A DNA stretch of 64,000 nucleotides, from sequence record EF437941; one strand, written 5' to 3'. The DNA comes from Escherichia phage Phi1. The notes beneath the pieces were generated by a model, which ran no database searches, had not been told where the DNA came from, and worked only from the letters and a program-made list of their open reading frames with translations. This document shows, one piece after another, positions 1 to 64,000 of this stretch (positions are counted from its first letter, which is position 1; each line of letters opens with the position of its first letter). The position numbers were made by a program, and so were the translations under genes.

Positions 1-221
1 TCTACTATGCTCCGTATGTTGCTCTGACTCCGCTGCGTGCAACTGACCCGCAGTCTTTCCACCCGGTTCTGGGCTTCAAGACTCGCTATGGCATCGGTAT
101 TAACCCGTTTGCAGACAGCAAATCCCAGGCACCGTCCGCTCGCATCACCTCCGGTATGTTGAGCAAAGACAGCGTAGGTAAAAACGCATACTTCCGTCGT
201 GTATGGGTTAAAGGTTGCTAA
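1..221 (+). CDS. 23: major capsid protein gp23, C-terminal fragment (5' end outside window)
   Basis: Frame ending at TAA 219-221 translates ...TRYGIGINPFADSKSQAPSARITSGMLSKDSVGKNAYFRRVWVKGC, matching the remembered T4 gp23 C-terminus; lies upstream of gp24 as in T4. Confidence 0.8.
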   Translation, partial: YYAPYVALTPLRATDPQSFHPVLGFKTRYGIGINPFADSKSQAPSARITSGMLSKDSVGKNAYFRRVWVKGC

Positions 222-305
222 TATAAGACATTCCTGAAAACTCCGGTCGGGTGCAATACCCGACTTATCATAAACCTTATGACAGTGTAAAGTGTTAATT
301 CCAAA

Positions 306-335
306 GGGAAGACTCGAAAGGGTCTTCCCTTTTTG
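306..335 (+). terminator. Rho-independent terminator after gene 23
   Basis: Stem GGGAAGAC / GTCTTCCC with loop tcgaaagg, followed by TTTTT. Confidence 0.7.
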
Positions 336-350
336 CGTATTATATCCCGT

Positions 351-358
351 TATAAATA
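351..358 (+). promoter_or_regulatory. TATAAATA late-promoter-like motif with no adjacent ORF
   Basis: Exact TATAAATA, but the nearest downstream CDS starts about 340 nt away at 699. Confidence 0.25.
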
Positions 359-698
359 AGGTTGCAAGCCTATATTCTACTGGGAGCGAAAATAGATACA
401 CACAACAAAGACAGGAAGATGCAGAACATCGGTGGCTATGATATGTGTGATTGCTTTTGATGCTGGATTTATTAAAACACAACAAACAATTTCACCAATT
501 TTCGTAGTAACTGCATGGCAAAGGACCAATGAATGAAATGAGCGTTCATGTTGATATTGGGTCGGATAGATTTGGTAGATATACAGATCTGGTGTATGTC
601 GACCTTGTTATGGCATTCCAGCGTGACGCTAGCGGTAATTTTTGGTTTTGGTACGCTGTTCCCTGAATTAACCCAAAATTCTCCATAAGGAGGAATGC

Positions 699-851
699 AT
701 GAGTAAGAAAGAAAACAGCTATGTTATGACTCGTAAGGAATACAACGAATTGATGTTAGCATTAGCTTATGCAATTATTCGTTCTGATCATGCAATTAAT
801 ATGGTAAACAAAGTTAACCGTAGCGTTGATAATGTTTCTAGGAAGAAGTAA
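699..851 (+). CDS. hypothetical small protein (50 aa)
   Basis: ATG at 699 preceded by strong RBS AAGGAGGA; translation MSKKENSYVMTRKEYNELMLALAYAIIRSDHAINMVNKVNRSVDNVSRKK; below the 60-aa cutoff of the ORF track. Confidence 0.45.
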   Translation: MSKKENSYVMTRKEYNELMLALAYAIIRSDHAINMVNKVNRSVDNVSRKK

Positions 852-889
852 GTTTATTTTGGAATCCTTCGGATTCCTTTTTCTTTTTG

Positions 890-897
890 TATAAATA
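890..897 (+). promoter_or_regulatory. T4-type late promoter (TATAAATA) for gene 24
   Basis: Exact TATAAATA about 38 nt upstream of the gp24 ATG at 935. Confidence 0.5.
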
Positions 898-934
898 TGA
901 TATATCCATTAAGGCAAATACAGGATTCATAAAC

Positions 935-2176
935 ATGACTCATATTTTTACTGAACTGTTGCGGGAATCTACTTCCTCAGTAGCTAACCAGACAGCGCGA
1001 CCGCAACTATTATCATTAACTCGCGCGGTAAACAACCTGATTTTCTCTGATCTGGTAGCGATCCAGCCAACGGATCAACCAGTATCTGCATTGTACGGCC
1101 TACGTTATCTTAATCATGATGGTCAGATGACTTTCCGAACTGCTGCAACCTACGGTGGAGCGGTTGGTGATCGCACAGAGATTGAAGAGTTTTCAAAAGA
1201 AAAATCTTATGACGAAGGCGCACTATTCAAATCAGGCGATGTTGTATACGAAGTTGTGACCGCTGGTACAGTCGGTGAAGATGCCGCAACTCCAGAAGCT
1301 GCGATCTTTAAAGGCGTAATGACAAACAAAATTCGTTTCTATAGCGATTGTGCATCGGTAGAATACTTTGAAGATAAAAACACCGAAATTGCGTCTACCT
1401 CTATGCAGTTTGACAAGTGGCAAGTTAATGTAGGTTCTCGTAAACTGAAAACCTCGTTCACCACTGAATTAATGCAGGATCTTGAGGCAAGCCAAATCAA
1501 CTCTGAAAACTCTGTAATTGATCTTCTGGCTACTGTTGCTTCCGAAGAGATCAACAAAGATATTATTCAGAAGTTGATCACTGTATCATCTCGCTATAAA
1601 ATTAAAGGGATCACCCCTGATGGCGTACTTTCTCTCGTTAGCGTTCAGGATGCACCAACACAAGCGCGTGAACTTTACCGCTATGCTTGCGAGATGAGCA
1701 ATCAAATGTTGCGGACTTCCTCCTTTGCTGGTACATACGTTTTGGCGTCTTCTCGCGTGGTTGGCCTCCTGCAATCTTCCGGTTGGATGGAAGAAACCGA
1801 CAATGCTCTAAGCGAAGGTCGTCTACGTTGCGGTCTGGAAGTGTACGCAGACACGACAACACCTTTCGATTATATGCTCGTTGGTTGTAAGCACATGATC
1901 GGTGATATGGAGAGTGTAGGTTCTCTGTTCTACTCCCCATATACAGAAGCCGACGGCGCTGGCGCGTATAAGAGTGTAATTGACCCTAATAGCTTCCAGC
2001 ATCATGTAGCTATTATGAATCGTTATTCACTCTCTGTCAACCCATACACATCAAAAGTTGATCAGGAAGAACACCAGGTCATCAAGGGTGACGATTGGGG
2101 TAAAATGGCTGGACGTTCAGAAATGTCCTACATTTTAGGAATCGAACTGCCACCGCTTGAGATTGACAACGCTTAA
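935..2176 (+). CDS. 24: head vertex protein gp24
   Basis: ORF 887..2176; N-terminus from internal ATG 935 (MTHIFTELLRESTSS...RPQLLSLTRAV...SDLVAIQPTDQPVSALYGLRYLN) parallels T4 gp24 (MAKINELLRESTTTNSNSIGRPNLVALTRATTKLIYSDIVATQRTNQPVAAFYGIKYLN). Codon 887 is TTG, so ATG 935 is preferred. Confidence 0.9.
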   Translation: MTHIFTELLRESTSSVANQTARPQLLSLTRAVNNLIFSDLVAIQPTDQPVSALYGLRYLNHDGQMTFRTAATYGGAVGDRTEIEEFSKEKSYDEGALFKSGDVVYEVVTAGTVGEDAATPEAAIFKGVMTNKIRFYSDCASVEYFEDKNTEIASTSMQFDKWQVNVGSRKLKTSFTTELMQDLEASQINSENSVIDLLATVASEEINKDIIQKLITVSSRYKIKGITPDGVLSLVSVQDAPTQARELYRYACEMSNQMLRTSSFAGTYVLASSRVVGLLQSSGWMEETDNALSEGRLRCGLEVYADTTTPFDYMLVGCKHMIGDMESVGSLFYSPYTEADGAGAYKSVIDPNSFQHHVAIMNRYSLSVNPYTSKVDQEEHQVIKGDDWGKMAGRSEMSYILGIELPPLEIDNA

Positions 2177-2764
2177 CTAAATATCTAACCAAGACAAGTC
2201 AGATCCGCCCAAGATTTTTTCGACGGCGGATCTATTTTCTTGATGATATAAGTTAAAACATGGTATCCCATGTCTACGGGCAACATAAACAGCAATTCGA
2301 GTTCCTCCCGAAACGATTCCATTAACTTCTTTCGCCCAGAATATCACACAATCTACAGGATCATCAAGTGTCTCACCTAAGACTTGAGCAACATTTCTAG
2401 AAAACAGATTTTGCATGTATAACGGTATAGAACGAGGATTATCATAAACGTGTTCTAATTCATCCATCGCCAGATTTTTTTGTTCTAAGGTTTGCCATGC
2501 AATCACATCATGACCGTTATGCTTGTGGTCATAAAACTTCCAATTTGGAATGAAAATTTTTCTATAATCTGGATCGTAATACTTCATGAAAGCATTGTCC
2601 ATACCGTAAGCCCCTCCAGAATGCGCTACAACGCGATTTTCTGACAATACCCTCCCAATGGTACTAGCCATTATCAAAATGTCGCTAGGCGCTTTTCTAG
2701 AGCCGATTAAAGCACATCTACGAAGTGGTTTTACTCCAAATAGATCTTGTAACTGGTCAAACAT
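2177..2764 (-). CDS. hypothetical protein, possible Rossmann-fold DprA/SLOG-like nucleotide-binding protein
   Basis: 195-aa ORF; motifs ALIGSRKAPSD...HSGGAYGMD resemble DprA/SLOG families. Lacks the KxDG ligase motif, so it is not the RnlB found at this position in T4. Confidence 0.4.
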   Translation of the reverse strand: MFDQLQDLFGVKPLRRCALIGSRKAPSDILIMASTIGRVLSENRVVAHSGGAYGMDNAFMKYYDPDYRKIFIPNWKFYDHKHNGHDVIAWQTLEQKNLAMDELEHVYDNPRSIPLYMQNLFSRNVAQVLGETLDDPVDCVIFWAKEVNGIVSGGTRIAVYVARRHGIPCFNLYHQENRSAVEKILGGSDLSWLDI

Positions 2765-2916
2765 AATATTTCCTCCATAGAAAGCAATATCATACTACAA
2801 GTTAATAACAAATACAAGTATCCGCGTAGCGGAAGCGAGCACAGCGAGCAATAAAACACTTCCAGTAATTGATTAATAAATGTTCGAAACAAATTTTTAT
2901 TATTCTATAAGATAAG

Positions 2917-2942
2917 TCTTCGTTTTGATCATAATTTAATCA
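2917..2942. repeat. direct repeat copy 1 (tcttcgttttgatcataatttaatca)
   Basis: 26-nt sequence repeated exactly at 3066..3091 within the 2765-3177 non-coding region. Confidence 0.7.
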
Positions 2943-3065
2943 TACATGTAAAAACTACACAAAAGGATATCGCTTCGCGAACTCCTACGGAGTATAACAT
3001 TTGTGTTACAATATGTAGTGATTAATAATTAACCAAAGATACATTTTCTATGTTCTAAAGATCTT

Positions 3066-3091
3066 TCTTCGTTTTGATCATAATTTAATCA
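3066..3091. repeat. direct repeat copy 2 (tcttcgttttgatcataatttaatca)
   Basis: Exact copy of 2917..2942, about 149 bp downstream. Confidence 0.7.
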
Positions 3092-3149
3092 AACAGTATT
3101 AATATTGTGCACATGTAAACTAAAATTATGTTAATAACAGATACAAAAA

Positions 3150-3169
3150 AGCCGCCCCAAAGGACGGCT
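3150..3169 (-). terminator. Rho-independent terminator (minus strand)
   Basis: Minus-strand hairpin AGCCGUCC-uuu-GGGGCGGCU (one G-U pair) followed by a U-tract (plus-strand A-run 3145-3149); lies just downstream of CDS 3178..3615. Confidence 0.55.
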
Positions 3170-3177
3170 AATGTTAA

Positions 3178-3615
3178 TTATTTGTTGATAACGATCTGAT
3201 TTCGGCGAATGGTAACATTACTCTTAGAGATGATCAGATCATCCGGCACTACGTTAGTTTTGTATGGTTGGAAGCGAACAAGCATCTGATTGCGTTTAGA
3301 CCCTTCCTTAATCTTGATTTCCATCTGGATATTGTTGCCTACGTGAGCAACCGCAATTTCACCTTTATTCTCATAGACCCACTTGCTGGTAACGTCTCCA
3401 GCAAAAGCCTTAATAACTTGCAATGCTTCGTCGTATGCGGTAGAGCTGTGAACTTTCAGAAGGCCAGCCGTAGCAAGACGTGAGCAGGTGATCGCCGGAG
3501 ATTGCCAAACATCAACATTAATTTGCTCAATCAGAGTAACACCGCCCTGATCAACTGCTTTAAATGCTTCGAACATTGCCTTTTTCATTGCTACGTGGTT
3601 TTTACGGAATTTCAT
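3178..3615 (-). CDS. hypothetical protein (145 aa)
   Basis: Long ORF with RBS-like sequence upstream; no recognisable motifs. Confidence 0.6.
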   Translation of the reverse strand: MKFRKNHVAMKKAMFEAFKAVDQGGVTLIEQINVDVWQSPAITCSRLATAGLLKVHSSTAYDEALQVIKAFAGDVTSKWVYENKGEIAVAHVGNNIQMEIKIKEGSKRNQMLVRFQPYKTNVVPDDLIISKSNVTIRRNQIVINK

Positions 3616-3661
3616 AATTAGTCACCTCTATTGATTAGTTATTCAGAATATTAATTACAAA

Positions 3662-3937
3662 TCAGGACATTGCCCGTTTGAATGCGTCCATTATAACAGT
3701 GTTATTTGGCTTGTCAACACGTTTTTGAACTTTATTTTTAAATTTTTTGTTGATGTGGTGTTTACGATAAACAACCTTTTCACGGTTGGCGTAAGCCTCG
3801 CGTGCGTCTTTTACCATCAACCATGCCTTAGCCGCATCTTGTCCGCTGATCCCGCCAATCTTCTTAGCAATATCAACAAAATTAAGACCGTGGTCTTCGC
3901 GTAGCATGTAAACCATTAACGCTGTTTTCTTGTCCAT
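3662..3937 (-). CDS. hypothetical protein with HTH-like segment
   Basis: Internal ATG 3935-3937 (MDKKTALMVYMLREDHGLNFVDIAKKIGGISGQDAAKAW...) overlaps the stop of the upstream membrane ORF (translational coupling); the helix-turn-helix call is pattern-level only. Confidence 0.45.
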   Translation of the reverse strand: MDKKTALMVYMLREDHGLNFVDIAKKIGGISGQDAAKAWLMVKDAREAYANREKVVYRKHHINKKFKNKVQKRVDKPNNTVIMDAFKRAMS

Positions 3938-4134
3938 CACTTCGCCCCATTGACGATTAACAGGATAGTGATCAGCACCGGAAACTGGATCATGATAGTG
4001 CCAATAAACCGGATAAATGCATTTTCTGACTTCCACACATGACATGCGACTAGCTGATAGACCATCGTTGAAACCAGAACTAGGATATAAACCGAAAGCG
4101 GTGTAACTTCGATTAGTCGGGAAATCTCATTCAT
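3937..4134 (-). CDS. small membrane protein (65 aa, two hydrophobic helices)
   Basis: ORF with GAGGTGA RBS 5 nt upstream of the ATG; hydrophobic segments LSVYILVLVSTMVYQLVA and FIGTIMIQFPVLITILLIV. Confidence 0.45.
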   Translation of the reverse strand: MNEISRLIEVTPLSVYILVLVSTMVYQLVACHVWKSENAFIRFIGTIMIQFPVLITILLIVNGAK

Positions 4135-4304
4135 ACTTCACCTCATACATTCATAAACACAACAACGAATAATACAGTAACAGTTATCAACGCCATTTTC
4201 AACCCCATATTCATAATATTTTCTTCGCCTCACTATGGACAATAGCATGTCGATGCGTGCCATTATAGGCATCTAAATCGCTCTGTCAAGCACAAAAACA
4301 AAAA

Positions 4305-4324
4305 AGCCACCCCGAAGGATGGCT
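4305..4324 (-). terminator. Rho-independent terminator after hoc (minus strand)
   Basis: Minus-strand hairpin AGCCAUCC-uucg-GGGUGGCU followed by a U-tract (plus A-run 4295-4304). Confidence 0.55.
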
Positions 4325-4335
4325 GATAGATTTCA

Positions 4336-5550
4336 TTAAGCAGGATGCGTTTCACGAATGCGTAGAACTCGCTCTAACGTCTCTCGGTCCAGTTTATGTA
4401 ACTCTTTGGAATGATACATGAAACCATTGCGAGATTCCATGCAAGTGCAATCACTATATTTTTCTTCCGCTGCCGCGATTGTCTCCAGATCTTTGGCGTA
4501 CTTGCTGGTTGAATAAACTTCTCGATCACGCCACTCTAACCCAGCCTCATTGAATTTAACAATCTCGTCAAATACCCACCATCCAATGTAGATAAATGAA
4601 GTTTTGCGCCACGGGATCGGGTGTACGTAACGAAACATTTTAACAACTTCCATTGAACATTTTCGGCTTGTACTTGCTGCAACTTCTACTGTTTCATCTT
4701 CGATCTGTTGATATAGTTTAGCAACACACCAGAATTTGGCTGTGTCATCGTAAGTAACACTCTCTTTGAACAGATGACCGTCTGGCATGATAGAAAATCC
4801 TTCCAGTGCTTCGCCGACCTCACTACCGATTAGAGTCGGTGACGGTTGCCCTTCGCGCTGCAAATACCAGTTATATTTGATCGTCAAATTAGGCATACCG
4901 CTAGAATCGCCTACAATGTCCTCTGACACAACATAATTAAGTGATATCTCATTACCTAGTGCCACGGTCTTTGATTCCACCACATCCTGATCTACGTTCA
5001 TTGTTGCCAGCATGATTTTAGTCGATGCGCTAGCGGCTGAATCTTCCGACTCACCCCACACTTTTACAGTATACAAGCCGTTTTTATCTGCTGTAAATTC
5101 TCGGATTGTAATATCCTGTTTTGTGTCTATAACGTCTTCGCCCTTACTCCAACTATAATGTAGTTCATAGTCGTCTGCTGGAGTCTTCCCACCAGAAAAT
5201 TTTACTGTTGCATGTAATTCTACGTCTTTTTGTGATGATACGTAAAAATGCTGCGGTTCGGTGATATTTACGATTAATTCAGCTTCTTCCATGAGGAAAA
5301 CTTCAGATTCTACTGATTCCGTCGTATCGGTATCTTGTACCGTTACTTTATAGCTACCCGCATTTTCACTTGTTGCGTCTGCTACAGTTAGCGTAGCTGT
5401 GTTATTTTCATGCGGTTGGTCGTCTTTTGTCCATGTATATGTCAAATTGCTGGGTAATGGTTCGTCACCCGCTACAGTCGCCGTTAAGGTGAAACCATCT
5501 CCAGCAAGAAAACATCTTTTGTTAGATTGTATTGATACTGTGAAAGCCAT
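4336..5550 (-). CDS. hoc: Hoc, highly immunogenic outer capsid protein (Ig-like repeats plus capsid-binding C-terminus)
   Basis: Ig-like repeats (TYTWTKDDQ...AGSYKVTV); C-terminus YVHPIPWRKTSFIYIGWWVFDEI...ESRNGFMYH matches T4 Hoc YVHPLPHRSSAYIWCGWWVMDEI...ESRNGYIIH. Confidence 0.85.
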   Translation of the reverse strand: MAFTVSIQSNKRCFLAGDGFTLTATVAGDEPLPSNLTYTWTKDDQPHENNTATLTVADATSENAGSYKVTVQDTDTTESVESEVFLMEEAELIVNITEPQHFYVSSQKDVELHATVKFSGGKTPADDYELHYSWSKGEDVIDTKQDITIREFTADKNGLYTVKVWGESEDSAASASTKIMLATMNVDQDVVESKTVALGNEISLNYVVSEDIVGDSSGMPNLTIKYNWYLQREGQPSPTLIGSEVGEALEGFSIMPDGHLFKESVTYDDTAKFWCVAKLYQQIEDETVEVAASTSRKCSMEVVKMFRYVHPIPWRKTSFIYIGWWVFDEIVKFNEAGLEWRDREVYSTSKYAKDLETIAAAEEKYSDCTCMESRNGFMYHSKELHKLDRETLERVLRIRETHPA

Positions 5551-5645
5551 ATAAAGCCACTCCCATCGAAAATCCGAATTTAATTAATTGAAATAGTTGA
5601 TTGTCATCAACCAGATAACCATTGCGAGATTCCAATACATGAGTA

Positions 5646-5810
5646 TTAGAATAGTGATGCAACGAGGCCGAAATAGTATCGATCTCGTCTGGGTATTTGT
5701 TCTGCTATAAAGTCTGCTGTACTAACAACAATCTTTAACAGAAGTGGATGACCAACGGAGCCATAAACCGGATCTTCTGTTTGATGTAATACATTGATTT
5801 TGTTAGACAT
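5646..5810 (-). CDS. hypothetical small protein (54 aa)
   Basis: Internal ATG at 5808-5810 preceded by GAGGA RBS; ORF-track entry 5646..5834. Confidence 0.4.
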   Translation of the reverse strand: MSNKINVLHQTEDPVYGSVGHPLLLKIVVSTADFIAEQIPRRDRYYFGLVASLF

Positions 5811-5890
5811 GTAGTATCCTCTTTTTAATTGCATAACGGAACTACAATTAAAATTATAACAAATATTTCACAACTTTTATCACCCAAAAA

Positions 5891-6616
5891 TTACTTGAGT
5901 GTGTGGAATTGGCTATGTTTAGTCTCTCGCACCTTGACAGACCCATCGCGTTTGATATAATAGATCAGTGACTTGAGGGTGTCGTGTACATACGCGTGCG
6001 GGAAACGCTCTGGATACTTCTTCCAATCTGGAGTATTAACGATCCAGTCGAAAATCCACCACGGGCAGGAGTAGTAACCACGACCGCCACCGATCAAACA
6101 AATGGTCGGACGGAAACCAGTAAGATCGCAAAATGAATCAGTGTCATGTGCTGGGGAACGATGTTCTGCTTCGTCAGAGAAAATGTTTGCTACCGGAGAT
6201 TTCACTTTAACTTCCGGTGCTTCTTCAACATCTGACTTAACTTCTTCGACCACTTGTTCAACTGCTGGAGATTCTTCTTTTGTTTCTTCAATGACGATCT
6301 CAGGTTCTTTCATTGCTTCACCCAGAGACGGATCAACTTCGTCAAATACTACTTTATCATCTGCGGTATCTGCTGCCAGAATAAGATCGTTAATACTGGT
6401 TCCTTCTGCCGGAGTTTCTTCTTCCATTTCGGAAGCCAGTTTAGTTAATTCGGTTTCTACGAACTCGATCATGTTCTCTAGCGAGAGCGTCTTTTTGACC
6501 TTTATATCAAATTGTTTTGCGTAGTCCGCTAATTCTGTTTTAGCTGTTTTCTGTGCTTCTTTGTCGTCGGACGCCGCAATAGCGCGGAGTTCTTCGAAAT
6601 ATTCTTTATCAAACAT
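5891..6616 (-). CDS. inh: Inh-like protein (putative prohead protease inhibitor) with acidic linker and Hoc-like C-terminal motif
   Basis: Lies between hoc and uvsW as in T4; C-terminal CPWWIFDWIVN...YYIKRDGS resembles the Hoc C-terminus IGWWVFDEIVK; acidic low-complexity middle region. Confidence 0.55.
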   Translation of the reverse strand: MFDKEYFEELRAIAASDDKEAQKTAKTELADYAKQFDIKVKKTLSLENMIEFVETELTKLASEMEEETPAEGTSINDLILAADTADDKVVFDEVDPSLGEAMKEPEIVIEETKEESPAVEQVVEEVKSDVEEAPEVKVKSPVANIFSDEAEHRSPAHDTDSFCDLTGFRPTICLIGGGRGYYSCPWWIFDWIVNTPDWKKYPERFPHAYVHDTLKSLIYYIKRDGSVKVRETKHSQFHTLK

Positions 6617-6687
6617 GTTATTCTCCTGATTGGGGGGTGTTTGTATAAATATTTGTATACTGTATTTATTGAGTGAGGCTATTCGCT

Positions 6688-8190
6688 ATGCAAGATATTA
6701 AAATTCACTTTCTGAACTACTCTCATGTTCAAATTGAATGTAGCGATTCAATTTTATTAGAAATGCGAGATTATTTTAGTTTTGAAGTCGAGGGAGCGCG
6801 GTTTCAAAAAAGATTTAAGTATGGTGGATGGGATGGGCGTATTCGTCTTTTAGATTACAACGGAAAGCTGCCAATCGGCCTAACTAAAACCGTGGGAATC
6901 TTCGCTAAAAATATGGGCTATAGCGTATGGGTAGATCCTCGCTTATTCGAAAAAGAACAAGTTACAGAAGAAGAAATTACAAAATGGTGTAATGACTTAG
7001 AATTATATTCCGGTGCTAACAGGATCACCCCTCATTGGTATCAATCAAAGGCCGTCTTTGAAGGTATTCATCATAAACGCCGTATGTTAGTTTTGCCTAC
7101 GTCCGCTGGTAAATCTGCGATTGCTTGTATGTTGTCTCGTTGGTACTTAGAGAATTACGAAGGGAAAGTGTTGATCATCGTTCCTACCACGTCGCTAGTG
7201 CTGCAAATGCGTGATGACTTTGTTGATTATCGCCAGTTTCCTTATGAAGCAATTCATACTATCATGAGCGGTACTAGTAAACACGTAGGTGATCGCCTGA
7301 TCGTTGTTAGTACGTGGCAATCTGCATGTAAACAACCTCGTGAGTGGTTCCAACAATTCGGGATGGTTATTGTTGACGAATGTCACAAAGCCACTGCTAA
7401 AAACCTGCTAAACATCGTTACTGATATGGATCATTGCCAATTTAAGATCGGCATGACTGGTTCCCCTCGTGACGGGAAAGCTAACATGATGCAGTATGTC
7501 GGGCTTTTCGGTGATATTTCTAAGATCGTGAGTATTGACCGCCTGATGGAAGAAGGGCAGGTGACAAAACTGAAAATTAACTGTCTTTTCCTTCGTTATA
7601 CCGATGAGGAATGTAGCGCGGTTAAGGGGCGAGAATATGCGGAAGAGATCAAGTATATTACGTCTAACCCACGACGAAATAAGTTTGCTTGTAATTTGGC
7701 GCTAAAACTCGCTAAGAAGGGAGAAAACGTATTCCTGATGTTCCGCAATACTAAGCACGGAAAACTTATGTATGATGCGTTACAGAAGGTACACGACAAG
7801 GTTTATTATATTGACGGTGGAGTTAAGACAGAAGAACGTGATGAATTTAAGAAAATGGCGGAGGGTGACACCGGGATCATTTGTGTTGCGTCTTATGGTG
7901 TGTTCTCTACTGGTGTTTCAATTAAGAATTTGCACCATGTTATTTTCGGTCATCCAGTGAAGGAATCAACTATCGTTCGTCAGAGTATCGGTCGTGCATT
8001 GCGTAAACATGGTTCGAAAGACATTGCAACGGTCTGGGATCTTATAGATCATCTGGCGGTGAAGACAAAGAGCAAGAATGCTAAGAAACAGTTTAGTCAC
8101 CTTAATTATGCTCTTAAACATGCCCTTGAAAGAATAAAAATTTACAACACCGACCGATTCGAATATGTCACGAAAACCATCGAGATATAA
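6688..8190 (+). CDS. uvsW: UvsW RNA-DNA/DNA-DNA helicase
   Basis: MQDIKIHFLNYSHVQIECSDS...RFKYGGWDGRIRLLDYN matches T4 UvsW MDIKVHFHDFSHVRIDCEES...RFRYGNWDGRIRLLDYN; helicase motifs LPTSAGKS and VDECH. ATG 6688 is preferred over the GTG at 6673. Confidence 0.9.
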   Translation: MQDIKIHFLNYSHVQIECSDSILLEMRDYFSFEVEGARFQKRFKYGGWDGRIRLLDYNGKLPIGLTKTVGIFAKNMGYSVWVDPRLFEKEQVTEEEITKWCNDLELYSGANRITPHWYQSKAVFEGIHHKRRMLVLPTSAGKSAIACMLSRWYLENYEGKVLIIVPTTSLVLQMRDDFVDYRQFPYEAIHTIMSGTSKHVGDRLIVVSTWQSACKQPREWFQQFGMVIVDECHKATAKNLLNIVTDMDHCQFKIGMTGSPRDGKANMMQYVGLFGDISKIVSIDRLMEEGQVTKLKINCLFLRYTDEECSAVKGREYAEEIKYITSNPRRNKFACNLALKLAKKGENVFLMFRNTKHGKLMYDALQKVHDKVYYIDGGVKTEERDEFKKMAEGDTGIICVASYGVFSTGVSIKNLHHVIFGHPVKESTIVRQSIGRALRKHGSKDIATVWDLIDHLAVKTKSKNAKKQFSHLNYALKHALERIKIYNTDRFEYVTKTIEI

Positions 8191-8233
8191 TAAATAGGGG
8201 CTTTAATGCCCCTCTATTCTACGGAGATTACAA

Positions 8234-8470
8234 ATGATTAGCTTTAAACGTTTTTTGGTTGAGGCCGCTATTGACGGTTTCATGCGTAAGATTTATTCTT
8301 GTAATACTATCGAGGGATTAAATGAACTTGAGGCATATTATGAGAAGCGCAAGAAAGAAACAGAATTGAAACCTGCTGATGATATTTCGATCCGTGATGC
8401 CATCGCTGGACGCCGTAAGCAATTGGAAGCGGACAACGAGCCAGAAGAGGAGCCGGAAGAGGATTTTTAA
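8234..8470 (+). CDS. uvsW.1: UvsW.1-like small protein
   Basis: 78-aa ORF immediately downstream of uvsW with acidic C-terminus; T4 encodes a separate ~76-aa UvsW.1 at this position. Confidence 0.65.
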   Translation: MISFKRFLVEAAIDGFMRKIYSCNTIEGLNELEAYYEKRKKETELKPADDISIRDAIAGRRKQLEADNEPEEEPEEDF

Positions 8471-8481
8471 GATATAAAAAA

Positions 8482-8500
8482 GCCCCATCAATGATGGGGC
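8482..8500 (-). terminator. hairpin terminator between the convergent uvsW.1 and uvsY operons
   Basis: Stem GCCCCATC / GATGGGGC with loop aat; a U-tract follows on the minus strand only. Confidence 0.5.
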
Positions 8501-8533
8501 AAAATAAACCAATTAAAATCGGTTATCAACAAA

Positions 8534-8710
8534 TTACATTAACAGCATTGTTTGCTCTACGAGTTGTTCTTGTTCTTCGCCGTTCGCATCTTCACTAATC
8601 GAACGTTCTGTTACTAGCTGTAAGCAGTAGCCAGTGTGAACAACGCCGTTTTCTGTCTGGACTGATAACGCATCCTCGACAGGTTGTTTACAACAAATAC
8701 AGATTTTCAT
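8534..8710 (-). CDS. small Cys-rich protein (58 aa), uvsY.-2-like by position
   Basis: ATG 8708-8710 with GGAGGA RBS; translation MKICICCKQPVEDALSVQTENGVVHTGYCLQLVTERSISEDANGEEQEQLVEQTMLLM; absent from the ORF track (under 60 aa). Confidence 0.5.
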   Translation of the reverse strand: MKICICCKQPVEDALSVQTENGVVHTGYCLQLVTERSISEDANGEEQEQLVEQTMLLM

Positions 8711-8731
8711 AAAAATTCCTCCTGCATGTAT

Positions 8732-9139
8732 TTAGCGACCAGATTCCAACATACGCAATTCTATAGCATTCTTGATCGCAAAGCCACGAGATTTAACGAT
8801 ATCAAGTGCGCGACCAGCAAAATCCATTACCATCTGGTAATATGCAATTTTTGTATCAAGCGGTAAGATCTCGTCGTCTGCTGCCATGACAACTTTCAAT
8901 TCTGATTTCTCATATTCAGCACGACACCAGTCATCACTACGGTTAGTGTAAAAGTCAAGACGATTTTTCATAGCCTTTTTCTTTTTAGCCTCAAGTGCAA
9001 TCGTCTCTCTTTTCGCCTCGCTGTAAATCCTTAACCACTTTGAGTATACTACCGGATTATTCAGCGCCTCCCATTGCAACTTAGTCGCATCGATCTTCAT
9101 GTCAGCTTCTAATTGTTCTTTCAAATCGTTTAGGTCCAT
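8732..9139 (-). CDS. uvsY: UvsY recombination mediator protein
   Basis: MDLNDLKEQLEADMKIDATKLQWEALNNPVVYSKWL...KSRGFAIKN matches T4 UvsY MRLEDLQEELKKDVFIDSTKLQYEAANNVMLYSKWL...KSRGFAIKH. Confidence 0.85.
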   Translation of the reverse strand: MDLNDLKEQLEADMKIDATKLQWEALNNPVVYSKWLRIYSEAKRETIALEAKKKKAMKNRLDFYTNRSDDWCRAEYEKSELKVVMAADDEILPLDTKIAYYQMVMDFAGRALDIVKSRGFAIKNAIELRMLESGR

Positions 9140-9186
9140 AATATCCCCTTATTCACACTAAGACCTATATCATATCACACACAAAA

Positions 9187-9573
9187 TCACTTTGCAAGTC
9201 TTATGCGTAGTTGTTCAAGATCATCTGGGTTATCTATTACTGAAAAGTAGATTGATACTATGATTGAGTTATCGTCGTACTGCGGAGTTACTTCTACTGT
9301 CAGGTTTCGGACCCGTGGTTCATAGTTTCGGATCGCCTCATTGATGTTTTTTGATAAGGTATCCACTGTCAGTGGGTTCATGTTCTCAAACAGTGATTTA
9401 TTGAGATCGCATCCAAACAGTGGATCAAATGGACGAGACCCCTTGCGAGTAGTCACGATCAGTAGAATAGAATCTTTAACCGCTTTAATACCTATGTTCT
9501 TTTTAACGTCGTTATTCCACGATCTGGATATATTGAGATCCAAATCAGTATACATCTGATTAATAGTTGCCAT
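9187..9573 (-). CDS. 25: baseplate wedge subunit gp25
   Basis: TTRKGSRPFDPLFGCDL...FENMNPLT...RNYEPR...FSVIDNPDD matches T4 gp25 TTRKGSRPFDPEFGCDL...FSVIDNPDD; start taken at the ATG giving MATINQMY. Confidence 0.85.
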   Translation of the reverse strand: MATINQMYTDLDLNISRSWNNDVKKNIGIKAVKDSILLIVTTRKGSRPFDPLFGCDLNKSLFENMNPLTVDTLSKNINEAIRNYEPRVRNLTVEVTPQYDDNSIIVSIYFSVIDNPDDLEQLRIRLAK

Positions 9574-9581
9574 GTTATACC

Positions 9582-10211
9582 TCAAAGAATTTTAAGGAAA
9601 CTGGATAGACCTGATAATGAATATACACCAGATTCCCCGCATTCGCACTTGATCGGTACTGCCAGCGTGATTTGATTTCTTGTTAGCTCGTCGATCACTT
9701 CTTCCACTTTATCCGTGGTAAGCATATCCAGCACGCGGTCAAAGTCCTGTGCGTTCAGGTCGTCTATATTGAATTGTTGATCGCCGATCACGATATATTC
9801 GATACATGCAATTACCATCTGCATAATATCAACATCTTCTGTAAACTTAGGTTGACGAAACTTGATTTTTACTTGTCCTAAGTCCAGAATATACGGTTCA
9901 ACTTCTGGTATCTGTGTGCGTGAAACATCAAGAGAATATACTTTCTCTTTATTGCATACACCACACACCCAAGTAGCATCAATTTTCATCTTATTGAGGC
10001 TGTGACACCATAAGAGAAGAAAAAGATATTCTGCTTCGCATTTCTCTAGCTCTAATGCATTGATCCCCGTACATTCATGTATGATCTCTATAACAACCTC
10101 TGACAGCTTGCCAGTCTCTTTTGCTGCTACCAGTTTTTGAAATTCGCCGAAGGTGAAAGCACGGGCGTGTATCAACTTTTCGCCTAATTGGATCTTGAAA
10201 AAGTATTGCAT
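9582..10211 (-). CDS. 26: baseplate hub subunit gp26
   Basis: 209-aa ORF between gp25 and gp51, matching T4 gp26 in size (208 aa) and position. Confidence 0.75.
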   Translation of the reverse strand: MQYFFKIQLGEKLIHARAFTFGEFQKLVAAKETGKLSEVVIEIIHECTGINALELEKCEAEYLFLLLWCHSLNKMKIDATWVCGVCNKEKVYSLDVSRTQIPEVEPYILDLGQVKIKFRQPKFTEDVDIMQMVIACIEYIVIGDQQFNIDDLNAQDFDRVLDMLTTDKVEEVIDELTRNQITLAVPIKCECGESGVYSLSGLSSFLKIL

Positions 10212-10253
10212 AATAAAACACCCTTTATAAACACATAGAATTATTTAGTATTT

Positions 10254-10261
10254 TATAAATA
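10254..10261 (+). promoter_or_regulatory. T4-type late promoter (TATAAATA) for gene 51
   Basis: Exact TATAAATA 20 nt upstream of the gp51 ATG. Confidence 0.45.
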
Positions 10262-10281
10262 CCCGAAAGGGGGATTATACC

Positions 10282-11052
10282 ATGAATATTATCCGAATAA
10301 AACTACCGGAAGGTGTGCAGAGATTTAAACCATTCACGGTAAAAGATTATAGAGATTTCCTTCTGGTGTCAACCGAAATTAAGATGAATCCAGAAGAAGA
10401 ACAAACGATTCTTGATGAGCTATTAGAAGAAATATATCCAGACGTAGATCCGGCATTTCGTGAATATATTTTCCTGAATGTCTTTACTAGTTCAATTGGT
10501 AAAACTAAAATACCTCTTTGTTTTACTTGCCCGACTTGCAACAAAGAAAGAAAAATGTTGCTTAACTTACAGGTTGAAGCACTAAAACCAATCGTTCTAG
10601 AGGCCGCAGGGCTTAAAATAACTTTCCGGTATGTTAAACCATCAACCGACTATGCAAAAACGTTTCTGGATGCGATAGAGCGTGTATCTGATGGTATTAA
10701 TGATTATCTATGGACTGAATTGCCGGAAGAAGTTAGAGAACAGGTTATCGATTCAATCTCATTTGCTGAATTTGAAGAAGTTGTTAAGCAGATGCACACA
10801 ATCAAGATCGAACAAAAGATATCTTGTTGTGAAAGTCATGACCTGAAATACATAGGTCTTCTTCCATTATTCAAATTGTTGTTGAATCCAGATGAGTTAT
10901 TCATCTTTTATCGAATAAACCATCTATTGGCAAAATCAAATTATTCTATCAGTGATCTTATGGATATGTTACCGGTCGAGAGAAACATTGCACTGACACT
11001 GGTCGAGAAAGACGTAAAAGAGGCAAATAATGCAAAGAACGGGGTTTCCTAA
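10282..11052 (+). CDS. 51: baseplate hub assembly protein gp51
   Basis: 256-aa ORF divergent from gp26 and followed by gp27, as in T4; contains C-x2-C...C-x2-C motif. Confidence 0.7.
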   Translation: MNIIRIKLPEGVQRFKPFTVKDYRDFLLVSTEIKMNPEEEQTILDELLEEIYPDVDPAFREYIFLNVFTSSIGKTKIPLCFTCPTCNKERKMLLNLQVEALKPIVLEAAGLKITFRYVKPSTDYAKTFLDAIERVSDGINDYLWTELPEEVREQVIDSISFAEFEEVVKQMHTIKIEQKISCCESHDLKYIGLLPLFKLLLNPDELFIFYRINHLLAKSNYSISDLMDMLPVERNIALTLVEKDVKEANNAKNGVS

Positions 11053-12139
11053 TGTCTCAATAAAACTTTATCAGGATTATGAGGCATTTCTAAATCATCG
11101 CTTTATAGAATTGGGTGCTACCTTTGTTACAATGACTCTGCGTGATTCGATTCGTGGGGTGAACGAAGGATTGTTGCAATTCTATGATAATAAGGCGATG
11201 CATACAAAATTAAACGGGAGAGAGATCATTCAGATTTCGCTATCCACTGCTAATACAGATGAAGTGTTTAACCGAATCTATGGTATCTCTCATAGTAATG
11301 TAACAATTGACCAAAAATCCGACAACATTTTAACATTCCAGTTAAAGAGCTATCACGAAACACTAAACCTTAAATTTTCTCGCTCATTGACAAATAACGC
11401 TGTTAATAACGTAACTAGCATGATTGATGCCATCTATAAGGAAGTTCCTTTATGGAAACCTACTATAAAGGGTGATAACGTTGTTATTCCTCGTTGTCCG
11501 TGGGTTAGTACCATAAATGACTATATGGATTTTGTGAGGGCATACGGGCAAAGCGTAGAAACAGAGTCTTTCGTGTATTGCTGGGAAGATTTTGATGGTA
11601 TAACGATCGCTGGACACGATACAATATTAAAAAATGAGCCAATACCAGCTATAATCTGTGAGCCTAGACTCATGGGGCAATTTATTGATATGTCGCCTAA
11701 TCTGATGGTTTTTAATTTCGAGTGGCAGACTAAGAGCAATGCTAAAGTTAAAAATTCATTTAGCAATGTGACATACACAACTATTGATTTTGTTACTAAG
11801 CAGTATAATAAAATTATTGTTGGTAATGGTGATAATATTGCACACTTTGCTCATGGTGGCGCTTATGGCGATTTAACTTATAAGAATGCGTTTTTGGAAG
11901 GATCTAAACTTGCCACAATAGAACAATATGATTCATATGCTACCGCCGTGTGTCACGGTAATTTTTCGTTGCGCCCCGGTATGGTTATTCGATTCTTTGA
12001 TGAGAAGCAACAAGCACGCAATGATTTTATTGTTGACGAAGTGGTGCATGAAATTAGCCGAGAGCAATCATTAACTCACCTGTATATGATCGGTAACAGC
12101 GAAGAATTACAGGAAGTCAAATTTGAAGGTAAGATATAA
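11030..12139 (+). CDS. 27: baseplate hub subunit gp27
   Basis: MQRTGFPNVSIKLYQDYEAF...RFIELGATFVTMTLRDS matches T4 gp27 [23 protein letters not shown]...RFVELAATITTLTMRDS; C-terminal VDEVVHEISREQSLTHLYM also matches. Confidence 0.9.
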   Translation: MQRTGFPNVSIKLYQDYEAFLNHRFIELGATFVTMTLRDSIRGVNEGLLQFYDNKAMHTKLNGREIIQISLSTANTDEVFNRIYGISHSNVTIDQKSDNILTFQLKSYHETLNLKFSRSLTNNAVNNVTSMIDAIYKEVPLWKPTIKGDNVVIPRCPWVSTINDYMDFVRAYGQSVETESFVYCWEDFDGITIAGHDTILKNEPIPAIICEPRLMGQFIDMSPNLMVFNFEWQTKSNAKVKNSFSNVTYTTIDFVTKQYNKIIVGNGDNIAHFAHGGAYGDLTYKNAFLEGSKLATIEQYDSYATAVCHGNFSLRPGMVIRFFDEKQQARNDFIVDEVVHEISREQSLTHLYMIGNSEELQEVKFEGKI

Positions 12140-12657
12140 TGACAGAAACTAAACCTATGTTAAAATTTGTTGTTCCTGTAAAAAAATTAGAGATAAACGG
12201 GAAACATATCAAGATCCCAAAAATGGGGATTAAGCAACATCGATTATTAAAAGATGTTCGTAGCTGTGATGAAACATTAAAGATTCTTCTTGATTCAATC
12301 TGTCCTGGGTTAAACGCTGCCGAGTCTGAATTGGTTATGCTTAACCTTTGTGCGTTTAATGGTAAGTGTCTGGAAGAAAAAGATGGTCTTAAGCTGTCTG
12401 ATGTGTATATTTGTACAGAGACTGAATTTACTTTAAATGGTAAAGTCTTTAAATTTAAAAATCCAATGTACACTTCTGACCCCATTATCGATGACGCTGA
12501 TTTCTTGAGTCATCATTATCACGATCCTAGTGTAGACTTCCATGATTTCCCAGCTTTTATTATGGATTGGGCTACAGGATTAAGAAAAACTATTGCGCTG
12601 GATACACCGGAAGGTACTATCTATGGTGGAATTAACATATTGGATCGCCTATCATGA
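12139..12657 (+). CDS. 28: baseplate hub distal subunit gp28
   Basis: 172-aa ORF overlapping the gp27 stop (ATGA), matching T4 gp28 (177 aa) by position. Confidence 0.75.
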   Translation: MTETKPMLKFVVPVKKLEINGKHIKIPKMGIKQHRLLKDVRSCDETLKILLDSICPGLNAAESELVMLNLCAFNGKCLEEKDGLKLSDVYICTETEFTLNGKVFKFKNPMYTSDPIIDDADFLSHHYHDPSVDFHDFPAFIMDWATGLRKTIALDTPEGTIYGGINILDRLS

Positions 12658-14387
12658 ATGACGCATTAACATCATTTCGCGGGATGCGCAAGGAAGCGGA
12701 AGAAAACCCGATTGATAAACTTAACAAATTAGATAAACTTGATTCTATTGATAATTTGCAAGCCGCTACCGAATTGGTGGCGGAGACAGTAGAACAAAAA
12801 TCTAATGAAGTTGTTGGTGCGGTCGAGGATAACACCGCAGCCAATGAATTGACGGCAGAAAATACACAATCTACCGCTGGCAATACCAAAAAAACTTATG
12901 AAGAATTGCAAAAACTCAATAATTTCTCTTCTCAGATGAATGAGAAATTACGTGGTTTTGGTGTTATGATGGAACGTAGATTTGGTGTTGTCAGTAAAAT
13001 GGCTAGCGGTATTGGTGCGATTGAAGAAGCACTGAAAAAACCGGAACAACCGCAAACAATGCCATCACCTCAGCCAGTTTTGCCTACTGTACCGGAACAG
13101 CCTAATAATGACAACTATCAAGGTCTTCCAAAGAAAAAACCGGATGTTGATGACCGAAAGAAAAAGAACGCCGCAGATAAGCGTAATGCCGATTCTATGG
13201 AAAATCTTCTTAAAGTTGTTCGTGGAGGATTTAAAGAAACCATAGGTATCTCTAATAAGGTCTTAGGGATGTTATTTAAGATCACCTTGACCGCTATGGC
13301 AGAAGCCGCAAAATGGGGTGCTATTTTGATGGGTATTGTTTTTGTCATTGATACCCTGATGGTTCATTTCAGATATTGGAGTGATTTATTCGAAACAAAA
13401 TTCAATGAATTTATGGATAAGGCCGGAGGATGGGCTGGTCCTATTAGCGATATTTTAACTACTGTTCGTCAGGTTCGAGATTATTGGTCTAAAGGAGAAT
13501 ATAAAGAATTAATTAAATCGCTGGTTATGGGTATTGGTGATGCATTCTATAAAACCTTTATCCAACTTGATCGAATTATCACTACTGGTATTGCTAAAAT
13601 TCTTCGTATGATCCCTGGTATGGGTGATTATGCCGATAAGTTAGAATACGGTGCTTTAAAGTCTGCTGTCGCTCAAGGCTATACGCCAAATGAAAGAGAA
13701 CTCGAATTAATGGATAAGGTCGAGTCTGAACATGAAGAAGACAAATATGGAGAGCGTACTGGTTGGACCGGAAAAGCCCGTGACATTGGCGAAGCTATTG
13801 GGGATTCTATTAAGGATAAAGTTAACGAAGGTCTTGTTAGTCTGGGCTGGAGAGATCAAAAGGATGTTGACGCAGAGAAACGACAAGAAGAATTAAAACG
13901 CGGGGAATATAAGTCTGTTTCTGCTGAACAACGATCTGCTAGTCGTAAACTTAGAATTAAAAGCGAGGGCGCGATCAATAATATTAATGAAGTTATGGAG
14001 AATTTGAGCGGTGACTATGACAAAGAAAGAATGGGAGAGTTGAAAAAGGATATTGATGTTTACCGTGAGCAAGTTCAAGATCCTACATTAGTTGAAAGTG
14101 ATCGTTCTCAGTTAGAGCGTCTTATTGAAAAATTTGATGAGATGTATGCTGATAAAACTAATGGTGTGGTTCCAACTAATCCTGTTCCTGCAACTGAAAC
14201 GGAAACAGCAAAACAAGCGGAACGTACTGAACAAATGCAGAAACAAGCTGCAATCCAGCAACAAACGACAAATCAGACCTCAAACGTAAATAATACACAA
14301 ATTGTAACAAACAATAGAACTGTTAAACAGGGTGCACCAACAACTAGAATTGATGCCCCCGGTACAATTAATATGGGGAACTTTTAA
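12654..14387 (+). CDS. 29: baseplate hub subunit / tail length determinator gp29
   Basis: 577-aa ORF following gp28, consistent with T4 gp29 (590 aa) in size and position; low-complexity and coiled-coil-rich. Confidence 0.75.
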   Translation: MNDALTSFRGMRKEAEENPIDKLNKLDKLDSIDNLQAATELVAETVEQKSNEVVGAVEDNTAANELTAENTQSTAGNTKKTYEELQKLNNFSSQMNEKLRGFGVMMERRFGVVSKMASGIGAIEEALKKPEQPQTMPSPQPVLPTVPEQPNNDNYQGLPKKKPDVDDRKKKNAADKRNADSMENLLKVVRGGFKETIGISNKVLGMLFKITLTAMAEAAKWGAILMGIVFVIDTLMVHFRYWSDLFETKFNEFMDKAGGWAGPISDILTTVRQVRDYWSKGEYKELIKSLVMGIGDAFYKTFIQLDRIITTGIAKILRMIPGMGDYADKLEYGALKSAVAQGYTPNERELELMDKVESEHEEDKYGERTGWTGKARDIGEAIGDSIKDKVNEGLVSLGWRDQKDVDAEKRQEELKRGEYKSVSAEQRSASRKLRIKSEGAINNINEVMENLSGDYDKERMGELKKDIDVYREQVQDPTLVESDRSQLERLIEKFDEMYADKTNGVVPTNPVPATETETAKQAERTEQMQKQAAIQQQTTNQTSNVNNTQIVTNNRTVKQGAPTTRIDAPGTINMGNF

Positions 14388-15445
14388 TGAAAATTAGTGT
14401 TATCAATGATGCCGTTGATAGCTTTAAAGCGGGGGTTAAAACCTCCGCTGGTTTTACCTCAAAAAATAAAGGGAAAACATTAACCGCTCAATTCCCCGCT
14501 GAACGTGCTAGCGGTAATGATGCTAGCGGTTATTATATCAACGACTTATATAATAATGGTCTGTTATTCACTGCATACGATTATACATCTCGTACTACTG
14601 GATCGTTGCGTGATTTCAGGAAAAAGAAAAATGTTGCTAGCGGTTTTGGCGGTAGCGTTAATATCGCTGGTTTTGATTTAAATTTGGGAGGGAGAAATGC
14701 TGCATTTGATCGAGAGGCAATTGCTAATATTCTTCTTCCTCGTAGTCAATCTGACGTTGACGCTGCTAGCCATAAGTTTAATGATGTTGGTGAATCTGTC
14801 ATTTCTCGCGGCGGTGGTACTTTAGGCGGTGCTCTTTCTAATATGGCATCTACTGCCGTTTTTGGTGGTATCGAAAGTATTACTGGTGGATACCTTGCCG
14901 ATCACGGTGAACAGATTTATAATACTGCGCGAAGCATGTATGCGGGTGCTGACGCACGAACTAAAAACTACGTATGGCATTTAACCCCACGTAGTATTGA
15001 AGACCTTCGCAATATTCTGATCATATACGAAACGTTTTTAGAATTGTCTTATGGATCTAGTGGTATTTCCAGCACCGCAAAAGAATTAAAAGCGGAAGTT
15101 GATGCGTGGTATAAAAATACACTATTGAGAAAATCCACCCCAGAGGAAGCGAAGAGAAATGATACTCTGTTTGAAGGGATCACCGATTTTCTATCAAACG
15201 CAATTACTGTATCTAACCCGACAATATGGATGATCTCTAACTTCGGTAAGCGTACATCGTTTGAAGGGCGTAGCGATGCATTTGGCCCCGCTCAGATCTC
15301 AAGTGTACGTCTGGACAAGTCGCCTGATGGTAAGTTTAATGGCCTTGCTATTTCTCCTAACTTGCCTAGTACATTTGTTCTTGAAGTATCATTTAGAGAG
15401 ATCTTGACACTTTCCCGTGGTACTATATTTGGGAGTGCGGTATAA
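14387..15445 (+). CDS. 48: baseplate tail tube cap gp48
   Basis: 352-aa ORF in the conserved 29-48-54 order, translationally coupled (ATGA overlaps). Confidence 0.75.
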   Translation: MKISVINDAVDSFKAGVKTSAGFTSKNKGKTLTAQFPAERASGNDASGYYINDLYNNGLLFTAYDYTSRTTGSLRDFRKKKNVASGFGGSVNIAGFDLNLGGRNAAFDREAIANILLPRSQSDVDAASHKFNDVGESVISRGGGTLGGALSNMASTAVFGGIESITGGYLADHGEQIYNTARSMYAGADARTKNYVWHLTPRSIEDLRNILIIYETFLELSYGSSGISSTAKELKAEVDAWYKNTLLRKSTPEEAKRNDTLFEGITDFLSNAITVSNPTIWMISNFGKRTSFEGRSDAFGPAQISSVRLDKSPDGKFNGLAISPNLPSTFVLEVSFREILTLSRGTIFGSAV

Positions 15446-16377
15446 TGTTTGATTTAAATGATTTTAACGAACAAGCCGCTAACCTTGACTTTCAGCGATC
15501 CAACTTATTCAGCGTGGCATTTGCCACCACTCCAAGTAATAAGACACAAGCGATCCTAGAAAGTATGGGCGGGGCGGTATATGATATTATACCAAATGCA
15601 TTAAATGACTATTTCGGGATTACTCGTGGTGATTATACTGACGCATTAACAAATCTTGCTGTACAGGGTGTTAGGCGTGCTGTTGATTCATCCGGTGTCA
15701 AAAAGTATCTTTTAGGTGCAATGTCATCCCGCGTAGTTCAATCTCTTCTGGGGCAATTTGATGTTGGTACATATGCGCTTGACTGGTTCAATATGGCATA
15801 TAAGACAAGCGGTCTTCTGGTGTATGCTGTTAAGGTTCCAGAAAACAGATTGAATTATGAAATGGACCGTAACCACAATGCGCCAAACATTCGAATTACC
15901 GGACGTGATTTTGATCCGCTTGTGTTGAGCTTTAGAATGGACTCTAGCGCATCAAACTATAGAGCAATGCAAGATTGGGTTAACTCAGTAGAAGACCCCG
16001 TCACAGGGCTTCGTGCGCTTCCTGTTGACGTTGAAGCGGATATTCAGGTCAACTTACATAACCGAATGGGAGTCCCTCACACGATCATGATGTTTAATGG
16101 TTGTGTTCCTGTTGGTGTGAGTGCACCGGAATTAACCTATGAAAACAACAACGAAATTACAACATTCGATGTTGTTTTTGCGTATAGGACTATGCAAACT
16201 GGTGCTGTAGGAGAGCAAGCCGCGCGAGAATGGATTGAGGATAAGGCAATAAACGCAATAACAAACACTTTCGGCAATAATTTACTTGATAGTGGGTTAT
16301 CTGCTGCTGGTAATGCTTTATCGCGTCTAAATGGCGTTGGTGGGCGTGTGGTGAATACTGTCACCAACTGGTTCTAA
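15445..16377 (+). CDS. 54: baseplate tail tube initiator gp54
   Basis: 310-aa ORF following gp48; T4 gp54 is 320 aa. Confidence 0.75.
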   Translation: MFDLNDFNEQAANLDFQRSNLFSVAFATTPSNKTQAILESMGGAVYDIIPNALNDYFGITRGDYTDALTNLAVQGVRRAVDSSGVKKYLLGAMSSRVVQSLLGQFDVGTYALDWFNMAYKTSGLLVYAVKVPENRLNYEMDRNHNAPNIRITGRDFDPLVLSFRMDSSASNYRAMQDWVNSVEDPVTGLRALPVDVEADIQVNLHNRMGVPHTIMMFNGCVPVGVSAPELTYENNNEITTFDVVFAYRTMQTGAVGEQAAREWIEDKAINAITNTFGNNLLDSGLSAAGNALSRLNGVGGRVVNTVTNWF

Positions 16378-16386
16378 TAAGCGAAA

Positions 16387-16410
16387 GGCGGGGATAATCC
16401 CCGCCTTTTT
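16387..16410 (+). terminator. Rho-independent terminator after gene 54
   Basis: Stem GGCGGGGA / TCCCCGCC with loop taa, followed by TTTTT. Confidence 0.65.
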
Positions 16411-16894
16411 ATTTTGCTAAATCATTGCAATATTTTAGTGCCTTAGTTTGAAATTCTGCGCTGTTAAGTTCTTCATAACGGTCATAATCACCGTTTAATG
16501 CTGCCTTTCTTGCTTCTTGCTCTATCTGCATGTCAGACATGATAATACAGCGATCCCGCGCTTTCATCTTCTCAAGTTGTATAGACTCTTCTTTCTGCTT
16601 GCGCAATTCTTCTTGACGCTTCTTTTCTTCTTGTGCTTTCTCTTCCCGCGCTTCTTTGATTGCATCCTTGAACATCTGCGTTTGTGGTGCTAAACCAACT
16701 TTAACGCGATCCACGTCTCGACGTTCCATTTTAGAAATAAAGCATGATTCGATCTGATCATCACTTGCATATGCTGCTTTACATTCACGAAGCAAGAAAA
16801 CCGGATCTGATTTAGCATTCATCATAGCTTCCATGTTGGCACAACCAGTAAGCATGAATGCAGCCGCAAGACCAATCAGTTTAATCATTTTCAT
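16409..16894 (-). CDS. putative lipoprotein (signal peptide plus lipobox LTGC), coiled-coil-rich
   Basis: N-terminus MKMIKLIGLAAAFMLTGCANM is a typical lipoprotein signal; start overlaps the stop of the upstream ART-like gene (ATGA). Confidence 0.65.
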   Translation of the reverse strand: MKMIKLIGLAAAFMLTGCANMEAMMNAKSDPVFLLRECKAAYASDDQIESCFISKMERRDVDRVKVGLAPQTQMFKDAIKEAREEKAQEEKKRQEELRKQKEESIQLEKMKARDRCIIMSDMQIEQEARKAALNGDYDRYEELNSAEFQTKALKYCNDLAK

Positions 16895-17715
16895 TTAGTC
16901 ACCTCACCGAAAATTGTAAATTGTCTACGATTCTCATCGCCGAAAGATTCTACTACGTCGTTTACCTTGACGCAAGTCCCGCGCGGTAAAATTACTTCAC
17001 ATTCGCAAGGGTTCCATGCAATTGACCCAACAACAAAACCTTTATGATCTTTTACGTCAATTACCCATGATACATTACAAGAATGTTGCATCTTTCCGGT
17101 CATGGATTCATATCGATTCTCACAATAAAGGCTAGTGCTATTTGAAAGCCAGCCTCCAAAGATGATCGGTGTCATGCTGGTCGATACAAAGTTTTTAAAG
17201 GTAAACTCCTTATCTTCAATAATACGCTCTATTGTCTGAATGTCAAGATGTTGACCGCGATAAAGAGTACCGTTTAACTTTTCGGTTTTATCCATGACAC
17301 AATCCATCAAATCAACAATCTCTGATATCTCATCGGTCATGTCTTCTTCCCCTAAGAGAGCACCATTTACCCATTCGTATTGTTCAGACACATAATCACA
17401 GATTGCATTATATTCTGCTGGGGTTATGTTGTTATGTTTGTAATGTTTGAATACATTATCTCCAAAGTCTTCGGAGTGTACTTCATACATCACATTAATG
17501 ATTTTCTTGACAAATCCATAATCTTGTGTCTCACGCTCAAGGAAGCGGATAACCTTCACATAATCATCAAAGTTAATCTGATCGCTGATCATCTCAGTGA
17601 TCATGTAACCATTAATCCCCTCAATGTCATATGTTTCGATGTAATTATCCATACGTTCCATCATTGATTCGCGTGATTCTTCTGAAAGACGAAAATCCTG
17701 TAATTTCTTGAACAT
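16891..17715 (-). CDS. Alt-like ADP-ribosyltransferase paralog (ART domain)
   Basis: Carries the Alt C-terminal motifs: LYRGQ, FTFKNFVSTSMTPIIFGGW (compare Alt AFYFKNYVSTSLAPNIFGGW) and ECEVILPRG; 274 aa. Confidence 0.65.
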   Translation of the reverse strand: MFKKLQDFRLSEESRESMMERMDNYIETYDIEGINGYMITEMISDQINFDDYVKVIRFLERETQDYGFVKKIINVMYEVHSEDFGDNVFKHYKHNNITPAEYNAICDYVSEQYEWVNGALLGEEDMTDEISEIVDLMDCVMDKTEKLNGTLYRGQHLDIQTIERIIEDKEFTFKNFVSTSMTPIIFGGWLSNSTSLYCENRYESMTGKMQHSCNVSWVIDVKDHKGFVVGSIAWNPCECEVILPRGTCVKVNDVVESFGDENRRQFTIFGEVTK

Positions 17716-17737
17716 TTTAAACCTCCCATATAACAGA

Positions 17738-17769
17738 AAACGGGGCTAGTATAAAACTAGTCCCCGTTT
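17738..17769 (-). terminator. Rho-independent terminator after alt (minus strand)
   Basis: 12-13 bp stem AACGGGGCTAGT / ACTAGTCCCCGTT with loop ataaa; U-tract on the minus strand. Confidence 0.55.
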
Positions 17770-17793
17770 GAGTCAACCATTATTTCTTAAAAA

Positions 17794-19845
17794 TTACATT
17801 TTAAATTTATCTGGCATTGCGTCTACAGATACCAGATCAGCGATAAGCTGACGTAGAGTTGCCTTATCTGCTTTCTTACGTTCGGTTTTAGCTTCGCTAA
17901 TGAAGCTGGAGAAAGACAGGTCAGAAGCAGGTTTAACAACACCTTCACGGATGAATGCATCACCGTCCGCGATCATCTCACCAGATTCTTGTAATGCTGC
18001 CAGTTCACTTTTGTTCATAATATGTGCCTCAATGTAATAAGTTTCTTGTGAATCCGTAGATGCCGTAGCACGAGTTACCGTATCAAAGGATAACACAACA
18101 CCGCGAGGAAGTAAAATCTCGCATTCTTTGTAAGCAAATGCTTTGTTACCTACTGGCAATACAGGGATGTTTTCCGCGCCAGCAATGGAGAAAGCAACAT
18201 TAGCGCCACCTTCACCGCGAGATCCAGCCATAGAATCTACCCCAGCAACGGCACTAGCCACGTTTGCATTCCAGCCGCCAAAAATGTTAGGTGCAAGGGA
18301 AGTGCTCACGTAGTTTTTAAAGTAAAACGCTTTTTGCTTACGTGCAGTTTCCCACATTTGAGACCGGAAGTCCATACCACGATACAGAATAGTACCCGGA
18401 TCAAGTTTAACGCCATAGTTAGAGAAGGCATTATCCAGTGCATCGCACATCTTGACCAATTCTTCTGGATCTGCGATTCCCTCAAACTCTTCCAGCTTGC
18501 GATCAGTTAGGAAGTTGTTCATATTGATGTATGCTGCATCGGCATATTCGCTCAACACAAAACCTTCCGCGCCCGGCAGATCAAGATCAATATCTGCCAT
18601 CATTTCACCCATGTTGCTAGCAATTGCTTCAAACATACCGGACGCAACATTACGAAGGGCATCGGTTTTAATCTGGGTGATATGACTACGCAGCATTTCA
18701 GCTTTTACATCTGCTGGCATAGACTGGTCTACTCGATCCATTGCCAGGGCGGTGATCTTGTTTTCGAATACTTCCTCGCTCATGATTTCTTTTAAGCGTT
18801 TGATTGATGCTGCGATAACTTCCGCAGACAACGGATCATATTGATCCTGAACTTTTACCAGTTCGCTTACTGCGTATTTTGCATCGGCTTCGCTTTCAAA
18901 AATAGTACGCATGAAACCATAGCGAGTGATAATATCACTTGTCCAGTCATTCAGAGAACGGGCGGTTGAACGTTCTAAGGCTTGACGGTCAATCAGAGTA
19001 TTAAACTGTTTCTTAGGTTCTGCTTCGGTGATATCTTCTTCCGGTTTAAGATTAATTTTTTCTGGATGATTCACATAGTCGCTGTTATAGGTCGCTTGAG
19101 TTTTCAGCATTTCTTCTTTAGTCAAACGAGATTTAGCCGCTACGCGTTGTTCCGCTTCCGCGTTTCGTTCTTCTTCTGACACAAGACTAGCCGCATATGC
19201 CTCATCTTTAGTCAGAGATTCACCAGTAGCCTTAGATACCCAGCGATCACCTAAATCACTTTCTACTTTAGTGAACAAGGATTCATCAAGTTTAATCCCT
19301 TTAATCTTATCAATCGCCATCCCGCGACGCTTGACAACAACTAAAGCGATCTTTTTGCTGGTCATTACTTCCTGCTGGAATACTTCAAACTTCGGTGTAC
19401 GACGCACCAAACGCTCTATAACGCGCTTAACCAGTTCGGTCTTACCTTTCATGCGGGATACGTTAAAACGGAACATAACAGCGTCTAATTGCGCTTTACG
19501 GGCTGTTTCCATAACCACATCAAACGCACTTGCCATAACTGCAATCGGGTTATCGCCTAGACCATTTTTAAGCTGTACAATACGACCGCTTTTGTTCATT
19601 TCGCACAGTACAACATGTGCGGTCTTGTCACCCATACGAATGATTTTAGGTGTTTTGTTGGTGAAGTTACAAAGACGGACAATCACATCTTTATCGCGTG
19701 TCTGTACTGCAAAAAGCTGTTTAGGATTCTGCTTCGGCTTTAAGCACTGTACCGGAGCAATACTGCCAAAGTTTTCTTCCTCTTCCGTCAACAGCCATTT
19801 CTCGAAAGATTCAATCATTAGATCGTCGATTTCTAAGTTAAACAT
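17794..19845 (-). CDS. alt: Alt ADP-ribosyltransferase
   Basis: 683 aa (T4 Alt is 682 aa); FTKVESDLGD, YRGMDFRS, AFYFKNYVSTSLAPNIFGGWN and EILLPRG match T4 Alt FTKVESKVGD, VFYFRNFVSTSLYPNIFGTWM and EVILPRG. Confidence 0.85.
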   Translation of the reverse strand: MFNLEIDDLMIESFEKWLLTEEEENFGSIAPVQCLKPKQNPKQLFAVQTRDKDVIVRLCNFTNKTPKIIRMGDKTAHVVLCEMNKSGRIVQLKNGLGDNPIAVMASAFDVVMETARKAQLDAVMFRFNVSRMKGKTELVKRVIERLVRRTPKFEVFQQEVMTSKKIALVVVKRRGMAIDKIKGIKLDESLFTKVESDLGDRWVSKATGESLTKDEAYAASLVSEEERNAEAEQRVAAKSRLTKEEMLKTQATYNSDYVNHPEKINLKPEEDITEAEPKKQFNTLIDRQALERSTARSLNDWTSDIITRYGFMRTIFESEADAKYAVSELVKVQDQYDPLSAEVIAASIKRLKEIMSEEVFENKITALAMDRVDQSMPADVKAEMLRSHITQIKTDALRNVASGMFEAIASNMGEMMADIDLDLPGAEGFVLSEYADAAYINMNNFLTDRKLEEFEGIADPEELVKMCDALDNAFSNYGVKLDPGTILYRGMDFRSQMWETARKQKAFYFKNYVSTSLAPNIFGGWNANVASAVAGVDSMAGSRGEGGANVAFSIAGAENIPVLPVGNKAFAYKECEILLPRGVVLSFDTVTRATASTDSQETYYIEAHIMNKSELAALQESGEMIADGDAFIREGVVKPASDLSFSSFISEAKTERKKADKATLRQLIADLVSVDAMPDKFKM

Positions 19846-19891
19846 TTTATATCCTCTAGTTGATAACCTATAAACCTATATTTATGAAAAA

Positions 19892-19906
19892 GGGGCTTAA
19901 CGCCCC
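19892..19906 (-). terminator. hairpin terminator upstream of alt (minus strand)
   Basis: GGGGC-ttaac-GCCCC hairpin with flanking U-tract on the minus strand; lies between gene 19914..20126 and alt. Confidence 0.4.
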
Positions 19907-19913
19907 CCTTTTA

Positions 19914-20126
19914 TTATAATGCACCATCGAGCAATTGCTCTAAGGTGTATCCTGAATAGTCTTTTTCAATCAGGGTATATTTTCCTACTCGTTTAATACA
20001 ACCGCGCATTTCAACGTATTCTGCGTAGTTGATGGTACGAGTTGTTCCATCTTCCAGTAATGCAGTACCGATTTCGTTAATGCGGTCATAAGTTACGTCG
20101 GTAATGATGATTTCGATGTTAGCCAT
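19914..20126 (-). CDS. hypothetical protein (70 aa)
   Basis: ORF preceded by the conserved PeSL leader and RBS. Confidence 0.55.
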   Translation of the reverse strand: MANIEIIITDVTYDRINEIGTALLEDGTTRTINYAEYVEMRGCIKRVGKYTLIEKDYSGYTLEQLLDGAL

Positions 20127-20156
20127 TTGATACTCCTTAGTAGTTCGTTTCGGTAT

Positions 20157-20191
20157 GGGTGTATTATGATATACACCCTCTGTTATGTCAA
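20157..20191 (-). promoter_or_regulatory. PeSL-type early promoter cassette (stem-loop plus -35 TTGACA)
   Basis: Plus tgtcaa at 20186-20191 (minus TTGACA); palindrome gggtgtat-tatgat-atacaccc at 20157-20178; conserved leader gtttcggtatgggtgtattat and RBS before the ATG at 20126. Confidence 0.6.
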
Positions 20192-20198
20192 CAACTTT

Positions 20199-20378
20199 TT
20201 AGAACATTTTTGAAATTAATTTTGCTTTGATTTCGCAGAGAACACCTAAAGATTTCTCGTCACCCGCTTTTGCTGCTTCTGATTGCATTTTTGAAATGGC
20301 TTCAATGTCAGTGCAATTATAAGCCGCTTGAACTTTAGCGATTGCGATGATTGCCGATTCGATGGTTAAGTGTTTCAT
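20199..20378 (-). CDS. hypothetical small protein (59 aa)
   Basis: ATG 20376-20378 preceded by GGAGAATCAAAC leader; translation MKHLTIESAIIAIAKVQAAYNCTDIEAISKMQSEAAKAGDEKSLGVLCEIKAKLISKMF. Confidence 0.45.
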   Translation of the reverse strand: MKHLTIESAIIAIAKVQAAYNCTDIEAISKMQSEAAKAGDEKSLGVLCEIKAKLISKMF

Positions 20379-20415
20379 GTTTGATTCTCCTTTCGTTTCG
20401 GTATGTGTGTATTAT

Positions 20416-20440
20416 GGGGGATCACCGATCCCCCTGTCAA
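20416..20440 (-). promoter_or_regulatory. PeSL-type early promoter cassette
   Basis: Palindrome gggggatcaccgatcccc (20416-20434) abutting plus tgtcaa 20435-20440; conserved leader downstream. Confidence 0.6.
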
Positions 20441-20447
20441 CAACTTT

Positions 20448-21002
20448 TTAGTTATTTTTTAATTGCTCATCTTGCAATAGGGAAATCACATGCTGGCGAT
20501 GTTCTTCCGATTGAGGGACACCGAAAAAGTTTGTTTTGTAGAAATACTCTAATCGGTCTTCTCGTGTGCTCTCTTCCATCATGATCGCGGGTAGTCCGAG
20601 ATTTCGGAAACGTCGCTTTTCTGCTGGCGTAAAATCACTGTAATACAGCATAGAATCATCGTTACCAGCAATGCTAAACTCATCATTCATGAAGGAGAAT
20701 ATTGCGTTTAAACGCTGTTTACCGTCCACGATTTCGATCTCATAGCGAGAGCCATCATCAATCTTAGCCATTGCGATAGCACCAACCGGAAAATCATTAA
20801 TCAGGTTTTCGATAAACATACGTTTGTTTTCGGTGTCCCATACCAAAGGACGCTGATAATCTGGGTTCATGTTGATATAGCCATCTTCTAACCACGCCTC
20901 ATAAACAGAGATGACAAAGTTTTTAGTATTGGTATAGTAACGGCGTTTAGGCGTTAAACGGTTCATGTTATAGTCTCCTGAATGGATCATCACGTAAATC
21001 AA
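20448..21002 (-). CDS. DUF262 (ParB-like nuclease/NTPase domain) protein
   Basis: Motifs NPDYQRPLVWD and VDGKQRLNAIFSF match the DUF262 signature (FQR..W ... DGQQR). Confidence 0.65.
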   Translation of the reverse strand: MIYVMIHSGDYNMNRLTPKRRYYTNTKNFVISVYEAWLEDGYINMNPDYQRPLVWDTENKRMFIENLINDFPVGAIAMAKIDDGSRYEIEIVDGKQRLNAIFSFMNDEFSIAGNDDSMLYYSDFTPAEKRRFRNLGLPAIMMEESTREDRLEYFYKTNFFGVPQSEEHRQHVISLLQDEQLKNN

Positions 21003-21300
21003 TATCTTTTAAGAACTCATCCCATGAATGGCGGATATTGTTCTTAATTCTCCAGATAAGCGCAGGGATTGAACGCTCTCCCATCTGGAAGTAAGGATCA
21101 TATGATCCGTATGCCCAATATGCTACTACAATTCCACAATCAGCGCAATAATATTCTATTTCACTTGCTGGCGACCAAAGTCCATCAATATGATCGGTGA
21201 TCCTGCTTTCGATGTTATGGCTATGGCAATCAGGGCAACGGATGCAATGACCTTGTTTATCGTAATTTGACGTTAGCGAATACTTAAACAATCTCATCAT
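20968..21300 (-). CDS. zinc-ribbon protein (CxxC...CxxC)
   Basis: CIRCPDCHSH ... YYCADCG Cys pairs; overlaps neighbouring genes at both ends (coupled operon). Confidence 0.5.
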   Translation of the reverse strand: MMRLFKYSLTSNYDKQGHCIRCPDCHSHNIESRITDHIDGLWSPASEIEYYCADCGIVVAYWAYGSYDPYFQMGERSIPALIWRIKNNIRHSWDEFLKDIDLRDDPFRRL

Positions 21301-22013
21301 AGATCCTTATTGGCTTCAAATACTGCCTTTGCGAATCCTCGCGGGGTAAGTGACCTGATAGTCTTTGTTCTGGTTCCTTTCCCGCCTAGCTTAGAATGCT
21401 GTTTACTGTACCCTTTATTAATATGCAACGGTTTCTTTTCTGGCATTATAAAGCCTTGTCCGGTCCATAAGCAAGTCTTTTTCGGGTACATATCACGGGC
21501 GGCAATATACTCAGGAAACGTAGGATGTTTATCATCTTCCGGCAAATAACCGCCATATTCCCACGGATGGAACATGTAATCAGGCTTACGCCACATACTA
21601 GAGATAACGCTTACAGGATTCTCTATCATGTAGGGAACTCCTAGCCATTCACCCAAATAAGCGGTTATTTTAGCTGCCCGTACATCATGAACTTGAATCA
21701 ATGGTCCTTGTTCTCGTTTCTTTCGTTCAAAGTGTGCAGCGCCACTAACAGCTAAATTGGTGCACGGTGGGAATGCAAATATAATATCCGGTTTCCCCCA
21801 TTCAAGGTCCATTGCTCTTTCCAGCCAGTTCAAATCAATCCAGGTGTTTACATAAGTAATGTTTGGATGTTCAAATCTGGTATTATACTTTTTGTATGTA
21901 CCGTGGTCGGCGTCATCCGCATTAAAGCAGACTACCTTATGACCTGCTTTAGCCCATTCTAGCCCCATTATCCCCGATCCGTCAAAGTTGCAGAATATTA
22001 ATTTTTGTTTCAT
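21297..22013 (-). CDS. short C5-cytosine methyltransferase-like protein (putative)
   Basis: FCNFDGSGIMG (motif I-like FxGxG), IIFAFPPCTNLAVSGA (motif IV-like PC catalytic dipeptide), MIENPV (motif VI-like ENV). At 238 aa it is too short to hold a full target-recognition domain. Confidence 0.45.
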   Translation of the reverse strand: MKQKLIFCNFDGSGIMGLEWAKAGHKVVCFNADDADHGTYKKYNTRFEHPNITYVNTWIDLNWLERAMDLEWGKPDIIFAFPPCTNLAVSGAAHFERKKREQGPLIQVHDVRAAKITAYLGEWLGVPYMIENPVSVISSMWRKPDYMFHPWEYGGYLPEDDKHPTFPEYIAARDMYPKKTCLWTGQGFIMPEKKPLHINKGYSKQHSKLGGKGTRTKTIRSLTPRGFAKAVFEANKDL

Positions 22014-22255
22014 ATACGACCCTTTAACCCAGCACAGATTTTAGTCGGTTCTTTACCGTGCCACATTAAGTAAAGTCCGTTAATGCGACCTTGTTTTGTG
22101 TGTGATTCTTTTCTGATCTTCTTATAGTGTCGTGCTTCCTCAACTGATTGTTTAGAATACCAATCATAAAGGAAGAGGCACAAAGGCCAACCATTAGCGG
22201 CCTTAATGCAGTTATTAAGAAATTCCTTATTGCGTTTAATTAATTTTCTTTTCAC
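22010..22255 (-). CDS. hypothetical basic protein (81 aa)
   Basis: ORF translationally coupled to neighbours (4-nt overlaps). Confidence 0.5.
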   Translation of the reverse strand: MKRKLIKRNKEFLNNCIKAANGWPLCLFLYDWYSKQSVEEARHYKKIRKESHTKQGRINGLYLMWHGKEPTKICAGLKGRI

Positions 22256-22503
22256 GCTGCCCCCATTGGTTTGATAGTAACAGAATCTAAAAGACCTTTG
22301 TTAGCCAGTTCGCGGCAAGTTTTCAGATCCGTAACTTCCCAGCCAGCCGCAATCAGGTTATCGATGAGGCTGTTAGCTACTTCCTCGCTCATGAAAGAGC
22401 ACTGTTTGCCGATGGTGTAGCGCACACGATGTAATTTCAGTTTACGGAAGCCTTTAACGTTCAGGTCTTTAGCGATTTTCTTTGCGGTTTCGATGTTAGC
22501 CAT
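22252..22503 (-). CDS. hypothetical protein (83 aa), first gene of the operon
   Basis: Preceded by PeSL leader GGAGAATCAAACA and a promoter cassette. Confidence 0.55.
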   Translation of the reverse strand: MANIETAKKIAKDLNVKGFRKLKLHRVRYTIGKQCSFMSEEVANSLIDNLIAAGWEVTDLKTCRELANKGLLDSVTIKPMGAA

Positions 22504-22550
22504 TGTTTGATTCTCCTAAGTGGTATCTCGTTTCGATGGTTGTATTGTAG

Positions 22551-22573
22551 GGGGAGTTATCCTCCCCTGTCAA
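22551..22573 (-). promoter_or_regulatory. PeSL-type early promoter cassette
   Basis: Hairpin ggggag-ttatc-ctcccc (22551-22567) abutting plus tgtcaa 22568-22573. Confidence 0.55.
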
Positions 22574-22587
22574 CACTTTTTATAAAA

Positions 22588-22755
22588 TTATTTGTTAATT
22601 TCTGGTGCGTTGCTAGGATAGTAACCTTCTTTAACTCCGAGGTATTTCGCAACCATCCCTACAATCTTCTGTGCTACTACAATGTCAAATTTCAGATAAT
22701 CTTCGCCGTGGGTTTCAATGATATATGCTTCACATGCTGCTTTAGTCTCGAACAT
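22588..22755 (-). CDS. hypothetical small protein (55 aa), duplicated gene copy 1
   Basis: MFETKAACEAYIIETHGEDYLKFDIVVAQKIVGMVAKYLGVKEGYYPSNAPEINK; about 90% aa identity to CDS 25863..26030. Confidence 0.55.
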   Translation of the reverse strand: MFETKAACEAYIIETHGEDYLKFDIVVAQKIVGMVAKYLGVKEGYYPSNAPEINK

Positions 22756-22794
22756 TTTGATTCTCCTATTTCGTTTCGGTATGTGTGTAGTATA

Positions 22795-22817
22795 GGGGAT
22801 CTCCCGACCCCCGTCAA
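22795..22817 (-). promoter_or_regulatory. PeSL-type early promoter cassette (imperfect hairpin)
   Basis: ggggatctcccgacccc (one substitution from the palindrome at 27233) followed by plus cgtcaa (minus TTGACG). Confidence 0.5.
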
Positions 22818-22831
22818 CAACTTTTTTAAAA

Positions 22832-23113
22832 TTATTCGTGATTAGTTTCGATGTTGTGCATTTTGCACCAGTTCAACCAATCACCCATATCTTGATAGTT
22901 GATGCTTTTATCTGCTGCCATCGTTTTTGTCTTGATACCCATATGTGCGTTATGAGTAAGCATTTTTACAGTGAACTCAATTTTATCGCCTTTAGCTTTA
23001 ACATCAACCAGTTTGGTCCACTGGCTACCAGCGCCGCGAATGTTCATACCAACGATGTTTCCGATGTATGCTTCTTTGTTTTTCAGGATTTCGGTTGCTT
23101 TGATGAATTTCAT
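22832..23113 (-). CDS. hypothetical protein (93 aa)
   Basis: ORF with conserved PeSL leader upstream. Confidence 0.55.
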   Translation of the reverse strand: MKFIKATEILKNKEAYIGNIVGMNIRGAGSQWTKLVDVKAKGDKIEFTVKMLTHNAHMGIKTKTMAADKSINYQDMGDWLNWCKMHNIETNHE

Positions 23114-23170
23114 TTTTGATTCTCCAGTTCGTTTCGGTATGGGTGTATTATGCTATGTTCTTACTTTGGT

Positions 23171-23176
23171 GTCAAC
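23171..23176 (-). promoter_or_regulatory. early promoter -35 element with conserved leader, no clear stem-loop
   Basis: Plus gtcaac (minus GTTGAC) with leader gtttcggtatgggtgtattat and RBS before the ATG at 23113. Confidence 0.4.
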
Positions 23177-23183
23177 AACTTTT

Positions 23184-23453
23184 TTAGATATTTTCAGAAA
23201 TAAATTTTAAAACTTGACGTAAATGTTTCTCATCTTTGATAGTCGCCGGAAGTTCTTCTTTTACTTCCTGTGCAAGATAGATATTTCCGTTCCAAGTGAA
23301 AGATCCGTCTTTGTTTACGCGATAGCTGAACATCCACTCGCAATCATTTTCGATTTCATATACACACAGAAGGGTGTAATCGTTAAAGCTATTGATTTCA
23401 AGGTCGAAGCCGTGACGTTTTGCAAAGTTGGTAGTGGTTTTAGTCAGTGCCAT
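23184..23453 (-). CDS. hypothetical protein (89 aa)
   Basis: ORF with conserved leader upstream. Confidence 0.55.
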   Translation of the reverse strand: MALTKTTTNFAKRHGFDLEINSFNDYTLLCVYEIENDCEWMFSYRVNKDGSFTWNGNIYLAQEVKEELPATIKDEKHLRQVLKFISENI

Positions 23454-23516
23454 TGTTTGATTCTCCTAAGTGGTATCTCGTTTCGATGGGTGTATTATGC
23501 TATAGGTCGGATCTGG

Positions 23517-23522
23517 TGTCAA
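23517..23522 (-). promoter_or_regulatory. early promoter -35 element with conserved leader
   Basis: Plus tgtcaa (minus TTGACA) preceded on the minus strand by an A-tract; conserved leader follows. Confidence 0.4.
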
Positions 23523-23552
23523 TTCTTTTTTTAAAATTTTATGCAATAAAAA

Positions 23553-23572
23553 AGCCGACGCTAAGGTCGGCT
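23553..23572 (-). terminator. Rho-independent terminator (minus strand)
   Basis: Stem AGCCGAC / GTCGGCT with loop gctaag; minus-strand U-tract (plus A-run 23546-23552). Confidence 0.55.
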
Positions 23573-23579
23573 AATAAAA

Positions 23580-23888
23580 TCATTTAGACAAATAATCATT
23601 CAGTGCAATCCGGTCGGCGTATGCTGGTGTTACGTCAATCGCAATCACTTTAACGCGTGCTTTCTTGCGACCTGGGTTTTCACGTAACCAGTGCTCATGA
23701 CCGTGAACATTTTTATACTGCGATGCTTCTTCGAAGGTACGGATCGGACCTGGGTAATCAGCGTAAAGGATCTCTAGATCTTCGGTGATGTAAAAATATA
23801 CATCATAATTACTGTTCTCTAGTTTAAGCAGAGACTTTCGGAACATTGGGAGATTTTCGCGGGTAAATTCAAAGATATTATCTTTCAT
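23580..23888 (-). CDS. HxHW-motif small protein, paralog family member 1 of 6
   Basis: YDVYFYITEDLEILYADY...HGHEHWLRENPG...VKVIAIDVTPAYADRI; shares the family pattern with five other ORFs. Confidence 0.6.
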   Translation of the reverse strand: MKDNIFEFTRENLPMFRKSLLKLENSNYDVYFYITEDLEILYADYPGPIRTFEEASQYKNVHGHEHWLRENPGRKKARVKVIAIDVTPAYADRIALNDYLSK

Positions 23889-23916
23889 AGTATTATCCTC
23901 AATAGTTGGATGAGAA

Positions 23917-23932
23917 GGGGCGTTAACGCCCC
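23917..23932 (-). terminator. GC hairpin, possible terminator or RNA-stabilising 3' structure
   Basis: GGGGCG-ttaa-CGCCCC; flanking U-tract is weak. Confidence 0.3.
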
Positions 23933-23938
23933 CATATA

Positions 23939-24226
23939 TTAAAACAGTCCTTCATGTACACCGTAGTAGAGTTCGTCGCTGATAATTTCATTAATGCGAC
24001 GGTGTGCATATTCCTGATTTGCGAAGTTGTCAGCAAGTTCTACTTTAGTTTCGCCGTCATGAGTCCATTTAGTGATAACTTTACCATCTGCAAATTTGAA
24101 GTTGAACTCTTTAGCTACTGCATCGCGTACCAGACGTGCAAACTTATTGTTGCGGATTGCATTGTCGGTTTCGTGTGAAGCGTGAGCAAATTTGTTAACT
24201 TTCAGAGTGATAGTGATGTATGCCAT
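23939..24226 (-). CDS. hypothetical protein (95 aa)
   Basis: ORF with PeSL leader; weak similarity to CDS 27265..27576 (shared AKEFN motif). Confidence 0.55.
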   Translation of the reverse strand: MAYITITLKVNKFAHASHETDNAIRNNKFARLVRDAVAKEFNFKFADGKVITKWTHDGETKVELADNFANQEYAHRRINEIISDELYYGVHEGLF

Positions 24227-24266
24227 AATTTGATTCTCCTAGTTAGAAAGTGTATCTCGTTTTGAT

Positions 24267-24301
24267 GGGGATATTATGCTATATCCCCGATCCGGTGTCA
24301 A
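24267..24301 (-). promoter_or_regulatory. PeSL-type early promoter cassette
   Basis: Palindrome ggggatat-tatgct-atatcccc (24267-24288), which contains the -10 CATAAT on the minus strand; plus tgtcaa at 24296-24301 with 17-nt spacer. Confidence 0.6.
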
Positions 24302-24307
24302 CACTTT

Positions 24308-24586
24308 TTATAAAATAATTTTTTGATATTTTTCTATGATGTTCGTGTAAGTCACATCAACCGCTAGCACCGTTGCTTCGAATCCACCGTTTAGCCAATG
24401 GCTATGATCATGGTCGTGAAAGAAACCTAGACCAGTACGAAGACCTTCTTTATATTCTGCGCGTACATTCAGTTTGTCGTCGATAAACAGATAAAACCAT
24501 GAATTTTTACTAGGATTGATGATACAACCTTTCAGATTAGGGAGAATATCACGACTAAGAATAAACTTATCACCTACTTTGAACAT
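24308..24586 (-). CDS. HxHW-motif small protein, paralog family member 2 of 6
   Basis: SWFYLFIDDKLNVRAEY...HDHDHSHWLNGGFEATVLAVDVT; start taken at ATG 24584-24586, which has a GAGGA RBS. Confidence 0.6.
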   Translation of the reverse strand: MFKVGDKFILSRDILPNLKGCIINPSKNSWFYLFIDDKLNVRAEYKEGLRTGLGFFHDHDHSHWLNGGFEATVLAVDVTYTNIIEKYQKIIL

Positions 24587-24590
24587 AATA

Positions 24591-24911
24591 TTAGTCCTCA
24601 CTTATAAGGTCAAACCAATTGTTTTTCGCATAATGCTTAATGCGTGCTTGATCTGCTTCCGCTGGTGATAGATTCCATGCAACCACTACAACTTCTGACG
24701 CATCGTCATCCGTTTCTGATACCCAATGATTGTGATTCATACAGTTATTTGCTATCGAGTGAGCAAATGATTTCATCACTGGAGACGTATAATCATAGTA
24801 ACGGATTTTCAGATTTTCATCAACATACAAATAGATCGTATAAGGTTTATATTCAGTAACCAGTAACAGACAGTTACGCAATTCTGGGAAAATCTTTTTA
24901 GTTAATTTCAT
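24591..24911 (-). CDS. HxHW-motif small protein, paralog family member 3 of 6
   Basis: YTIYLYVDENLKIRYYDY...NHNHWVSETDDDASEVVVVAWNLSPAEADQ. Confidence 0.6.
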   Translation of the reverse strand: MKLTKKIFPELRNCLLLVTEYKPYTIYLYVDENLKIRYYDYTSPVMKSFAHSIANNCMNHNHWVSETDDDASEVVVVAWNLSPAEADQARIKHYAKNNWFDLISED

Positions 24912-25113
24912 ATTCTAGTTCTCCGTAATACACGGTAATCCATTTTTCTTCATACTTTGTATCTTTCCAACACACAATACCGTTTACTGTGCAATCTTTG
25001 GAATTGACGAATGATTCATATTGTTCCGCATCTTCCATCATTTCATGAGCGGTCTTTTCATCGAATATATCGCAGATCGCTTTATATGCTCGATAATCTT
25101 TAAATTTGCTCAT
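24898..25113 (-). CDS. hypothetical small protein, tandem paralog A (MSKFKDY family)
   Basis: MSKFKDYRAYKAICDIFDEKTAHEMMEDAEQ... is paralogous to the adjacent 25116..25325 product (MSKFKDYKAYQQILRVYEPEFAEKMMEDAS). Confidence 0.55.
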   Translation of the reverse strand: MSKFKDYRAYKAICDIFDEKTAHEMMEDAEQYESFVNSKDCTVNGIVCWKDTKYEEKWITVYYGELEYEIN

Positions 25114-25115
25114 AA

Positions 25116-25325
25116 TTAACACCACTCAAGAGTTTTTGAAAACACATCTATCCATTGTTGAGTATATGCGGTTTCTTTCCATGATACAATACCAGTCGAA
25201 TAATGGTTTTTGTTTCCAGAAAAGGACGGGCATTTTGATGCATCTTCCATCATCTTTTCGGCGAACTCTGGTTCGTATACTCGCAAGATCTGTTGATATG
25301 CTTTATAATCTTTAAACTTACTCAT
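25116..25325 (-). CDS. hypothetical small protein, tandem paralog B (MSKFKDY family)
   Basis: See paralog A; start overlaps the upstream stop (ATGA). Confidence 0.55.
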   Translation of the reverse strand: MSKFKDYKAYQQILRVYEPEFAEKMMEDASKCPSFSGNKNHYSTGIVSWKETAYTQQWIDVFSKTLEWC

Positions 25326-25606
25326 AACAACACCACCGATACATCGTAATCATTCGCGGCCTTATCGGCTTCTTCAACCGACATAATACCTTCTGCGACA
25401 ATTGGCATAGGGTGATCGTGATTCCACCAATGGTCATGTATATCAATTTCAGTTTTGCCGGAAAATGAATCATGTTTGACGTTTTTCACTTTATACCCGA
25501 TGTGACCGTCGTGGTCAATAAAGATATAGTTTCCGAAAATCGGTGTCTGTAAAATCATACCGAAAAATTTTTCTTTGTTGTTCGGGTCGAGTGTAATCAT
25601 TTTCAT
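25322..25606 (-). CDS. HxHW-motif small protein, paralog family member 4 of 6
   Basis: NYIFIDHDGHIGYKV...IDIHDHWWNHDHPMPIVAEGIMSVEEADKA. Confidence 0.55.
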   Translation of the reverse strand: MKMITLDPNNKEKFFGMILQTPIFGNYIFIDHDGHIGYKVKNVKHDSFSGKTEIDIHDHWWNHDHPMPIVAEGIMSVEEADKAANDYDVSVVLL

Positions 25607-25619
25607 AATATATTCCTCT

Positions 25620-25799
25620 TAGAAAGGGATGGTCATTTCTTGAGCTTGTACATTCTCATTAGGATTAAACTTAATCCAACCGATATTGTCTACCAGCATA
25701 TGCACATTTTTATCATATCCTACGTGAGTAGTCAACACTAAATGTGATTTACCTTCAACGATGATTTCCATGTACTTCTGAACTTCGATAGCTTTCATT
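25620..25799 (-). CDS. hypothetical small protein (59 aa)
   Basis: ATG 25797-25799 preceded by GGAGAATCAAA leader; translation MKAIEVQKYMEIIVEGKSHLVLTTHVGYDKNVHMLVDNIGWIKFNPNENVQAQEMTIPF. Confidence 0.45.
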
Positions 25800-25825
25800 T
25801 TGATTCTCCGTTTGTTGTCTTGATG

Positions 25826-25860
25826 GGAGTATCTTACTACTCCCTTTAATCATTGTCAAC
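25826..25860 (-). promoter_or_regulatory. PeSL-type early promoter cassette
   Basis: Palindrome gggagta-tcttac-tactccc (25826-25845); plus tgtcaa at 25855-25860; minus-strand -10 TAAGAT sits in the loop. Confidence 0.55.
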
Positions 25861-25862
25861 TA

Positions 25863-26030
25863 TTATTTGTTAATTTCCGGTGCGTTGCTTGGATAGTAAC
25901 CTTCTTTAACACCCAGATATTTTGCAACCATTCCGGTGATCTTCTGTGCTACTACGATATCGAATTTCAGGTAGTCTTCACCGTGGGTTGCTACAAAGTA
26001 TGCTTCGCATTCTGCTTTAGTCTGGAACAT
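25863..26030 (-). CDS. hypothetical small protein (55 aa), duplicated gene copy 2
   Basis: MFQTKAECEAYFVATHGEDYLKFDIVVAQKITGMVAKYLGVKEGYYPSNAPEINK; the ORF-track entry 25863..26117 reads through the promoter, so the start is set at ATG 26028-26030. Confidence 0.55.
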   Translation of the reverse strand: MFQTKAECEAYFVATHGEDYLKFDIVVAQKITGMVAKYLGVKEGYYPSNAPEINK

Positions 26031-26069
26031 TTTGATTCTCCTATATCTCGTTGGTATGTGTGTAGTATA

Positions 26070-26092
26070 GGGGATCGGTGATCCCCTGTCAA
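26070..26092 (-). promoter_or_regulatory. PeSL-type early promoter cassette
   Basis: Minus strand reads TTGACA-ggggatcaccgatcccc-TATACT: the 17-nt palindrome forms the spacer exactly. Confidence 0.65.
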
Positions 26093-26100
26093 CAACTTTT

Positions 26101-26409
26101 TTATTCTTCATCTTCATTTTTATCTTTATATGCGTACTTCATAAATTTGTCTGCTACTTTGTCCGCGTTTTCAGGTTCTACGTCTGACGCTAGGACAACA
26201 GCTAGTTCGGTTTTGTCGTTTCCATCATACCAATGATTATGAGTGTCGTTTTCTTCGATATAAAACGAATCATTTGGAGTTGTGCGACAATATACGTCTA
26301 AATTCCCATCGATATAAAAGATCCAATCCGAATACAAAATGATTGCGTTAGCCAGATTTTTATTGTCTCTTACAAAAGGTTCCGCGACAAATAGCTTAGT
26401 TTGTTCCAT
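26101..26409 (-). CDS. HxHW-motif small protein, paralog family member 5 of 6
   Basis: DWIFYIDGNLDVYCRT...NDTHNHWYDGNDKTELAVVLASDVEPENADK; start at ATG 26407-26409 with GAGGAA RBS. Confidence 0.55.
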   Translation of the reverse strand: MEQTKLFVAEPFVRDNKNLANAIILYSDWIFYIDGNLDVYCRTTPNDSFYIEENDTHNHWYDGNDKTELAVVLASDVEPENADKVADKFMKYAYKDKNEDEE

Positions 26410-26425
26410 AATATTTTCCTCAAAA

Positions 26426-26617
26426 TTATACAGCTTCGTAAACTTCCCAATGTTCAGCGCCAACACGCTTAACGAAAAGGTTTTCTTTGATGTTATTCAT
26501 AAACGTCTGGATGGATTTAATGCGGTTGGAAGGTTTCCAGTCTTCGTTGGCATTGCGATGATACATAATAACATTACCAGTTCGCTTATATTCAGCAACC
26601 ATTTTAAGACCACACAT
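26426..26617 (-). CDS. hypothetical protein (63 aa)
   Basis: ORF with GAGGA RBS 8 nt upstream of the ATG. Confidence 0.45.
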   Translation of the reverse strand: MCGLKMVAEYKRTGNVIMYHRNANEDWKPSNRIKSIQTFMNNIKENLFVKRVGAEHWEVYEAV

Positions 26618-26674
26618 AATATTATCCTCAATTTGTGGGAGAGTATTACCCCTCCCAATGATTGTTATGTTATA

Positions 26675-26995
26675 TCACACAAAATGGCGTGTCAATGCTT
26701 CTTTTGCGGTTCCGCTAAGACTTTCGATCTCGCCTGGCATAACATCAACCGCCAGAACTTCTACAACATCCTCGGACCCTAACCAGTGAGTATGGCCTTT
26801 GTAGAACTTGATAACCAGACTACCTTCCTCATCCCATTTAACACTATCGCTAGCCCACCACACATCACCGTCGATAAAGTTGATGTAAAGCACACTACGC
26901 CACATTGAATTAATTACTTTCAATACTGCGCCTTTCATCTCTTCCACGGTATGGTCTTCCATTTTGAAGACCTCACCTACCTGAACTTTTGCCAT
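26675..26995 (-). CDS. HxHW-motif small protein, paralog family member 6 of 6
   Basis: SVLYINFIDGDVWWASD...YKGHTHWLGSEDVVEVLAVDVMPGEIESL. Confidence 0.6.
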   Translation of the reverse strand: MAKVQVGEVFKMEDHTVEEMKGAVLKVINSMWRSVLYINFIDGDVWWASDSVKWDEEGSLVIKFYKGHTHWLGSEDVVEVLAVDVMPGEIESLSGTAKEALTRHFV

Positions 26996-27012
26996 TTAGT
27001 CACCTCTCTTTA

Positions 27013-27192
27013 TTACATAACAATCACGCCAGCCGTTGAAAGTTGATGTTTCAACTGAGCATTTTCTGCTACCGTCAAATCAATGATTTCTTGTGACGCT
27101 GCAATCATATATCCATTGGTGATATTGTTTTGCATCAGTTCAATGGTTTCTTCGTTGTAGCGGATTTTAGCGATGATTTCGTTGAAGTTCAT
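27013..27192 (-). CDS. hypothetical small protein (59 aa)
   Basis: ATG 27190-27192 with GGAGAATCAATC leader; translation MNFNEIIAKIRYNEETIELMQNNITNGYMIAASQEIIDLTVAENAQLKHQLSTAGVIVM. Confidence 0.45.
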   Translation of the reverse strand: MNFNEIIAKIRYNEETIELMQNNITNGYMIAASQEIIDLTVAENAQLKHQLSTAGVIVM

Positions 27193-27232
27193 GATTGATT
27201 CTCCTAGTTCGTTTCGGTATGTGTGTATTATA

Positions 27233-27256
27233 GGGGATCTCCCGATCCCCTGTCAA
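27233..27256 (-). promoter_or_regulatory. PeSL-type early promoter cassette
   Basis: Palindrome ggggatc-tccc-gatcccc (27233-27250) abutting plus tgtcaa 27251-27256; -10 TATAAT on the minus strand. Confidence 0.65.
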
Positions 27257-27264
27257 CAACTTTT

Positions 27265-27576
27265 TTAAAGTTTTTCCATGATAACGGTCATAATTACATC
27301 TTCTGCGCGAGCGGTCAGATTATCAGCGTCAGCATGTGGGCGGTTGGTTGTTACAGAGATAACACCGTTGCGCACTGGTTTGATATTGATATCAAGATGA
27401 TCCGCGAAACGTTCGCCAGTTACAGAATGAATTTTGGTGTTAAATTCTTTTGCCAGTGCCTTGCGAACTTCACGAATCAGGGTAGCGTTTTTCAGTTGGT
27501 TCTCCGCGCTCATGGTCTTCTGGGTGTTCATGGTTCCGTCGAAGTCAATCATTGGCAGCGTTACGATGTATTTCAT
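27265..27576 (-). CDS. hypothetical protein (103 aa)
   Basis: ORF with PeSL leader. Confidence 0.55.
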   Translation of the reverse strand: MKYIVTLPMIDFDGTMNTQKTMSAENQLKNATLIREVRKALAKEFNTKIHSVTGERFADHLDINIKPVRNGVISVTTNRPHADADNLTARAEDVIMTVIMEKL

Positions 27577-27628
27577 TTTTGATTCTCCGTTTAAGAAAGT
27601 GTGTTTCGTTTTGATGTGTGTATTATAA

Positions 27629-27651
27629 GGGGATCACCGATCCCCTGTCAA
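27629..27651 (-). promoter_or_regulatory. PeSL-type early promoter cassette
   Basis: Palindrome ggggatcaccgatcccc (27629-27645) abutting plus tgtcaa 27646-27651. Confidence 0.65.
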
Positions 27652-27663
27652 CAACTTTTTGAA

Positions 27664-28140
27664 TTATTTTTCTTGATGCTCGCGCTCGTACTTTTCGAAA
27701 TAAAATTCTACTGGCTGATCGTGGATTGAAAGCAAGCCAAAGCGTTTAGCCGCTCGCAATCCCATATTGCGCTGAATGTACTTCTGGAAGTTCTCGCGTA
27801 TACACTTACGCCAGGATTCTAAGCCCATACAGCTTTTATAAAGATTGCATTGCACACACGCCGGATTCATGTTATCAAGTATATCATGCTCCGGTTTATG
27901 CATTCCTACAACCTTATACTTCCACGATCCATCATCATTACGAGCAATTCGTCCATTTTCATCATAGACTACCTTTGAGCGTCGTAATACTGGTTTGATG
28001 TGGTCTGCGTGCCAGCGATCCCCTAGTTCCTCGCCACAATAGGCACAACGTCCACCATATTTCATTTTCAGGATCTGGCGTTGCTCTTTCTTTGACAATT
28101 TTTTAGGTTTAGGGGCTTTCGCCCCTTCATTATCACACAT
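27664..28140 (-). CDS. HNH endonuclease (putative homing endonuclease)
   Basis: HNH signature CAYCGEEL...WHADHIKP...NMNPACVQCN; start overlaps the 3' end of the DNA ligase gene. Confidence 0.7.
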   Translation of the reverse strand: MCDNEGAKAPKPKKLSKKEQRQILKMKYGGRCAYCGEELGDRWHADHIKPVLRRSKVVYDENGRIARNDDGSWKYKVVGMHKPEHDILDNMNPACVQCNLYKSCMGLESWRKCIRENFQKYIQRNMGLRAAKRFGLLSIHDQPVEFYFEKYEREHQEK

Positions 28141-29635
28141 CGAATACCTCTTTTACTGTATTTGCAGTGGTCTTGTCGTAGCGAATACGTTTGATGATCG
28201 GGAGAAATAAAGAGAACTCCGGTTCATCTTCTTTACGTGATTTGCTTCGAATGTACCCGTTGCATGTCATCTCAATGACTTTTCCGACCAGGTTATGCCG
28301 TTCAGCCCATAACATTTCTCGGTCAAGATCATTTCGACGATCGAACGGAATTACACGTTCAATACCATCATCACATTTTTCGGTTGTGGTGTCAGTCAAT
28401 CCCGATCCGGTGTTAGTCATCATTCGTCCGCACGCACTACGGACAGTAAAACCGCCCACCTTATTAGGATCTTTACTATGCGGATATACATCAACAATTT
28501 CCGCGTCGAAGTCAATCACTTCTTTAAATTTAACCTGATCTTTACTGCGACGATCTTCAAATACACCATGTAAATTTTTAAGGATAATACCTTCTAATCC
28601 CATGTTTACATAGCGATGATATACTTCGCGAGCTTCATCGAGATTGTTAACTACGGTATTTTCGATTATCTGAACACGAGGATCGTTAAGTTCTTCAACA
28701 ATCTGTTTTAGTTCCTCAAATCGATCTTTATACTGCTTCGTTGCTTTCTCGTTACCGTAGTACACATCACGGTCGATAACATCCCAGACAGTGTAAACAA
28801 TACATTGGGCTTCTTCTTTTGGAATAGTTCCTTTCAGTGATTTGTTGAGGATACCATTTCCGGTCTGACGATCTGCAACAACGGATTCTTTCACTGCTTC
28901 CGTTACTGGCGTTAATGGCATTTCCTCTTCTTCAAATATCCATGACAGAGTACCATCATAAACGCTCTCAACGAAGTTCTGCGCTGGTGTTTGCGAAAGG
29001 GTAGGCATATATACCAATTCGCCATCTAGAACAATTCCACGGCCTCGTAAACGCTCTAAAACCGCAAACAAATCATCAAGCCCTTGATAGGTATTACCTG
29101 AGCGGGTATAGATTGCTAATGTTTCCCCGTCAATATCAGCCATCCCACGAGCGCCATCGCTTTTAAGTTGTGCATACGCCGGATACTTGATATTAGCAAT
29201 AGTCTTGTCAGAACATGACGATGCAAGGTGGCACGGCTGCTGGGGGATCAGTTTCTTCCATACCTTGTTTGCAGTGGTAGCGGAACAACCGCATTCCAGG
29301 TCACGATTCAGGACCATCATTGCAACTTTAGCATCATCCTCTGACAAGCAAGTCAGAGTATCGGTAACTAGCTGTAATGCTGCATTACCAGTTACTTGAC
29401 GCGTGGCAAGTTTATTTTTAAAGACCTGTAATGCACCGGATAAAGACAATACAGACGAATAACGCGATGGTTTATCGTATTTCTTTACGCCAAACGTAAC
29501 CTGTTTGCAATATGCCAGATAAAAGCATTCTTTCAGCGTTTCATTGCTCGCGGATTCTTTCAGAATCTTTTCTTTCAGCGATGTTTTGTCTGTTGCTGCA
29601 AGCTGATTAATGATATTAAGAATTGACATTTTCAC
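28133..29635 (-). CDS. 30: ATP-dependent DNA ligase gp30
   Basis: Matches T4 ligase blocks: AMMVLNRDLECG...ANKVWKKLIPQQP, KADGAR, GELVY, NKSLKGTIPKEEAQC, EGIILKN, KFKEVIDFDAEIV. Confidence 0.9.
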   Translation of the reverse strand: MKMSILNIINQLAATDKTSLKEKILKESASNETLKECFYLAYCKQVTFGVKKYDKPSRYSSVLSLSGALQVFKNKLATRQVTGNAALQLVTDTLTCLSEDDAKVAMMVLNRDLECGCSATTANKVWKKLIPQQPCHLASSCSDKTIANIKYPAYAQLKSDGARGMADIDGETLAIYTRSGNTYQGLDDLFAVLERLRGRGIVLDGELVYMPTLSQTPAQNFVESVYDGTLSWIFEEEEMPLTPVTEAVKESVVADRQTGNGILNKSLKGTIPKEEAQCIVYTVWDVIDRDVYYGNEKATKQYKDRFEELKQIVEELNDPRVQIIENTVVNNLDEAREVYHRYVNMGLEGIILKNLHGVFEDRRSKDQVKFKEVIDFDAEIVDVYPHSKDPNKVGGFTVRSACGRMMTNTGSGLTDTTTEKCDDGIERVIPFDRRNDLDREMLWAERHNLVGKVIEMTCNGYIRSKSRKEDEPEFSLFLPIIKRIRYDKTTANTVKEVFDV

Positions 29636-30095
29636 CTCGTTTTGTTAAACGTTCACGAATATCATTGAGGATACTACAAAATTCCGATTCAGTCAATATA
29701 GTCTTTAACGGATCAGTTCCACCTATACTATGACGCAATTTCTTATTTCCGGTAGCGAGTAATGCTTTACAAAATTCTGGGTTATTCCGTGCCATCGTAA
29801 CAAATGCCAGATGTACCAGTCTGTAATAATGCTCACTCATTCGATGAATCGGGCGACCCTGAAAATATAACATGTGATTCTCTATCTTTTCGGTCCTTCC
29901 GGTTCTTTTTGCTTTGCCACCGTGCATCAAAAAGATTTCTCTTTGTCTCTGAGGGTTCTTAAATCTTAGCCCCTGTAAAAATCCTTCTGTGCTGTTAATA
30001 TCGCAACCAAATAGACGGAATGGTCTTTTATTGAAATTACTCAATTCACCCGATGGATAAGGTCCACCCGCATAGATATCAATTTCAGAAGTCAT
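29616..30095 (-). CDS. NADAR-domain (YbiA/DUF1768-like) protein, putative
   Basis: GELSNF...FGCDINSTEGFLQGLRF...ALLATGNKKL parallels E. coli YbiA FSNF...W.TSEHYFQAQKF...LLLAT as remembered. Confidence 0.4.
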   Translation of the reverse strand: MTSEIDIYAGGPYPSGELSNFNKRPFRLFGCDINSTEGFLQGLRFKNPQRQREIFLMHGGKAKRTGRTEKIENHMLYFQGRPIHRMSEHYYRLVHLAFVTMARNNPEFCKALLATGNKKLRHSIGGTDPLKTILTESEFCSILNDIRERLTKRGENVNS

Positions 30096-30249
30096 TGAAA
30101 CTAATCTCGCTAATCAGAGAGAACGGATCATAATCGTCACTAGGAATATCGATAGTAATCGAGTGAGGGTTTACCCATACACCAAACTGGTCTTCTTCGG
30201 TGAATACTTCGGTATGGATTTCGTGGATGTTTACATTCATAGTTTTCAT
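30085..30249 (-). CDS. hypothetical small protein (54 aa)
   Basis: ATG 30247-30249 with AAGGAA RBS; translation MKTMNVNIHEIHTEVFTEEDQFGVWVNPHSITIDIPSDDYDPFSLISEISFNDF. Confidence 0.4.
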   Translation of the reverse strand: MKTMNVNIHEIHTEVFTEEDQFGVWVNPHSITIDIPSDDYDPFSLISEISFNDF

Positions 30250-30301
30250 AATAAAATTCCTTAATAATCAATAACTTACAAAATCATATAGCCAAAATAT
30301 A

Positions 30302-30320
30302 GGCGGGATTATTACCCGCC
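30302..30320 (-). terminator. hairpin terminator after gene 31 (minus strand)
   Basis: GGCGGG-attatt-ACCCGCC hairpin with U-rich flank on the minus strand. Confidence 0.45.
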
Positions 30321-30332
30321 GTTTAAAAATCA

Positions 30333-30656
30333 TTAACCGTAAACTACCACAATATTCTGTTTGTGCGTTACAGTCCATTTCAGGTCGATCTCTTCTTCCT
30401 TCTTAACGCCGTTAATAACGTCTGGATGAGGAACTTTATTCATCTTTCCATGTGGCAGTAAAACAGTTTTACCCAGCAATTCTTTATCTACCGTCTCGCC
30501 AATATCAATAATCTTACCTACCAGCGGAATCTCACCCATAGTGCGCTTTTGCTCAATAATGATCCCCATAGAGCTTTTTACTTCGGTCCCTGCGCTTTCT
30601 GCTTTAGCTTCGATAATTACATAATCACCAAGTGCTTTAGGAGTTTTAACGGTCAT
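30333..30656 (-). CDS. 31: co-chaperonin gp31 (GroES-like)
   Basis: 107 aa; GDYVIIEAKAE...VPHP pattern resembles T4 gp31 (GEYVILVSEPAQAGDEE...NVPHP); T4 gp31 is 111 aa. Confidence 0.7.
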   Translation of the reverse strand: MTVKTPKALGDYVIIEAKAESAGTEVKSSMGIIIEQKRTMGEIPLVGKIIDIGETVDKELLGKTVLLPHGKMNKVPHPDVINGVKKEEEIDLKWTVTHKQNIVVVYG

Positions 30657-30697
30657 AATTTTATTACCTCTTCAAATCAATACAGTTTAATGATGAA

Positions 30698-31018
30698 TTA
30701 TTTATAAATTTCGACGATCTGCGCTGGAGTCAGCCCGTCTACATTAATCAGACTATCAAGCCCAAAACTACGGAAACCTTCAACTGCAATTTCATATACT
30801 GGCAAAGATGTTTCTGATTCTTTACGCGGTTTTTCGACATTAGGAACTAACCACTTTTCGTATGTTTCGAAAGGCATCAGTGCCGGATCTCGCGTGGCGA
30901 TCATCTCGCGGACAGTACCATCTTTCTTAGTAAACTGCAAAGAGTGAGTACCGACCGAAAACATTTTCTTTAGTGCTTCACGAAGTGCGATATTATCAAT
31001 TTGTTCAGTCATTATCAA
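30698..31018 (-). CDS. hypothetical protein (about 105 aa)
   Basis: ORF between cd and gene 31; start may be the third codon (MTEQ...). Confidence 0.55.
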   Translation of the reverse strand: MIMTEQIDNIALREALKKMFSVGTHSLQFTKKDGTVREMIATRDPALMPFETYEKWLVPNVEKPRKESETSLPVYEIAVEGFRSFGLDSLINVDGLTPAQIVEIYK

Positions 31019-31511
31019 TACCCTTCAAATCAGTCAATAATTCTTTTGGAATACGAGTGATCGTAATATCTGCATTGTTCAGAATATCAGCCCAATCACG
31101 CCCACCATTTCGATCATATGTGTCGCAATAATATAGATGTTTAATTCCACTGTTTGCAATTGCTTTAGCGCAATCTGGACATGGTGAAGCAGTACACCAC
31201 ATACTAGCGCCTTCAATCGATACACCGCTACGGGCAGCAAACAAAATAGCATTTAATTCAGCGTGGATCTCGTTTTTCTGTGACCATGCACTATGCTCTG
31301 GTCGTTTTTCTGGGATCATTTTGCCTTCATCATCCAGCCAACCGCTTTTATGTGCATGACAGCTACAATTTACTTGCCCTGCTGGAGTGCCGTTAAATCC
31401 AGTAGAAATAATTCGCCCGTCTTTTTCGATTAGTGCTCCTACCTTCCACGAAACACATTTAGAGTTCTTTGCGATTAGATAGGCGATCTGCATGTAAGTT
31501 TGTGACAACAT
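31005..31511 (-). CDS. cd: dCMP deaminase
   Basis: Cytidine/dCMP deaminase zinc motifs HAELNAI and PCPDCAKAI. Confidence 0.85.
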   Translation of the reverse strand: MLSQTYMQIAYLIAKNSKCVSWKVGALIEKDGRIISTGFNGTPAGQVNCSCHAHKSGWLDDEGKMIPEKRPEHSAWSQKNEIHAELNAILFAARSGVSIEGASMWCTASPCPDCAKAIANSGIKHLYYCDTYDRNGGRDWADILNNADITITRIPKELLTDLKGIDND

Positions 31512-31532
31512 AATATAATCCTCACATATTAA

Positions 31533-31736
31533 TTAACCGTATACGCGAAAGTATTCTACTGATCCGTCGCTATACTGTTTTACATTGAATGTATTCACAC
31601 CATGATTATTTCTCATGATGACATATACACTGCGACGTTCATCGCTAAACGGCATAACTGGCGCTGGTTCAATATCAACACTAAAACCACGTTTAGCAAG
31701 TGCTTCGCCTAATTGCTTGAGTTTATCGGTAAACAT
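31533..31736 (-). CDS. hypothetical protein (67 aa)
   Basis: ORF between pseT and cd. Confidence 0.5.
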   Translation of the reverse strand: MFTDKLKQLGEALAKRGFSVDIEPAPVMPFSDERRSVYVIMRNNHGVNTFNVKQYSDGSVEYFRVYG

Positions 31737-32614
31737 TAAAAGTCTCCGTAGTTAACCTGAAAACATTCTACACCAATTGAGCGGTACATGTCAACCACTT
31801 GATCACGGTCATCTACTGCCAAAACAACATGATAACGCGGTGCAATTTCAGAGAAGAAAATCTCTTTCTTCACTTCATGATCAGGACGACGATCATTAGT
31901 TTCACGTTGAAAGTGATCACTAGGTTCAATACCCTGTTCACGCAACCATTGCAGAGTATCTTCTTCGCAAACATCCTCACGTCCTGAGCATGTAATGATA
32001 CGATAACCATTATCACGATACAGTTTAAGCATTTCGATCACTTGCGGACGCGGTTTATCTTCTTTGACCTTTGTCCAGTCAAACGGATGACGACCGCCCT
32101 TATCCGCTAATGTCCCATCAATATCAAAGATCACTGCCTTTGGCAGCATGGTATTCGGTTTGTATACTTCTTGACCCATATATTCCTGCATCAGATAAAA
32201 TTGGTTGCGCAAATGAGAAAGTGGAATTGCTTTCTCTCCGCGATAGAAATTACGTTTCTTTAGTGTCTCAAATGATTCATTGAACACTTGTTCAGTATAC
32301 ACCGCGTTAAATTCTTTTGCAAGTTCTTTGTAGAATACACGATGTTTTTCTTTCAGGTTAGTATCAGAGATAATGATACTTAATCCGCGTGATAGAGTCT
32401 CACGAGCAATCATTCTCTGAATAGTCTCTACCAGCTTTTCTTTTTCCTTAGTATACTTGTATTTCAAATGTGAGTCAACACCAAACAACATAAGACGAAG
32501 GTCATCACGATTCACATTACGATAATTACTAAACCGTTTACATGTCTCCATAGCCCATGTAGTTTTACCGGACCCAGAACAACCAACGGTTAAAATCACT
32601 TCACATTTCGGCAT
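31736..32614 (-). CDS. pseT: polynucleotide 5'-kinase/3'-phosphatase PseT
   Basis: VILTVGCSGSGKTTWA, NRDD, ISDTNL, AVIFDIDGTLA, VKKEIF, AVDDRDQVVDMYRSIGVECFQV...GDF match T4 Pnk. Confidence 0.9.
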   Translation of the reverse strand: MPKCEVILTVGCSGSGKTTWAMETCKRFSNYRNVNRDDLRLMLFGVDSHLKYKYTKEKEKLVETIQRMIARETLSRGLSIIISDTNLKEKHRVFYKELAKEFNAVYTEQVFNESFETLKKRNFYRGEKAIPLSHLRNQFYLMQEYMGQEVYKPNTMLPKAVIFDIDGTLADKGGRHPFDWTKVKEDKPRPQVIEMLKLYRDNGYRIITCSGREDVCEEDTLQWLREQGIEPSDHFQRETNDRRPDHEVKKEIFFSEIAPRYHVVLAVDDRDQVVDMYRSIGVECFQVNYGDF

Positions 32615-33066
32615 TATTTCTCCTTCGGTTTGCACCGTTCCTCATTAAGTTCTTTTCGATAATAACACATGATCAACTTACTTTCAAGTGTATATCTCTT
32701 AATATCCGCAAGCCAGACTCTGAATTTTTGGGAGTCCTCCCACGACATAGAAACTCTAGGTTTACCGTCTATTGTATCCACTTTCAGGTCAATGTCAACT
32801 TTTTCTATTGGTGCTGGTAGTGGAGGATGTAATTTCGGTTCCTGTGAATAATGGTCCATTGTACACGAAGAAAGCGCAAATACAATAGGCACAGCGAAGA
32901 CATGGATTATGGCGGTCTGAAAATTCTTATGTGCTTTCTTAAACATCCAGTGTATCACGAAAATTGAAAACACCATCAGGATAATAATGCTTGCACCTAT
33001 CCACAGATAATCAACCAGATTAAAATTGCTTATCTGCTCTTGTGTAGGCAATATTTCTATGCTCAT
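32614..33066 (-). CDS. membrane/lipoprotein, candidate o-spanin-like component
   Basis: Two hydrophobic segments, the second ending in lipobox-like ALSSC followed by a Pro-rich stretch; AGGAGG RBS; lies beside pseT where T4 encodes its spanins. Confidence 0.4.
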   Translation of the reverse strand: MSIEILPTQEQISNFNLVDYLWIGASIIILMVFSIFVIHWMFKKAHKNFQTAIIHVFAVPIVFALSSCTMDHYSQEPKLHPPLPAPIEKVDIDLKVDTIDGKPRVSMSWEDSQKFRVWLADIKRYTLESKLIMCYYRKELNEERCKPKEK

Positions 33067-33386
33067 TTAGTAGCCTCCTTTAATTCTTCGGTAAACTCCT
33101 TAAATGAATCATTAAGCTGTTTCTCTACCAACTTGGGTTTTTGTGCTACTACGTAGCCTCGTGTAGCGTCTTTCATTGCTTTGTTTTGTTCTTCTGTAAA
33201 CTTAGTTCTTATTCCGTACATCTCCTTTTGTAGTGAGTCTACGACCTTCATCTTTTCATCGGTCTTTTTCTTATACTCTGTAAATTCCTGATTCAGTCGA
33301 TCTACCTCCTTTTTATTTTCCCACCACATATTGCCACCTACCCCCAGCAACGCAGATATGATAACAATGTATATCAGCTTTGACAT
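33063..33386 (-). CDS. candidate i-spanin (N-terminal TM helix plus coiled-coil periplasmic domain)
   Basis: From ATG 33384-33386: MSKLIYIVIISALLGVGGNMWW then charged coiled-coil; start overlaps the downstream gene by 4 nt. Confidence 0.4.
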   Translation of the reverse strand: MSKLIYIVIISALLGVGGNMWWENKKEVDRLNQEFTEYKKKTDEKMKVVDSLQKEMYGIRTKFTEEQNKAMKDATRGYVVAQKPKLVEKQLNDSFKEFTEELKEATK

Positions 33387-33406
33387 ATTACCCCCAACGA
33401 CAAAAG

Positions 33407-33424
33407 GCGGGGAACTAGCCCCGC
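33407..33424 (-). terminator. hairpin terminator after rnlA (minus strand), tentative
   Basis: GCGGGG-aactag-CCCCGC with minus-strand U-tract; sits just upstream of the candidate i-spanin start. Confidence 0.35.
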
Positions 33425-33430
33425 TTATTA

Positions 33431-34600
33431 TTACCAATCAATCTTATCAGCCGGAATCAGTTTCTTATAATTCCGTAGATAGTAAGTTTTCATTGAATCC
33501 AGAATACGGTCATAATCAAGACCATCAAATGCAATCATCAGACACATGAAAATATATGCTTGTGCATCACCATGTTTACGCGATTCGATAGTCGCATTGG
33601 ACGCATATGTCTTTCTGTCTTCTCCCGCGTGTGCGTTATAAAATTCTGTTGCTGTCGTAAAGGCATTGCGAAGAATAGACCTGAATGCTTCCTCGAATAG
33701 CTCGATTCGTTCCAGTGCTTCCGGTTCTCCTTCATATGCAGCACGCAAATCATCGGTTTCGCTTTCTACGACATAGTAGATCAGGTTATTAGGAAACATC
33801 GATGTGTTTTTAATGTTATGCACACCAATATACCATTCACTCTTCACCTTGAACATTTGACCGTCTTTAGTGCGTGCAACAATTCCTTCGATACCTTCTG
33901 CGGTCCGAACTTCATCAAGAATATTGCTAAAACGCGCTGAATCAACCTGTAACGCATTTACCAGATGAGGACGTAGGATTGAATCGGCGAATAGCATTTG
34001 ATGCGGCACATACTCTCCTGTGACGTTATGGCGTACATTCAGAAGTGTTAGCGACGGTTCAGAATATTCTACAACAATTCGGTTGCTGGGTGCTGTATAT
34101 TCAAAGTTGAAAGTATAATCAGACCCAATATCAGCAATCTTAGCGCGTAGATCCGCATACTTCTCTGAATACAGAAGACCGTTTGCTCTCTCTGCCTGGC
34201 TTGAGTACAAGGCCGCTTTAGACTTCAACTGAACATAGCCGTTATCAATGTATGTGCTTACTAGACTACCGTCCATTTTGTCCATGACCATTTCCACATC
34301 TTCCGGCTTAAAGCGAGCGCGATCATTCTCACCCAAATTAAAAAACTTCTCCATAGGACGAGATGCAATGCGGACAGGTCGGTCTTTATCATCGATTTCA
34401 AACATGATCCCGCGACACTCTAACGCATCTGGTTTATTCCACATTTCCGGTTTGCTCAAGTACAGATAACTAAAAATGCGCATACGGGTTTGCATCGCCG
34501 TAATTTCATCTTTGTAATAGAACGTATCAGATCCGTCACATAGTGCCATCAGATTTTTGAACAATGCTAAAACTTTTTTGTTGTTTTCTTTTGTTGACAT
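33431..34600 (-). CDS. rnlA: RNA ligase 1 (RnlA)
   Basis: LFKNLMALC, RIFSYLYLS, DALECRGIMFEIDDKDRPVRIASRPMEKFFNLGEN, DGSLVSTY, NFEYTAPSNRIV, LLNVRHNVTGEY, RKTYA, LRNYKKLIP match T4 RnlA. Confidence 0.9.
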   Translation of the reverse strand: MSTKENNKKVLALFKNLMALCDGSDTFYYKDEITAMQTRMRIFSYLYLSKPEMWNKPDALECRGIMFEIDDKDRPVRIASRPMEKFFNLGENDRARFKPEDVEMVMDKMDGSLVSTYIDNGYVQLKSKAALYSSQAERANGLLYSEKYADLRAKIADIGSDYTFNFEYTAPSNRIVVEYSEPSLTLLNVRHNVTGEYVPHQMLFADSILRPHLVNALQVDSARFSNILDEVRTAEGIEGIVARTKDGQMFKVKSEWYIGVHNIKNTSMFPNNLIYYVVESETDDLRAAYEGEPEALERIELFEEAFRSILRNAFTTATEFYNAHAGEDRKTYASNATIESRKHGDAQAYIFMCLMIAFDGLDYDRILDSMKTYYLRNYKKLIPADKIDW

Positions 34601-34997
34601 AATTTGTGTTCCATTCTGGTTTAAATTTGGTGATCAAAACAGGTTCTTCGATATCGGCAGTGCTTATAATATCCTTACCCGTTGGATTCTCAATATATAA
34701 CTCAAAGCACTGGCGGTAATAGAATGTTACTGTCTTACCTTCCTCTAGCGCCTTATGAATATTCTTACTCTTGCGAGTATCCGCTGTTGGTGTTTGTCTG
34801 TTAATGCTAGTCCGGTAATAATTGATCCGCTTTCTGAGATTGACAGTCTGTCCAATATATACCAGTTCATCATCAACCACAATAGCATAAAGAACATTTA
34901 AACGGTTCTTCTGAGGCGGTAGAATCACATCACCATCTTTACACTCTAAACATGAATATTTAACGAATCCATAGTTTTCTATTAGCTCATTAATCAT
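34536..34997 (-). CDS. GIY-YIG domain protein (putative homing endonuclease)
   Basis: LYAIVVDDELVYIGQTVNLRKRINYY fits the GIY-YIG motif; 3' end overlaps the rnlA start by about 65 nt. Confidence 0.55.
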   Translation of the reverse strand: MINELIENYGFVKYSCLECKDGDVILPPQKNRLNVLYAIVVDDELVYIGQTVNLRKRINYYRTSINRQTPTADTRKSKNIHKALEEGKTVTFYYRQCFELYIENPTGKDIISTADIEEPVLITKFKPEWNTNYVNKRKQQKSFSIVQKSDGTM

Positions 34998-35047
34998 TAT
35001 CCTTTCCTCACGTCACAACAAAGGCGGGATTTCTCCCGCCCACCTTA

Positions 35048-35446
35048 TTAACTTTCCAGAATATCGCGAGCTTCGTTACGCTCCTTGATGATTTTCAGGA
35101 CAAATTCCAGTTTTTCTTTGTTCAGTGTTCCATTTTCCATCGCTTCTTTGACGGTAAACACCCCGCCACCTTGCCCGTATACAGTGACAGTGATTTCACC
35201 TAACATCGTGGTATGAAAACCGCCAATTTTCGGTGATTCGAAAGAAACAATTACCTCGCGGACAGTATTACCGTCGTTGATTTCTGAGAGGGTAATGTCG
35301 TTTTTGTAGGCGGTTGCTTTAACCATACGGATCAGCATAGTCTGATCTGGGGAGATGGTCATTTTGTCCATTGCATGTTGCAATGCAGCGTAACCGAAAA
35401 CTTTAACGAAGTCCAGAACGTCTTTGCGAGTTTGAAATTTAATCAT
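35048..35446 (-). CDS. hypothetical protein (132 aa)
   Basis: ORF with PeSL upstream. Confidence 0.55.
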   Translation of the reverse strand: MIKFQTRKDVLDFVKVFGYAALQHAMDKMTISPDQTMLIRMVKATAYKNDITLSEINDGNTVREVIVSFESPKIGGFHTTMLGEITVTVYGQGGGVFTVKEAMENGTLNKEKLEFVLKIIKERNEARDILES

Positions 35447-35473
35447 CTTGATACTCCTTAGTTGTTTTGGTAT

Positions 35474-35508
35474 GGGAGTATCTTACTACTCCCGTGATAT
35501 GCTGTCAA
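35474..35508 (-). promoter_or_regulatory. PeSL-type early promoter cassette
   Basis: Palindrome gggagta-tcttac-tactccc (35474-35493); plus tgtcaa at 35503-35508. Confidence 0.55.
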
Positions 35509-35516
35509 CTGCTTTT

Positions 35517-35666
35517 TTATGCAACCGCAAACATCAACATTTGAACATTCTTGGCTGTCTGGCTTTCAAAGTTCTGACATTCTTTGATAATGTCCTCTAC
35601 TTTCTCGCCGGAGATCTCCGCGTAAGTTTCGATTGCCATTTTCAGTACCGCGTCAAAGTTGTTCAT
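35517..35666 (-). CDS. hypothetical small protein (49 aa)
   Basis: ATG 35664-35666 with GGAGAATCAA leader; translation MNNFDAVLKMAIETYAEISGEKVEDIIKECQNFESQTAKNVQMLMFAVA. Confidence 0.4.
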   Translation of the reverse strand: MNNFDAVLKMAIETYAEISGEKVEDIIKECQNFESQTAKNVQMLMFAVA

Positions 35667-35698
35667 TTGATTCTCCTTAAAGTGTATTTCGTTTCGAT

Positions 35699-35733
35699 GG
35701 GGGTATATTAATACCCCCGTTATTCAGTGTCAA
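35699..35733 (-). promoter_or_regulatory. PeSL-type early promoter cassette
   Basis: Palindrome gggggtat-atta-ataccccc (35699-35718); plus tgtcaa at 35728-35733. Confidence 0.55.
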
Positions 35734-35952
35734 CTACTTTTTAATGACAAGTTCGAATTTTGCTACCTTGCGTCCGCGTTTATTGAAAGCAACCCACGGA
35801 CGGTTTTCAATGTAGAACAATTCTTCGCCAATAATGAATACTGGCTGATTGTAAAGTCGACCCATCAGGTCACGTTGACGAATAGTAGTAGATTCGTATA
35901 CTTCGCCCACTACAAAGTGTTTGTTGATAGAGTCGGTGCAAATAAATTTCAT
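35734..35952 (-). CDS. hypothetical protein (72 aa)
   Basis: ORF with PeSL leader. Confidence 0.5.
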   Translation of the reverse strand: MKFICTDSINKHFVVGEVYESTTIRQRDLMGRLYNQPVFIIGEELFYIENRPWVAFNKRGRKVAKFELVIKK

Positions 35953-35979
35953 TTTGATTCTCCTTTGTTTCGTTTCGAT

Positions 35980-36014
35980 GGGAGTATCTTACTACCCCCT
36001 TTATTCAGTGTCAA
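35980..36014 (-). promoter_or_regulatory. PeSL-type early promoter cassette (imperfect hairpin)
   Basis: gggagtatcttactaccccc (one mismatch in the stem); plus tgtcaa at 36009-36014. Confidence 0.5.
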
Positions 36015-36020
36015 CTACTT

Positions 36021-36239
36021 TTACTTGTTATATTCATTCCACCATTGGGTGAGCTTATCAATTATTTTTGTGTTTCTATCCAACTTCTCCCACCGTTTTC
36101 GAGGGTTTATCAACCGGAATAGGTAAGGTGTACTTGTTAAACTAACTCGGTCAAAGTAATATTTGATCAGTTGACATTCAATGATGAGTTTCATCTTTTT
36201 ACGATGAAAATATGCAATGACTTGTTCTTCTGTTTCCAT
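36021..36239 (-). CDS. hypothetical protein (72 aa)
   Basis: ORF with RBS and a -35 element upstream. Confidence 0.5.
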   Translation of the reverse strand: METEEQVIAYFHRKKMKLIIECQLIKYYFDRVSLTSTPYLFRLINPRKRWEKLDRNTKIIDKLTQWWNEYNK

Positions 36240-36285
36240 ATGTTCCTCCGTTTCGGATGTGTATTATGCTATGGCAAGATCCGAT

Positions 36286-36291
36286 TGTCAA
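36286..36291 (-). promoter_or_regulatory. early promoter -35 element (TTGACA), no stem-loop
   Basis: Plus tgtcaa with conserved leader tttcggatgtgtattat; sits immediately after a terminator. Confidence 0.4.
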
Positions 36292-36308
36292 CACCCAACA
36301 ACAAAAAA

Positions 36309-36328
36309 AGTCGCCACTATGGGCGACT
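36309..36328 (-). terminator. Rho-independent terminator (minus strand)
   Basis: Stem AGTCGCC / GGCGACT with loop actatg; 7-nt U-tract on the minus strand (plus A-run 36302-36308). Confidence 0.6.
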
Positions 36329-36339
36329 TTGAACAAACA

Positions 36340-36816
36340 TTAATCATGACCGTGATTTGCAATATCCGCTCGCGTCTTATCTTTGTGATTTCCTACGTCA
36401 AAGACACGATAACCATTTTCACGCAAAACTTTAATCACTTCTGGGTTATCCTCAAAGACTCCGACAACTTCATCTTTATCAAAGGATTTAATTACCTCTA
36501 ATTTGATGTGATAGTCTTTACGAGAATCGGTACGGCCTCTCATAAAGATTTTATCAAAACACACTCCGTTAGAAATTAACCAATCAATTGTTTCCATGTA
36601 AGCATGTGAACTTCGTCCGGTGAGGATGTAAATCAAATGCCCGTTGTCGGAAAGAGCATTAATAACACGAATTACATCGTAAATGGGGGAATCTCCCCCA
36701 CATGCCTTGTTATATTCGATCCATGACTCGACTTTATCAAGATTTTCGGTTGGCATCTTTGCTAGTCGATGTGTTGGATCTGTGATCGTAAAATCTAAAT
36801 CGACAAAATATATCAT
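36340..36816 (-). CDS. HAD-superfamily phosphatase-like protein
   Basis: HAD motif I FVDLDFT (DxDxT) and motif II ILTGR; overlaps the nrdB stop (coupled). Confidence 0.5.
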   Translation of the reverse strand: MIYFVDLDFTITDPTHRLAKMPTENLDKVESWIEYNKACGGDSPIYDVIRVINALSDNGHLIYILTGRSSHAYMETIDWLISNGVCFDKIFMRGRTDSRKDYHIKLEVIKSFDKDEVVGVFEDNPEVIKVLRENGYRVFDVGNHKDKTRADIANHGHD

Positions 36817-37973
36817 AGATATTTCCCGAATCGGTTGTAGTCATCGTCTGTTAAATCGGTATTAACCTGAGATACCAGATACATGATCTCGACTTCTTGC
36901 GCTGCATTCTGTACTTCGTCAGAGTTCAACCATTTACGCATCCACGGTAACGGATGACGACGAACACTAAACGGGCTTTTCAGTCCGGCAGCACGCATAC
37001 GGGAATCTGCCAGGTATTCTACATAGGTTTTCAGAATTTCCGGTGACAGGTTAGGAATTGCCCCCATTGCGAATAGGTGGTCTACCCATTCTTTTTCTTG
37101 CTCGACAACATCCAGAAAGATTTTCGTTGCTTCGCCTTCAAGTTCTTCCGCAATCTGTTTCCACTCATCACCATCAGCCCCCGTTTGCCATTGACGAATA
37201 ATGTATTGTGTGCCTTTTAAGTGAAGTTGTTCATCACGAGCAATAAATTTCATGATCTTCGCGTTACCTTCCAGTAAGCCACGTTCGGCAAAGCTGAAAG
37301 TACATGCAAAGGACACATAAAAACGGATTGCTTCCAGTGCATTAACGCAGTGTGCACACAGATAAATCGAAGCCATCAGATCTCGTTTTGTATCTTCAAA
37401 AAATCTTCTTGCATCATCTAATGCTGTATGATCGTCTCGTTCTTCCCAATAGCGGAGATCTTCTTTTGCATTCTCATACTTACGAATCCAATAAAGAACA
37501 TCATCATAATATTGCCCGATAGATTCCGCTCGCTTCATGATAGCGGGGTTATCGATGATCTGGTCGAACTCACTAGCCGGATCAATGAAACAGTTACGCA
37601 TAATGTGTGTATAGCTTCGGCTATGAATCGTTTCGCTGAATGTCCATGTTTGCAACCATGTATCGAGAGTTGGATCAGATACAATTGGACCAAATGCTGC
37701 GGACGGTGCGCGACCTTGAATAGAATCAAGTAATGTCTGATACTTCAAATTTTCGGTAAAGAAACGCTTTTCAACGTCACCCATATTAAGATATTGAATG
37801 CGGTCGGTTGCAAGTGAAATTTCTTCGGGGCGCCAAAAAAATGACAATTGCTTTTCGATCAGTTCTTCAAATACTTGATGACGCTGAATATCATAGCGAG
37901 CGATACCCAACCCACTACCCAGAAACATTGGTTCGTTCATAATATCAACATGTTCGCGGTTAAATACGCTCAT
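36813..37973 (-). CDS. nrdB: ribonucleotide reductase beta subunit NrdB
   Basis: 386-aa ORF with class Ia R2 hallmarks (FFWRPEE, iron-ligand E/H-rich helices) immediately downstream of nrdA, as in T4. Confidence 0.85.
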   Translation of the reverse strand: MSVFNREHVDIMNEPMFLGSGLGIARYDIQRHQVFEELIEKQLSFFWRPEEISLATDRIQYLNMGDVEKRFFTENLKYQTLLDSIQGRAPSAAFGPIVSDPTLDTWLQTWTFSETIHSRSYTHIMRNCFIDPASEFDQIIDNPAIMKRAESIGQYYDDVLYWIRKYENAKEDLRYWEERDDHTALDDARRFFEDTKRDLMASIYLCAHCVNALEAIRFYVSFACTFSFAERGLLEGNAKIMKFIARDEQLHLKGTQYIIRQWQTGADGDEWKQIAEELEGEATKIFLDVVEQEKEWVDHLFAMGAIPNLSPEILKTYVEYLADSRMRAAGLKSPFSVRRHPLPWMRKWLNSDEVQNAAQEVEIMYLVSQVNTDLTDDDYNRFGKYL

Positions 37974-37988
37974 TAATTCACCTCACTA

Positions 37989-38156
37989 TCACTTTTTAAC
38001 ACAAAAGAACTTAGTATTTCTGTTAACTTCGCTATCCCGTTGCAATTCCTGCATGGCTTCAAAACAATTTTGATGTGATGAAAACTCTACGCTGGTAACA
38101 GTTCCTTTATTATATGATCCTACGCTAACGGAAAGCAATAACCATAATGTAGCCAT
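37989..38156 (-). CDS. small protein with hydrophobic N-terminus, tandem paralog 2 (55 aa)
   Basis: MATLWLLLSVSVGSYNKGTVTSVEFSSHQNCFEAMQELQRDSEVNRNTKFFCVKK; paralog of 38156..38329. Confidence 0.45.
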   Translation of the reverse strand: MATLWLLLSVSVGSYNKGTVTSVEFSSHQNCFEAMQELQRDSEVNRNTKFFCVKK

Positions 38157-38329
38157 TAGTTCACCTTTTGTTTTTCAACGCAATATAGATTCATAAAGCG
38201 TTTATTGTCTTCGCGGATAATCTCGCGAGCTTTAACGCAATCCTGCTTTGTTGCAAACTCAATGCTTGACATATTTCCGTAATTATACATTGAATTGCTT
38301 ATTGCAATCAATAACCATACAGTAGCCAT
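38156..38329 (-). CDS. small protein with hydrophobic N-terminus, tandem paralog 1 (57 aa)
   Basis: MATVWLLIAISNSMYNYGNMSSIEFATKQDCVKAREIIREDNKRFMNLYCVEKQKVN; TAATG stop/start overlaps at both ends. Confidence 0.45.
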   Translation of the reverse strand: MATVWLLIAISNSMYNYGNMSSIEFATKQDCVKAREIIREDNKRFMNLYCVEKQKVN

Positions 38330-38496
38330 TATTCGACAACCTCAAAACATTTATCACCAGGAAGAATAGCCCATTCTATGCCGTATTCATCCTCAACGTA
38401 GTAGCAAGCCCCATCATGTCGAGCATCATATACATCACCGACAACAAAGCTATCAGCTAGTTCAAAATCTACAGCAACACATTTTAATTTGGTCAT
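38329..38496 (-). CDS. hypothetical small protein (55 aa)
   Basis: Start at ATG 38494-38496 (GAGGA RBS): MTKLKCVAVDFELADSFVVGDVYDARHDGACYYVEDEYGIEWAILPGDKCFEVVE; ORF-track entry 38329..38559 reads through the promoter. Confidence 0.5.
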   Translation of the reverse strand: MTKLKCVAVDFELADSFVVGDVYDARHDGACYYVEDEYGIEWAILPGDKCFEVVE

Positions 38497-38533
38497 AATA
38501 AAATCCTCACTTGTTTTTGATGGTTGTATTATA

Positions 38534-38556
38534 GCGGGGATTTCTCCCCGCGTCAA
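38534..38556 (-). promoter_or_regulatory. PeSL-type early promoter cassette
   Basis: Minus strand reads TTGACG-cggggagaaatccccgc-TATAAT: 17-nt palindromic spacer, perfect -10. Confidence 0.6.
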
Positions 38557-38564
38557 CACTTATT

Positions 38565-40808
38565 TTACAGCTTGCAAGATGAGCACTCGCTAGAGTCTTC
38601 CGTACCATCTGCACCGTCGCGAACGTTCGCATAATACAGGGTTTTCAGACCGTAATATTGAGCAAACAACATATCATCTAACACATCAGCAATATCGACT
38701 TTACCAGTCTTATAAGTGCTTGGATCGTAGGATGTATTGGAACTAATCGCCTGATCCACAAACTTCTGCATGATCGCTGCCAGTGTCAGATAAGGCTTGT
38801 TACCTTTCTTGATCAGTGTCCAAAGCAGGTCAATAACATCAGCATTATTCTCTACGTTCGGAATAACCTGATTAAATTGCCCTTCTTTCGATCCTTTAAC
38901 CGATACAATCCCGCGAGGCGGTTCAATACCGTTTGTGCTGTTAGATACCTGAGAAGACGACTCACAAGGCATCAGAGCCGAAAGCGTACTATTACGAATG
39001 CCATATTTTTTCAGGTCTTCGCGCAGTTCTTCCCAATCCATCTCATACACCGGATCAACCAGTTCATCTACTGTCTTTTTGTACCAGTCGATAGGAAGTT
39101 CACCGCGACCATAGCGTGTTTCGTGCATCAGTTCGCAAGCACCCTTCTCTTTAGCCAGTCGCACACTAGCTTTAATCAGAGCATATTGCAAGCGTTCAAA
39201 CGTTTTATGCGTAAACTCGTTAGCGTCTTCATATGTGAAGAAATTATCTGCTAGATATGATGCAAAGTTAGTTACACCAACACCCAGAGAGCGACGTTTT
39301 TTGGCTGTCAGAGCTTGTTCTACAGGATAATCCTGATAATCTAACAGGTTGTCAAGTGCACGCACCATAACCATAGCAATGCGTTCTACTTCTTCCATAT
39401 TTTCGATATCAAAGTTTCCTAAAACATATGCTGCCAAAGTGCATAGGCTGATCTCTGAATCATCACGACCCATCGGTTTTGTAGGCAGAGCAATTTCACA
39501 ACACAGGTTAGATTGTTTAATTGGTGCTACATTACGAATAAACGCCCCGTGATTGTTCATGTTGTCTGTGAACGTTGGGTAGATTCGACCAGTGTTAAAA
39601 CGTTCAATTGCCACCGCTAAAAACAGGTCTTCGGCTTTAACACGAGTTTTACGAACACTCGGATCTTTTTCCAGTTTTTCGTAAAGCTGACGGAAACCTT
39701 CCTCATCTCGGAAGTATAGATCCCACAACAAGCCACCTGCAACATCTGGACTAAACAGAGTAATGTAATCCCGTTTAAGGAATCGCTCTACCATCAGGTT
39801 ATTAATCTGTACGCCGTAGTCAAGATGGCGAATGCGGTTATCTTCCACCCCCTTATTGTTCTTTAACACAATCAGACTTTCAAACTCTAAATGCCACATT
39901 GGGTAATAGAGAGTCGCCGCCCCGCCACGAATACCGCCTTGTGAGCATGACTTAACGGCAGTCTGAAAATGTTTCCAGAATGGGATAACGCCAGTATGAC
40001 GAACTTCACCATGCCCGATCTTAGATCCTTCCGCGCGAATCATGCCAGCGTTGATACCGATACCAGCACGCTTGCTAATATACTTGATGATTGCATTTGC
40101 TGTTTCGTTGATGCCCTGCAATGAGTCATCACTTTCAATCACCACACACGAACTAAATTGGCGTGTTGGGGTACGCACACCTGCCATAATCGGAGTAGGC
40201 AGAGAGATTTGCTTATTCGCAACAGCATTATAAAAATCAATCACATGTTCAAGTCGATTTTCTGTCTCTTCTTGATGCAAGCACATACCGATCAGCATAT
40301 ACGCAAATTGCGGTGTTTCGATGATTTTCTTAGTGCTGCGATCCTGAACAAGATATTTCTCTTTTAACTGCATCGCACCAGCATAGGTCATTTTAAAATC
40401 AAGTTTATGGTCGATGAATTTCTCCAGATATTCCACTTCTTCACGGGAATACTTTTGCAGAATTTCGCGATCATATTTTCCGGTTGCAATATTGCGCTCA
40501 ATATGGCAGTAAAAATCAATCGGTTGGAATTGTCCGTATACTGATTTGCGAAGCGCGAACATTGCAAGGTTACTTGCTACATATTGATAATCTGGTGTTT
40601 CTACAGTAATGTTATCTGCTGCGACCTTAATCAATACTTTCTGGATATCATTGGTAGACATACCTTCTGTCAGAAGTGGTTCAACCATATCAAACAATTC
40701 ATATGGATCAACGTTATGACCTTCGGCTGCCGCTTCCAGAATTTTCATTACTTTTTCTTTTTCAAACGGAACAGTCAGACCGGAAGACTTAACAACATTT
40801 TTAATCAT
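38565..40808 (-). CDS. nrdA: ribonucleotide reductase alpha subunit NrdA
   Basis: 747 aa (T4 NrdA is about 754 aa); ATP-cone N-terminus and class I RNR catalytic blocks (NLCCEI, active-site Cys regions, C-terminal CSSCKL-type Cys pair). Confidence 0.9.
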   Translation of the reverse strand: MIKNVVKSSGLTVPFEKEKVMKILEAAAEGHNVDPYELFDMVEPLLTEGMSTNDIQKVLIKVAADNITVETPDYQYVASNLAMFALRKSVYGQFQPIDFYCHIERNIATGKYDREILQKYSREEVEYLEKFIDHKLDFKMTYAGAMQLKEKYLVQDRSTKKIIETPQFAYMLIGMCLHQEETENRLEHVIDFYNAVANKQISLPTPIMAGVRTPTRQFSSCVVIESDDSLQGINETANAIIKYISKRAGIGINAGMIRAEGSKIGHGEVRHTGVIPFWKHFQTAVKSCSQGGIRGGAATLYYPMWHLEFESLIVLKNNKGVEDNRIRHLDYGVQINNLMVERFLKRDYITLFSPDVAGGLLWDLYFRDEEGFRQLYEKLEKDPSVRKTRVKAEDLFLAVAIERFNTGRIYPTFTDNMNNHGAFIRNVAPIKQSNLCCEIALPTKPMGRDDSEISLCTLAAYVLGNFDIENMEEVERIAMVMVRALDNLLDYQDYPVEQALTAKKRRSLGVGVTNFASYLADNFFTYEDANEFTHKTFERLQYALIKASVRLAKEKGACELMHETRYGRGELPIDWYKKTVDELVDPVYEMDWEELREDLKKYGIRNSTLSALMPCESSSQVSNSTNGIEPPRGIVSVKGSKEGQFNQVIPNVENNADVIDLLWTLIKKGNKPYLTLAAIMQKFVDQAISSNTSYDPSTYKTGKVDIADVLDDMLFAQYYGLKTLYYANVRDGADGTEDSSECSSCKL

Positions 40809-40877
40809 ATTACCTCACTTCATATTTTAGCAGGAACAAGTTTATCCTCCATATTGGGGGCTTTCGCCCCCTTTTGT

Positions 40878-42098
40878 TTATACTGCCATTTGAGCGGTGA
40901 TCGCTGGATGGCTTTGATAGTTGTGAATTTTAAAGTCTTTCGGAGTCTTTGTCAATACCTCATCTAAAGATTTAAATTCCGGCAACTCAATTGTTGGTTT
41001 ATCAAACGGAACACGGCTTAACTGTTCCATAACTTGATCAAAATGGTTTTTGTAAATGTGAGTATCTCCACCAGAGAAAATCAGTTCTCCTACCTCAAGA
41101 TCACACATTTTCGCTATGATGTGAGTTAACAGCGCATAGCTGGCGACGTTAAAGGGCAAGCCCAAAAAGCTGTCTACGCTTCGCTGAAACCACATACAAG
41201 ACAGTTTACCCTCATTGACATAGAATTGCACGAACGGATGACATACACCTAATACAGCATTATGTGTTCCTTGTACGTTCCACGAGTCAATAATGATCCG
41301 GCGATCCGTTGGATTGTTTTTAATTTGTTCAATCACGTTTTGTAACTGGTCTTCCCAAATCTTCGGGCGATAGACATATTCTTCATCGTCTTTAGTGCTC
41401 GATGTGTCTACGTCCATACTAACAAAGATCGTGGTATCCGGTGCTAAAATGTCACCGCCCAGATAATCACTATCAAGCAGATAATCGAAATAACCACTAT
41501 CTACCCATTCCTGGAATCCCCACAAGCAATATGCATCATTAACAAAATTAGATTGAGTCTTCCAGTGGTCTGCTACCAGAATACAATCAAACTCTTCATA
41601 AATCATACCACGCCAGATAGCACATAAACGGTCTTCTGTGTCATTGGTTGGCGTAAAGTCTTCTACCCACGGGTGTTTAAATGTATGTGTATATTTGCTC
41701 TTAACGCGCTTAATTTTGATTTCACCGTGTGGATGAATCGGTTTGCGTCGCCATGACATACCATACATATTTCCGACATTATAACCATTGAATCGCAAAG
41801 GATTCTTTTCTTTCATATCAAGACAGTTGCCGCGCCAAATGTCGAAGGCTTCTTCGTCAAACTTACCGCGTGTAATTTCCTGTAAGCGACGGCGGTCGAG
41901 TGATCCCTCCATAAACCATAGCAACTCGCCAATTACAGAGGATGTAGCCATCTTTTTAGTGGTCAGTAAGGGGAAACCCTTGCTTAAATCAATTCGCATC
42001 TCTGCGCCGAATTTAGAGAGCGTACCTACCCCCGTTCGATCTTCACGAGGCCAGCCATTATCAAGAACATCACGCAATAGTTTCAAATATTCTTTCAT
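40878..42098 (-). CDS. td: thymidylate synthase with a ~130-aa in-frame insertion
   Basis: N- and C-terminal thirds align with T4 Td (RTGVGT, LLWFM, YGMSWRR ... NPTDRRIIIDSWNV, KLSCMWFQRSVDSFLGLPFNVASYALLTHIIAKMCDL, SGGDTHIY, HPAITAQMAV); residues ~119-248 have no counterpart in T4 Td or E. coli ThyA. Confidence 0.8.
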   Translation of the reverse strand: MKEYLKLLRDVLDNGWPREDRTGVGTLSKFGAEMRIDLSKGFPLLTTKKMATSSVIGELLWFMEGSLDRRRLQEITRGKFDEEAFDIWRGNCLDMKEKNPLRFNGYNVGNMYGMSWRRKPIHPHGEIKIKRVKSKYTHTFKHPWVEDFTPTNDTEDRLCAIWRGMIYEEFDCILVADHWKTQSNFVNDAYCLWGFQEWVDSGYFDYLLDSDYLGGDILAPDTTIFVSMDVDTSSTKDDEEYVYRPKIWEDQLQNVIEQIKNNPTDRRIIIDSWNVQGTHNAVLGVCHPFVQFYVNEGKLSCMWFQRSVDSFLGLPFNVASYALLTHIIAKMCDLEVGELIFSGGDTHIYKNHFDQVMEQLSRVPFDKPTIELPEFKSLDEVLTKTPKDFKIHNYQSHPAITAQMAV

Positions 42099-42339
42099 CC
42101 CACATCACCTTTTTCTTATTGATTGCTTTCTTACGCAGTTTTGCTACTGTCTCGTCAATATTGATAAAGACAACGCCCGGATCGAATACAGTAGCAGGTC
42201 TTGAAATGTCGCTATTTTCCTGTACTGGAAGCCATGATGCGCTCGCTTCATCATAGAGATATTGTAAACCGTAATAATCTACGGCTACTGCGTAGTTTTC
42301 ACTGGTAGCCGTCCATAATTGAATAATACCGACTTTCAT
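42070..42339 (-). CDS. hypothetical protein (89 aa)
   Basis: Start at ATG 42337-42339 (MKVGIIQLW...); overlaps the td start. Confidence 0.45.
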   Translation of the reverse strand: MKVGIIQLWTATSENYAVAVDYYGLQYLYDEASASWLPVQENSDISRPATVFDPGVVFINIDETVAKLRKKAINKKKVMWDERIFETIA

Positions 42340-42431
42340 TATTGTTCCCGTCCGCAATGTAAGCACCGACTACCAGCAAACATCAAAGATTCACCACAAT
42401 GTTTGCACTCATAATCTGTAAGAATTTTCAT
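42339..42431 (-). CDS. tiny zinc-ribbon peptide (30 aa), tentative
   Basis: MKILTDYECKHCGESLMFAGSRCLHCGREQ; two CxxC pairs; TAATG overlap with the downstream gene. Confidence 0.3.
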   Translation of the reverse strand: MKILTDYECKHCGESLMFAGSRCLHCGREQ

Positions 42432-42432
42432 G

Positions 42433-43014
42433 TTACGCCTTCTTACGTTCTAAAATTTGTTCGCTGATCAGGTAATTATCAAGGAAGTAATTATGTTCTT
42501 CTTTGGTTACAAAGTCAAAATATAATTCCTGAATCATTTCCTTAGAGATACCAACATCATATTCAAATGGATCGTTGATTCCTGAACGTTGAACATACGT
42601 TAACACAATACGGTCCGCAAAGTCAACCGCTTTTTCAATCAGGGAAGGTCCACCAATAACGCTTACCAAACCTTGCAATTTCTCTATGACTTCTAATAAT
42701 TCCTTCAATCCACCATCATTAGTAATCGCGGTATACACATCAGGTTGTTCGCCGTTTTTTGCTTTCGGTGCTGGCTTACTGGTATCGGTACTAACAACCA
42801 CATTCACACGACCTTCCAGTGCTTTAGGGAGACTTTCAAAGGTATTACGTCCCATTACTACCGCCGCAAGTTCAACATCTCCCATAGTGCGCATTTTAAA
42901 GTTTTCCATGTCCTTTTTGATTGGACGACCCCACGGTAAACCGCCTTTAAAACCAAAAGCCCAATTTTCATCTGACATTTTAGTGTCACCAATCGCAAAT
43001 ACACATTGAATCAT
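42433..43014 (-). CDS. frd: dihydrofolate reductase
   Basis: 193 aa, the same length as T4 Frd; DHFR-like IGDTK...GLPWG-type N-terminus; lies upstream of td as in T4. Confidence 0.8.
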   Translation of the reverse strand: MIQCVFAIGDTKMSDENWAFGFKGGLPWGRPIKKDMENFKMRTMGDVELAAVVMGRNTFESLPKALEGRVNVVVSTDTSKPAPKAKNGEQPDVYTAITNDGGLKELLEVIEKLQGLVSVIGGPSLIEKAVDFADRIVLTYVQRSGINDPFEYDVGISKEMIQELYFDFVTKEEHNYFLDNYLISEQILERKKA

Positions 43015-43029
43015 AATATAAATCTCCCA

Positions 43030-43359
43030 TCAAATCAGTTTGAAATAGTTTTCGTTTACATTTTCTTCTGTGATTGCTGTCTTAAATTCTTGACCGTTAT
43101 CCGGTGTGATGAAATAACGATCAGAATAATCACGAAAACGTTTTAAGTGAGATACCCCAACATTAACACCATTTTCCCAAAAACGAAAGGTAATCATTTT
43201 TGGTTCATATCGATAGTCGCTGGTTAACACAGTACCGTCACCGCGACGGGCTTCATAAACCGTAATACATTCACGATTAGCGGCTTTAAGGCATTCTTCA
43301 ATAGTGCCGCACGAGATAATACTTACCTTTTCATCTACGATTTGTTCTACAGTCCACAT
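43030..43359 (-). CDS. hypothetical protein (109 aa)
   Basis: ORF with GAGGA RBS; a -35 element lies upstream. Confidence 0.55.
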   Translation of the reverse strand: MWTVEQIVDEKVSIISCGTIEECLKAANRECITVYEARRGDGTVLTSDYRYEPKMITFRFWENGVNVGVSHLKRFRDYSDRYFITPDNGQEFKTAITEENVNENYFKLI

Positions 43360-43406
43360 AATATAGTCCTCACTTTGTTTCGATGTTTGTATTATACACT
43401 GTTGCG

Positions 43407-44789
43407 TTACGCTGTCAACTCTTTTTCAAAAGATTTTACGATATACATGATAGTGCTCAATTCAGACGGCGCTACTGTTTCTGTGTAGCCATCCGGCATA
43501 TCTTCTTTTGATATATAGGAAGTTTTATCTTTCATTGCTTCCTTGATCTTGTTCTCTAAGTCTAAGATCTTTTGACCGTCTTGTAAAGTCAATTCATAAA
43601 AGATCTCGTGATCGAACTTAGAAACACGAGATTGGTTTCTCATTCGTTCTTGTGTTGTTAAATTGGTTATTCCAAACTTAACTGCCGTTAACGATTTATG
43701 TTTGTTTAGTTTCTGTACATAAAATGTTCCAGGTTTTATAGGTTGATAGCCCATTTTAGAACATTTTCTGCATCTTGTTCCAGATTGTACAAATTTACTA
43801 TATGTTGGTGTATACTCATGACCCATTTCACATGTAATTTTTAATCTTGTTTCGACCCCAGAATAGCTACCTCCACAAAATCCGTGAAATTTATTATTAC
43901 CCAACACGGAAATTATATTTTTTATTGCATCGTCTTCGTTCCTGCGACCACTACATACTCCACATCTATATCCACCATGAAAAAAATCACTAAACGCAAT
44001 ATTGTACTCGTGTCCATTATTACACGTCATATTAAGTCTCGTCCTTATATTTTCGTATTTTCCACCAACAAATCCATTGAAAATATGGTCTCCTTTGACC
44101 GAATTAATTCTATCTAACGCGGTAGTTTCTGTTAAACGCTTGGTCCCGCAGCATTCTGGGCATCTAGTTCCTTGAATAAAATGACCATACGTTGGTTGAT
44201 ATATGTGTCCATTATTACACTCTATTATTAACTTTGTTTTATGTGCACCAATGTAAGCACCACCAACAAATCCATGAAATTTTTCATCGACCAGTGCGTT
44301 GATGATATTTTGTATAGCTTCATCATTCGATTTTTTGTGTTTATTATTGCAAATTGGACATGTATTGACACCACCAATTATGCTGGAATAACATCTATGG
44401 TATTCGTGACCGTGTTCTTTACATTTTAATATAATTTTAGATGTCGATACATTTTTAAACTCTTCTGTCGTGAAACCCATAAACTCGCTATCTGTTAATG
44501 AAGATTTGATATCATCAATAACTTGTTCGGTTGATTTCTTTGCATTGGGTGCGCATAAACCACACTTGGTTTTTCTTCCAACTAGTGTTTTAATAGTTTT
44601 TGTGTGTGTTGTGTGTCCTTTATCGCACATTATACATACCCTTGTATCACATCCTTTCCAATCATCAACAAACCCGAGAAATTTGTAATTTATAGAGTGA
44701 CAATATTCGCGTACTGTATTCTCGTGAATTGTCGGTTGTTTTTGTCTCTTACCAACGCAAATGTCCTTAGCAAAGTATGTTTTCATCAT
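43407..44789 (-). CDS. multi-zinc-ribbon repeat protein with C-terminal GIY-YIG/T5orf172-like domain (putative mobile endonuclease-like)
   Basis: Four tandem ~50-aa modules of pattern hGF.GG.Y...L...C..GHEY...Y..F..G.RC..C plus an N-terminal zinc ribbon; C-terminus GTFYVQKL...LTAVKFGITNLTTQERMRNQ. Start set at the ATG pair with GGAGGA RBS (44787-44789). Confidence 0.55.
   Translation of the reverse strand: MMKTYFAKDICVGKRQKQPTIHENTVREYCHSINYKFLGFVDDWKGCDTRVCIMCDKGHTTHTKTIKTLVGRKTKCGLCAPNAKKSTEQVIDDIKSSLTDSEFMGFTTEEFKNVSTSKIILKCKEHGHEYHRCYSSIIGGVNTCPICNNKHKKSNDEAIQNIINALVDEKFHGFVGGAYIGAHKTKLIIECNNGHIYQPTYGHFIQGTRCPECCGTKRLTETTALDRINSVKGDHIFNGFVGGKYENIRTRLNMTCNNGHEYNIAFSDFFHGGYRCGVCSGRRNEDDAIKNIISVLGNNKFHGFCGGSYSGVETRLKITCEMGHEYTPTYSKFVQSGTRCRKCSKMGYQPIKPGTFYVQKLNKHKSLTAVKFGITNLTTQERMRNQSRVSKFDHEIFYELTLQDGQKILDLENKIKEAMKDKTSYISKEDMPDGYTETVAPSELSTIMYIVKSFEKELTA
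43413..43418 (-). promoter_or_regulatory. early promoter -35 element (TTGACA) with conserved leader
   Basis: Plus tgtcaa; leader tttcgatgtttgtattata; no obvious stem-loop. Confidence 0.4.
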
Positions 44790-44839
44790 TTTTATCCTCC
44801 GTTGTTCGATGTGTGCATGATACATGACCACATAAGCAT

Positions 44840-44845
44840 GTCAAC
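44840..44845 (-). promoter_or_regulatory. early promoter -35 element (TTGACA)
   Basis: Plus tgtcaa with minus-strand A-tract upstream; the -10 is ambiguous. Confidence 0.35.
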
Positions 44846-44876
44846 ACCTTTTTCATAAATTTTTAGGCAATAAAAA

Positions 44877-44896
44877 AGCCTCCCCGAAGGGAGGCT
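44877..44896 (-). terminator. Rho-independent terminator after gene 32 (minus strand)
   Basis: Stem AGCCTCCC / GGGAGGCT with loop cgaa; minus-strand U-tract (plus A-run 44871-44876). Confidence 0.65.
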
Positions 44897-44906
44897 GTAA
44901 AATTCA

Positions 44907-45881
44907 TTACATCGCTAACAGAGAGTCCAGGTCATCCAGATCAGAAGCGGAGGAAGTACCGCCACCCAGATCCAGCGATGCCATCAGGTCATCAGCGGAA
45001 GAATCTAACGCCGTGCTAGCTGCGTTAATACCAACTACAGTGCTAGCTGCGGTAATACCAGCGTCGAATGCATTCATCTGTGCGTCAAAATCATCAAGCT
45101 GGCTGTTAATCGCTGCCGCAGCACTGGAAGCCGCAGCACCAGCTACCATAGACACACCCATAGTTTTCTTAAATTTGGTTTCCAGTTCATCGAACGGTTT
45201 AAACTGGCTAGGCGCTACAATCTCACTCAGATCAACCATGTTTTCCATCAGGTATTTCTGATATGCTTCGTCTTCAATCTTCGGAAGCTGTGATTGCTGC
45301 ATGACACGAGAATCATCATAGTTGTGGTGTATATCAACCTTCTTAGCTTTCAGGACGAAGTTAGCGCCAGAGAACACACAAGTTACATCTACCGGAACTT
45401 GGCCCATATCGGTATTCACGTTCACCATTGCAACGATCTTATCATAAATTTTCTGACCGAAGCGGAATTTGAATACCTTACCTTCATTTTCTGGTGCTTG
45501 AGGATCTTTCAGTACCAGAATATTTGCGTAGTAGGACGCTTTACGCTTAATCAGTTGCCATTCGGTTTTATCGGTATTGTATAGGTCTTTTTCGTTAATA
45601 TATTTGCACACAGGGCAAGAATCAAAATCACCGTGGGTGCTTGAGCAGTTTTCCCAATACCATTTGCCATTAACTTTGAAGGAATGGTTTACCAGTTTCA
45701 CAATCGGCAGACCGTCTTCTGTCTTAGACGGCAGGAAGCGAATCAGGGCTTCACCGTTACCTGCTGCATCAGTCTTAATCTTCCACTCTTTCGGATCTTC
45801 TTTGGAGAAACCGTTGCCACCTTTCAGTGCGGCCAGTTGAGCTTGCAGTTTGGAGCTATCTTGACGTTTAAACATATTCAC
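44907..45881 (-). CDS. 32: single-stranded DNA-binding protein gp32
   Basis: [51 protein letters not shown]...[16 protein letters not shown]...[30 protein letters not shown] matches T4 gp32; the start may be the second ATG at 45875. Confidence 0.9.
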
Positions 45882-45935
45882 TATTCCTTCTTTTGATTAA
45901 TTTACTAGACTATTATACAGATTTAAATTTACTTG

Positions 45936-46616
45936 TCAACTATTTGTTTCGGCTTTTAATTGAGATATTTCTTTACACTCTTTAACTACTTTAACAAATA
46001 ATGCTCTTGCTTTTGCGGCGTCAATAACAAGTAGTTTCTTGTACGCCTTCATTTTAACACTATAAGTTTGCCAAATCAAGTCTTTGGCTACCTTGTCGTG
46101 TTCGTCGATTATATTTAGAAAGCTATCTAACAACATAAACGACTCAAACGATATAATCCGATTTTGCAGTAGTTTAAATATACCGCTAGTTTCGGTTGCG
46201 GGATTGTATGTAATTAGCTCTTTAAGAGTAACCCCGCGTTTCTCGGAGAAGTATACCAGACTTTTAATGTCATCGTCAAATCTTGTTGCTGCATCGGTTA
46301 TCTTTCCTATGTATTCCATATAAAAGCCGTATGCGTCAACATCAGTGATTTCACCTACCCATGCATCGGTATTAGCTACCAGATTGCTTAGGAATAGGAA
46401 GTATAATTCTCTTAGATTGTACTTTTCCGCTAATTTTGCGAAATAATACTTATCTCTGCGTTTATTGAATGCGGCATCAGACAACCGCATCCTCCAATTG
46501 TATTTTACGCAATCATAACGCCCGTTCATGTGAGCTTTCATCATGCAATATAACATATACACAGATTTAGCATTAATTCGCATATCTGGATCTGGAGGAA
46601 GACGGTTTCTGATCAT
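45936..46616 (-). CDS. 59: helicase loader gp59
   Basis: GRYDCVKYNWRMRLSDAAFNKRRDKYYFAKL...NLVANTDAWVGEI...LLQNRIISFESFMLLDSFLNIIDEHDK matches T4 gp59. Confidence 0.9.
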   Translation of the reverse strand: MIRNRLPPDPDMRINAKSVYMLYCMMKAHMNGRYDCVKYNWRMRLSDAAFNKRRDKYYFAKLAEKYNLRELYFLFLSNLVANTDAWVGEITDVDAYGFYMEYIGKITDAATRFDDDIKSLVYFSEKRGVTLKELITYNPATETSGIFKLLQNRIISFESFMLLDSFLNIIDEHDKVAKDLIWQTYSVKMKAYKKLLVIDAAKARALFVKVVKECKEISQLKAETNS

Positions 46617-46625
46617 ACATACCCC

Positions 46626-46895
46626 TTAAATATCGAGAGTGTTGGTCGGTTCGTCGATCACTCCCTTCCTGAGCGTTCTATTTACTATACATTCTTGTGT
46701 GATCTTGTCAATAATGGACACCGGAATATACTTCTGATAGTGACCATATTCTATAGAGTTTTCCTCTACAAACTGAGTTGTCGCTTCAAGATAAGTCAAT
46801 CCCTCTTCAACAACCAATTTTTCGATTGCAAGACCGTTTGCTGTTTTGTTCGCGGCTTTTACCGCATGTTCATTAAGCATTGAACACCCGATCAT
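46626..46895 (-). CDS. 33: gp33-like late transcription accessory protein (by synteny)
   Basis: Small ORF in the T4 position of gene 33 (32-59-33-dsbA-rnh); sequence match not verified from memory; alternative starts at 46880 or 46873. Confidence 0.45.
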   Translation of the reverse strand: MIGCSMLNEHAVKAANKTANGLAIEKLVVEEGLTYLEATTQFVEENSIEYGHYQKYIPVSIIDKITQECIVNRTLRKGVIDEPTNTLDI

Positions 46896-47148
46896 AGAGT
46901 TCTACCGCTTCGTCGCGTTCTGCTTCGAAGGTTTCGCGCTGTTGCTGGTGATACAGTTTAAACAGAATGCCCCACATTTTACCATCTACGCCTAATTCTT
47001 CTTTAGCACGCTGTTTGATCTCTTTGATCTTATCGCCATATGCTTCTTGAATGGTTTTCTGATCGCTGGCTTCTTTAATCAGTTGTGCCAGGGTATTTCC
47101 GTGCACTGCTTCGTCAAATACTACTTTTTCTTTTTTCTGTTCAGTCAT
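46873..47148 (-). CDS. dsbA: DsbA-like dsDNA-binding protein (by synteny)
   Basis: 91 aa (T4 DsbA is 89 aa), in the T4 dsbA position upstream of gp33. Confidence 0.45.
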   Translation of the reverse strand: MTEQKKEKVVFDEAVHGNTLAQLIKEASDQKTIQEAYGDKIKEIKQRAKEELGVDGKMWGILFKLYHQQQRETFEAERDEAVELYDRVFNA

Positions 47149-47152
47149 AATA

Positions 47153-47752
47153 TTAACCCTCTTTAGTCATTAATTGAAAACCACGTTCAGCTTTTGAGAT
47201 TTCGCTAGGACTTAAATCGTCACCCACATATTCTAGCATCATTTCTCGGATAATGTCAAGTGCTTTTTCATCACCTGATTTTAACTCGAACTCAAGTTCA
47301 TAATGAGCAGTGTCGCCCAATCCTTCGCCTACTTTGCCATAATAGAAAGTGTCTTTGCACATTTCCACTATACCACAACCCATATCTAGAGTCAATGACT
47401 TTCGATATGTCATTACTTGCATTATTGTAGTGATATAGTCGGAGTTTACCCCTAGACTATCAATAAAATGGACGAACTCATCCCAGTTTGAAAATGTCAT
47501 TTCATCGCGGTTGAATAGTCCAGATTCATTATCACCCATTTTGATCATGATCTCTGATTTTCTACAGTCAAGTCGTGCATAAATTCCTTTTTGACGTAGA
47601 GCATGATCTTCGGTATCATAATAAAATTCGTGTTTTAATATGTTATCTCGATCGACGATATTATAACCGTCATACATTGCCACCCACAAATCACAGATGG
47701 TTTCGACGCCAATTTGTGAGTGTGCATAGTATTTTAACTCAAGTTCTTTCAT
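47153..47752 (-). CDS. CYTH-domain protein (CyaB/ThTPase-like triphosphate tunnel metalloenzyme), putative
   Basis: N-terminal KELELKYY (the ExExK motif) and C-terminal YELEFELK acidic strand motif typical of CYTH domains; 199 aa. Confidence 0.45.
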   Translation of the reverse strand: MKELELKYYAHSQIGVETICDLWVAMYDGYNIVDRDNILKHEFYYDTEDHALRQKGIYARLDCRKSEIMIKMGDNESGLFNRDEMTFSNWDEFVHFIDSLGVNSDYITTIMQVMTYRKSLTLDMGCGIVEMCKDTFYYGKVGEGLGDTAHYELEFELKSGDEKALDIIREMMLEYVGDDLSPSEISKAERGFQLMTKEG

Positions 47753-47762
47753 GTGTCAACCC

Positions 47763-48707
47763 TTAGAACTCACCAATTTTCTGCAACATTTTAACTAACG
47801 CATTTGTTACAAAATAGTTATAAATTTTACCGCGTGGTGCTGGTTTAGATTTTTCCCATGACTCAAGAATCTGATTCTGAATATCATCTGGGATGTAATC
47901 GAAGTCAATAAGTTCGCGGTTTTCGTCAAAACGTCGTGCTTCTTCTTCTGTCATCAAAGACTTTGGATCTTCGGCATCGAAAATTTGCTCTAACCATTTG
48001 GTTGCAACTGGTTTAGCTCGTTCCCCTTCCAGTCTAGAGATAATGAAATCACTACGACACTTGACAGAAGCCACACCGTCTTTTGCGTCACCCTTAACAC
48101 ATTTTACCATAAGGTCTTTGTAAGGGCTACCATATTTGCATTTCTTCCATGCTTTCTGTACTGGCGCCCACTGTTTCACGTTTTTGTATTTGTGCAACTG
48201 CGTGTAGTCACCATCACCTGAGTTGATCAGCACCTGGCGACCTTCTACAGAAAACTTTTTAGTTAATACAGCGATTATATCATCTGCTTCAACTTTGTCA
48301 ACCTTAATAACGTGATAAGGCATGTTCTCTTTAAACTCTTCGGTGATCTTATTGATCGCAGCAAAGATCATCTCCCAATCACGCGGATCTGCGTCTCGTT
48401 TTTCCTTACGGTTGCGTTTATAGTAAGGGGCGATATCACGTCGCCAGTAACCTTTGCTTGAATCAAAAGCAAGCACCGTAATAGGGTATTGCTCTTTGAA
48501 TTTTGTCATATTATAACGCATGGTGTCAAGAATAAGATGACGGATCATGCCTTCATTAATAGATCTCCGGTTAAAGGTATGCGAGATAGTCGCAATCATA
48601 AGCTGCGACATATCAATCAAATGCACACCTTCCGGCAGTTTATCTTCTGGATCATCGAAGAAATCATTAAGTGTAGCGGTAGTTTTTGTAAACGGGTTAT
48701 ACGTCAT
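47763..48707 (-). CDS. rnh: RNase H (5'-3' exonuclease, FEN-1 family)
   Basis: IRHLILDTMRYN, KGYWRRDIAPYYKRNR, PYHVIKVDKVEADDIIAVLTKKFSVEG, SGDGDYTQLHKYKNVKQW, ASVKCRSDF, ISRLEGER, LIDFDYIPDDI, PRGKIYNYFV match T4 RNase H. Confidence 0.9.
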   Translation of the reverse strand: MTYNPFTKTTATLNDFFDDPEDKLPEGVHLIDMSQLMIATISHTFNRRSINEGMIRHLILDTMRYNMTKFKEQYPITVLAFDSSKGYWRRDIAPYYKRNRKEKRDADPRDWEMIFAAINKITEEFKENMPYHVIKVDKVEADDIIAVLTKKFSVEGRQVLINSGDGDYTQLHKYKNVKQWAPVQKAWKKCKYGSPYKDLMVKCVKGDAKDGVASVKCRSDFIISRLEGERAKPVATKWLEQIFDAEDPKSLMTEEEARRFDENRELIDFDYIPDDIQNQILESWEKSKPAPRGKIYNYFVTNALVKMLQKIGEF

Positions 48708-48892
48708 ATAGTTCTCTCCACTCTCACAACAACATATTCTCCAAACGAGTTAGATACTTCACGATCATACCCGTATTTCTCCATAACTCGCAGAATTGCA
48801 TTGTTTAATTCGGCGCGGAAATAATTGTAATCCTTATCAGGGATTCTGTCAACTACCCATTTTGCACCGTCTGACAAATCAACTTTAACCAT
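48704..48892 (-). CDS. hypothetical protein (62 aa)
   Basis: ORF overlapping the rnh start (ATGA); first gene of the minus-strand unit that diverges from gene 34. Confidence 0.5.
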   Translation of the reverse strand: MVKVDLSDGAKWVVDRIPDKDYNYFRAELNNAILRVMEKYGYDREVSNSFGEYVVVRVERTI

Positions 48893-48928
48893 AATATATC
48901 ATCCTCTTTGTTTCTATCAAGCCTTATT

Positions 48929-48936
48929 TATAAATA
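48929..48936 (+). promoter_or_regulatory. T4-type late promoter (TATAAATA) for gene 34
   Basis: Exact TATAAATA 28 nt upstream of the gp34 ATG; AAGGAGA RBS in between. Confidence 0.55.
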
Positions 48937-48964
48937 TGATCATACTATAAAAGGAGACCCAATA

Positions 48965-51900
48965 ATGGCAGATTTTTCTCAACATTTCAAGGCCACATTT
49001 GGCTTTGACGCTGGTAATGAAAAGGTCGTCAATGTAGCATTGGCTGATAAGAATGTCAACACCGATGCGGTCAACGTTGAATTTTTCAATTACCATAATG
49101 GTATTACTCAGTATGACACAACTCGCGGTTATGATCAATACGGAACTACAATCTATCAAAACCGTCCGTATTATGCAAAAGAAGATATCACAAAGCCAGC
49201 AGGTGATTTTGACCCGACTAAATGGCAAGCACTGCGCACGGACCCACGTTGGGATTATATTGCAGCAACTTCCGGTGATACTCCTTTACAGTCTGGTGAT
49301 TATATCGCAGCAGATGGTCAATTTGCAAACTTGACTTTCTCTATGCCAACTAAACCAGCAGAGGGAGACACTATAACAGTAAAAGATATCGGTGGCAAGT
49401 GTGGTGTTAACGAATTATCGTTCTTGAGTTCAGGACATGAGTTTTACCATAACGGTAATGTGTATAACCGAAAATGGTATTGTACTACCCCGTATGCAAT
49501 GAACTATTTCATCTTTGTTCGTAATCGTTGGCATGTTTATCAGACAGGAACAGAGCCACGCGGTGTGTACGCACAGCCAGCGATTGATGCTATTCAAATG
49601 CAGAATGGTGATCAGGTATTTCGTCGTAGTTCATTGGGTAATATTACCTTAGTGCTTCCTAAGTTTGCCAACAATGGCGACATGATCCAGACTACAGACC
49701 TTGACGGATTAACCGCAACCAACCACGTTACGGTTAAAGTTCATGAGCACGCAGAAGAACAATCAATTGGCACGTCCGGTCTAAAAGAGATTATCGGTAA
49801 GCGTAGCGGTCATGGTGTATTCATCTTTGACAAGACGGAAAACTTATGGCGTTTGTGGGATGGTGATCAGTCTGTTCGTCTTAAACCGATCATCGATGAC
49901 ACTCGCTTGCAACCTAATAGCTATGTTGCTGTATTTGGTGATCGTGATGTTACTCTGACGCTGCCGACCAATGTCGAGCCGGGTGATCGTATTCAAGTTT
50001 CTATGCAGTATATGCACGGAAACCAGAATTGCCGTATTATCACCGCCACAGAGGATACAAAAATCCTTATGTCGAAAAACATGGTTCAGTTGCCGAAGCG
50101 TAGCGAGTACCCATTCAATGGGACCGATACATGGAAGGAAGTGTCTGAATTGTCGTTCAATGCGGCTAGTGATTATGTACCTTATCTGGAGTTCTCTTAT
50201 TCAGAAGGTGATGATGGTAAGAAACATTGGCTGGTAGCACACTCTCATCCGATCGTCGAACGAGTAGACCCTACTCGTAAAGAGCGTGTGGGTGTAATTG
50301 CACTGGCTACCCAAACTGAAACGAATAAAAACCATGAAGAGAATCCTAGCGACGAAGTTGCAGTAACACCAAAAATGCTGGCTAATAAAACCGCCAACGA
50401 AACTCGACGCGGTATTGCTCGCATTGCGACTCAAGCGGAAACGCATCAAGATACTGGTTCTAACTTCCTGGATGATGTTATCGTTACGCCTAAAAAGTTA
50501 AATGACTGTGTTGCTACCGAAGCCCGTCGTGGTGTGATGGAAATTGCAACCCAGCACGAAACCAATGAAGGTTTAGACGATACCCGCGCTATTACTCCTA
50601 AGAAATTAGAAGAACGTCGCGCTTCCGAAGATCTCGCTGGTATTGCTGAAATTGTTCAGGTTGGCGGTAGTGCTGCCGCTCGACGCGGCGAAGCTGGTAC
50701 AGGGATCTATAACATCAATGACCATGCTAAAATTGTTACGCCAAAAAACATCAACGAAGTCAAGGCGACCGAAACTTCCCGTGGTGTTGGCTATCTGGCA
50801 ACTGACGCGGAAGTGCAAGGGGCTACAGAATCAACCCCGCAAGATGCTTTACTAATCACGACTCGCACGCTAACGAAACGTACTGCTACCGAATCGCGCA
50901 CTGGTATCGCTGAAATTGCAACTCAGGAAGAAACAAACTTAGGTCAAAGTGATAACCATATCATCACGCCTAAAAAGCTGCATACTCGCCGTGCAACGGA
51001 AACTTTACACGGTTTAGCAGAAATTGCAACTCAGCCGGAATTTGACGCAGGTCTTGACGATGCTCGCATTTCTACCCCATTGAAGATTAAAACCTTCTTT
51101 GAGAATGCACAGCGTTTGAAAGTAGATCCGACTCAGGGGCTTAACCTTACTGGTGATTTGTGGCAAGGTATCATGATCCGCGGTCTGGACGCAACCGAAG
51201 ACACAAAAGGTGTCGCTAAAGTTGCTACTACTCAGCTTACGGATGCTGGTCAAGATGATACTACAATCATCACGCCTAAAAAGCTGCAAGGCAAAAAGGC
51301 CACAGAAGGTAAAGAAGGTATTATCCGAGTTGGTACTCAAGCCGAAACCGTGGCTGGTACACTGGCTAATGTAGCAATTTCTCCGAAGAACTTCAAATAT
51401 GTTGTTCAGACAGAGGATACATGGAAAGCAACCGAAGCGCGTCGTGGATTCTTGAAAGTTGCTACTCAGGAAAACTGTTTTGTTGGTGATAATCTGCAAG
51501 GTTCTACTCAAGAACTAGGAAACTACCAGCATGACGGAATTGCTGTTACCCCGAAAGGATTAAACTACGCACTTGCTAATTTCTTACCTAAGATGGCAAC
51601 CGCTCAGAATAGTTTGAAATTAGGTAACGTAGAGGCCGCTAAATGGGCGCGTAGAGACATTGACCAGACCATAGAGAGCAATTACACGTTTAATAAAAAC
51701 GTTAACGTGAAGGGCGATTTAGAGTGCTTAAAATCAGGTTCCTTTGAAACTCTGTATGTGACTAAGAACTCTACTGATGATCCGAGTAATGGTCATCTGG
51801 TGTTGGGTGAGCGTGGAGTTGACGGTCACACCGGAATTACTCTGCATGGCACAACCGCATCGGAAGGCATGAAAAACTCCTGGTCTATTATCGTTGGTGG

Positions 51901-52705
51901 TACTGGAACGGCGCAAGCAGTTAATAGTGGCGCTATCGCTTTCGGTCAAATCAATGATGGTGGAGTCGTCGAGCATTACGCCTTTGCTATGGAACACACT
52001 GGCGACGCGACAGCATATAGAAACTTTATGGCAGGTCGTAACCTGTATGCAAAACAAGGCGGTTTATACATTGTTGACCTGTCTAATCCGGCAATGACTC
52101 GTTCCTCAGATGGTATGCTGAATATCGGTCACGGTGGAAGTGTTAACATCAAGGCAGGTTATCAGAATCTGACTACAGAGATCGCCGGACAGAAATATCA
52201 GATCGTACACACAGGAAACGCTGACGAAGTTCTTAACCGTCAGTTTGTTAAGAATGCTGGCGATACAATGGTCGGTAAGCTGACTATGGATAATGCGCCT
52301 ATTGTTTCTGTTAAGCATGAAGCTAGCGCGGCAACCGCCCCGGCAATCGGTAACATCGGTTTCTGGAATATGCGAGTTACTACCCAGAACATCAAAGAAA
52401 CTTATCCAGAGAAGAAAAACGGTACTCTGATGCAATGGGGTACTGACGCGGACGGGCTTACCCAGCTTTGGTCCCCTGATGGTACTCATAAACATTATAT
52501 CCGTTCCGGTACTGGTGGTCAATGGACCGCATGGGGTGAAATTTACACCAAACAGAACAAACCTACCGCCCAGGAAATCGGGGCAGTAGTTGCAGAAGGT
52601 GGTTTAATGAACTCTATGACGGTGCGTGACTGGATCAAGGTTGGTAATGTTAAAATCATCGCCAATAATCTGACTCGTACCGTAGACTTTATCTGGGAAG
52701 ACTAA
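48965..52705 (+). CDS. 34: long tail fibre proximal subunit gp34
   Basis: From ATG 48965: MADFSQHFKATFGFDAGNEKVVNVALADKNVNTDAVNVEFF parallels T4 gp34 MAEIKREFRAEDGLDAGGDKIINVALADRTVGTDGVNVDYL; about 1246 aa. Confidence 0.9.
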   Translation: MADFSQHFKATFGFDAGNEKVVNVALADKNVNTDAVNVEFFNYHNGITQYDTTRGYDQYGTTIYQNRPYYAKEDITKPAGDFDPTKWQALRTDPRWDYIAATSGDTPLQSGDYIAADGQFANLTFSMPTKPAEGDTITVKDIGGKCGVNELSFLSSGHEFYHNGNVYNRKWYCTTPYAMNYFIFVRNRWHVYQTGTEPRGVYAQPAIDAIQMQNGDQVFRRSSLGNITLVLPKFANNGDMIQTTDLDGLTATNHVTVKVHEHAEEQSIGTSGLKEIIGKRSGHGVFIFDKTENLWRLWDGDQSVRLKPIIDDTRLQPNSYVAVFGDRDVTLTLPTNVEPGDRIQVSMQYMHGNQNCRIITATEDTKILMSKNMVQLPKRSEYPFNGTDTWKEVSELSFNAASDYVPYLEFSYSEGDDGKKHWLVAHSHPIVERVDPTRKERVGVIALATQTETNKNHEENPSDEVAVTPKMLANKTANETRRGIARIATQAETHQDTGSNFLDDVIVTPKKLNDCVATEARRGVMEIATQHETNEGLDDTRAITPKKLEERRASEDLAGIAEIVQVGGSAAARRGEAGTGIYNINDHAKIVTPKNINEVKATETSRGVGYLATDAEVQGATESTPQDALLITTRTLTKRTATESRTGIAEIATQEETNLGQSDNHIITPKKLHTRRATETLHGLAEIATQPEFDAGLDDARISTPLKIKTFFENAQRLKVDPTQGLNLTGDLWQGIMIRGLDATEDTKGVAKVATTQLTDAGQDDTTIITPKKLQGKKATEGKEGIIRVGTQAETVAGTLANVAISPKNFKYVVQTEDTWKATEARRGFLKVATQENCFVGDNLQGSTQELGNYQHDGIAVTPKGLNYALANFLPKMATAQNSLKLGNVEAAKWARRDIDQTIESNYTFNKNVNVKGDLECLKSGSFETLYVTKNSTDDPSNGHLVLGERGVDGHTGITLHGTTASEGMKNSWSIIVGGTGTAQAVNSGAIAFGQINDGGVVEHYAFAMEHTGDATAYRNFMAGRNLYAKQGGLYIVDLSNPAMTRSSDGMLNIGHGGSVNIKAGYQNLTTEIAGQKYQIVHTGNADEVLNRQFVKNAGDTMVGKLTMDNAPIVSVKHEASAATAPAIGNIGFWNMRVTTQNIKETYPEKKNGTLMQWGTDADGLTQLWSPDGTHKHYIRSGTGGQWTAWGEIYTKQNKPTAQEIGAVVAEGGLMNSMTVRDWIKVGNVKIIANNLTRTVDFIWED

Positions 52706-52739
52706 TTAAAGGGGGCGAAAGCCCCCATATGGGGTTATT

Positions 52740-53879
52740 ATGACACAAGAGATAGAATTACGCAACACTGGAATTAGGTTTGCGCATTTCGACGAAGACT
52801 CTGCGACATTTACCAGCATTTCAGAAAATAACTCTGTGATGTATAAGCTGGAAGTGCGCGGATCTAATGCGGATTCTACCAAACCAGCAAGAATTAGATT
52901 TAATGGAGTGGAGATTGTTGGCACTGGCTATGAAAATGGCCTAAATTTTAAAGTTCTTACTCCAACTGGACAATTACACGAAGAAAAGGTATTCTATGGT
53001 CGCGGTGCTGTTTTGGCAATGCGTGATTATCTTTCTTTGCTGAAAGGTGACTATATCATTGCGATGGCAACGCATGGAGAATTGTTTGCAGATCCGATAA
53101 GTGATGATGTATTTTCTAAGCTGGGATCTGTATCATTCCCGAATCACATTTTGTTACAGCAAATGCCTCGTGTATCATATGCAGCAATTTATTCTACTAA
53201 AATGGGTAAAATTGTGTGCGAAGGTATGCAAGCGACCCACGGGGAAGGACAAGATTCATCTATACAAATTGAGAAAGTCTATGATACTATAGATGATCTT
53301 GCTATAACAGGAACACCACAACGATTTTTAGATTATCCGGTTGAGTATGTGAGCGAAGATGCCGAACATTTCGAGCTAATACAATGGCCTCACGATGAGA
53401 TCAGCGCCCCACTTGAGGATTTTAACATAAAGGCAGGTGACAAACTATCAATATCCTTTGAATTGTTCCGTGATAGTGCCGCAGCCGCAGCCAACGTAAC
53501 AGCGCGTTTCTATCACAACTACTTCACCGATGGACAATATCAAACTGGTGTTCGATACAATGCCAGCAAAAAAGACCAATGGGAAAAGTTTGAAGCCGTC
53601 TATACCGTACCGGAAGGAGTTGATAGTGTAGTAACTGGTTGTATCAGATATCCAACCAACTCCAATGAAGGTATTGTTAAAATTAGAAACATACTAATAA
53701 CGCCGATCAGTGGAGTCGTCAAAACTACTGGTCCTACTTCATTTGGTGTTAATGGTGTTAGAACAACTCATATTCAGGATAACGGTGATTTTACTAACCC
53801 TGTAATGAGTCTTCTTAAACTACCCAGAGATAATAAACACATCACATCCAACAACTTTAAAGAGTTTGATGTTGATTAA
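52740..53879 (+). CDS. 35: long tail fibre hinge protein gp35 (by synteny and size)
   Basis: 379 aa between gp34 and gp36 (T4 gp35 is 372 aa); sequence not verified from memory. Confidence 0.55.
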   Translation: MTQEIELRNTGIRFAHFDEDSATFTSISENNSVMYKLEVRGSNADSTKPARIRFNGVEIVGTGYENGLNFKVLTPTGQLHEEKVFYGRGAVLAMRDYLSLLKGDYIIAMATHGELFADPISDDVFSKLGSVSFPNHILLQQMPRVSYAAIYSTKMGKIVCEGMQATHGEGQDSSIQIEKVYDTIDDLAITGTPQRFLDYPVEYVSEDAEHFELIQWPHDEISAPLEDFNIKAGDKLSISFELFRDSAAAAANVTARFYHNYFTDGQYQTGVRYNASKKDQWEKFEAVYTVPEGVDSVVTGCIRYPTNSNEGIVKIRNILITPISGVVKTTGPTSFGVNGVRTTHIQDNGDFTNPVMSLLKLPRDNKHITSNNFKEFDVD

Positions 53880-53889
53880 CATTTTTTAC

Positions 53890-53920
53890 AAGCCGATCCA
53901 TGTGGTCGGCTTTATTTTTA
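53890..53920 (+). terminator. Rho-independent terminator after gene 35
   Basis: Stem AAGCCGA / TCGGCTT with loop tccatgtgg, followed by TATTTTTAT. Confidence 0.5.
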
Positions 53921-54040
53921 TACAGTTGGTTAAAATGTAACCAAAACGAAGAAAGATCTTTAGAATAATAGAAAATTTGTTTCGGTTAAAAATTAGTCAG
54001 TGCCTACGGCACGTCGCGAAGCGATATTTTGTTAACATTC

Positions 54041-54048
54041 TATAAATA
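54041..54048 (+). promoter_or_regulatory. T4-type late promoter (TATAAATA) for gene 36
   Basis: Exact TATAAATA 33 nt upstream of the gp36 ATG. Confidence 0.5.
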
Positions 54049-54081
54049 CTCGGAACTATAACTAATTTTTGAGGTTACTTT

Positions 54082-55572
54082 ATGGCAGATTTGAAATATG
54101 GATCTACTGTAGGTGGATCTCCCATTTGGACGCAAGGAAACTTGACGATCCAGCCAGCGGGGGATCAGCTTTTCTACAAAGGTCATAAAATCTATACCGC
54201 TTTTGATAGACCTTCGGCTACCGATTTTGATGCTGTTAGTGCATCCGAAGGTGGCACATTTCAAAAGCAAGTTCATTTCGAGGAAGGTTTAAGCGTAGGT
54301 AGCGCATCGGCTGGAGAAACTAAAAAGAATGGTATCTTTAAAGGTCAGAGTGACGCTGCTAATTTTGACGGTGTAAGCTGGGGTTTGCATTCATGGAAGT
54401 CAATCGGCTTTGTTAATGCCCGTGATGGCGTTATAATGGCGTATATTGACACCACAACGGGCGAATTTAAGTCTAAAGGGACTATCGAAGGGACAACCAT
54501 TAAAGACACAGGTCAACGCGTCTATAGCCCTGTTAATAAACCAACGAATAATGATTTAGATTTGGTGTCTCGTCGCGGTGATACCCTCACAGGAACATAT
54601 AATTTAAACACCGTCACTGTTAAACTATCGGTTGATTCGAAATTAATTGCAAGGGAACGTGATTTAATTAATTTTGATGCGACTAAGATCTATTATGGTA
54701 ACGTTCTTGATACGTTGGTATTCCGAAGTAAAGATGAGCCTACCATTTTTGTTAATGGCAAAGAAGGTCGTTTTTATCACACCAACAATAAACCAACTAA
54801 AGCCGATGTTGGACTAGGCAATGTCACCAATGATGCACAGGTTAAACGTGCTGGTGATATTATGGAAGGTAACTTGCAAGCGCCTAGAATGTTGGCGACA
54901 AACGATCCTGCTGGTCCGAATGAATTGGTTCGTTTGAGCTACTTTGAGAGAAAATCAATGGTAGCAAATCCAACCATCATTGGAAACGTTGATTGGAACA
55001 CTCTTATTAATCGCGGTATCTATCGTGTGGAAAATGCTGGGTCGGGTACTAATAAACCGTCTGATAGCTATTATAACGGCGTTTTGATGGTATATCGCCC
55101 AGAAGATGCGGTCGGTACTCGTCGAATTGTTCAGGTGTATTATCCTGAATCTATTGACCATCCGATGTGCTGGCGTTCTTGTTCTAATGAATCATGGACT
55201 GCATGGAACTATGTAGATCACCGTAAATTAGCCGATATTCGCTATGTTAACGTAACTGGCGATACCATGACAGGACCGTTAACTGTTCCGGCGGCAAACG
55301 GTGTTAGAACAGCTAAAACTAACTATAATGGGGATAATTGCTATGCAGCCTTAAGTGGTGCTGATGGCACTGCTATGATTCACCGTATCAGTGATATTAA
55401 AGGGACCGAAAAGCTGGGGATCACCCACGACTCAAAGGTCGTGTTTTTCCGTTCTAGAAACAATACTCAAACCGTGGACCGCTATCAGCTTTATCATGAA
55501 GGTAATAAACCTACTCCGGCTGATGTTGGCGCAGTTCCACTTAATGCGGTGATTGATTTTGGTACTTTCTAA
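54082..55572 (+). CDS. 36: long tail fibre distal connector gp36 (enlarged)
   Basis: MADLKYGSTVGGSPIWTQGNLTIQPAGDQLFYKGHKIYTAF matches T4 gp36 MADLKVGSTTGGSVIWHQGNFPLNPAGDDVLYKSFKIYSEY; 496 aa versus 221 aa in T4. Confidence 0.8.
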   Translation: MADLKYGSTVGGSPIWTQGNLTIQPAGDQLFYKGHKIYTAFDRPSATDFDAVSASEGGTFQKQVHFEEGLSVGSASAGETKKNGIFKGQSDAANFDGVSWGLHSWKSIGFVNARDGVIMAYIDTTTGEFKSKGTIEGTTIKDTGQRVYSPVNKPTNNDLDLVSRRGDTLTGTYNLNTVTVKLSVDSKLIARERDLINFDATKIYYGNVLDTLVFRSKDEPTIFVNGKEGRFYHTNNKPTKADVGLGNVTNDAQVKRAGDIMEGNLQAPRMLATNDPAGPNELVRLSYFERKSMVANPTIIGNVDWNTLINRGIYRVENAGSGTNKPSDSYYNGVLMVYRPEDAVGTRRIVQVYYPESIDHPMCWRSCSNESWTAWNYVDHRKLADIRYVNVTGDTMTGPLTVPAANGVRTAKTNYNGDNCYAALSGADGTAMIHRISDIKGTEKLGITHDSKVVFFRSRNNTQTVDRYQLYHEGNKPTPADVGAVPLNAVIDFGTF

Positions 55573-55577
55573 TTTTA

Positions 55578-55601
55578 GCGGGGATTATCTCCCCGCTTTT
55601 C
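55578..55601 (+). terminator. Rho-independent terminator after gene 36
   Basis: Stem GCGGGGA / TCCCCGC with loop ttatc, followed by TTTT. Confidence 0.55.
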
Positions 55602-55642
55602 TAAATAATATTATTCTAATAACCGTTTAAGGATTTTATAAA

Positions 55643-58585
55643 ATGGCAGATTTAAGCAGAATCCAATTTAAACGCACTAGCACTAAAGGTCGTAAACCTG
55701 ATGCTAGTACGATGAATCCGGGGGAATTGGCAATCAACCTTGCGGATCAATATCTTCTTACTAAAAATGATTCCGGTGCTATTATCAATTTAAGTTGTCC
55801 TCCGGTTTATGACCGCGATGTTACAATGGCGGGTAAGGTTAAAGGTAATAATTATATCTTAAGTAAAACCGCCAACTATCTGGAAGATCAGACAGCGCGA
55901 GATCTTAATTACTTTGGTGCTTTCCGAACTAATGGACAAGATGGTCTTTTAGATCTAACTCTTAATGTTCCTCATTCTGCTGGCGTTAATCATGGTCGAG
56001 GATTTACTTTCCGTTATGCGACTGGCGGATCTCGTGTTGAAACCTATGGGTATAATGCACAGGGACAAAAAGCATTTAGCTATAAAATGTATCATGAAGG
56101 TGATAAACCTACCCCATCGGAATTGAACGTTTATAGCAAACAAGAAGTTGACCGTATGTTTGTTAAAACCGTTAAACTTGCTACAGTTCCTGTTGATATC
56201 GTTGACGGTTATTTTAAATTAGCAACTGCAATGATTCCGCAAAACGGTCGTAGTGTATTTTTCCGTATTCATGGTGGTAACGGATATAACGTTACTGCAT
56301 ACGATCAAGTTGATATTGTAGAAATTGTTATTCGCAGTGGAAATAATCGTCCTAAAGGTGTTAACGTTATTGCATACCGCCGAAATACAAACAAAGCATT
56401 TGATGTTTTGGCTGTTAATACTTCGGGTGATAACTATGATATCTACGTGAAATATCAGCGTTACACTGATAACGTTATTGTTGAATTTGGTAAAAGTGTT
56501 GATGTTGATCTGGTGGTTCATGACGTTCCAGACTTTGTTGTTGATCGTCCTGTTGGCGATAATGTTATTGGCGGTCGCGCGGTAACTCTTTTCAACACCG
56601 AAAACAAACGAGGTGTGTTGAGTTTTGACGATAACACACAAAATAGTTATGATATTGTTCACTTGAGTAATGATAGGGGTACTGGACGGAAATATATTCG
56701 TAAATTCCGTAGCAACTATAACGAAATGATCTGGCATGAGACGGTTCAAGGTTCTACTTATCGACTCGCCACGGGTAGTACAGATGCCCAGGAGATTCTA
56801 TCCGTTGAATCTAGTAGCTCTATTGCTGGGACTCATAAAGGTAATATTCTTTCTGGTCGAATGATGTTGGGTGGTGGTAGTAATGTTATTACCTTGCGGC
56901 GTCCTGCTGGTCAATCCAACCATATTACGTTTCAAGATAATCGGACTGGATCTATTACCCGTCAAGGGTGGATCGGTTATGGTAATGCTGATACTAACGT
57001 TTTTGAATGGTATAGTGATGTGGGTGGTAGTTCTATTCGTCACCACATCGACGGACAGATCGAATTTCAGACAGGTAACACAAAACGAGTTTATACTAAC
57101 GCTCAATTCATCTCAATGAATAGCGACGCCTACCGAATGCTCTACGGTAATTACGGTGCATTCTGGCGTAATGACGGCGTTAAAGTTTATCTTCTTTCTA
57201 CTGCCGAAAATGATAAATTGGGCGGGTGGAATGCCTATCGTCCATTCATTTATGATTTAACTTCCGGTAACGTTCAATTAGGCGGTGATGGTAACGAAGA
57301 TGCATTAACGTTAGAACGTGCTTCTCGTGCCGCTCGATTTAGTAATGACGTTTACATTAAGAAAGGGCATTTGACTTTCGACGCTGGGCGATTAAATTCC
57401 CGCGATTATTTCCGGTTTAACCATTGGGGTGATAGCAATAACGCGCGTGATAACATCTTACAGCTTGACGATAGCATGGGTGCACACTTCACCACTGAAC
57501 GTACTTTAGCAACTGGTGCAATTAAAACTAAATTCTTCGGTAATTTGGAATCTGCTGGTCAAATTAAATGGGGTAAAGGGACCGCCACATCTACGTTTAC
57601 TCTACGTGTATGGGGTAGCGATAGCCGTAAACAAATATTTGAATGCGGCGATGAAAGCGGGTGGCATTGGTATACCCAACGCGCGGGCGGTCCGGATACT
57701 TCTGCAATTGAGTTTGCCATCAACGGTACTCTTAGGCCGCAAGCAATTACCACTGGCGGTAATATTATTTTGGGCGGTTCTGATATTGATTTTCGTCGCA
57801 CTGGTAATAAGCATATCTGGTTTAGAGATCCGAACGGTTTAGAGTTAGGCTTGATGTACTGCGATGATGCTGGTGTTATTCGCTTCCGTGGTCAGAAACA
57901 AGCTCAGGCGTGGAAATTTGCAGATAAAATGATCCAGTTGGAATCTGGCACTGTATCCGGTGGCGGTAATGGCCTGATTCGTGGTGAAGTTGCTGGCGGT
58001 AGTTGGGCTAGCTGGCGTGACCGTCCTGCTGGTCTTATGGTTGGGTGTCCTCAATCCGTTGACTCGGCACATAACGTATGGAAAGCGACGCATTGGGGTA
58101 AATATCACATTGCAGCAATGGGTGTACATGTTCCTAGTGGTACTATTACCAATGCTTTAGCTCGCCTAAACGTTCATGACGCCAACTTTGACTTTAGCGC
58201 CTCCGGTGATATGACGATAGGTCGTAACGGTTCGTTTAACGATGTTTACATTCGTTCTGATGCTCGCCTTAAAATCAATAAGGAAGAGTATAAAGAGAAT
58301 GCCACAGATAAAGTTAATCGCTTGACGGTATACACCTATGACAAGGTTAAATCTTTAACCGACCGTACTGTCATTGCTCATGAAGTTGGTATTATTGCTC
58401 AGGATCTTGAAAAAGAATTGCCGGAAGCCGTAACAACTTCTAAGATCGGCGACCCAGATAATCCAGAAGAGATCTTAACAATTTCTAACTCTGCTGTCAA
58501 CGCTCTTTTAATTAAGGCGTTTCAGGAAATGAGCGAAGAATTGAAAGCCGTTAAAGCTGAACTAGCGGAACTTAAAAAGAATTAA
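55643..58585 (+). CDS. 37: long tail fibre distal subunit gp37 with C-terminal intramolecular-chaperone-like domain
   Basis: MADLSRIQFKRTSTKGRKPDASTMNPGELAINLADQ matches T4 gp37 [36 protein letters not shown]; the C-terminal ~110 aa (VYIRSDARLKINKEEYK...NALLIKAFQEMSEELKAVKAEL) looks like a self-cleaving tail-spike chaperone domain. Confidence 0.85.
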   Translation: MADLSRIQFKRTSTKGRKPDASTMNPGELAINLADQYLLTKNDSGAIINLSCPPVYDRDVTMAGKVKGNNYILSKTANYLEDQTARDLNYFGAFRTNGQDGLLDLTLNVPHSAGVNHGRGFTFRYATGGSRVETYGYNAQGQKAFSYKMYHEGDKPTPSELNVYSKQEVDRMFVKTVKLATVPVDIVDGYFKLATAMIPQNGRSVFFRIHGGNGYNVTAYDQVDIVEIVIRSGNNRPKGVNVIAYRRNTNKAFDVLAVNTSGDNYDIYVKYQRYTDNVIVEFGKSVDVDLVVHDVPDFVVDRPVGDNVIGGRAVTLFNTENKRGVLSFDDNTQNSYDIVHLSNDRGTGRKYIRKFRSNYNEMIWHETVQGSTYRLATGSTDAQEILSVESSSSIAGTHKGNILSGRMMLGGGSNVITLRRPAGQSNHITFQDNRTGSITRQGWIGYGNADTNVFEWYSDVGGSSIRHHIDGQIEFQTGNTKRVYTNAQFISMNSDAYRMLYGNYGAFWRNDGVKVYLLSTAENDKLGGWNAYRPFIYDLTSGNVQLGGDGNEDALTLERASRAARFSNDVYIKKGHLTFDAGRLNSRDYFRFNHWGDSNNARDNILQLDDSMGAHFTTERTLATGAIKTKFFGNLESAGQIKWGKGTATSTFTLRVWGSDSRKQIFECGDESGWHWYTQRAGGPDTSAIEFAINGTLRPQAITTGGNIILGGSDIDFRRTGNKHIWFRDPNGLELGLMYCDDAGVIRFRGQKQAQAWKFADKMIQLESGTVSGGGNGLIRGEVAGGSWASWRDRPAGLMVGCPQSVDSAHNVWKATHWGKYHIAAMGVHVPSGTITNALARLNVHDANFDFSASGDMTIGRNGSFNDVYIRSDARLKINKEEYKENATDKVNRLTVYTYDKVKSLTDRTVIAHEVGIIAQDLEKELPEAVTTSKIGDPDNPEEILTISNSAVNALLIKAFQEMSEELKAVKAELAELKKN

Positions 58586-58626
58586 GGAAAACTCCCAGGG
58601 AAGGGAACTACTAAGGAGAAACGGCT

Positions 58627-58866
58627 ATGGTCTATAATATCGTCATTGGTGCTTTGTCTAATTTCGGAATGAAATTATTGTCAAAGTTAATTAGTGAAAA
58701 GATGCTCACTAAAATTTTCTTCTATTGCGCTCGTCGTCTTGCGGCTTATACCAATACGCCAATTGATGATCGTTTTGTGGAAGAACTTTATAAGGAGTTT
58801 AATAAAAATCAGTCAGAAGATAGTAACGAGCAAGATAAACCTAGTGATAGTCAACTACCTAAATAA
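58627..58866 (+). CDS. hypothetical protein (79 aa) in the position of T4 gene 38
   Basis: ORF between gp37 and holin t; no resemblance to T4 gp38 recognised. Confidence 0.45.
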   Translation: MVYNIVIGALSNFGMKLLSKLISEKMLTKIFFYCARRLAAYTNTPIDDRFVEELYKEFNKNQSEDSNEQDKPSDSQLPK

Positions 58867-58899
58867 GAGTACACTGTCATAGTTATCTTAGGGCGTTAT

Positions 58900-59556
58900 A
58901 TGCAAGTTTCTGAAAAAGGGAAAGACTTTGCTATCTCAAATGTCCTGCGCGCTATTTTCACAACTAAAAGCACGGAGTTGCTCGTACTTCGTGTTTTTGC
59001 TGCCGTCGTGTTGTCCATATTGGCATTTGTCGTTTATAGTAAAAACGAGTTATTTGCGCTTTATAAAGAGACTCGTTATGAGACTTATGCTCACATTCTC
59101 CAGGTAGAGAAAGACCGCAATTTTGATAATGCAGCACAGGAGCAGTTACAGATAGTTCATGTGTCGGCTGATGCCGATTTTTCTGCTGTTTTTAGTTTTC
59201 GTCCGAAAAACCTAAACTATTTTGTTGATTTGGTGGCATATGAAGGAAAGCTACCGCACACAATCGATGAAAAAAATTTAGGCGGATTCCCTATCAATAA
59301 AACGAGTGAAGAATATCGTAGGCATCTTTTAGGTAAATCCTATTTTACCGATAAAGATTTCCAGTATATTCCATCAAGAGAAAAGAAATTAGAGAATATC
59401 GATATAGGTTTCATGTATTCTTGTCCTATATTCAATCTCGATAATGTCTATTCTGGTAGTATCGCCATTTCATGGAAGAATAAACCGGATATTGACATTG
59501 AGAATTTAGATACTCTTTGCAATCAATCTGCCAGAATCCTCGGAAGGATTAGATAA
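58900..59556 (+). CDS. t: holin T
   Basis: 218 aa, the same length as T4 T; YKETRYETYAHILQVEKDR...EQLQIVHVSADADFSAVFSFRPKNLNYFVDLVAYEGKLPHTIDEKNLGG...MYSCPIFNLDNVYSG...ARILGRIR matches T4 holin. Confidence 0.9.
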   Translation: MQVSEKGKDFAISNVLRAIFTTKSTELLVLRVFAAVVLSILAFVVYSKNELFALYKETRYETYAHILQVEKDRNFDNAAQEQLQIVHVSADADFSAVFSFRPKNLNYFVDLVAYEGKLPHTIDEKNLGGFPINKTSEEYRRHLLGKSYFTDKDFQYIPSREKKLENIDIGFMYSCPIFNLDNVYSGSIAISWKNKPDIDIENLDTLCNQSARILGRIR

Positions 59557-59562
59557 CTTAAA

Positions 59563-59593
59563 GGGGAAGCCTTTCGGCCTCCCCTTCTTTTTA
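59563..59593 (+). terminator. terminator hairpin between the convergent holin t and minus-strand genes
   Basis: GGGGAAGCC-tttc-GGCCTCCCC (one mismatch) followed by TTCTTTTTATT. Confidence 0.5.
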
Positions 59594-59839
59594 TTGACGC
59601 ATAGAAGCCCCTGAATCACATTTTGACGCTGTATGATGAAAACAGGTAGCGTACCAGTCATCGGCTTGTTTGTCTTCGTCAGAAAACGCGTAATTTCGTT
59701 GTATGCCGTTTTCTACTTTGACCAGTGCAATGGCTGTTTCTGGAAGATCGATCAATCGTACAAAATCACCATCTTCCCACTCTACACGAGCAATATCATA
59801 ACCCATCTCAAAATAAACAATCGCTTGTTCTAATTTCAT
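59591..59839 (-). CDS. hypothetical protein (82 aa)
   Basis: ORF; overlaps the upstream gene's stop. Confidence 0.5.
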   Translation of the reverse strand: MKLEQAIVYFEMGYDIARVEWEDGDFVRLIDLPETAIALVKVENGIQRNYAFSDEDKQADDWYATCFHHTASKCDSGASMRQ

Positions 59840-60159
59840 TCTGGAAACTTCCCGTAAACATTCTCTGCTAATTTACGTGCATCTTTTACAATATCTTTCA
59901 TGTAATGACTATAATTTTTAGCTAGATCAATGATGCAATCAACAAAGAAGTAATAGCGTCGCAGTGCTACCAGCTCAACATCTTCAAGATGACCATTTTC
60001 TCCAATCGCTGAAATATGTTTAAATTCCTTTCGGATCGCGTCCATCGCGACATTAACTTCTTTTATAATATCTTTCGTATTATATGCACCTCGACTAATC
60101 AAAATTTTGGTTAGGTCTTCTGCTTTTTCGTGAAAGTTGTCAATTTCAAACTCGATCAT
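59836..60159 (-). CDS. hypothetical protein (107 aa), paralog of 60274..60606
   Basis: C-terminal DIVKDARKLAENVYGKFPE resembles the neighbour's IIDEARIMTENIFGKF. Confidence 0.5.
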   Translation of the reverse strand: MIEFEIDNFHEKAEDLTKILISRGAYNTKDIIKEVNVAMDAIRKEFKHISAIGENGHLEDVELVALRRYYFFVDCIIDLAKNYSHYMKDIVKDARKLAENVYGKFPE

Positions 60160-60273
60160 AATAACCTCTCATAATTTCACGCTGTTGTGTCAACATTTTT
60201 TCGTGGTTTGCTAATTCTATACATTGTAATAGCATAACCAGTGCAATTTTCAATGATTCATCATCTTTCATAA

Positions 60274-60606
60274 TCAAAATTTACCGAAAATATTCTCTGT
60301 CATAATTCTTGCTTCGTCGATTATTTTCGTCATGTTCATGGTGTAGTTATGATCATTTAGTGCTTTAATGACAACGAGCAAGGAATCTAAAAACACTCGA
60401 TACCGGGTATATTCTACGCTATTTGTGAATACCGATGTTTTCTCTACTTTATCGATCAGATAGCCTAAAACCGATAGCGCCTCGTTTACTTCCCTTGTTA
60501 CTTTATCGGCGCTAAACAACACCGGATAAAGACGCGGTGTGATTAACCGCGCTGCCTCTTTCAATTCTGTCGCTTTCCATGATTCATATTTGTCATAATT
60601 AAACAT
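60274..60606 (-). CDS. hypothetical protein (110 aa), paralog of 59836..60159
   Basis: See the paralog entry. Confidence 0.5.
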   Translation of the reverse strand: MFNYDKYESWKATELKEAARLITPRLYPVLFSADKVTREVNEALSVLGYLIDKVEKTSVFTNSVEYTRYRVFLDSLLVVIKALNDHNYTMNMTKIIDEARIMTENIFGKF

Positions 60607-60618
60607 TATACAATACCC

Positions 60619-60951
60619 TTACAGATGAAAACCTGTTACGATCACCGCATCGATCATACCGCTAGGAATAAACGGTTCGCCCTCTTTTATTTCAACTTTG
60701 AATTGATGCCATTTCGCTAATACTTCTTCCGGTACACCCAGCGATTCGGCGTCTGCTTTAGTTTCATCCATAATCCAACTAGGCTGCATGAGAGCATAGT
60801 TTACATAGTCCATTTCTGTGGTCATGTCATCAATGTTAATATATTTGCAATTGACGCGTTTCAGAATTTCAAATTCTTTATTGTCAACCTGTACCATGTA
60901 TAATTCAGTAGTTTCTGGAATCAGTTCCCACACAATCAGTACATTTTTCAT
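60619..60951 (-). CDS. hypothetical protein (about 110 aa)
   Basis: Start at ATG 60949-60951 with GTGAGG RBS (MKNVLIVWELIPE...). Confidence 0.5.
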   Translation of the reverse strand: MKNVLIVWELIPETTELYMVQVDNKEFEILKRVNCKYINIDDMTTEMDYVNYALMQPSWIMDETKADAESLGVPEEVLAKWHQFKVEIKEGEPFIPSGMIDAVIVTGFHL

Positions 60952-60959
60952 AGTTCGCC

Positions 60960-61328
60960 TCACTTAACAAAGATTTTCTTTAATGCTTTCAGGATCGTTG
61001 CTTCCGGCGCTTCTTCCGGTGGAGGAAGCAATTCTACCACTTCCTCTTCCAACTCGATATAGTCTACCAGATATTCTACATAGAATGCAAGTGCTTCCAT
61101 GAAATTAGATGCTACATCCGATTCGCCACACGCGCCCACATGCATTGTATAAACATCACTGCGATCAAGTTTGTGGATGCTTCCCAGATAGTTTCGGTTA
61201 TACCAGACTTCCCACACTTTCAACTTTCCTGTTTTGGTTGCTGTTTTATAATCCGTTTCATAATGATGCAATTGACGTTGCAAATCATTGATAATAACAC
61301 ATTTTTCGTAATTGTTTTGAATTTCCAT
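60960..61328 (-). CDS. hypothetical protein (122 aa)
   Basis: ORF with acidic, Pro-rich C-terminus. Confidence 0.5.
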   Translation of the reverse strand: MEIQNNYEKCVIINDLQRQLHHYETDYKTATKTGKLKVWEVWYNRNYLGSIHKLDRSDVYTMHVGACGESDVASNFMEALAFYVEYLVDYIELEEEVVELLPPPEEAPEATILKALKKIFVK

Positions 61329-61338
61329 GATGTAATCC

Positions 61339-61530
61339 TCACTTATCGTTAAGAAGTTCTAAAACTTTCTGCCGTACTTTGTCAATATTAGTTGATTCAA
61401 AAACTGTACGGTATCCCCAACTTTGACCGTATGATCGCGAGCAATCCCCATATCCCCATTGTTCAACCTGATAGTATTCAAGGAATGGGTGCTGCCGAAC
61501 TATGATACCATCGCGATTAAAAATTACCAT
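61339..61530 (-). CDS. hypothetical protein (63 aa)
   Basis: ORF immediately downstream of the 3 x 27-bp tandem repeat, with GAGGA RBS. Confidence 0.5.
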   Translation of the reverse strand: MVIFNRDGIIVRQHPFLEYYQVEQWGYGDCSRSYGQSWGYRTVFESTNIDKVRQKVLELLNDK

Positions 61531-61544
61531 AATATAATCCTCAC

Positions 61545-61625
61545 GTCAACAACTTATTTTCGGTTGTACTTGTCAACAACTTATTTTCGGTTGTACTTGT
61601 CAACAACTTATTTTCGGTTGTACTT
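61545..61625. repeat. perfect tandem direct repeat, 3 x 27 bp (gtcaacaacttattttcggttgtactt)
   Basis: Three identical head-to-tail copies at 61545-61571, 61572-61598 and 61599-61625; each holds a minus-strand GTTGTTGAC -35-like element. Confidence 0.85.
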
Positions 61626-61889
61626 CTGCCACTTTCGGTAATACTGCTTGTAATATTGTTTAATGTTTGGTGGTTCGTCACTATACATGTTATCAACCAT
61701 CATGTCAATAAGACCTTCCGGTGTTTGATAGTTACCCGCTCGAATGAGTTCCTTAATCAAAAGATCTTGTGTCGCTTTATACTTGACAATAACAACTGTC
61801 TTTTCTGCCTTTCCAATTCCGATCCGGTCGTTAGCTCTCATAGCATCCCACCAATCTTTTTTAAACTTCATGTTGTTAAATTTCATCAT
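61608..61889 (-). CDS. hypothetical basic protein (93 aa)
   Basis: ORF whose 3' end overlaps the third repeat unit. Confidence 0.45.
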   Translation of the reverse strand: MMKFNNMKFKKDWWDAMRANDRIGIGKAEKTVVIVKYKATQDLLIKELIRAGNYQTPEGLIDMMVDNMYSDEPPNIKQYYKQYYRKWQKYNRK

Positions 61890-62690
61890 TTAACCCTTCT
61901 TATATTCGCAAACATATTGAGTACCATAATCATAGCTAATGCGACCTTTCTCGATTACTTCAAAGCGGATTTCATCGTTTTCCCCTACCCACATTTTGTA
62001 CTCGTTGAAGTATCCTGCTACATCCGGTTTGCTCATACCAACAACCATATTTTTATATTGTTTGCTGTGTGTCAGATTTGATTTAAACACTTCGCGCTCA
62101 TCAACATATACGAAAGAAGACAATTCACCTTCGGTCATGGTCATTTTCAGCTTGCCGCCCTTGTTGCCATAAGTAGAGTTGCCATACAATGGATCTTTGC
62201 GGCTGTCTGTTTCAATACCATCAATGATTTTCCATGTAAATTTTGCAATGCACTGATAAGTGATAGATCCAGAGATTTTCTCTTCTTTCTTCTGTTCTTC
62301 CACCACTTTTGCTTCGTGTTTCGGTTGTTCTTCTTCAACCTTCACAGAAGTCTCTGAATCGCTTTCTGACGCGGTTTCTTCTTTAGGTAATACATTCATC
62401 AAGTTTTGGATTTGAGCGTTGTATACAGCCTCCAGTGGCTGAATCTGCCCGATATTGATCATTGTATCACGAACAGTTTTATTCCAGTTGCGTTGCTCTT
62501 GTTTAAGAGACGGATCAATCTTAACAGCCTTAACATATACCTCATGAAGTTTAGAATCAAGTGCTGAGATTGACTCATTAGCACAAATAAACTTCTCTGA
62601 TTTGGTAGTAGCTTTAGCGCAATCAAAGGACGCAGCATTAGCACCGAAAGTAGTAGCAGAAAGAACGATAGCAGCGATAATGTTTTTCAT
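61890..62690 (-). CDS. secreted protein with LprI/DUF1311-like N-terminal domain (putative)
   Basis: Signal peptide MKNIIAAIVLSATTFGANA; then FDCAKATTKSEKFICANESISALDSKLHEVYVKAV...QRNW resembling the DUF1311 two-Cys motif; acidic linker; C-terminal beta-rich domain. Confidence 0.5.
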   Translation of the reverse strand: MKNIIAAIVLSATTFGANAASFDCAKATTKSEKFICANESISALDSKLHEVYVKAVKIDPSLKQEQRNWNKTVRDTMINIGQIQPLEAVYNAQIQNLMNVLPKEETASESDSETSVKVEEEQPKHEAKVVEEQKKEEKISGSITYQCIAKFTWKIIDGIETDSRKDPLYGNSTYGNKGGKLKMTMTEGELSSFVYVDEREVFKSNLTHSKQYKNMVVGMSKPDVAGYFNEYKMWVGENDEIRFEVIEKGRISYDYGTQYVCEYKKG

Positions 62691-62720
62691 AATATATATT
62701 CCTCAGTGTTTTGTCTTGAT

Positions 62721-62755
62721 GAGAGTATCTTACTACTCCCTTAATCCGGTGTCAA
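62721..62755 (-). promoter_or_regulatory. PeSL-type early promoter cassette (imperfect hairpin)
   Basis: gagagtatcttactactccc (one mismatch in the stem); plus tgtcaa at 62750-62755. Confidence 0.5.
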
Positions 62756-62762
62756 CCACTTT

Positions 62763-62918
62763 TTAAATTTCTTCTACAGTAAAGTCTTCAATGTTGTTGT
62801 GCTCGGCGAACGTTGCTAGACCAGCATCCCATGCATCATCCTCAGAGAAGAATACACCGTAACGTTCATATCCTTTAGCGCCTTCAAATTTAACCATTAA
62901 TTTGTGAGTATGTTTCAT
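62763..62918 (-). CDS. hypothetical small protein (51 aa)
   Basis: Start at ATG 62916-62918 with AGGAGAATCAAA leader; the ORF-track entry 62763..62978 reads through the promoter. Confidence 0.5.
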   Translation of the reverse strand: MKHTHKLMVKFEGAKGYERYGVFFSEDDAWDAGLATFAEHNNIEDFTVEEI

Positions 62919-62955
62919 TTTGATTCTCCTTCGTTGTCTTGATGAGTTTAGTATA

Positions 62956-62978
62956 GGGGATCGCCGATCCCCTGTCAA
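62956..62978 (-). promoter_or_regulatory. PeSL-type early promoter cassette
   Basis: Palindrome ggggatcgccgatcccc (62956-62972) abutting plus tgtcaa 62973-62978. Confidence 0.65.
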
Positions 62979-62989
62979 CTATTTTTAAA

Positions 62990-63250
62990 CTATTTTCGCC
63001 ATTCACCGGAAACGATGAAGTTTGTAAAGTGATTGTGGTCCGTGATAATGTCATTAAGTACCATATGCGGATATGCTTTAGTGTAATCACGTTTACGATC
63101 AGTCATCCAGCCAACGAAAGTCGGTGCAAAGTACGGCACACCGTCAGACGATGCCATATTAAACCCTTTATCAGCCATAAATGCAGCCGCCCTAAGATTT
63201 TTAATTGAAGTAGTGCGACTAATTTCAAAAACTTTATCGGTAAAATTCAT
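62990..63250 (-). CDS. hypothetical protein (about 86 aa)
   Basis: Start taken at ATG 63248-63250, just after the stop of the upstream gene. Confidence 0.45.
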   Translation of the reverse strand: MNFTDKVFEISRTTSIKNLRAAAFMADKGFNMASSDGVPYFAPTFVGWMTDRKRDYTKAYPHMVLNDIITDHNHFTNFIVSGEWRK

Positions 63251-63251
63251 T

Positions 63252-63464
63252 TTAATAAGCCCCCACTCGTGCATTAATGCGCATTTTCTGCATAGCCATG
63301 ATCTGGTTTACTGCTTCTTCTTTGCGTTTTTGCGTGATAACGTGACCAGATTCCGCAAACTCTCCCGCAACTTCTTCTACGATCTCGCGAACTTGAGAAC
63401 GTCCAAAGATGCGGTTTCCTTCGTAGCTCATAAATTCAGTCACTACTTGCTCAATAGATTTCAT
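63252..63464 (-). CDS. hypothetical protein (70 aa)
   Basis: ORF with GGAGAATCACA leader and a PeSL upstream. Confidence 0.5.
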   Translation of the reverse strand: MKSIEQVVTEFMSYEGNRIFGRSQVREIVEEVAGEFAESGHVITQKRKEEAVNQIMAMQKMRINARVGAY

Positions 63465-63491
63465 GTGATTCTCCTTCTTTCGTTTCGGTGT

Positions 63492-63526
63492 GGGAGTATG
63501 TTAATACTCCCATTTCTTTACGTCAA
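63492..63526 (-). promoter_or_regulatory. PeSL-type early promoter cassette
   Basis: Palindrome gggagtat-gtta-atactccc (63492-63511); plus cgtcaa at 63521-63526. Confidence 0.55.
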
Positions 63527-63529
63527 CAA

Positions 63530-63691
63530 CTATTTTAAATTATTTTCGACCTTCATCCATTCCGCGTATTCTTGCGCGGCTACTTTCGGATTTAGTCCGT
63601 CTTCGTACATTGCTTCAAGTAATTCTTCGTCGGTGGGCTTATACCCTAGATAAGCCTCCACCTGATTTTTCCAAATTTTATACCAGTTCAT
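63530..63691 (-). CDS. hypothetical small protein (53 aa)
   Basis: Start at ATG 63689-63691 (MNWYKIWKNQVEAYLGYKPTDEELLEAMYEDGLNPKVAAQEYAEWMKVENNLK). Confidence 0.45.
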   Translation of the reverse strand: MNWYKIWKNQVEAYLGYKPTDEELLEAMYEDGLNPKVAAQEYAEWMKVENNLK

Positions 63692-63695
63692 ATTA

Positions 63696-63968
63696 TCACC
63701 AATCAAGAGCGCGTGTCTCTGCGTCTTCCCATGCTTGATCCATAACAGCCTTGAAAACATATTCTAGAGTATCATCTTTAGAGAATCCGAAGACCTTAGA
63801 CGGGATATCTTCAATTGCTACTCCCACAACTTCTGCATTACGCGCTTGGCAGTAATGCAACTCTAAGTTATCGAGATAGCGACCGCCTAATTTCTCCATA
63901 TCATCCCAGCATTTCCAGTAACCTACTTTATCTGCAATTGCTAACACTTTGCTGTTTTTGTTGCTCAT
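63696..63968 (-). CDS. hypothetical protein (90 aa)
   Basis: ORF; the conserved leader ctttgattctcc... begins at 63969, so another PeSL is cut off by the window edge. Confidence 0.5.
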   Translation of the reverse strand: MSNKNSKVLAIADKVGYWKCWDDMEKLGGRYLDNLELHYCQARNAEVVGVAIEDIPSKVFGFSKDDTLEYVFKAVMDQAWEDAETRALDW

Positions 63969-64000
63969 CTTTGATTCTCCTTTTGTCTGGTATGTGTGTA

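Follow-up and report, generated by a model that had tools for sequence, protein, structure and literature searches.

A short Alt-like ADP-ribosyltransferase gene and its coupled lipoprotein gene in Krischvirus: a probable early two-gene cassette

The 64,000-nucleotide stretch of Escherichia phage Phi1 DNA analysed here (record EF437941; hereafter the window) comes from a Krischvirus, an RB49-like, T4-type coliphage. Inspection of the region between alt and the convergent gene for gp54 confirmed two minus-strand open reading frames, at the positions given in Table 1, in which the stop codon of the first and the start codon of the second overlap in an ATGA visible in the sequence. The first frame encodes a short Alt-like ADP-ribosyltransferase (the short ART) and the second a lipoprotein precursor. 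The proposal of an earlier note on this DNA, which was made from the sequence alone, that the two genes are co-transcribed is supported, and they are also translationally coupled. The order alt, short ART, lipoprotein is invariant in every lineage examined (seven or more, down to 18–29% identity), and the pair is present in 57 phage records. Beyond the lipoprotein gene, the gap to gp54 is occupied by a terminator hairpin with a 12-bp stem, including seven GC pairs, and T-runs on either side; it is annotated on both strands in GEC-3S. The arrangement is unlike that of T4, as the note had remarked. T4 instead carries alt.-1/alt.-2, which stem from a duplicated first part of alt that has since decayed, and alt.-3, whose product lacks a signal peptide.

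The short ART gene is already known. An identical protein is encoded by the RB49-strain record OZ035808.1 and by ECD7, and the gene is the same, with no difference, as RB49p183/RB49ORF183c of PHROG 15144. RB49p183 is described in the RB49 record as 'ADP-ribosyltransferase; similar to C-terminal part of T4 Alt', and RB49ORF183c has been listed as an alt paralogue since 2006 (Nolan et al. 2006). The finding is real and, to this extent, largely ordinary.

Table 1. Features of the region between alt and gp54, in window coordinates
Feature	Position	Strand	Basis
alt, full-length Alt-like ADP-ribosyltransferase, 683 aa; parent paralogue	17794..19845	-	Open reading frame; PHROG 802; PF03496
CATAAATA box, late-promoter-like, ~30 nt upstream of the alt start codon	19879..19886	-	Sequence reading
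PeSL (promoter-early stem-loop)	17732..17776	-	Promoter scan, folding, conservation, GEC-3S promoter annotation
Shine–Dalgarno sequence GGGAGG of the short ART gene	17722..17727	-	Sequence reading
Short Alt-like ART, 274 aa, predicted arginine-type mono-ADP-ribosyltransferase (RB49p183/RB49ORF183c)	16891..17715	-	PF03496; PHROG 15144
Lipoprotein precursor, predicted outer-membrane type, 161 aa	16409..16894	-	Open reading frame; PHROG 16112 (unknown function)
Allelic cassette: mature-lipoprotein coding segment, swapped whole in some Krischviruses	16426..16856	-	Comparison with 011D4
Bidirectional intrinsic terminator hairpin, gap between the lipoprotein gene and convergent gp54	16383..16409	.	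12-bp stem
gp54 baseplate tail-tube initiator, convergent neighbour bounding the cassette	15445..16377	+	Open reading frame; annotation of identical genes

The three motifs by which the enzyme had been recognised are present in the short ART, at residues 151–155 (LYRGQ), 176–180 (FVSTS) and 238–246 (ECEVILPRG) in full-length numbering. They align with LYRGM (487–491), YVSTS (512–516) and ECEILLPRG (574–582) of the Alt encoded in the window, to which the short ART is 37% identical over 109 residues (E=1e-16). Residues 82–266 match the Pfam family PF03496 (ADPrib_exo_Tox) with a score of 59.3 bits (E=4.3e-16), the curated cut-off being 23.4 bits, so that, as judged from the sequence, the family match is well past chance level. 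The protein also has a family of its own, PHROG 15144 (E=3e-198). The catalytic R-S-ExE set is intact, comprising R153, S178-T179-S180 and E238-C-E240; these residues are invariant in eight orthologues of the short ART, down to 29% identity, and align with their counterparts in both the window Alt and T4 Alt. In the R-S-E clade, ExE rather than QxE is the mark of arginine specificity, and because the short ART has ExE, it is predicted to be arginine-specific.

An AF2 model of the short ART has a mean pLDDT of 79.9 and a pTM of 0.74, the underlying alignment being shallow, with 12 proteins supplied by a word-indexed homologue search. Foldseek matched this model to Certhrax, Vis, C3bot, iota Ia and CDTa, with a probability of 1.00 and E values of ~1e-10, and the predicted fold is that of a C3-like ART. 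An intact open reading frame, encoding 264–288 aa, is found in every lineage, and the dN/dS of 0.035, at a dS of 0.30 (Nei–Gojobori), indicates strong purifying selection. The protein has no signal peptide and matches none of the PADLOC defence models.

Alignment with hhalign reveals that residues 69–274 of the short ART are homologous to residues ~397–612 of Alt (probability 99.9%), whereas residues 1–68 make up a helical N-terminal region with no detected match in Alt. The different N-terminal region claimed for the protein in the earlier note is therefore correct for approximately the first 68 residues and incorrect for the remainder. The window Alt itself matches PHROG 802 end to end (E=6e-180), has PF03496 at residues 425–610 and is 27% identical to T4 Alt over 695 residues. 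Its orthologues carry PF26846 (Tevenvirinae_ADPRT) in addition to PF03496; in precomputed Pfam lists, PF26846 is found only on long Alts (660–683 aa), and the short ARTs have PF03496 alone.

T4 Alt is a packaged and injected arginine-specific mono-ADP-ribosyltransferase of the Alt/VIP2 R-S-E clade. The catalytic half of the short ART is homologous to it, with 31% identity to T4 Alt residues 413–593, and the two proteins have in common the R, STS and ExE motifs and an IFGGW segment. Their genes lie at corresponding positions, with the ligase side on one flank and gp54 on the other. The short ART differs from T4 Alt in lacking the N-terminal ~390 residues, which contain PF26846, and the C-terminal ~70 residues; in having a sigma-70 promoter of the PeSL type rather than a late-type box; and in the loop that follows the STS motif, which has a strongly conserved sequence of its own (NSTSLYCENRY), different from that of Alt. 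These differences make packaging of the short ART doubtful and suggest that its targets may be different. Tandem alt paralogues occur at the same duplication-prone locus by gp54 in other phages, namely T4 (alt.-1/alt.-2), 44RR (ORF187c/188c), Dhakavirus MX01 (three tandem alt copies) and Biquartavirus Riv-10 (two). The alt copies in these other Straboviridae are full-length (~640–710 aa) or decayed N-terminal fragments, whereas here the C-terminal catalytic half is an independent gene with a lipoprotein gene behind it.

Host takeover by the three ADP-ribosyltransferases of T4 is a textbook example, and the attachment of RNA to proteins by ModB has recently drawn interest. The short ART resembles ModA and ModB in being small (274 aa, compared with 200–207 aa), in its R-S-E class and in its predicted early expression from a host-type promoter. 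Since Krischvirus carries a single Mod gene, which is closer to ModB (33% identity, E=8e-11) than to ModA, the total of ARTs is three, as in T4. The short ART is nevertheless not a member of the Mod family. Its nearest relatives are Alts, it derives from alt and not from mod, it lies in a different region of the genome, and its relation to ModA and ModB is no closer than the ART superfamily; tblastn searches with T4 ModA and ModB find RB49p014 only.

A promoter scan of the DNA between alt and the short ART located a −35 hexamer, TTGACT (17776..17771), a 17-nt spacer and a −10 hexamer, TATACT (17753..17748), which overlap a GGGG...CCCC hairpin (~17769..17738) followed by a T-run. The whole element, AAATAAtgg-TTGACT-17-TATACT with its hairpin and then GGGAGG and ATG, has the composition of a PeSL. 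This class has been described in RB49 and phi1, where reporter assays of PeSL elements demonstrated promoter activity and, for PeSL211/210, terminator activity (PMC2839356). The hairpin in the window has a folding energy of −20.6 kcal/mol (z=−6.1), and its counterparts across lineages range from −18 to −21 kcal/mol (z of about −5 to −6); a search of Rfam returned no structured RNA in the region at E ≤ 0.1. The site is annotated as a promoter in GEC-3S. Both hexamers and the hairpin, the latter with compensatory changes in its stem, are kept in four to five diverged lineages with ART identities of 41–62%, and the DNA between alt and the ART remains 85% identical, compared with 65–73% for the coding DNA on either side. 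In the window, the motif TTGACW..GGGG..CCCC occurs four times, compared with an expectation of 0.05. This early promoter/terminator element does not figure in the earlier note.

Comparison with the PeSLs of RB49 and phi1 (Arbiol et al. 2010) reveals the same AT-rich stretch, TTGAC(A/T) and GGGG...CCCC stem-loop over the spacer and −10 box, and then a non-core early gene with its Shine–Dalgarno sequence and start codon. The window element lies outside the set tested by those authors, and its activity here is a prediction; it also differs in following the conserved, presumably late gene alt rather than lying inside a run of ORFans, and in being conserved well beyond RB49 and phi1. The promoter scan found no sigma-70 promoter for alt. 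Upstream of alt is a late-type box, CATAAATA, which departs from the T4-type late promoter TATAAATA at a single position, and by analogy with T4 alt is probably a late gene; no perfect TATAAATA is present near either alt or the short ART. On this reading of the DNA, the short ART would not be expressed late in the manner of T4 Alt, as it has no TATAAATA upstream and its PeSL sits behind a terminator hairpin. The conserved PeSL between the two genes points instead to early synthesis of the ART–lipoprotein pair, like that of the Mod enzymes, and to a short ART that is probably not packaged as Alt is.

The signal sequence of the lipoprotein is as the earlier note described it, with MKMIKLIGLAAAFM-LTGC, Cys18 and a KE-rich central helix following. 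Residues 1–17 constitute a signal peptide of the Lgt/LspA type (MKMIKLIGLAAAFM-LTG-C18), judged by the pattern [LVI][ASTVI][GAS]C after a positive n-region and a hydrophobic h-region, and lipidation is predicted. Every allele and lineage retains a lipobox, as LTGC, LNGC, LFGC, MTGC or LVGC. The +2 residue is Ala19 (Ser in two lineages) and never Asp, for which reason the protein is likely to be sorted to the outer membrane by Lol. The mature part, of 144 residues, has four cysteines (38, 51, 116 and 156) that are kept across alleles and lineages, and its AF2 model (pLDDT 88) is all-helical with a helix of ~62 residues. The dN/dS of 0.10, at a dS of 0.98 (Nei–Gojobori), indicates that the gene is functional. 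No fold match was found in the PDB or BFVD and no match to a known protein family; the PADLOC defence models gave a marginal match only (E=0.005), which is not significant. A profile search of 1.84e9 representative proteins for homologues yielded 11 clusters. Ten of these are proteins of 103–174 residues, and in all six cases in which the contig was examined the gene has these same phage surroundings. The remaining cluster is a weak match to a protein of 1252 residues. We conclude that the lipoprotein represents an orphan all-helical family, confined to this phage clade and always found at this position. An o-spanin was considered and set aside, without a dedicated test, on the grounds that the promoter is of the early type, that there is no adjacent i-spanin, holin or endolysin, and that the 144-residue helical protein is not short and proline-rich.

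The two genes of the pair have different histories. The mature part of the lipoprotein is exchanged as an allelic cassette, with ~30% identity between alleles, next to an ART that stays 98–100% identical; this is seen in Whisky, 011D4 and JK32, where lipoprotein identity is 28–31%. In phage 011D4, DNA identity is ~98% on both sides (window 20897..16857 and 16425..12412), and there is no nucleotide match between. At the junction of the ART and lipoprotein genes, dS jumps from 0.30 to 0.98. An average dN/dS of 0.10 does not support positive selection on the lipoprotein and gives no sign of an arms race; we read its divergence as that of old alleles shuffled by recombination.

What, then, is the short ART? 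The locus is prone to alt duplication, as T4 alt.-1/alt.-2, Dhakavirus MX01 and Riv-10 illustrate, and the gene is truncated relative to alt, as would be expected of a decaying, functionless duplication remnant like T4 alt.-1/alt.-2. To call it an N-terminally truncated alt duplicate, the outcome that the earlier note had set against its own proposal, is apt as description and agrees with the RB49 annotation and with Nolan et al. (2006), but as a verdict of decay it fails, the gene being old, conserved and catalytically intact. The low dN/dS, the uninterrupted reading frame in every lineage with catalytic residues invariant to 29% identity, the confident ART fold, and a conserved promoter and Shine–Dalgarno sequence of its own refute a remnant for practical purposes and leave it scarcely credible. 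It is unlikely, if not negligibly so, that the short ART is a second packaged head protein, made by late read-through from alt, trimmed by gp21 and injected like Alt. The gene does lie directly 3′ of alt in the same orientation, and a survey of viral ARTs argues that those with a genomic setting like that of T4 alt are, in general, delivered from the head (PMC9503650). In one lineage (L017), moreover, the alt–ART gap is only 26 nt and has no −10 box, so that the ART must be read off the alt transcript. The N-terminus, MFKKLQDFRLSE|E, contains an L-x-E site (L-S-E, residues 10–12) and resembles the gp24 propeptide, MTHIFTELLRE, and I/L-x-E occurs within the first 13 residues of several orthologues. 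The scan for such capsid-targeting gp21 sites matched gp24 and the ART, but its pattern was built around the ART sequence, a few matches to it are expected by chance, and the motif is not conserved in L017 or in a further lineage, L016; the idea is retained only within this minor alternative. Against packaging stand also the absence of the whole N-terminal part of Alt, PF26846 included, the strong hairpin and T-run after alt, the conserved sigma-70 promoter and the lack of a late-promoter box at the short ART. The best reading is that of a distinct host-modifying enzyme, as the earlier note had proposed: a second, intact Alt-like ART.

That note had also entertained a toxin with a membrane-localised partner. 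An ART and a lipoprotein forming a functional pair, the latter serving in immunity, targeting or regulation, would account for an adjacency that is invariant in seven or more lineages, down to 18–29% identity, and for the conserved coupling, with a Shine–Dalgarno sequence inside the C-terminal EV codons of the ART. We nevertheless regard such a pair as very improbable, because of the allele swapping and the export of the lipoprotein from the cytoplasm. A classical Sec/Lsp lipobox removes the lipoprotein from the compartment in which the ART finds its NAD+, lipoprotein alleles of ~30% identity stand beside ARTs of 98–100% identity, dS is discordant, and the recombination boundary falls exactly at the gene junction; thus neither the shared compartment nor the co-variation of a toxin and its immunity protein is seen. 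Neither protein has a significant PADLOC match, the lipoprotein matches no known protein family, and ATGA overlaps and tight gene packing are the norm in T4-type genomes. Alternatively, the lipoprotein might mask the phage's own long-tail-fibre receptor, as an exclusion protein of the T5 Llp or phi80 Cor kind. Its predicted outer-membrane sorting and early promoter, the existence of several very different alleles, a weak PHROG match to Cor (E=0.007) and the lack of any Imm or Sp homologue in the ~162 kb covered of a ~164-kb Krischvirus genome are consistent with this. The Cor match, however, covers the signal peptide only (residues 1–45), no stretch passing by itself, and no fold match was found in the PDB or BFVD. 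Alleles A and B each occur with both gp38 adhesin types and with all gp37-tip identities, so that the lipoprotein allele does not co-vary with the gp37 tip or the gp38 adhesin, and Whisky (allele B) and Cognac/RB49 (allele A) share O-antigen and OmpA-dependent receptors (PMC9569957). Receptor masking is therefore quite improbable. With T4 Sp and Imm, T5 Llp and Cor as a group, the lipoprotein shares its small size, export and predicted early expression; it differs from them in having no similarity of sequence or fold and no co-variation with receptor-binding proteins, and an exclusion role for it is putative.

The reading that we favour, and consider reasonably probable, is that of a two-gene early cassette of Krischvirus, in which an Alt-derived short ART is coupled to a lipoprotein with a separate job. 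It accommodates both an identified Alt homologue whose catalytic residues and fold are intact under purifying selection and the conserved promoter and hairpin, lipobox, synteny and allele swapping; the early timing, the lack of packaging, the arginine specificity, the targets and the function of the lipoprotein are its conjectural parts. The short ART would have arisen from an old tandem duplication of alt, in which the catalytic half (Alt ~397–612) was kept and the N-terminal ~390 residues and the C-terminal tail were lost. Transcripts of alt would stop at the PeSL hairpin, and host RNA polymerase would start a new transcript within the 3′ arm of that hairpin, which would escape termination because its start lies inside the arm. 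The short ART would then be newly synthesised within the opening minutes of infection and act in the cytoplasm on host proteins with NAD+, like T4 ModA and ModB in timing and size and unlike the packaged, injected Alt. Because Krischviruses carry one Mod gene, which is ModB-like, it plausibly supplies the third ART activity of T4.

Translation of the lipoprotein is coupled to that of the ART through the ATGA overlap and a Shine–Dalgarno sequence that falls within the conserved 'EV' codons (GAG-GT) at the end of the ART gene. The product would leave the cytoplasm, receive its lipid at Cys18 and reach the outer membrane, as an elongated helical protein that is probably stabilised by disulfides and whose job would be apart from the enzyme's. 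Our best guess is an early function in the envelope, for example superinfection exclusion at a periplasmic step in the manner of Sp and Imm, for which the lack of an Imm or Sp homologue leaves room. A functional link between the two proteins may exist, the pair being kept in every lineage seen with its coupling signals conserved. It is distinctly unlikely, though worth stating, that the two genes are a real two-part early module that together replaces T4 ModA plus Imm/Sp, in which the ART would reprogram a cytoplasmic host target and exchangeable alleles of a fast-diverging outer-membrane lipoprotein would close the envelope to secondary infection, a new and structurally unprecedented class of superinfection exclusion.

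The ART–lipoprotein cassette does not overturn current understanding. It does indicate that the ART set of RB49-like phages, which are used in phage therapy, differs from that of T4, consisting of Alt, one ModB-like enzyme and an Alt-derived short enzyme. We propose that one catalytic domain is used here in two forms, one packaged and injected and the other made on site, and the timing and targets of the short ART would show how freely phages re-tool such a domain. The lipoprotein, a conserved, clade-restricted orphan with swap-in alleles, is a candidate for a new function, in exclusion or elsewhere in the envelope, that could be tested cheaply.

The short ART, an Alt-like ADP-ribosyltransferase, and the lipoprotein are encoded, as an earlier note on this DNA had proposed, by two minus-strand open reading frames joined through an ATGA overlap; both frames and the overlap were confirmed.

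Features of the alt, short ART and lipoprotein locus, in window coordinates
Feature	Position	Strand	Remarks
alt	17794..19845	-	683 aa
short ART ORF	16891..17715	-	274 aa
lipoprotein ORF	16409..16894	-	161 aa
bidirectional terminator	16383..16409		end of minus-strand run, facing convergent gp54 (baseplate gene)

Over 1.6 kb, the short ART/lipoprotein locus is 100% identical to that of phage Cognac and 95–99.6% identical to 56 other records, which come from RB49-like phages (genus Krischvirus, Straboviridae) wherever taxonomy was read. The full window is identical to none of the phages in the collection. The best record matches are 98–98.6% identical over its first 24 kb and 95% identical in the gp36–gp37–holin (tail-fibre) region at 54000..59000, and Cognac is missing from the best 60 matches to the gp37 tip and the best 8 nucleotide matches listed. 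Judged from these matches, the phage is a mosaic Krischvirus.

The short ART gene is already annotated and has been noted in the literature. The RefSeq record of RB49 describes the equivalent RB49p183 as 'ADP-ribosyltransferase; similar to C-terminal part of T4 Alt', and RB49ORF183c, 44RR ORF188c and T4 alt.-1/alt.-2 were recognised as paralogous alt duplications by Nolan et al. 2006 (PMC1524935). The alt locus is duplication-prone: T4 retains a degenerate duplicate of the beginning of alt, and full-length paralogues lie in tandem between DNA ligase and gp54 in Dhakavirus MX01 (three copies) and Biquartavirus Riv-10 (two). A 96-aa ORF of alt.-3 size adjoins gp54 in MX01. Peculiar to the RB49 clade is the survival of the catalytic half of alt as a separate short gene. 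RB49 has one Mod gene, nearer ModB than ModA, and tblastn with ModA and ModB against about 162 of the ~164 kb Krischvirus genome (RB49) and the window revealed no further Mod gene; the clade would thus have three ARTs, as does T4, with the short ART in place of the second Mod.

The short ART scores 59 bits against Pfam PF03496 (ADP-ribosyltransferase exoenzyme; cut-off 23 bits). Among PHROG families it belongs to a separate one, 15144 'ADP-ribosyltransferase', and matches that of Alt, PHROG 802, as well. Its catalytic core is 37% identical to that of the neighbouring Alt, and profile–profile comparison equates residues ~69–274 with Alt ~397–612 at a probability of 99.9%, no Alt counterpart being detectable for the first ~68 residues. 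The catalytic set, R153, S178-T179-S180 and E238-x-E240, aligns with the same residues in the window Alt and T4 Alt and is unchanged in all eight orthologues compared, at overall identities down to 29%. The AlphaFold model (pLDDT 80, pTM 0.74) combines helices in the N-terminal part with a β core, and Foldseek relates it to Certhrax, Vis, C3, iota and CDTa with E about 1e-10. The dN/dS is 0.035 (window versus a human-gut contig). From all these results we conclude that the short ART is an active-looking enzyme and no remnant, which supports the suggestion of a distinct host-modifying enzyme. The sole poorly modelled stretch, residues 185–208, is the loop that follows STS. Its sequence is strongly conserved inside the short-ART family (NSTSLYCENRY) and differs in Alt, and it may be a substrate-specificity element.

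Alt and the short ART are 78 nt apart. This interval contains an A-rich stretch and, after it, TTGACT-17 nt-TATACT, which is annotated as a promoter in GEC-3S. A hairpin with a GGGG...CCCC stem (−20.6 kcal/mol, z=−6) encloses the promoter spacer and −10 box and is followed by a T-run. The same hexamers occur in four further lineages whose ARTs are merely 29–62% identical to the short ART, with the hairpin retained by compensatory changes (CTAG/CTAG, TCAG/CTGA, ACAG/CTGT); DNA identity in lineage L007 is 85% for the alt–ART spacer and 65–73% for the coding DNA on either side. These features identify a predicted 'promoter-early stem-loop' (PeSL) cassette, a class described in RB49 and phi1 for which promoter and terminator activities have been demonstrated (PMC2839356). 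The pattern TTGACW..GGGG..CCCC has 4 matches in the window against 0.05 expected; further exact matches lie at 24267..24301 and 35699..35733 (minus strand), and all 4 are in early-gene orientation. Two near-consensus TTGACA-17/18-CATAAT promoters, at 20411..20440 and 20163..20191 (minus strand), stand upstream of ORFs 20199..20378 and 19914..20126, both preceding alt; the −10 box of the latter promoter is overlapped by a stem-loop. They look like additional PeSL and ORFan cassettes, which would place alt within a hyperplastic region. Three genes upstream of alt, ORF 20448..21002 (minus strand, 184 aa) has an orthologue on a gut-metagenome contig with Pfam PF03235 (GmrSD_N/DUF262-type domain), and so represents a phage-borne copy of the domain found at the N-terminus of a type IV restriction enzyme.

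Upstream of alt is a late-type box, CATAAATA, and a promoter scan found no sigma-70 promoter for this gene. From this box and the conserved PeSL we infer that alt transcripts would end at the hairpin and that host polymerase would begin a fresh early transcript inside its 3' arm, making the short ART and the lipoprotein early products synthesised in the infected cell, unlike Alt. T4 Alt is packaged and injected. Packaging of the short ART in the same way is kept alive by lineage L017, in which there is no room for a promoter between alt and the ART, so that the ART must come from the alt transcript, and by an L-S-E site at residues 10–12 that resembles the gp24 propeptide. This resemblance is, however, weak and unconserved, and the short ART lacks the N-terminal Tevenvirinae_ADPRT region present in all long Alts.

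The lipoprotein begins MKMIKLIGLAAAFM-LTG-C18-A, a textbook lipobox with a +2 residue other than Asp, from which outer-membrane sorting is expected. Every allele and lineage keeps Cys 38, 51, 116 and 156, along with a few other residues. The model is confident (pLDDT 88) and all-helical with one helix of ~62 residues, and the PHROG 'Cor' match is confined to the signal peptide. When 1.84 billion representatives were scanned in full with HMMER, 11 clusters emerged; wherever a contig was available, the gene is flanked by a short ART gene on one side and gp54 on the other, in a T4-type phage. Its dN/dS of 0.10 indicates purifying selection and hence a functional protein.

A functional link between the two products might be read from the invariant gene order alt, short ART, lipoprotein and from the conserved translational coupling, the lipoprotein Shine–Dalgarno lying inside the GAG-GT codons of the short ART's C-terminal E-V. 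At window 16895..16910, these Glu-Val/Ile codons form the Shine–Dalgarno in 6/6 lineages compared, as GAG GTN or, in L007, GAG ATT. The lipoprotein is nevertheless predicted to be exported from the cytoplasm, and its history differs from that of the short ART. Phage 011D4 has ~98% DNA identity to the window on either side of 16426..16856 and no nucleotide similarity within this mature-lipoprotein segment; the break is located likewise in Whisky and JK32, and in all three the short ART is 98–100% identical whereas the lipoprotein is 28–31% identical. Against the gut contig, dS is 0.22–0.30 for alt and the short ART and 0.8–1.0 for the lipoprotein, gp54 and gp48. The allele swaps and the dS jump show that two histories meet at the signal-peptide codons, where recombination has set the boundary. 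A toxin with a membrane partner, as the earlier note envisaged, is therefore unsupported; a specific physical partnership is unlikely, and co-expression more likely reflects timing and genome economy.

The three independent replacements have their breakpoints at the signal-peptide codons (16841..16894) or immediately behind them, and the dS jump lies there too. Alleles P0042–P0045 and Whisky share the window's signal peptide, which differs slightly at its end in 011D4 and JK32; this conserved sequence would seem to serve as a linker for recombination. Against window 12349..16343, Whisky and JK32 show 75–78% DNA identity in gp54, gp48 and much of gp29 (tape-measure), and upstream of the lipoprotein gene they are 98% identical throughout; in Whisky, the annotated gene found in place of gp29 is broken into two ORFs. 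The lipoprotein alleles are old and recombination-shuffled, and pervasive positive selection is not the driver.

Receptor masking of the Llp/Cor type predicts an allele matched to the receptor-binding protein. No such match was found among gp38 types and gp37-tip identities: alleles A (window, Cognac, RB49) and B (the ~30%-identical type) are each found alongside either type of gp38 and over the full gp37-tip identity range. Receptor use is the same in Whisky, which has allele B, and in Cognac/RB49, which have allele A (PMC9569957), and masking of this kind was rejected. A tblastn search of about 162 of the ~164 kb Krischvirus genome detected no homologue of Imm or Sp, the proteins with which T4 excludes superinfecting phage. 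Given these two results, the best guess, though one of low confidence, is an early role on the periplasmic side, for example preventing DNA entry of a superinfecting phage.

To what was known of this locus we add a conserved PeSL upstream of the short ART, which would imply early expression without packaging; the synteny of the short ART and lipoprotein genes across the clade, together with their translational coupling; and an orphan lipoprotein that is replaced allelically, in the manner of a cassette.

Follow-up and report, generated by a model that had tools for sequence, protein, structure and literature searches.

Promoter-early stem-loop elements (PeSLs) were defined in the coliphages RB49 and phi1 by Arbiol, Comeau, Kutateladze, Adamia and Krisch in 2010 (Genome Biol Evol; PMC2839356) and extended to other T4-like phages by Comeau, Arbiol and Krisch in 2014 (PMC4122927). 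In RB49 and phi1 an AT-rich tract, in which the preceding gene has its stop codon, leads into a near-perfect TTGACA-N17/18-TATAAT promoter; a Gn-loop-Cn stem-loop sits in the spacer, covers the -10 or precedes the -35; and a Shine-Dalgarno sequence and the start codon of a small ORFan follow. The elements cluster in hyperplastic regions, where indels are bounded by cassettes. The PeSL206/205 promoter yielded ~13000 Miller units in a lacZ assay, most clones of wild-type PeSL promoters came back mutated because of the promoters' strength, and mini-circle formation was reported (PMC2839356). Terminator activity was measured for one spacer-class stem-loop only, in a plasmid reporter, where the PeSL211/210 stem-loop lowered the expression of a downstream lacZ to the same degree as rrnB T1. 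The PeSLs of T4/PST and KVP40/nt-1 share the composite promoter and stem-loop design and the association with variable genes, but use a T4-type early promoter consensus (TTTACW.., TTGYVH..) and AT-richer stems (A3-4G3..C3T3-4, AGNA..TCNT), and some are built on MotA-type middle promoters (PMC4122927).

The DNA analysed here, a stretch of 64,000 nucleotides (the window), belongs to a T4-type coliphage of the RB49-like group, a Krischvirus. Across positions 20000-28000, where cassettes are densest, the sequence shares 98.8% identity with GEC-3S; across 37000-45000 its identity to RB49 and further Krischvirus genomes is 94-97%. Its repeated cassettes are PeSLs, known from RB49-like coliphages since 2010, as the first-pass annotation had proposed. 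All sequence-level defining features listed above for RB49 and phi1 are present, with no substantive difference, the window being another isolate of the same genus. The cassettes are a correct rediscovery of elements that had been partly tested before, not a new finding. They very probably combine three functions in one unit: an early promoter, a hairpin that would stop or attenuate read-through and dispersed homology for recombination. This proposal joins our results on anatomy, excess folding stability, pairing across stem types, the position of the hairpin outside its own transcript and breakpoints in cassettes with promoter strength, one terminator activity, mini-circles and mapped 5′ ends taken from published work on orthologous cassettes.

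Census and anatomy of the cassettes

Scanning the minus strand identified 22 promoter cassettes between 20157, the first hairpin base of the first cassette, and 63526, the first -35 base of the last. All coincide with sigma-70 promoter -35/-10 features annotated at the same sites in the GEC-3S record. The range given in the first-pass annotation and its count of at least 17 copies both hold, and motif matches place the repeat far above chance. CATACCGAAACGA occurred on the minus strand five times exactly and once with one mismatch (10 matches with up to two mismatches, against 1.8 expected), AGTTGTTGACA matched 50 times with up to two mismatches (24 expected; 8 of the 50 exact) and GGAGAATCAA 19 times with up to one (5.7 expected). 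The statement that a copy precedes almost all small early genes was overstated. According to the GEC-3S annotation the range holds ~74 minus-strand genes, and even the densest block has 11 cassettes for 25 genes; most cassettes head operons of 1-6 genes.

Each cassette runs from an A-tract through (AG)TTG-TTGACA (extended -35, (G)TTGTTGACA), a 16-18 nt spacer, the -10 hexamer, a C-rich discriminator, a start A and an A/C-rich leader to GGAG and ATG. This arrangement would constitute a near-consensus early promoter for host sigma-70, and Nolan et al. 2006 (PMC1524935) reported that the consensus predicted for RB49 early promoters matches that of Desplats et al. Transcription is predicted to begin at the A seven bases past the -10, and the base at this +1 position is A in 16/16 hairpin cassettes. 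The transcript would then run via a short, unstructured leader to the Shine-Dalgarno sequence, in which GGAG is nearly invariant.

A GC-rich hairpin of 6-9 bp lies within the promoter in 16 of the 22 cassettes. As had been noted earlier, it occupies the spacer in some copies (class S, n=8) and encloses the -10 in others (class T, n=8). The class S cassettes, all on the minus strand like those below, are 20376..20455 (-35 at 20440; hairpin 20416-20434, GGGGGATCGGTGATCCCCC; ATG 20378), 22501..22588 (-35 at 22573; hairpin 22551-22567, GGGGAGGATAACTCCCC; ATG 22503), 22753..22832 (-35 TTGACG at 22817; hairpin 22795-22812 with one G.U pair; ATG 22755), 26028..26107 (-35 at 26092; hairpin 26069-26087, filling the 17-nt spacer; ATG 26030), 27190..27271 (-35 at 27256; hairpin 27232-27251; ATG 27192), 27574..27666 (-35 at 27651; hairpin 27628-27646; ATG 27576), 38494..38571 (-35 TTGACG at 38556; hairpin 38534-38551, GCGGGGAGAAATCCCCGC; ATG 38496), which lies between nrdA and small ORFs, and 62916..62993 (-35 at 62978; hairpin 62955-62973; ATG 62918). 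The cassettes at 26028..26107 and 27574..27666 are the orthologues of RB49 PeSL206/205 and PeSL211/210, respectively.

Class T comprises 20124..20206 (-35 at 20191-20186; hairpin 20157-20178; ATG 20126), which bears the GEC-3S promoter annotation, 24224..24316 (-35 at 24301; hairpin 24267-24288, GGGGATATAGCATAATATCCCC; ATG 24226), 25796..25874 (-35 at 25859; hairpin 25825-25844, GGGAGTAGTAAGATACTCCC; ATG 25798), 35444..35523 (-35 at 35508; hairpin 35474-35493; ATG 35446), 35664..35748 (-35 at 35733; hairpin 35699-35718, GGGGGTATTAATATACCCCC; ATG 35666), 35950..36029 (-35 at 36014; hairpin 35980-35999 with one G.U pair; ATG 35952), 62688..62770 (-35 at 62755; hairpin 62721-62740 with one G.U pair; ATG 62690) and 63462..63541 (-35 TTGACG at 63526; hairpin 63491-63512, 9 bp; ATG 63464). 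The six palindromes quoted in the first-pass annotation all exist, but five were written as the plus-strand reverse complement despite being described as read on the minus strand.

Two further cassettes carry a canonical hairpin and T-run just upstream of the -35: 23451..23572 (-35 at 23522; hairpin and T-run 23572-23553; ATG 23453), with both terminator and promoter features in GEC-3S, and 36237..36325 (-35 at 36291; AAAGTCGCC..GGCGACTTTTTTT immediately upstream; ATG 36239). The remaining four have no hairpin. One, 23111..23190 (-35 at 23175; ATG 23113), retains the same promoter and leader. The others are the early promoter cassettes 43357..43433 (-35 at 43418; 16-nt spacer; ATG 43359) and 44787..44859 (-35 at 44844; 16-nt spacer; no GC hairpin), and 45873..45954 (-35 at 45939) upstream of gene 32, a site that the RB49 record labels 'early RB49 promoter'. 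Because these four work without any hairpin, the hairpin appears dispensable for the promoter.

Folding, pairing and covariation of the hairpins

The 16 hairpin cassettes had minimum free energies of -11 to -19 kcal/mol and z-scores of -0.8 to -6.0 against shuffled sequence (-3.0 at 20124..20206, -4.4 at 22501..22588, -4.5 at 25796..25874, -3.6 at 35444..35523, -6.0 at 38494..38571 and -3.2 at 63462..63541). Those of the four cassettes without a hairpin were +0.15 to +1.0 (+0.15 at 23175, +0.8 at 43418, +0.7 at 44844 and +1.0 at 45939). Twelve distinct stem sequences were present, all paired and each with at least 6 pairs, and when the 3′ arms were dealt out among the 12 stem types, 0/20000 permutations reached the observed pairing.

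These results support the earlier claim of selection on a hairpin rather than on one protein-binding sequence. Strict compensation was small: the covariation check on aligned stems found 1/7 pairs covarying in one alignable subclass (AU 17, GC 3, GU 2), along the path AU/GU/GC, and most of the apparent compensation was wholesale swapping of hairpins. Imperfect pairs made by transitions were all G.U on the sense strand and never A.C (5 cells, ~4 independent events), a pattern that weakly favours a role in the RNA or on the sense strand. Since several relatives have single unpaired stem positions (G.A, T.C), purifying selection on the stems is not absolute.

Hairpin exchange and indel breakpoints

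At orthologous slots the hairpin mostly changed by wholesale replacement with that of another cassette, which is what inter-cassette recombination, and not stepwise compensatory mutation, is expected to produce. Slot 27256 displayed five different hairpins in seven sequence variants among 14 genomes, slot 24301 has GGGGATATAGCATAATATCCCC in the window versus GGGTGTAT..ATACACCC in orthologues, and at several slots the hairpin variant is particular to the window. Between orthologous slots whose flanks are identical, the loop of 3 nt was also exchanged for its precise reverse complement: slots 26092, 27651 and 27256 have either GGT or ACC, and slot 62978 has GGC in the window and GCC in one relative.

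Compared with 13 relatives, 25 of 42 indel-breakpoint ends fell within cassette spans, which make up 14.6% of the region (p = 2.6e-11); when shared breakpoints were grouped into distinct events, 5/9 were in cassettes. One event deleted the ORF at 20199-20378 and left a chimeric cassette. The window is without RB49 ORF192, inserted in RB49 at the slot of cassette 22753..22832, and ORF211. Because ~80-100 bp are common to dozens of copies, the cassettes also offer the phage recombination system homology at dispersed sites. Events between two cassettes would delete, insert or swap the small genes that they flank, and swap hairpins as well. Lambdoid phage morons and integron gene cassettes are likewise small accessory genes with their own expression signals, gathered in permissive regions. 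However, moron flanks are not conserved linkers, and integron cassettes need an integrase and attC sites, whereas the mobility of PeSLs is attributed to regulatory cassettes recombining with one another by homology; no dedicated recombinase is known for it.

The loop flips point to events at the DNA level, a point against explaining the hairpin as an RNA terminator. It is conceivable, if unlikely, that the hairpin acts in DNA, as a cruciform, a replication-fork hairpin or a site for a structure- or sequence-specific protein, mainly to start inter-cassette recombination, with a secondary effect on read-through. Exact reverse complementation of the loop is the trace that inversion across a palindrome leaves, hairpins were swapped as units with breakpoints in cassettes, they lack U-tracts, and Arbiol et al. 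raised the idea of a GGGG..CCCC-binding recombination protein (PMC2839356). Yet twelve stem sequences speak against a single sequence-specific protein, and stems of 6-9 bp extrude poorly. A sense-strand G.U is an A.C mismatch on the other strand of a cruciform and is nevertheless kept in several genomes. The flips could also arise by short-patch conversion from a cassette with the other loop, and generic homology of 80-100 bp is already enough for T4-type recombination (PMC2839356).

The hairpin in transcription

All 16 intra-promoter hairpins lie inside the promoter and never in the leader. Relative to the predicted +1, class S hairpins end at -12 to -14 and class T hairpins at -1, once at +1, so by its end position the hairpin is excluded from the predicted transcript of its own cassette, and only polymerases arriving from the upstream unit transcribe it. 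In the RNA of that unit it would most likely act as a terminator or attenuator, possibly as a 3′-end cap, and would insulate adjacent early transcription units. Like an intrinsic (Rho-independent) terminator, the hairpin is short and GC-rich and would form in the upstream unit's RNA as it is made, and the reporter result for PeSL211/210 (PMC2839356) is a further likeness. The first-pass annotation had found the function of the hairpin not to be evident from sequence. The same result, on the orthologue of the cassette at 27651, partly answers the question.

The U-tract that defines intrinsic terminators is missing from 16/16 intra-promoter hairpins (0-3 T in the 8 nt past the stem; 0-1 in class T), and a simple terminator scan of the sense strand called 0/16 of them. 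U-tract hairpins were found only at 23572-23553, upstream of 36291 and at 17776, the -35 (TTGACT) of an extra cassette outside the range (17713..17790, minus strand; ATG 17715), whose -10 is enclosed by the hairpin AAACGGGGACTAG..CTAGCCCCGTTT, after which comes TTTT. We infer that class T hairpins, despite having no U-tract, also stop or attenuate read-through. The missing U-tracts, the exclusion from own transcripts and the loop flips between relatives are minor points absent from PMC2839356 and PMC4122927.

It is doubtful that the hairpin is instead a 3′-end protector or processing barrier, with read-through RNA cut downstream, for example at the next Shine-Dalgarno GGAG, by a RegB-type nuclease or RNase E, and trimmed back to the stem, stabilizing the upstream message and uncoupling it from the downstream one. 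The missing U-tracts, the near-invariant GGAG and the tolerance, among transition mismatches, of G.U wobble alone are all compatible with such a role, and RB49 has regB, whose product cleaves the early mRNAs of T4-related phages at GGAG (PMC3014915). However, pure 3′-end protection does not explain a reporter drop as strong as that of rrnB T1 (PMC2839356), and both processing at these sites and RegB specificity for these leaders are putative.

It is very improbable that the hairpin serves to adjust the promoter in which it lies, with GC-rich self-complementarity of the spacer or -10/discriminator region affecting melting or the response to supercoiling and hence how strongly or when each early unit is expressed. 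The intra-promoter position, a class T 3′ arm formed by the last T of the -10 and the discriminator itself, and the strength of the cloned promoters (PMC2839356) fit this explanation, but the same -35, -10 and discriminator occur without an intra-promoter hairpin (23175, 23522), the ordinary terminators with T-runs upstream of the -35 in some cassettes suggest a function linked to upstream transcription, and the hairpin type at a slot changes freely while the gene stays unchanged.

Cassette anatomy and identity

We scanned the minus strand for a TTGACA-like hexamer, a spacer of 16-19 nt and a TATAAT-like hexamer followed by a Shine-Dalgarno sequence and ATG. This yielded 22 cassettes between 20157 and 63526, each named here by the window coordinate of its -35, and at all 22 minus-strand sites the hexamers matched at 10-12 of 12 positions with a spacer of 16-18 nt. 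Component motifs were over-represented: CATACCGAAACGA was found five times exactly and once with one mismatch on the minus strand (10 matches at up to two mismatches versus 1.8 expected), AGTTGTTGACA eight times exactly (50 matches at up to two mismatches versus 24 expected) and GGAGAATCAA 19 times at up to one mismatch (5.7 expected). The repeated unit of promoter, hairpin and leader proposed in the first-pass annotation is thus real.

A GC-rich hairpin lay inside the promoter in 16 of the 22 cassettes. As the annotation had described, it filled the spacer in some copies (class S, eight minus-strand cassettes: 62978, 38556, 27651, 27256, 26092, 22817, 22573 and 20440) and enclosed the -10 in others (class T, likewise eight on the minus strand: 63526, 62755, 36014, 35733, 35508, 25859, 24301 and 20191). 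The minus-strand cassettes 23522 and 36291 carried an ordinary hairpin with a T-run just 5' of the -35, and no hairpin was present at 23175, 43418, 44844 and 45939 on the same strand. All six palindromes quoted in the annotation were recovered, five of them having been given as the plus-strand complement. The 25 nt 5' of the cassettes with the conserved leader were 60-88% A+T, this tract often reading TAAAAAGTTG, within which the preceding gene has its stop codon; upstream A+T was 56-68% at 36291, 38556 and 45939. The seventh base after the -10 was an A in 16/16 hairpin cassettes, and the leader from this A to the ATG measured 25-40 nt, with the 3' end GGAG(A/T)ATCAA..ATG. Further cassettes of the same kind were seen on the minus strand outside this range, at 17713-17790 and around 4289, 3717 and 3134. 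In the first of these (17776) the hairpin encloses the -10 and is followed by TTTT, unlike the other enclosing hairpins; 4289 and 3134 have a hairpin and T-run directly 5' of the -35.

According to Arbiol et al. (2010, PMC2839356), RB49 and phi1 each carry 51-52 promoter-early stem-loops (PeSLs), which cluster in hyperplastic regions. A PeSL combines a near-perfect sigma-70 promoter and an AT-rich upstream tract with a polyG/polyC stem-loop, for which five positions are described: upstream, over the -35, in the spacer, over the -10 and just 3' of the -10. The Shine-Dalgarno sequence and the start codon of an ORFan close the element. PeSLs are also present in the T4/PST and KVP40/nt-1 pairs (Comeau et al. 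2014, PMC4122927), and the predicted RB49 early-promoter consensus, with C at -3 to -1, matches that of Desplats et al. (Nolan et al. 2006, PMC1524935). The window cassettes share the near-consensus sigma-70 promoter with a spacing of about 17 nt, the AT-rich tract with the preceding stop codon 5' of the -35, a stable Gn-loop-Cn at a described position (eight in the spacer, eight over the -10 and two upstream of the -35, with four lacking it), the Shine-Dalgarno sequence and start codon of the downstream ORF at the 3' end, and a location in hyperplastic regions 5' of small genes of unknown function; they also bound indels and replacements between close relatives. With every sequence-level feature present, the match to the PeSLs of RB49-like phages made in the annotation stands, and it is nearly certain that the cassettes are PeSLs.

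The cassettes are in fact already known and partly characterized, and the genome that holds them is, in its densest block, about 99% identical to one that has been annotated. In a megablast against public phage records, window 20000-28000 matched Enterobacteria phage GEC-3S (Krischvirus) at 98.8% identity over 100% of the query and about 20 further RB49-like phages at 93-95%, and RB49, JSE, ECD7 and others were 94-97% identical to window 37000-45000. The sites picked out in the first-pass annotation already bear -35/-10 promoter features in the GEC-3S record, and the site of cassette 45939 is labelled 'early RB49 promoter' in the RB49 record. By RB49 annotation and gene-anchored orthology, cassettes 26092 and 27651 correspond to PeSL206/205 and PeSL211/210, respectively, and the gene at 27265-27576, flanked by 27651 and 27256, is ORF210 of the mini-circle experiment. 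PeSL206/205 gave a lacZ output of about 13000 Miller units, the PeSL211/210 stem-loop lowered downstream lacZ as rrnB T1 does, and mini-circles from recombination of neighbouring PeSLs were demonstrated for ORF192 and ORF210 (PMC2839356). Experimental promoter activity, terminator activity and circle formation belong only to these RB49/phi1 orthologous elements.

The cassette region starts with the gene after alt and runs through DNA ligase, the nrd/td/frd genes and gene 32 to rnh, resuming past the plus-strand tail-fibre genes in small ORFs before gene 52. The cassettes are clustered, with 11 in the 8-kb block between alt and ligase, four in denA-nrdB and three after the holin gene, and the genes downstream of clustered cassettes are annotated as hypothetical. 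That nearly every small early gene has its own cassette was too strong a statement: the GEC-3S annotation gives about 74 minus-strand genes for the 22 cassettes and 25 for the 11 in the densest block, and operons of up to six genes house many of the small genes. PeSLs are a published mechanism through which T4-type phages reassort small accessory genes, among them possibly genes for host range and anti-defence, without loss of expression or of transcriptional insulation. Their presence in a further Krischvirus genome brings no conceptual advance.

Conservation of pairing and replacement of hairpins

Among the cassettes collected from the window and the homologous regions of 13 relatives we distinguished 12 stem types, each with at least six contiguous pairs, including GGGGATC/GATCCCC, GGGGAG/CTCCCC, GCGGGGA/TCCCCGC, GGGAGTA/TACTCCC, GGGGGTA/TACCCCC, GGGTGTAT/ATACACCC and GGGGATAT/ATATCCCC. 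When the 3' arms were redealt among types, a mean of 2.3 types retained six or more pairs and 12 were reached in 0/20000 permutations. What is kept is therefore the hairpin and not one particular sequence. This arm-permutation test took the place of pair counts on an alignment; a MAFFT alignment of 34 distinct spacer-class hairpins placed gaps at the ends rather than in the loops, was structurally incoherent and was set aside. For the subclass enclosing the -10, 22 distinct GGGAGTAGTAAGATACTCCC-type sequences had 96% of cells paired, versus 43-73% with the partner slid, and covariation was seen at one of seven pairs (AU 17, GU 2, GC 3). With one covarying pair only, the case for classical compensatory evolution inside a lineage is weakened. 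Of the compensatory variation put forward in the annotation, the maintenance of pairing across diverse stems is upheld; substitution of one partner after the other is modest, most changes being swaps of whole units.

With slot orthology anchored on the downstream gene, the hairpin at orthologous slots was mostly replaced as one unit. At slot 27256 the genomes carried GGGGATC-GGGA-GATCCCC, the same stem with ACC, GGT or GCC as the loop, or GGGGAGG-TTAAA-CTCCCC, and at 24301 GGGGATAT..ATATCCCC alternated with GGGTGTAT..ATACACCC, the adjacent spacer changing too. Such unit-wise change is the product that exchange between cassettes would generate, not stepwise compensation. The class T stems have a further peculiarity in that their 3' arm is made up of the C-rich discriminator together with the final T of the -10. 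Promoters without an internal hairpin share this discriminator (CATAATACACCC at 23175 and 23522), so class T stems can arise when a free spacer becomes complementary to sequence already constrained by the promoter.

Comparison of window slots with their orthologues in relatives also revealed 3-nt loops that alternate as exact reverse complements within otherwise identical flanks, GGT/ACC at 26092, 27651 and 27256 and GGC/GCC at 62978. Either inversion across the palindrome or short-patch conversion from one cassette to another could account for these flips. The commonest stem, GGGGATC..GATCCCC (class S, for example 26069-26087, 27628-27646 and 20416-20434), has two GATC (Dam) sites, and the same hyperplastic block encodes a DNA methyltransferase (21297-22013). 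Because other stem types have no GATC, Dam methylation was rejected as the purpose of these stems and the sites are probably incidental.

Transition-type imperfections in the stems were all G.U on the sense strand (five cells, about four independent events) and never A.C, an asymmetry that, in these small numbers, hints at an RNA-level or sense-strand constraint. Three pattern scans of IMG/VR, where Krischvirus contigs are few, matched unrelated phages instead and left the tally of about four events versus none unchanged, and it is suggestive only. The remaining mismatches, some six or seven single-genome cases of G.A or T.C in orthologous cassettes of relatives, were all G:C-to-T:A transversions (3'-arm C to A giving G.A, 5'-arm G to T giving T.C), which may stem from biased mutation or from sequencing errors at GC runs.

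Hairpin position and possible functions

Folded as RNA, the 16 hairpin cassettes had minimum free energies of -11 to -19 kcal/mol. Their z-scores against dinucleotide shuffles lay between -0.8 and -6.0, compared with +0.15 to +1.0 for the four hairpin-less cassettes. The stem 3' ends fall at -12 to -14 in class S and at -1 (once +1) in class T; the hairpin thus never lies within the transcript of its own promoter, and is therefore carried only by read-through RNA from upstream. The GC-rich stem-loop of an intrinsic terminator is present, the stems having 6-9 bp of which 3-6 are G-C. In contrast, the U-rich tract directly 3' of the stem was missing from all 16 intra-promoter hairpins, the next 8 nt containing 2-3 T in class S and 0-1 in class T. 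A simple terminator scan of the minus strand of the dense block called, among cassette-associated hairpins, only that at 23572-23553, and Rfam at gathering score gave no match in the whole window. The portions of Arbiol et al. (PMC2839356) and Comeau et al. (PMC4122927) consulted here do not mention that the hairpin is strictly absent from the transcript of its own promoter, that the spacer evolves to complement a constrained -10/discriminator, or that loops flip. What the present analysis adds is confined to the workings of the hairpin, namely these three points together with the absence of U-tracts and the wholesale swaps.

The published account of promoter, read-through hairpin and recombination linker is the best supported. 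Each cassette would act as a strong early promoter for host RNA polymerase with a uniform leader, the nested hairpin would act on transcripts arriving from upstream, and the entire cassette would also serve as a recombination linker. That the hairpin forms an RNA barrier to read-through we regard as somewhat probable and rate no higher, because assay data come from a single class S stem-loop and U-tracts are missing from the intra-promoter hairpins; our literature search found this one assay and no follow-up on mechanism. It is possible, if rather unlikely, that the intra-promoter hairpins, above all the U-tract-less class T, are dual-level elements rather than classical terminators, the RNA stem capping or attenuating read-through and a dynamic DNA palindrome seeding the shuffling of early genes. 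On the RNA side this could be a sense-strand stem tolerating only G.U wobble and needing no U-tract; on the DNA side, loops could flip to their reverse complement and stems be exchanged between slots.

Alternatively, the palindrome itself might function in recombination at the DNA level, as Arbiol et al. themselves speculated (PMC2839356) and as the loop flips would suggest, although the diversity of stems and the G.U pairs on the sense strand speak against it. The hairpin might also protect an RNA 3' end after cleavage downstream, for example at the GGAG Shine-Dalgarno sequence, in keeping with the RegB homologue encoded by RB49. Tuning of the cassette's own promoter is unlikely, since identical promoters occur without hairpins and other cassettes carry the hairpin upstream with a T-run. 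Processing by RNase III was rejected because this enzyme requires duplexes much longer than 6-9 bp, and a single sequence-specific DNA-binding site because of the 12 different stems.

Recombination at cassettes and related elements

Alignment of an 8.4-kb block to the 13 relatives placed 25 of 42 breakpoint ends within cassette spans. These spans occupy 14.6% of the block, giving a binomial p of 2.6e-11 with events common to several relatives counted repeatedly; by our own grouping of shared breakpoints, five of nine distinct events fell at cassettes. The ORF at 20199-20378 is missing from KFS-EC, pEJ01, PHB13 and OZ035808, and the deletion remnant is a chimera of the hairpin half of cassette 20440 and the leader half of 20191. 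RB49 ORF192 and ORF211 are insertions at cassettes 22817 and 27651, respectively, and the ORF210 homologue between 27651 and 27256 is missing from SFHK24 and AV108.

Elsewhere, exact GTTGACA-N17/18-TATAATACACACAT strings occurred in at least 120 stretches of environmental viral contigs of 4-286 kb in IMG/VR, so the design of promoter, discriminator and leader is far wider than Krischvirus. Among the matches listed, median GC was 47%, a CA-rich leader with a GGAGCA Shine-Dalgarno sequence came after the string, often several times per contig, and no GGGG..CCCC hairpin was found at these promoters. GC-hairpin spacers between TTGACA and TATA were seen at 13 IMG/VR loci in contigs without the Krischvirus leader, some of 357-366 kb, and included GGGGGCA-TAA-TGCCCCC, GGGGAGA-GAT-TCTCCCC, GGGGGCT-TCC-AGCCCCC and GGGGAT-GAACA-ATCCCC, the search pattern having imposed the outer GGGG/CCCC only.

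Two other features of the window minus strand were recorded. At 61545-61625 a 27-bp unit, AGTACAACCGAAAATAAGTTGTTGAC, is tandemly triplicated (3.0 copies, 100% identical); it takes in the final codons of the upstream gene with its stop, and also a -35-like box, GTTGTTGAC, after which no -10 stands at the right distance. The unit is single-copy in GEC-3S, RB49, JSE and OZ035808, and the extra copies reflect either recent duplication or faulty assembly. A second conserved translation-initiation motif, GAGGAnTnTATTATG, has seven matches versus 0.16 expected (25604-25618, 26407-26421, 26615-26629, 31509-31523, 38494-38508, 43357-43371 and 61528-61542) and marks the starts of genes that lack the GGAGAATCAAA-ATG leader, some of them within operons and others after a cassette.
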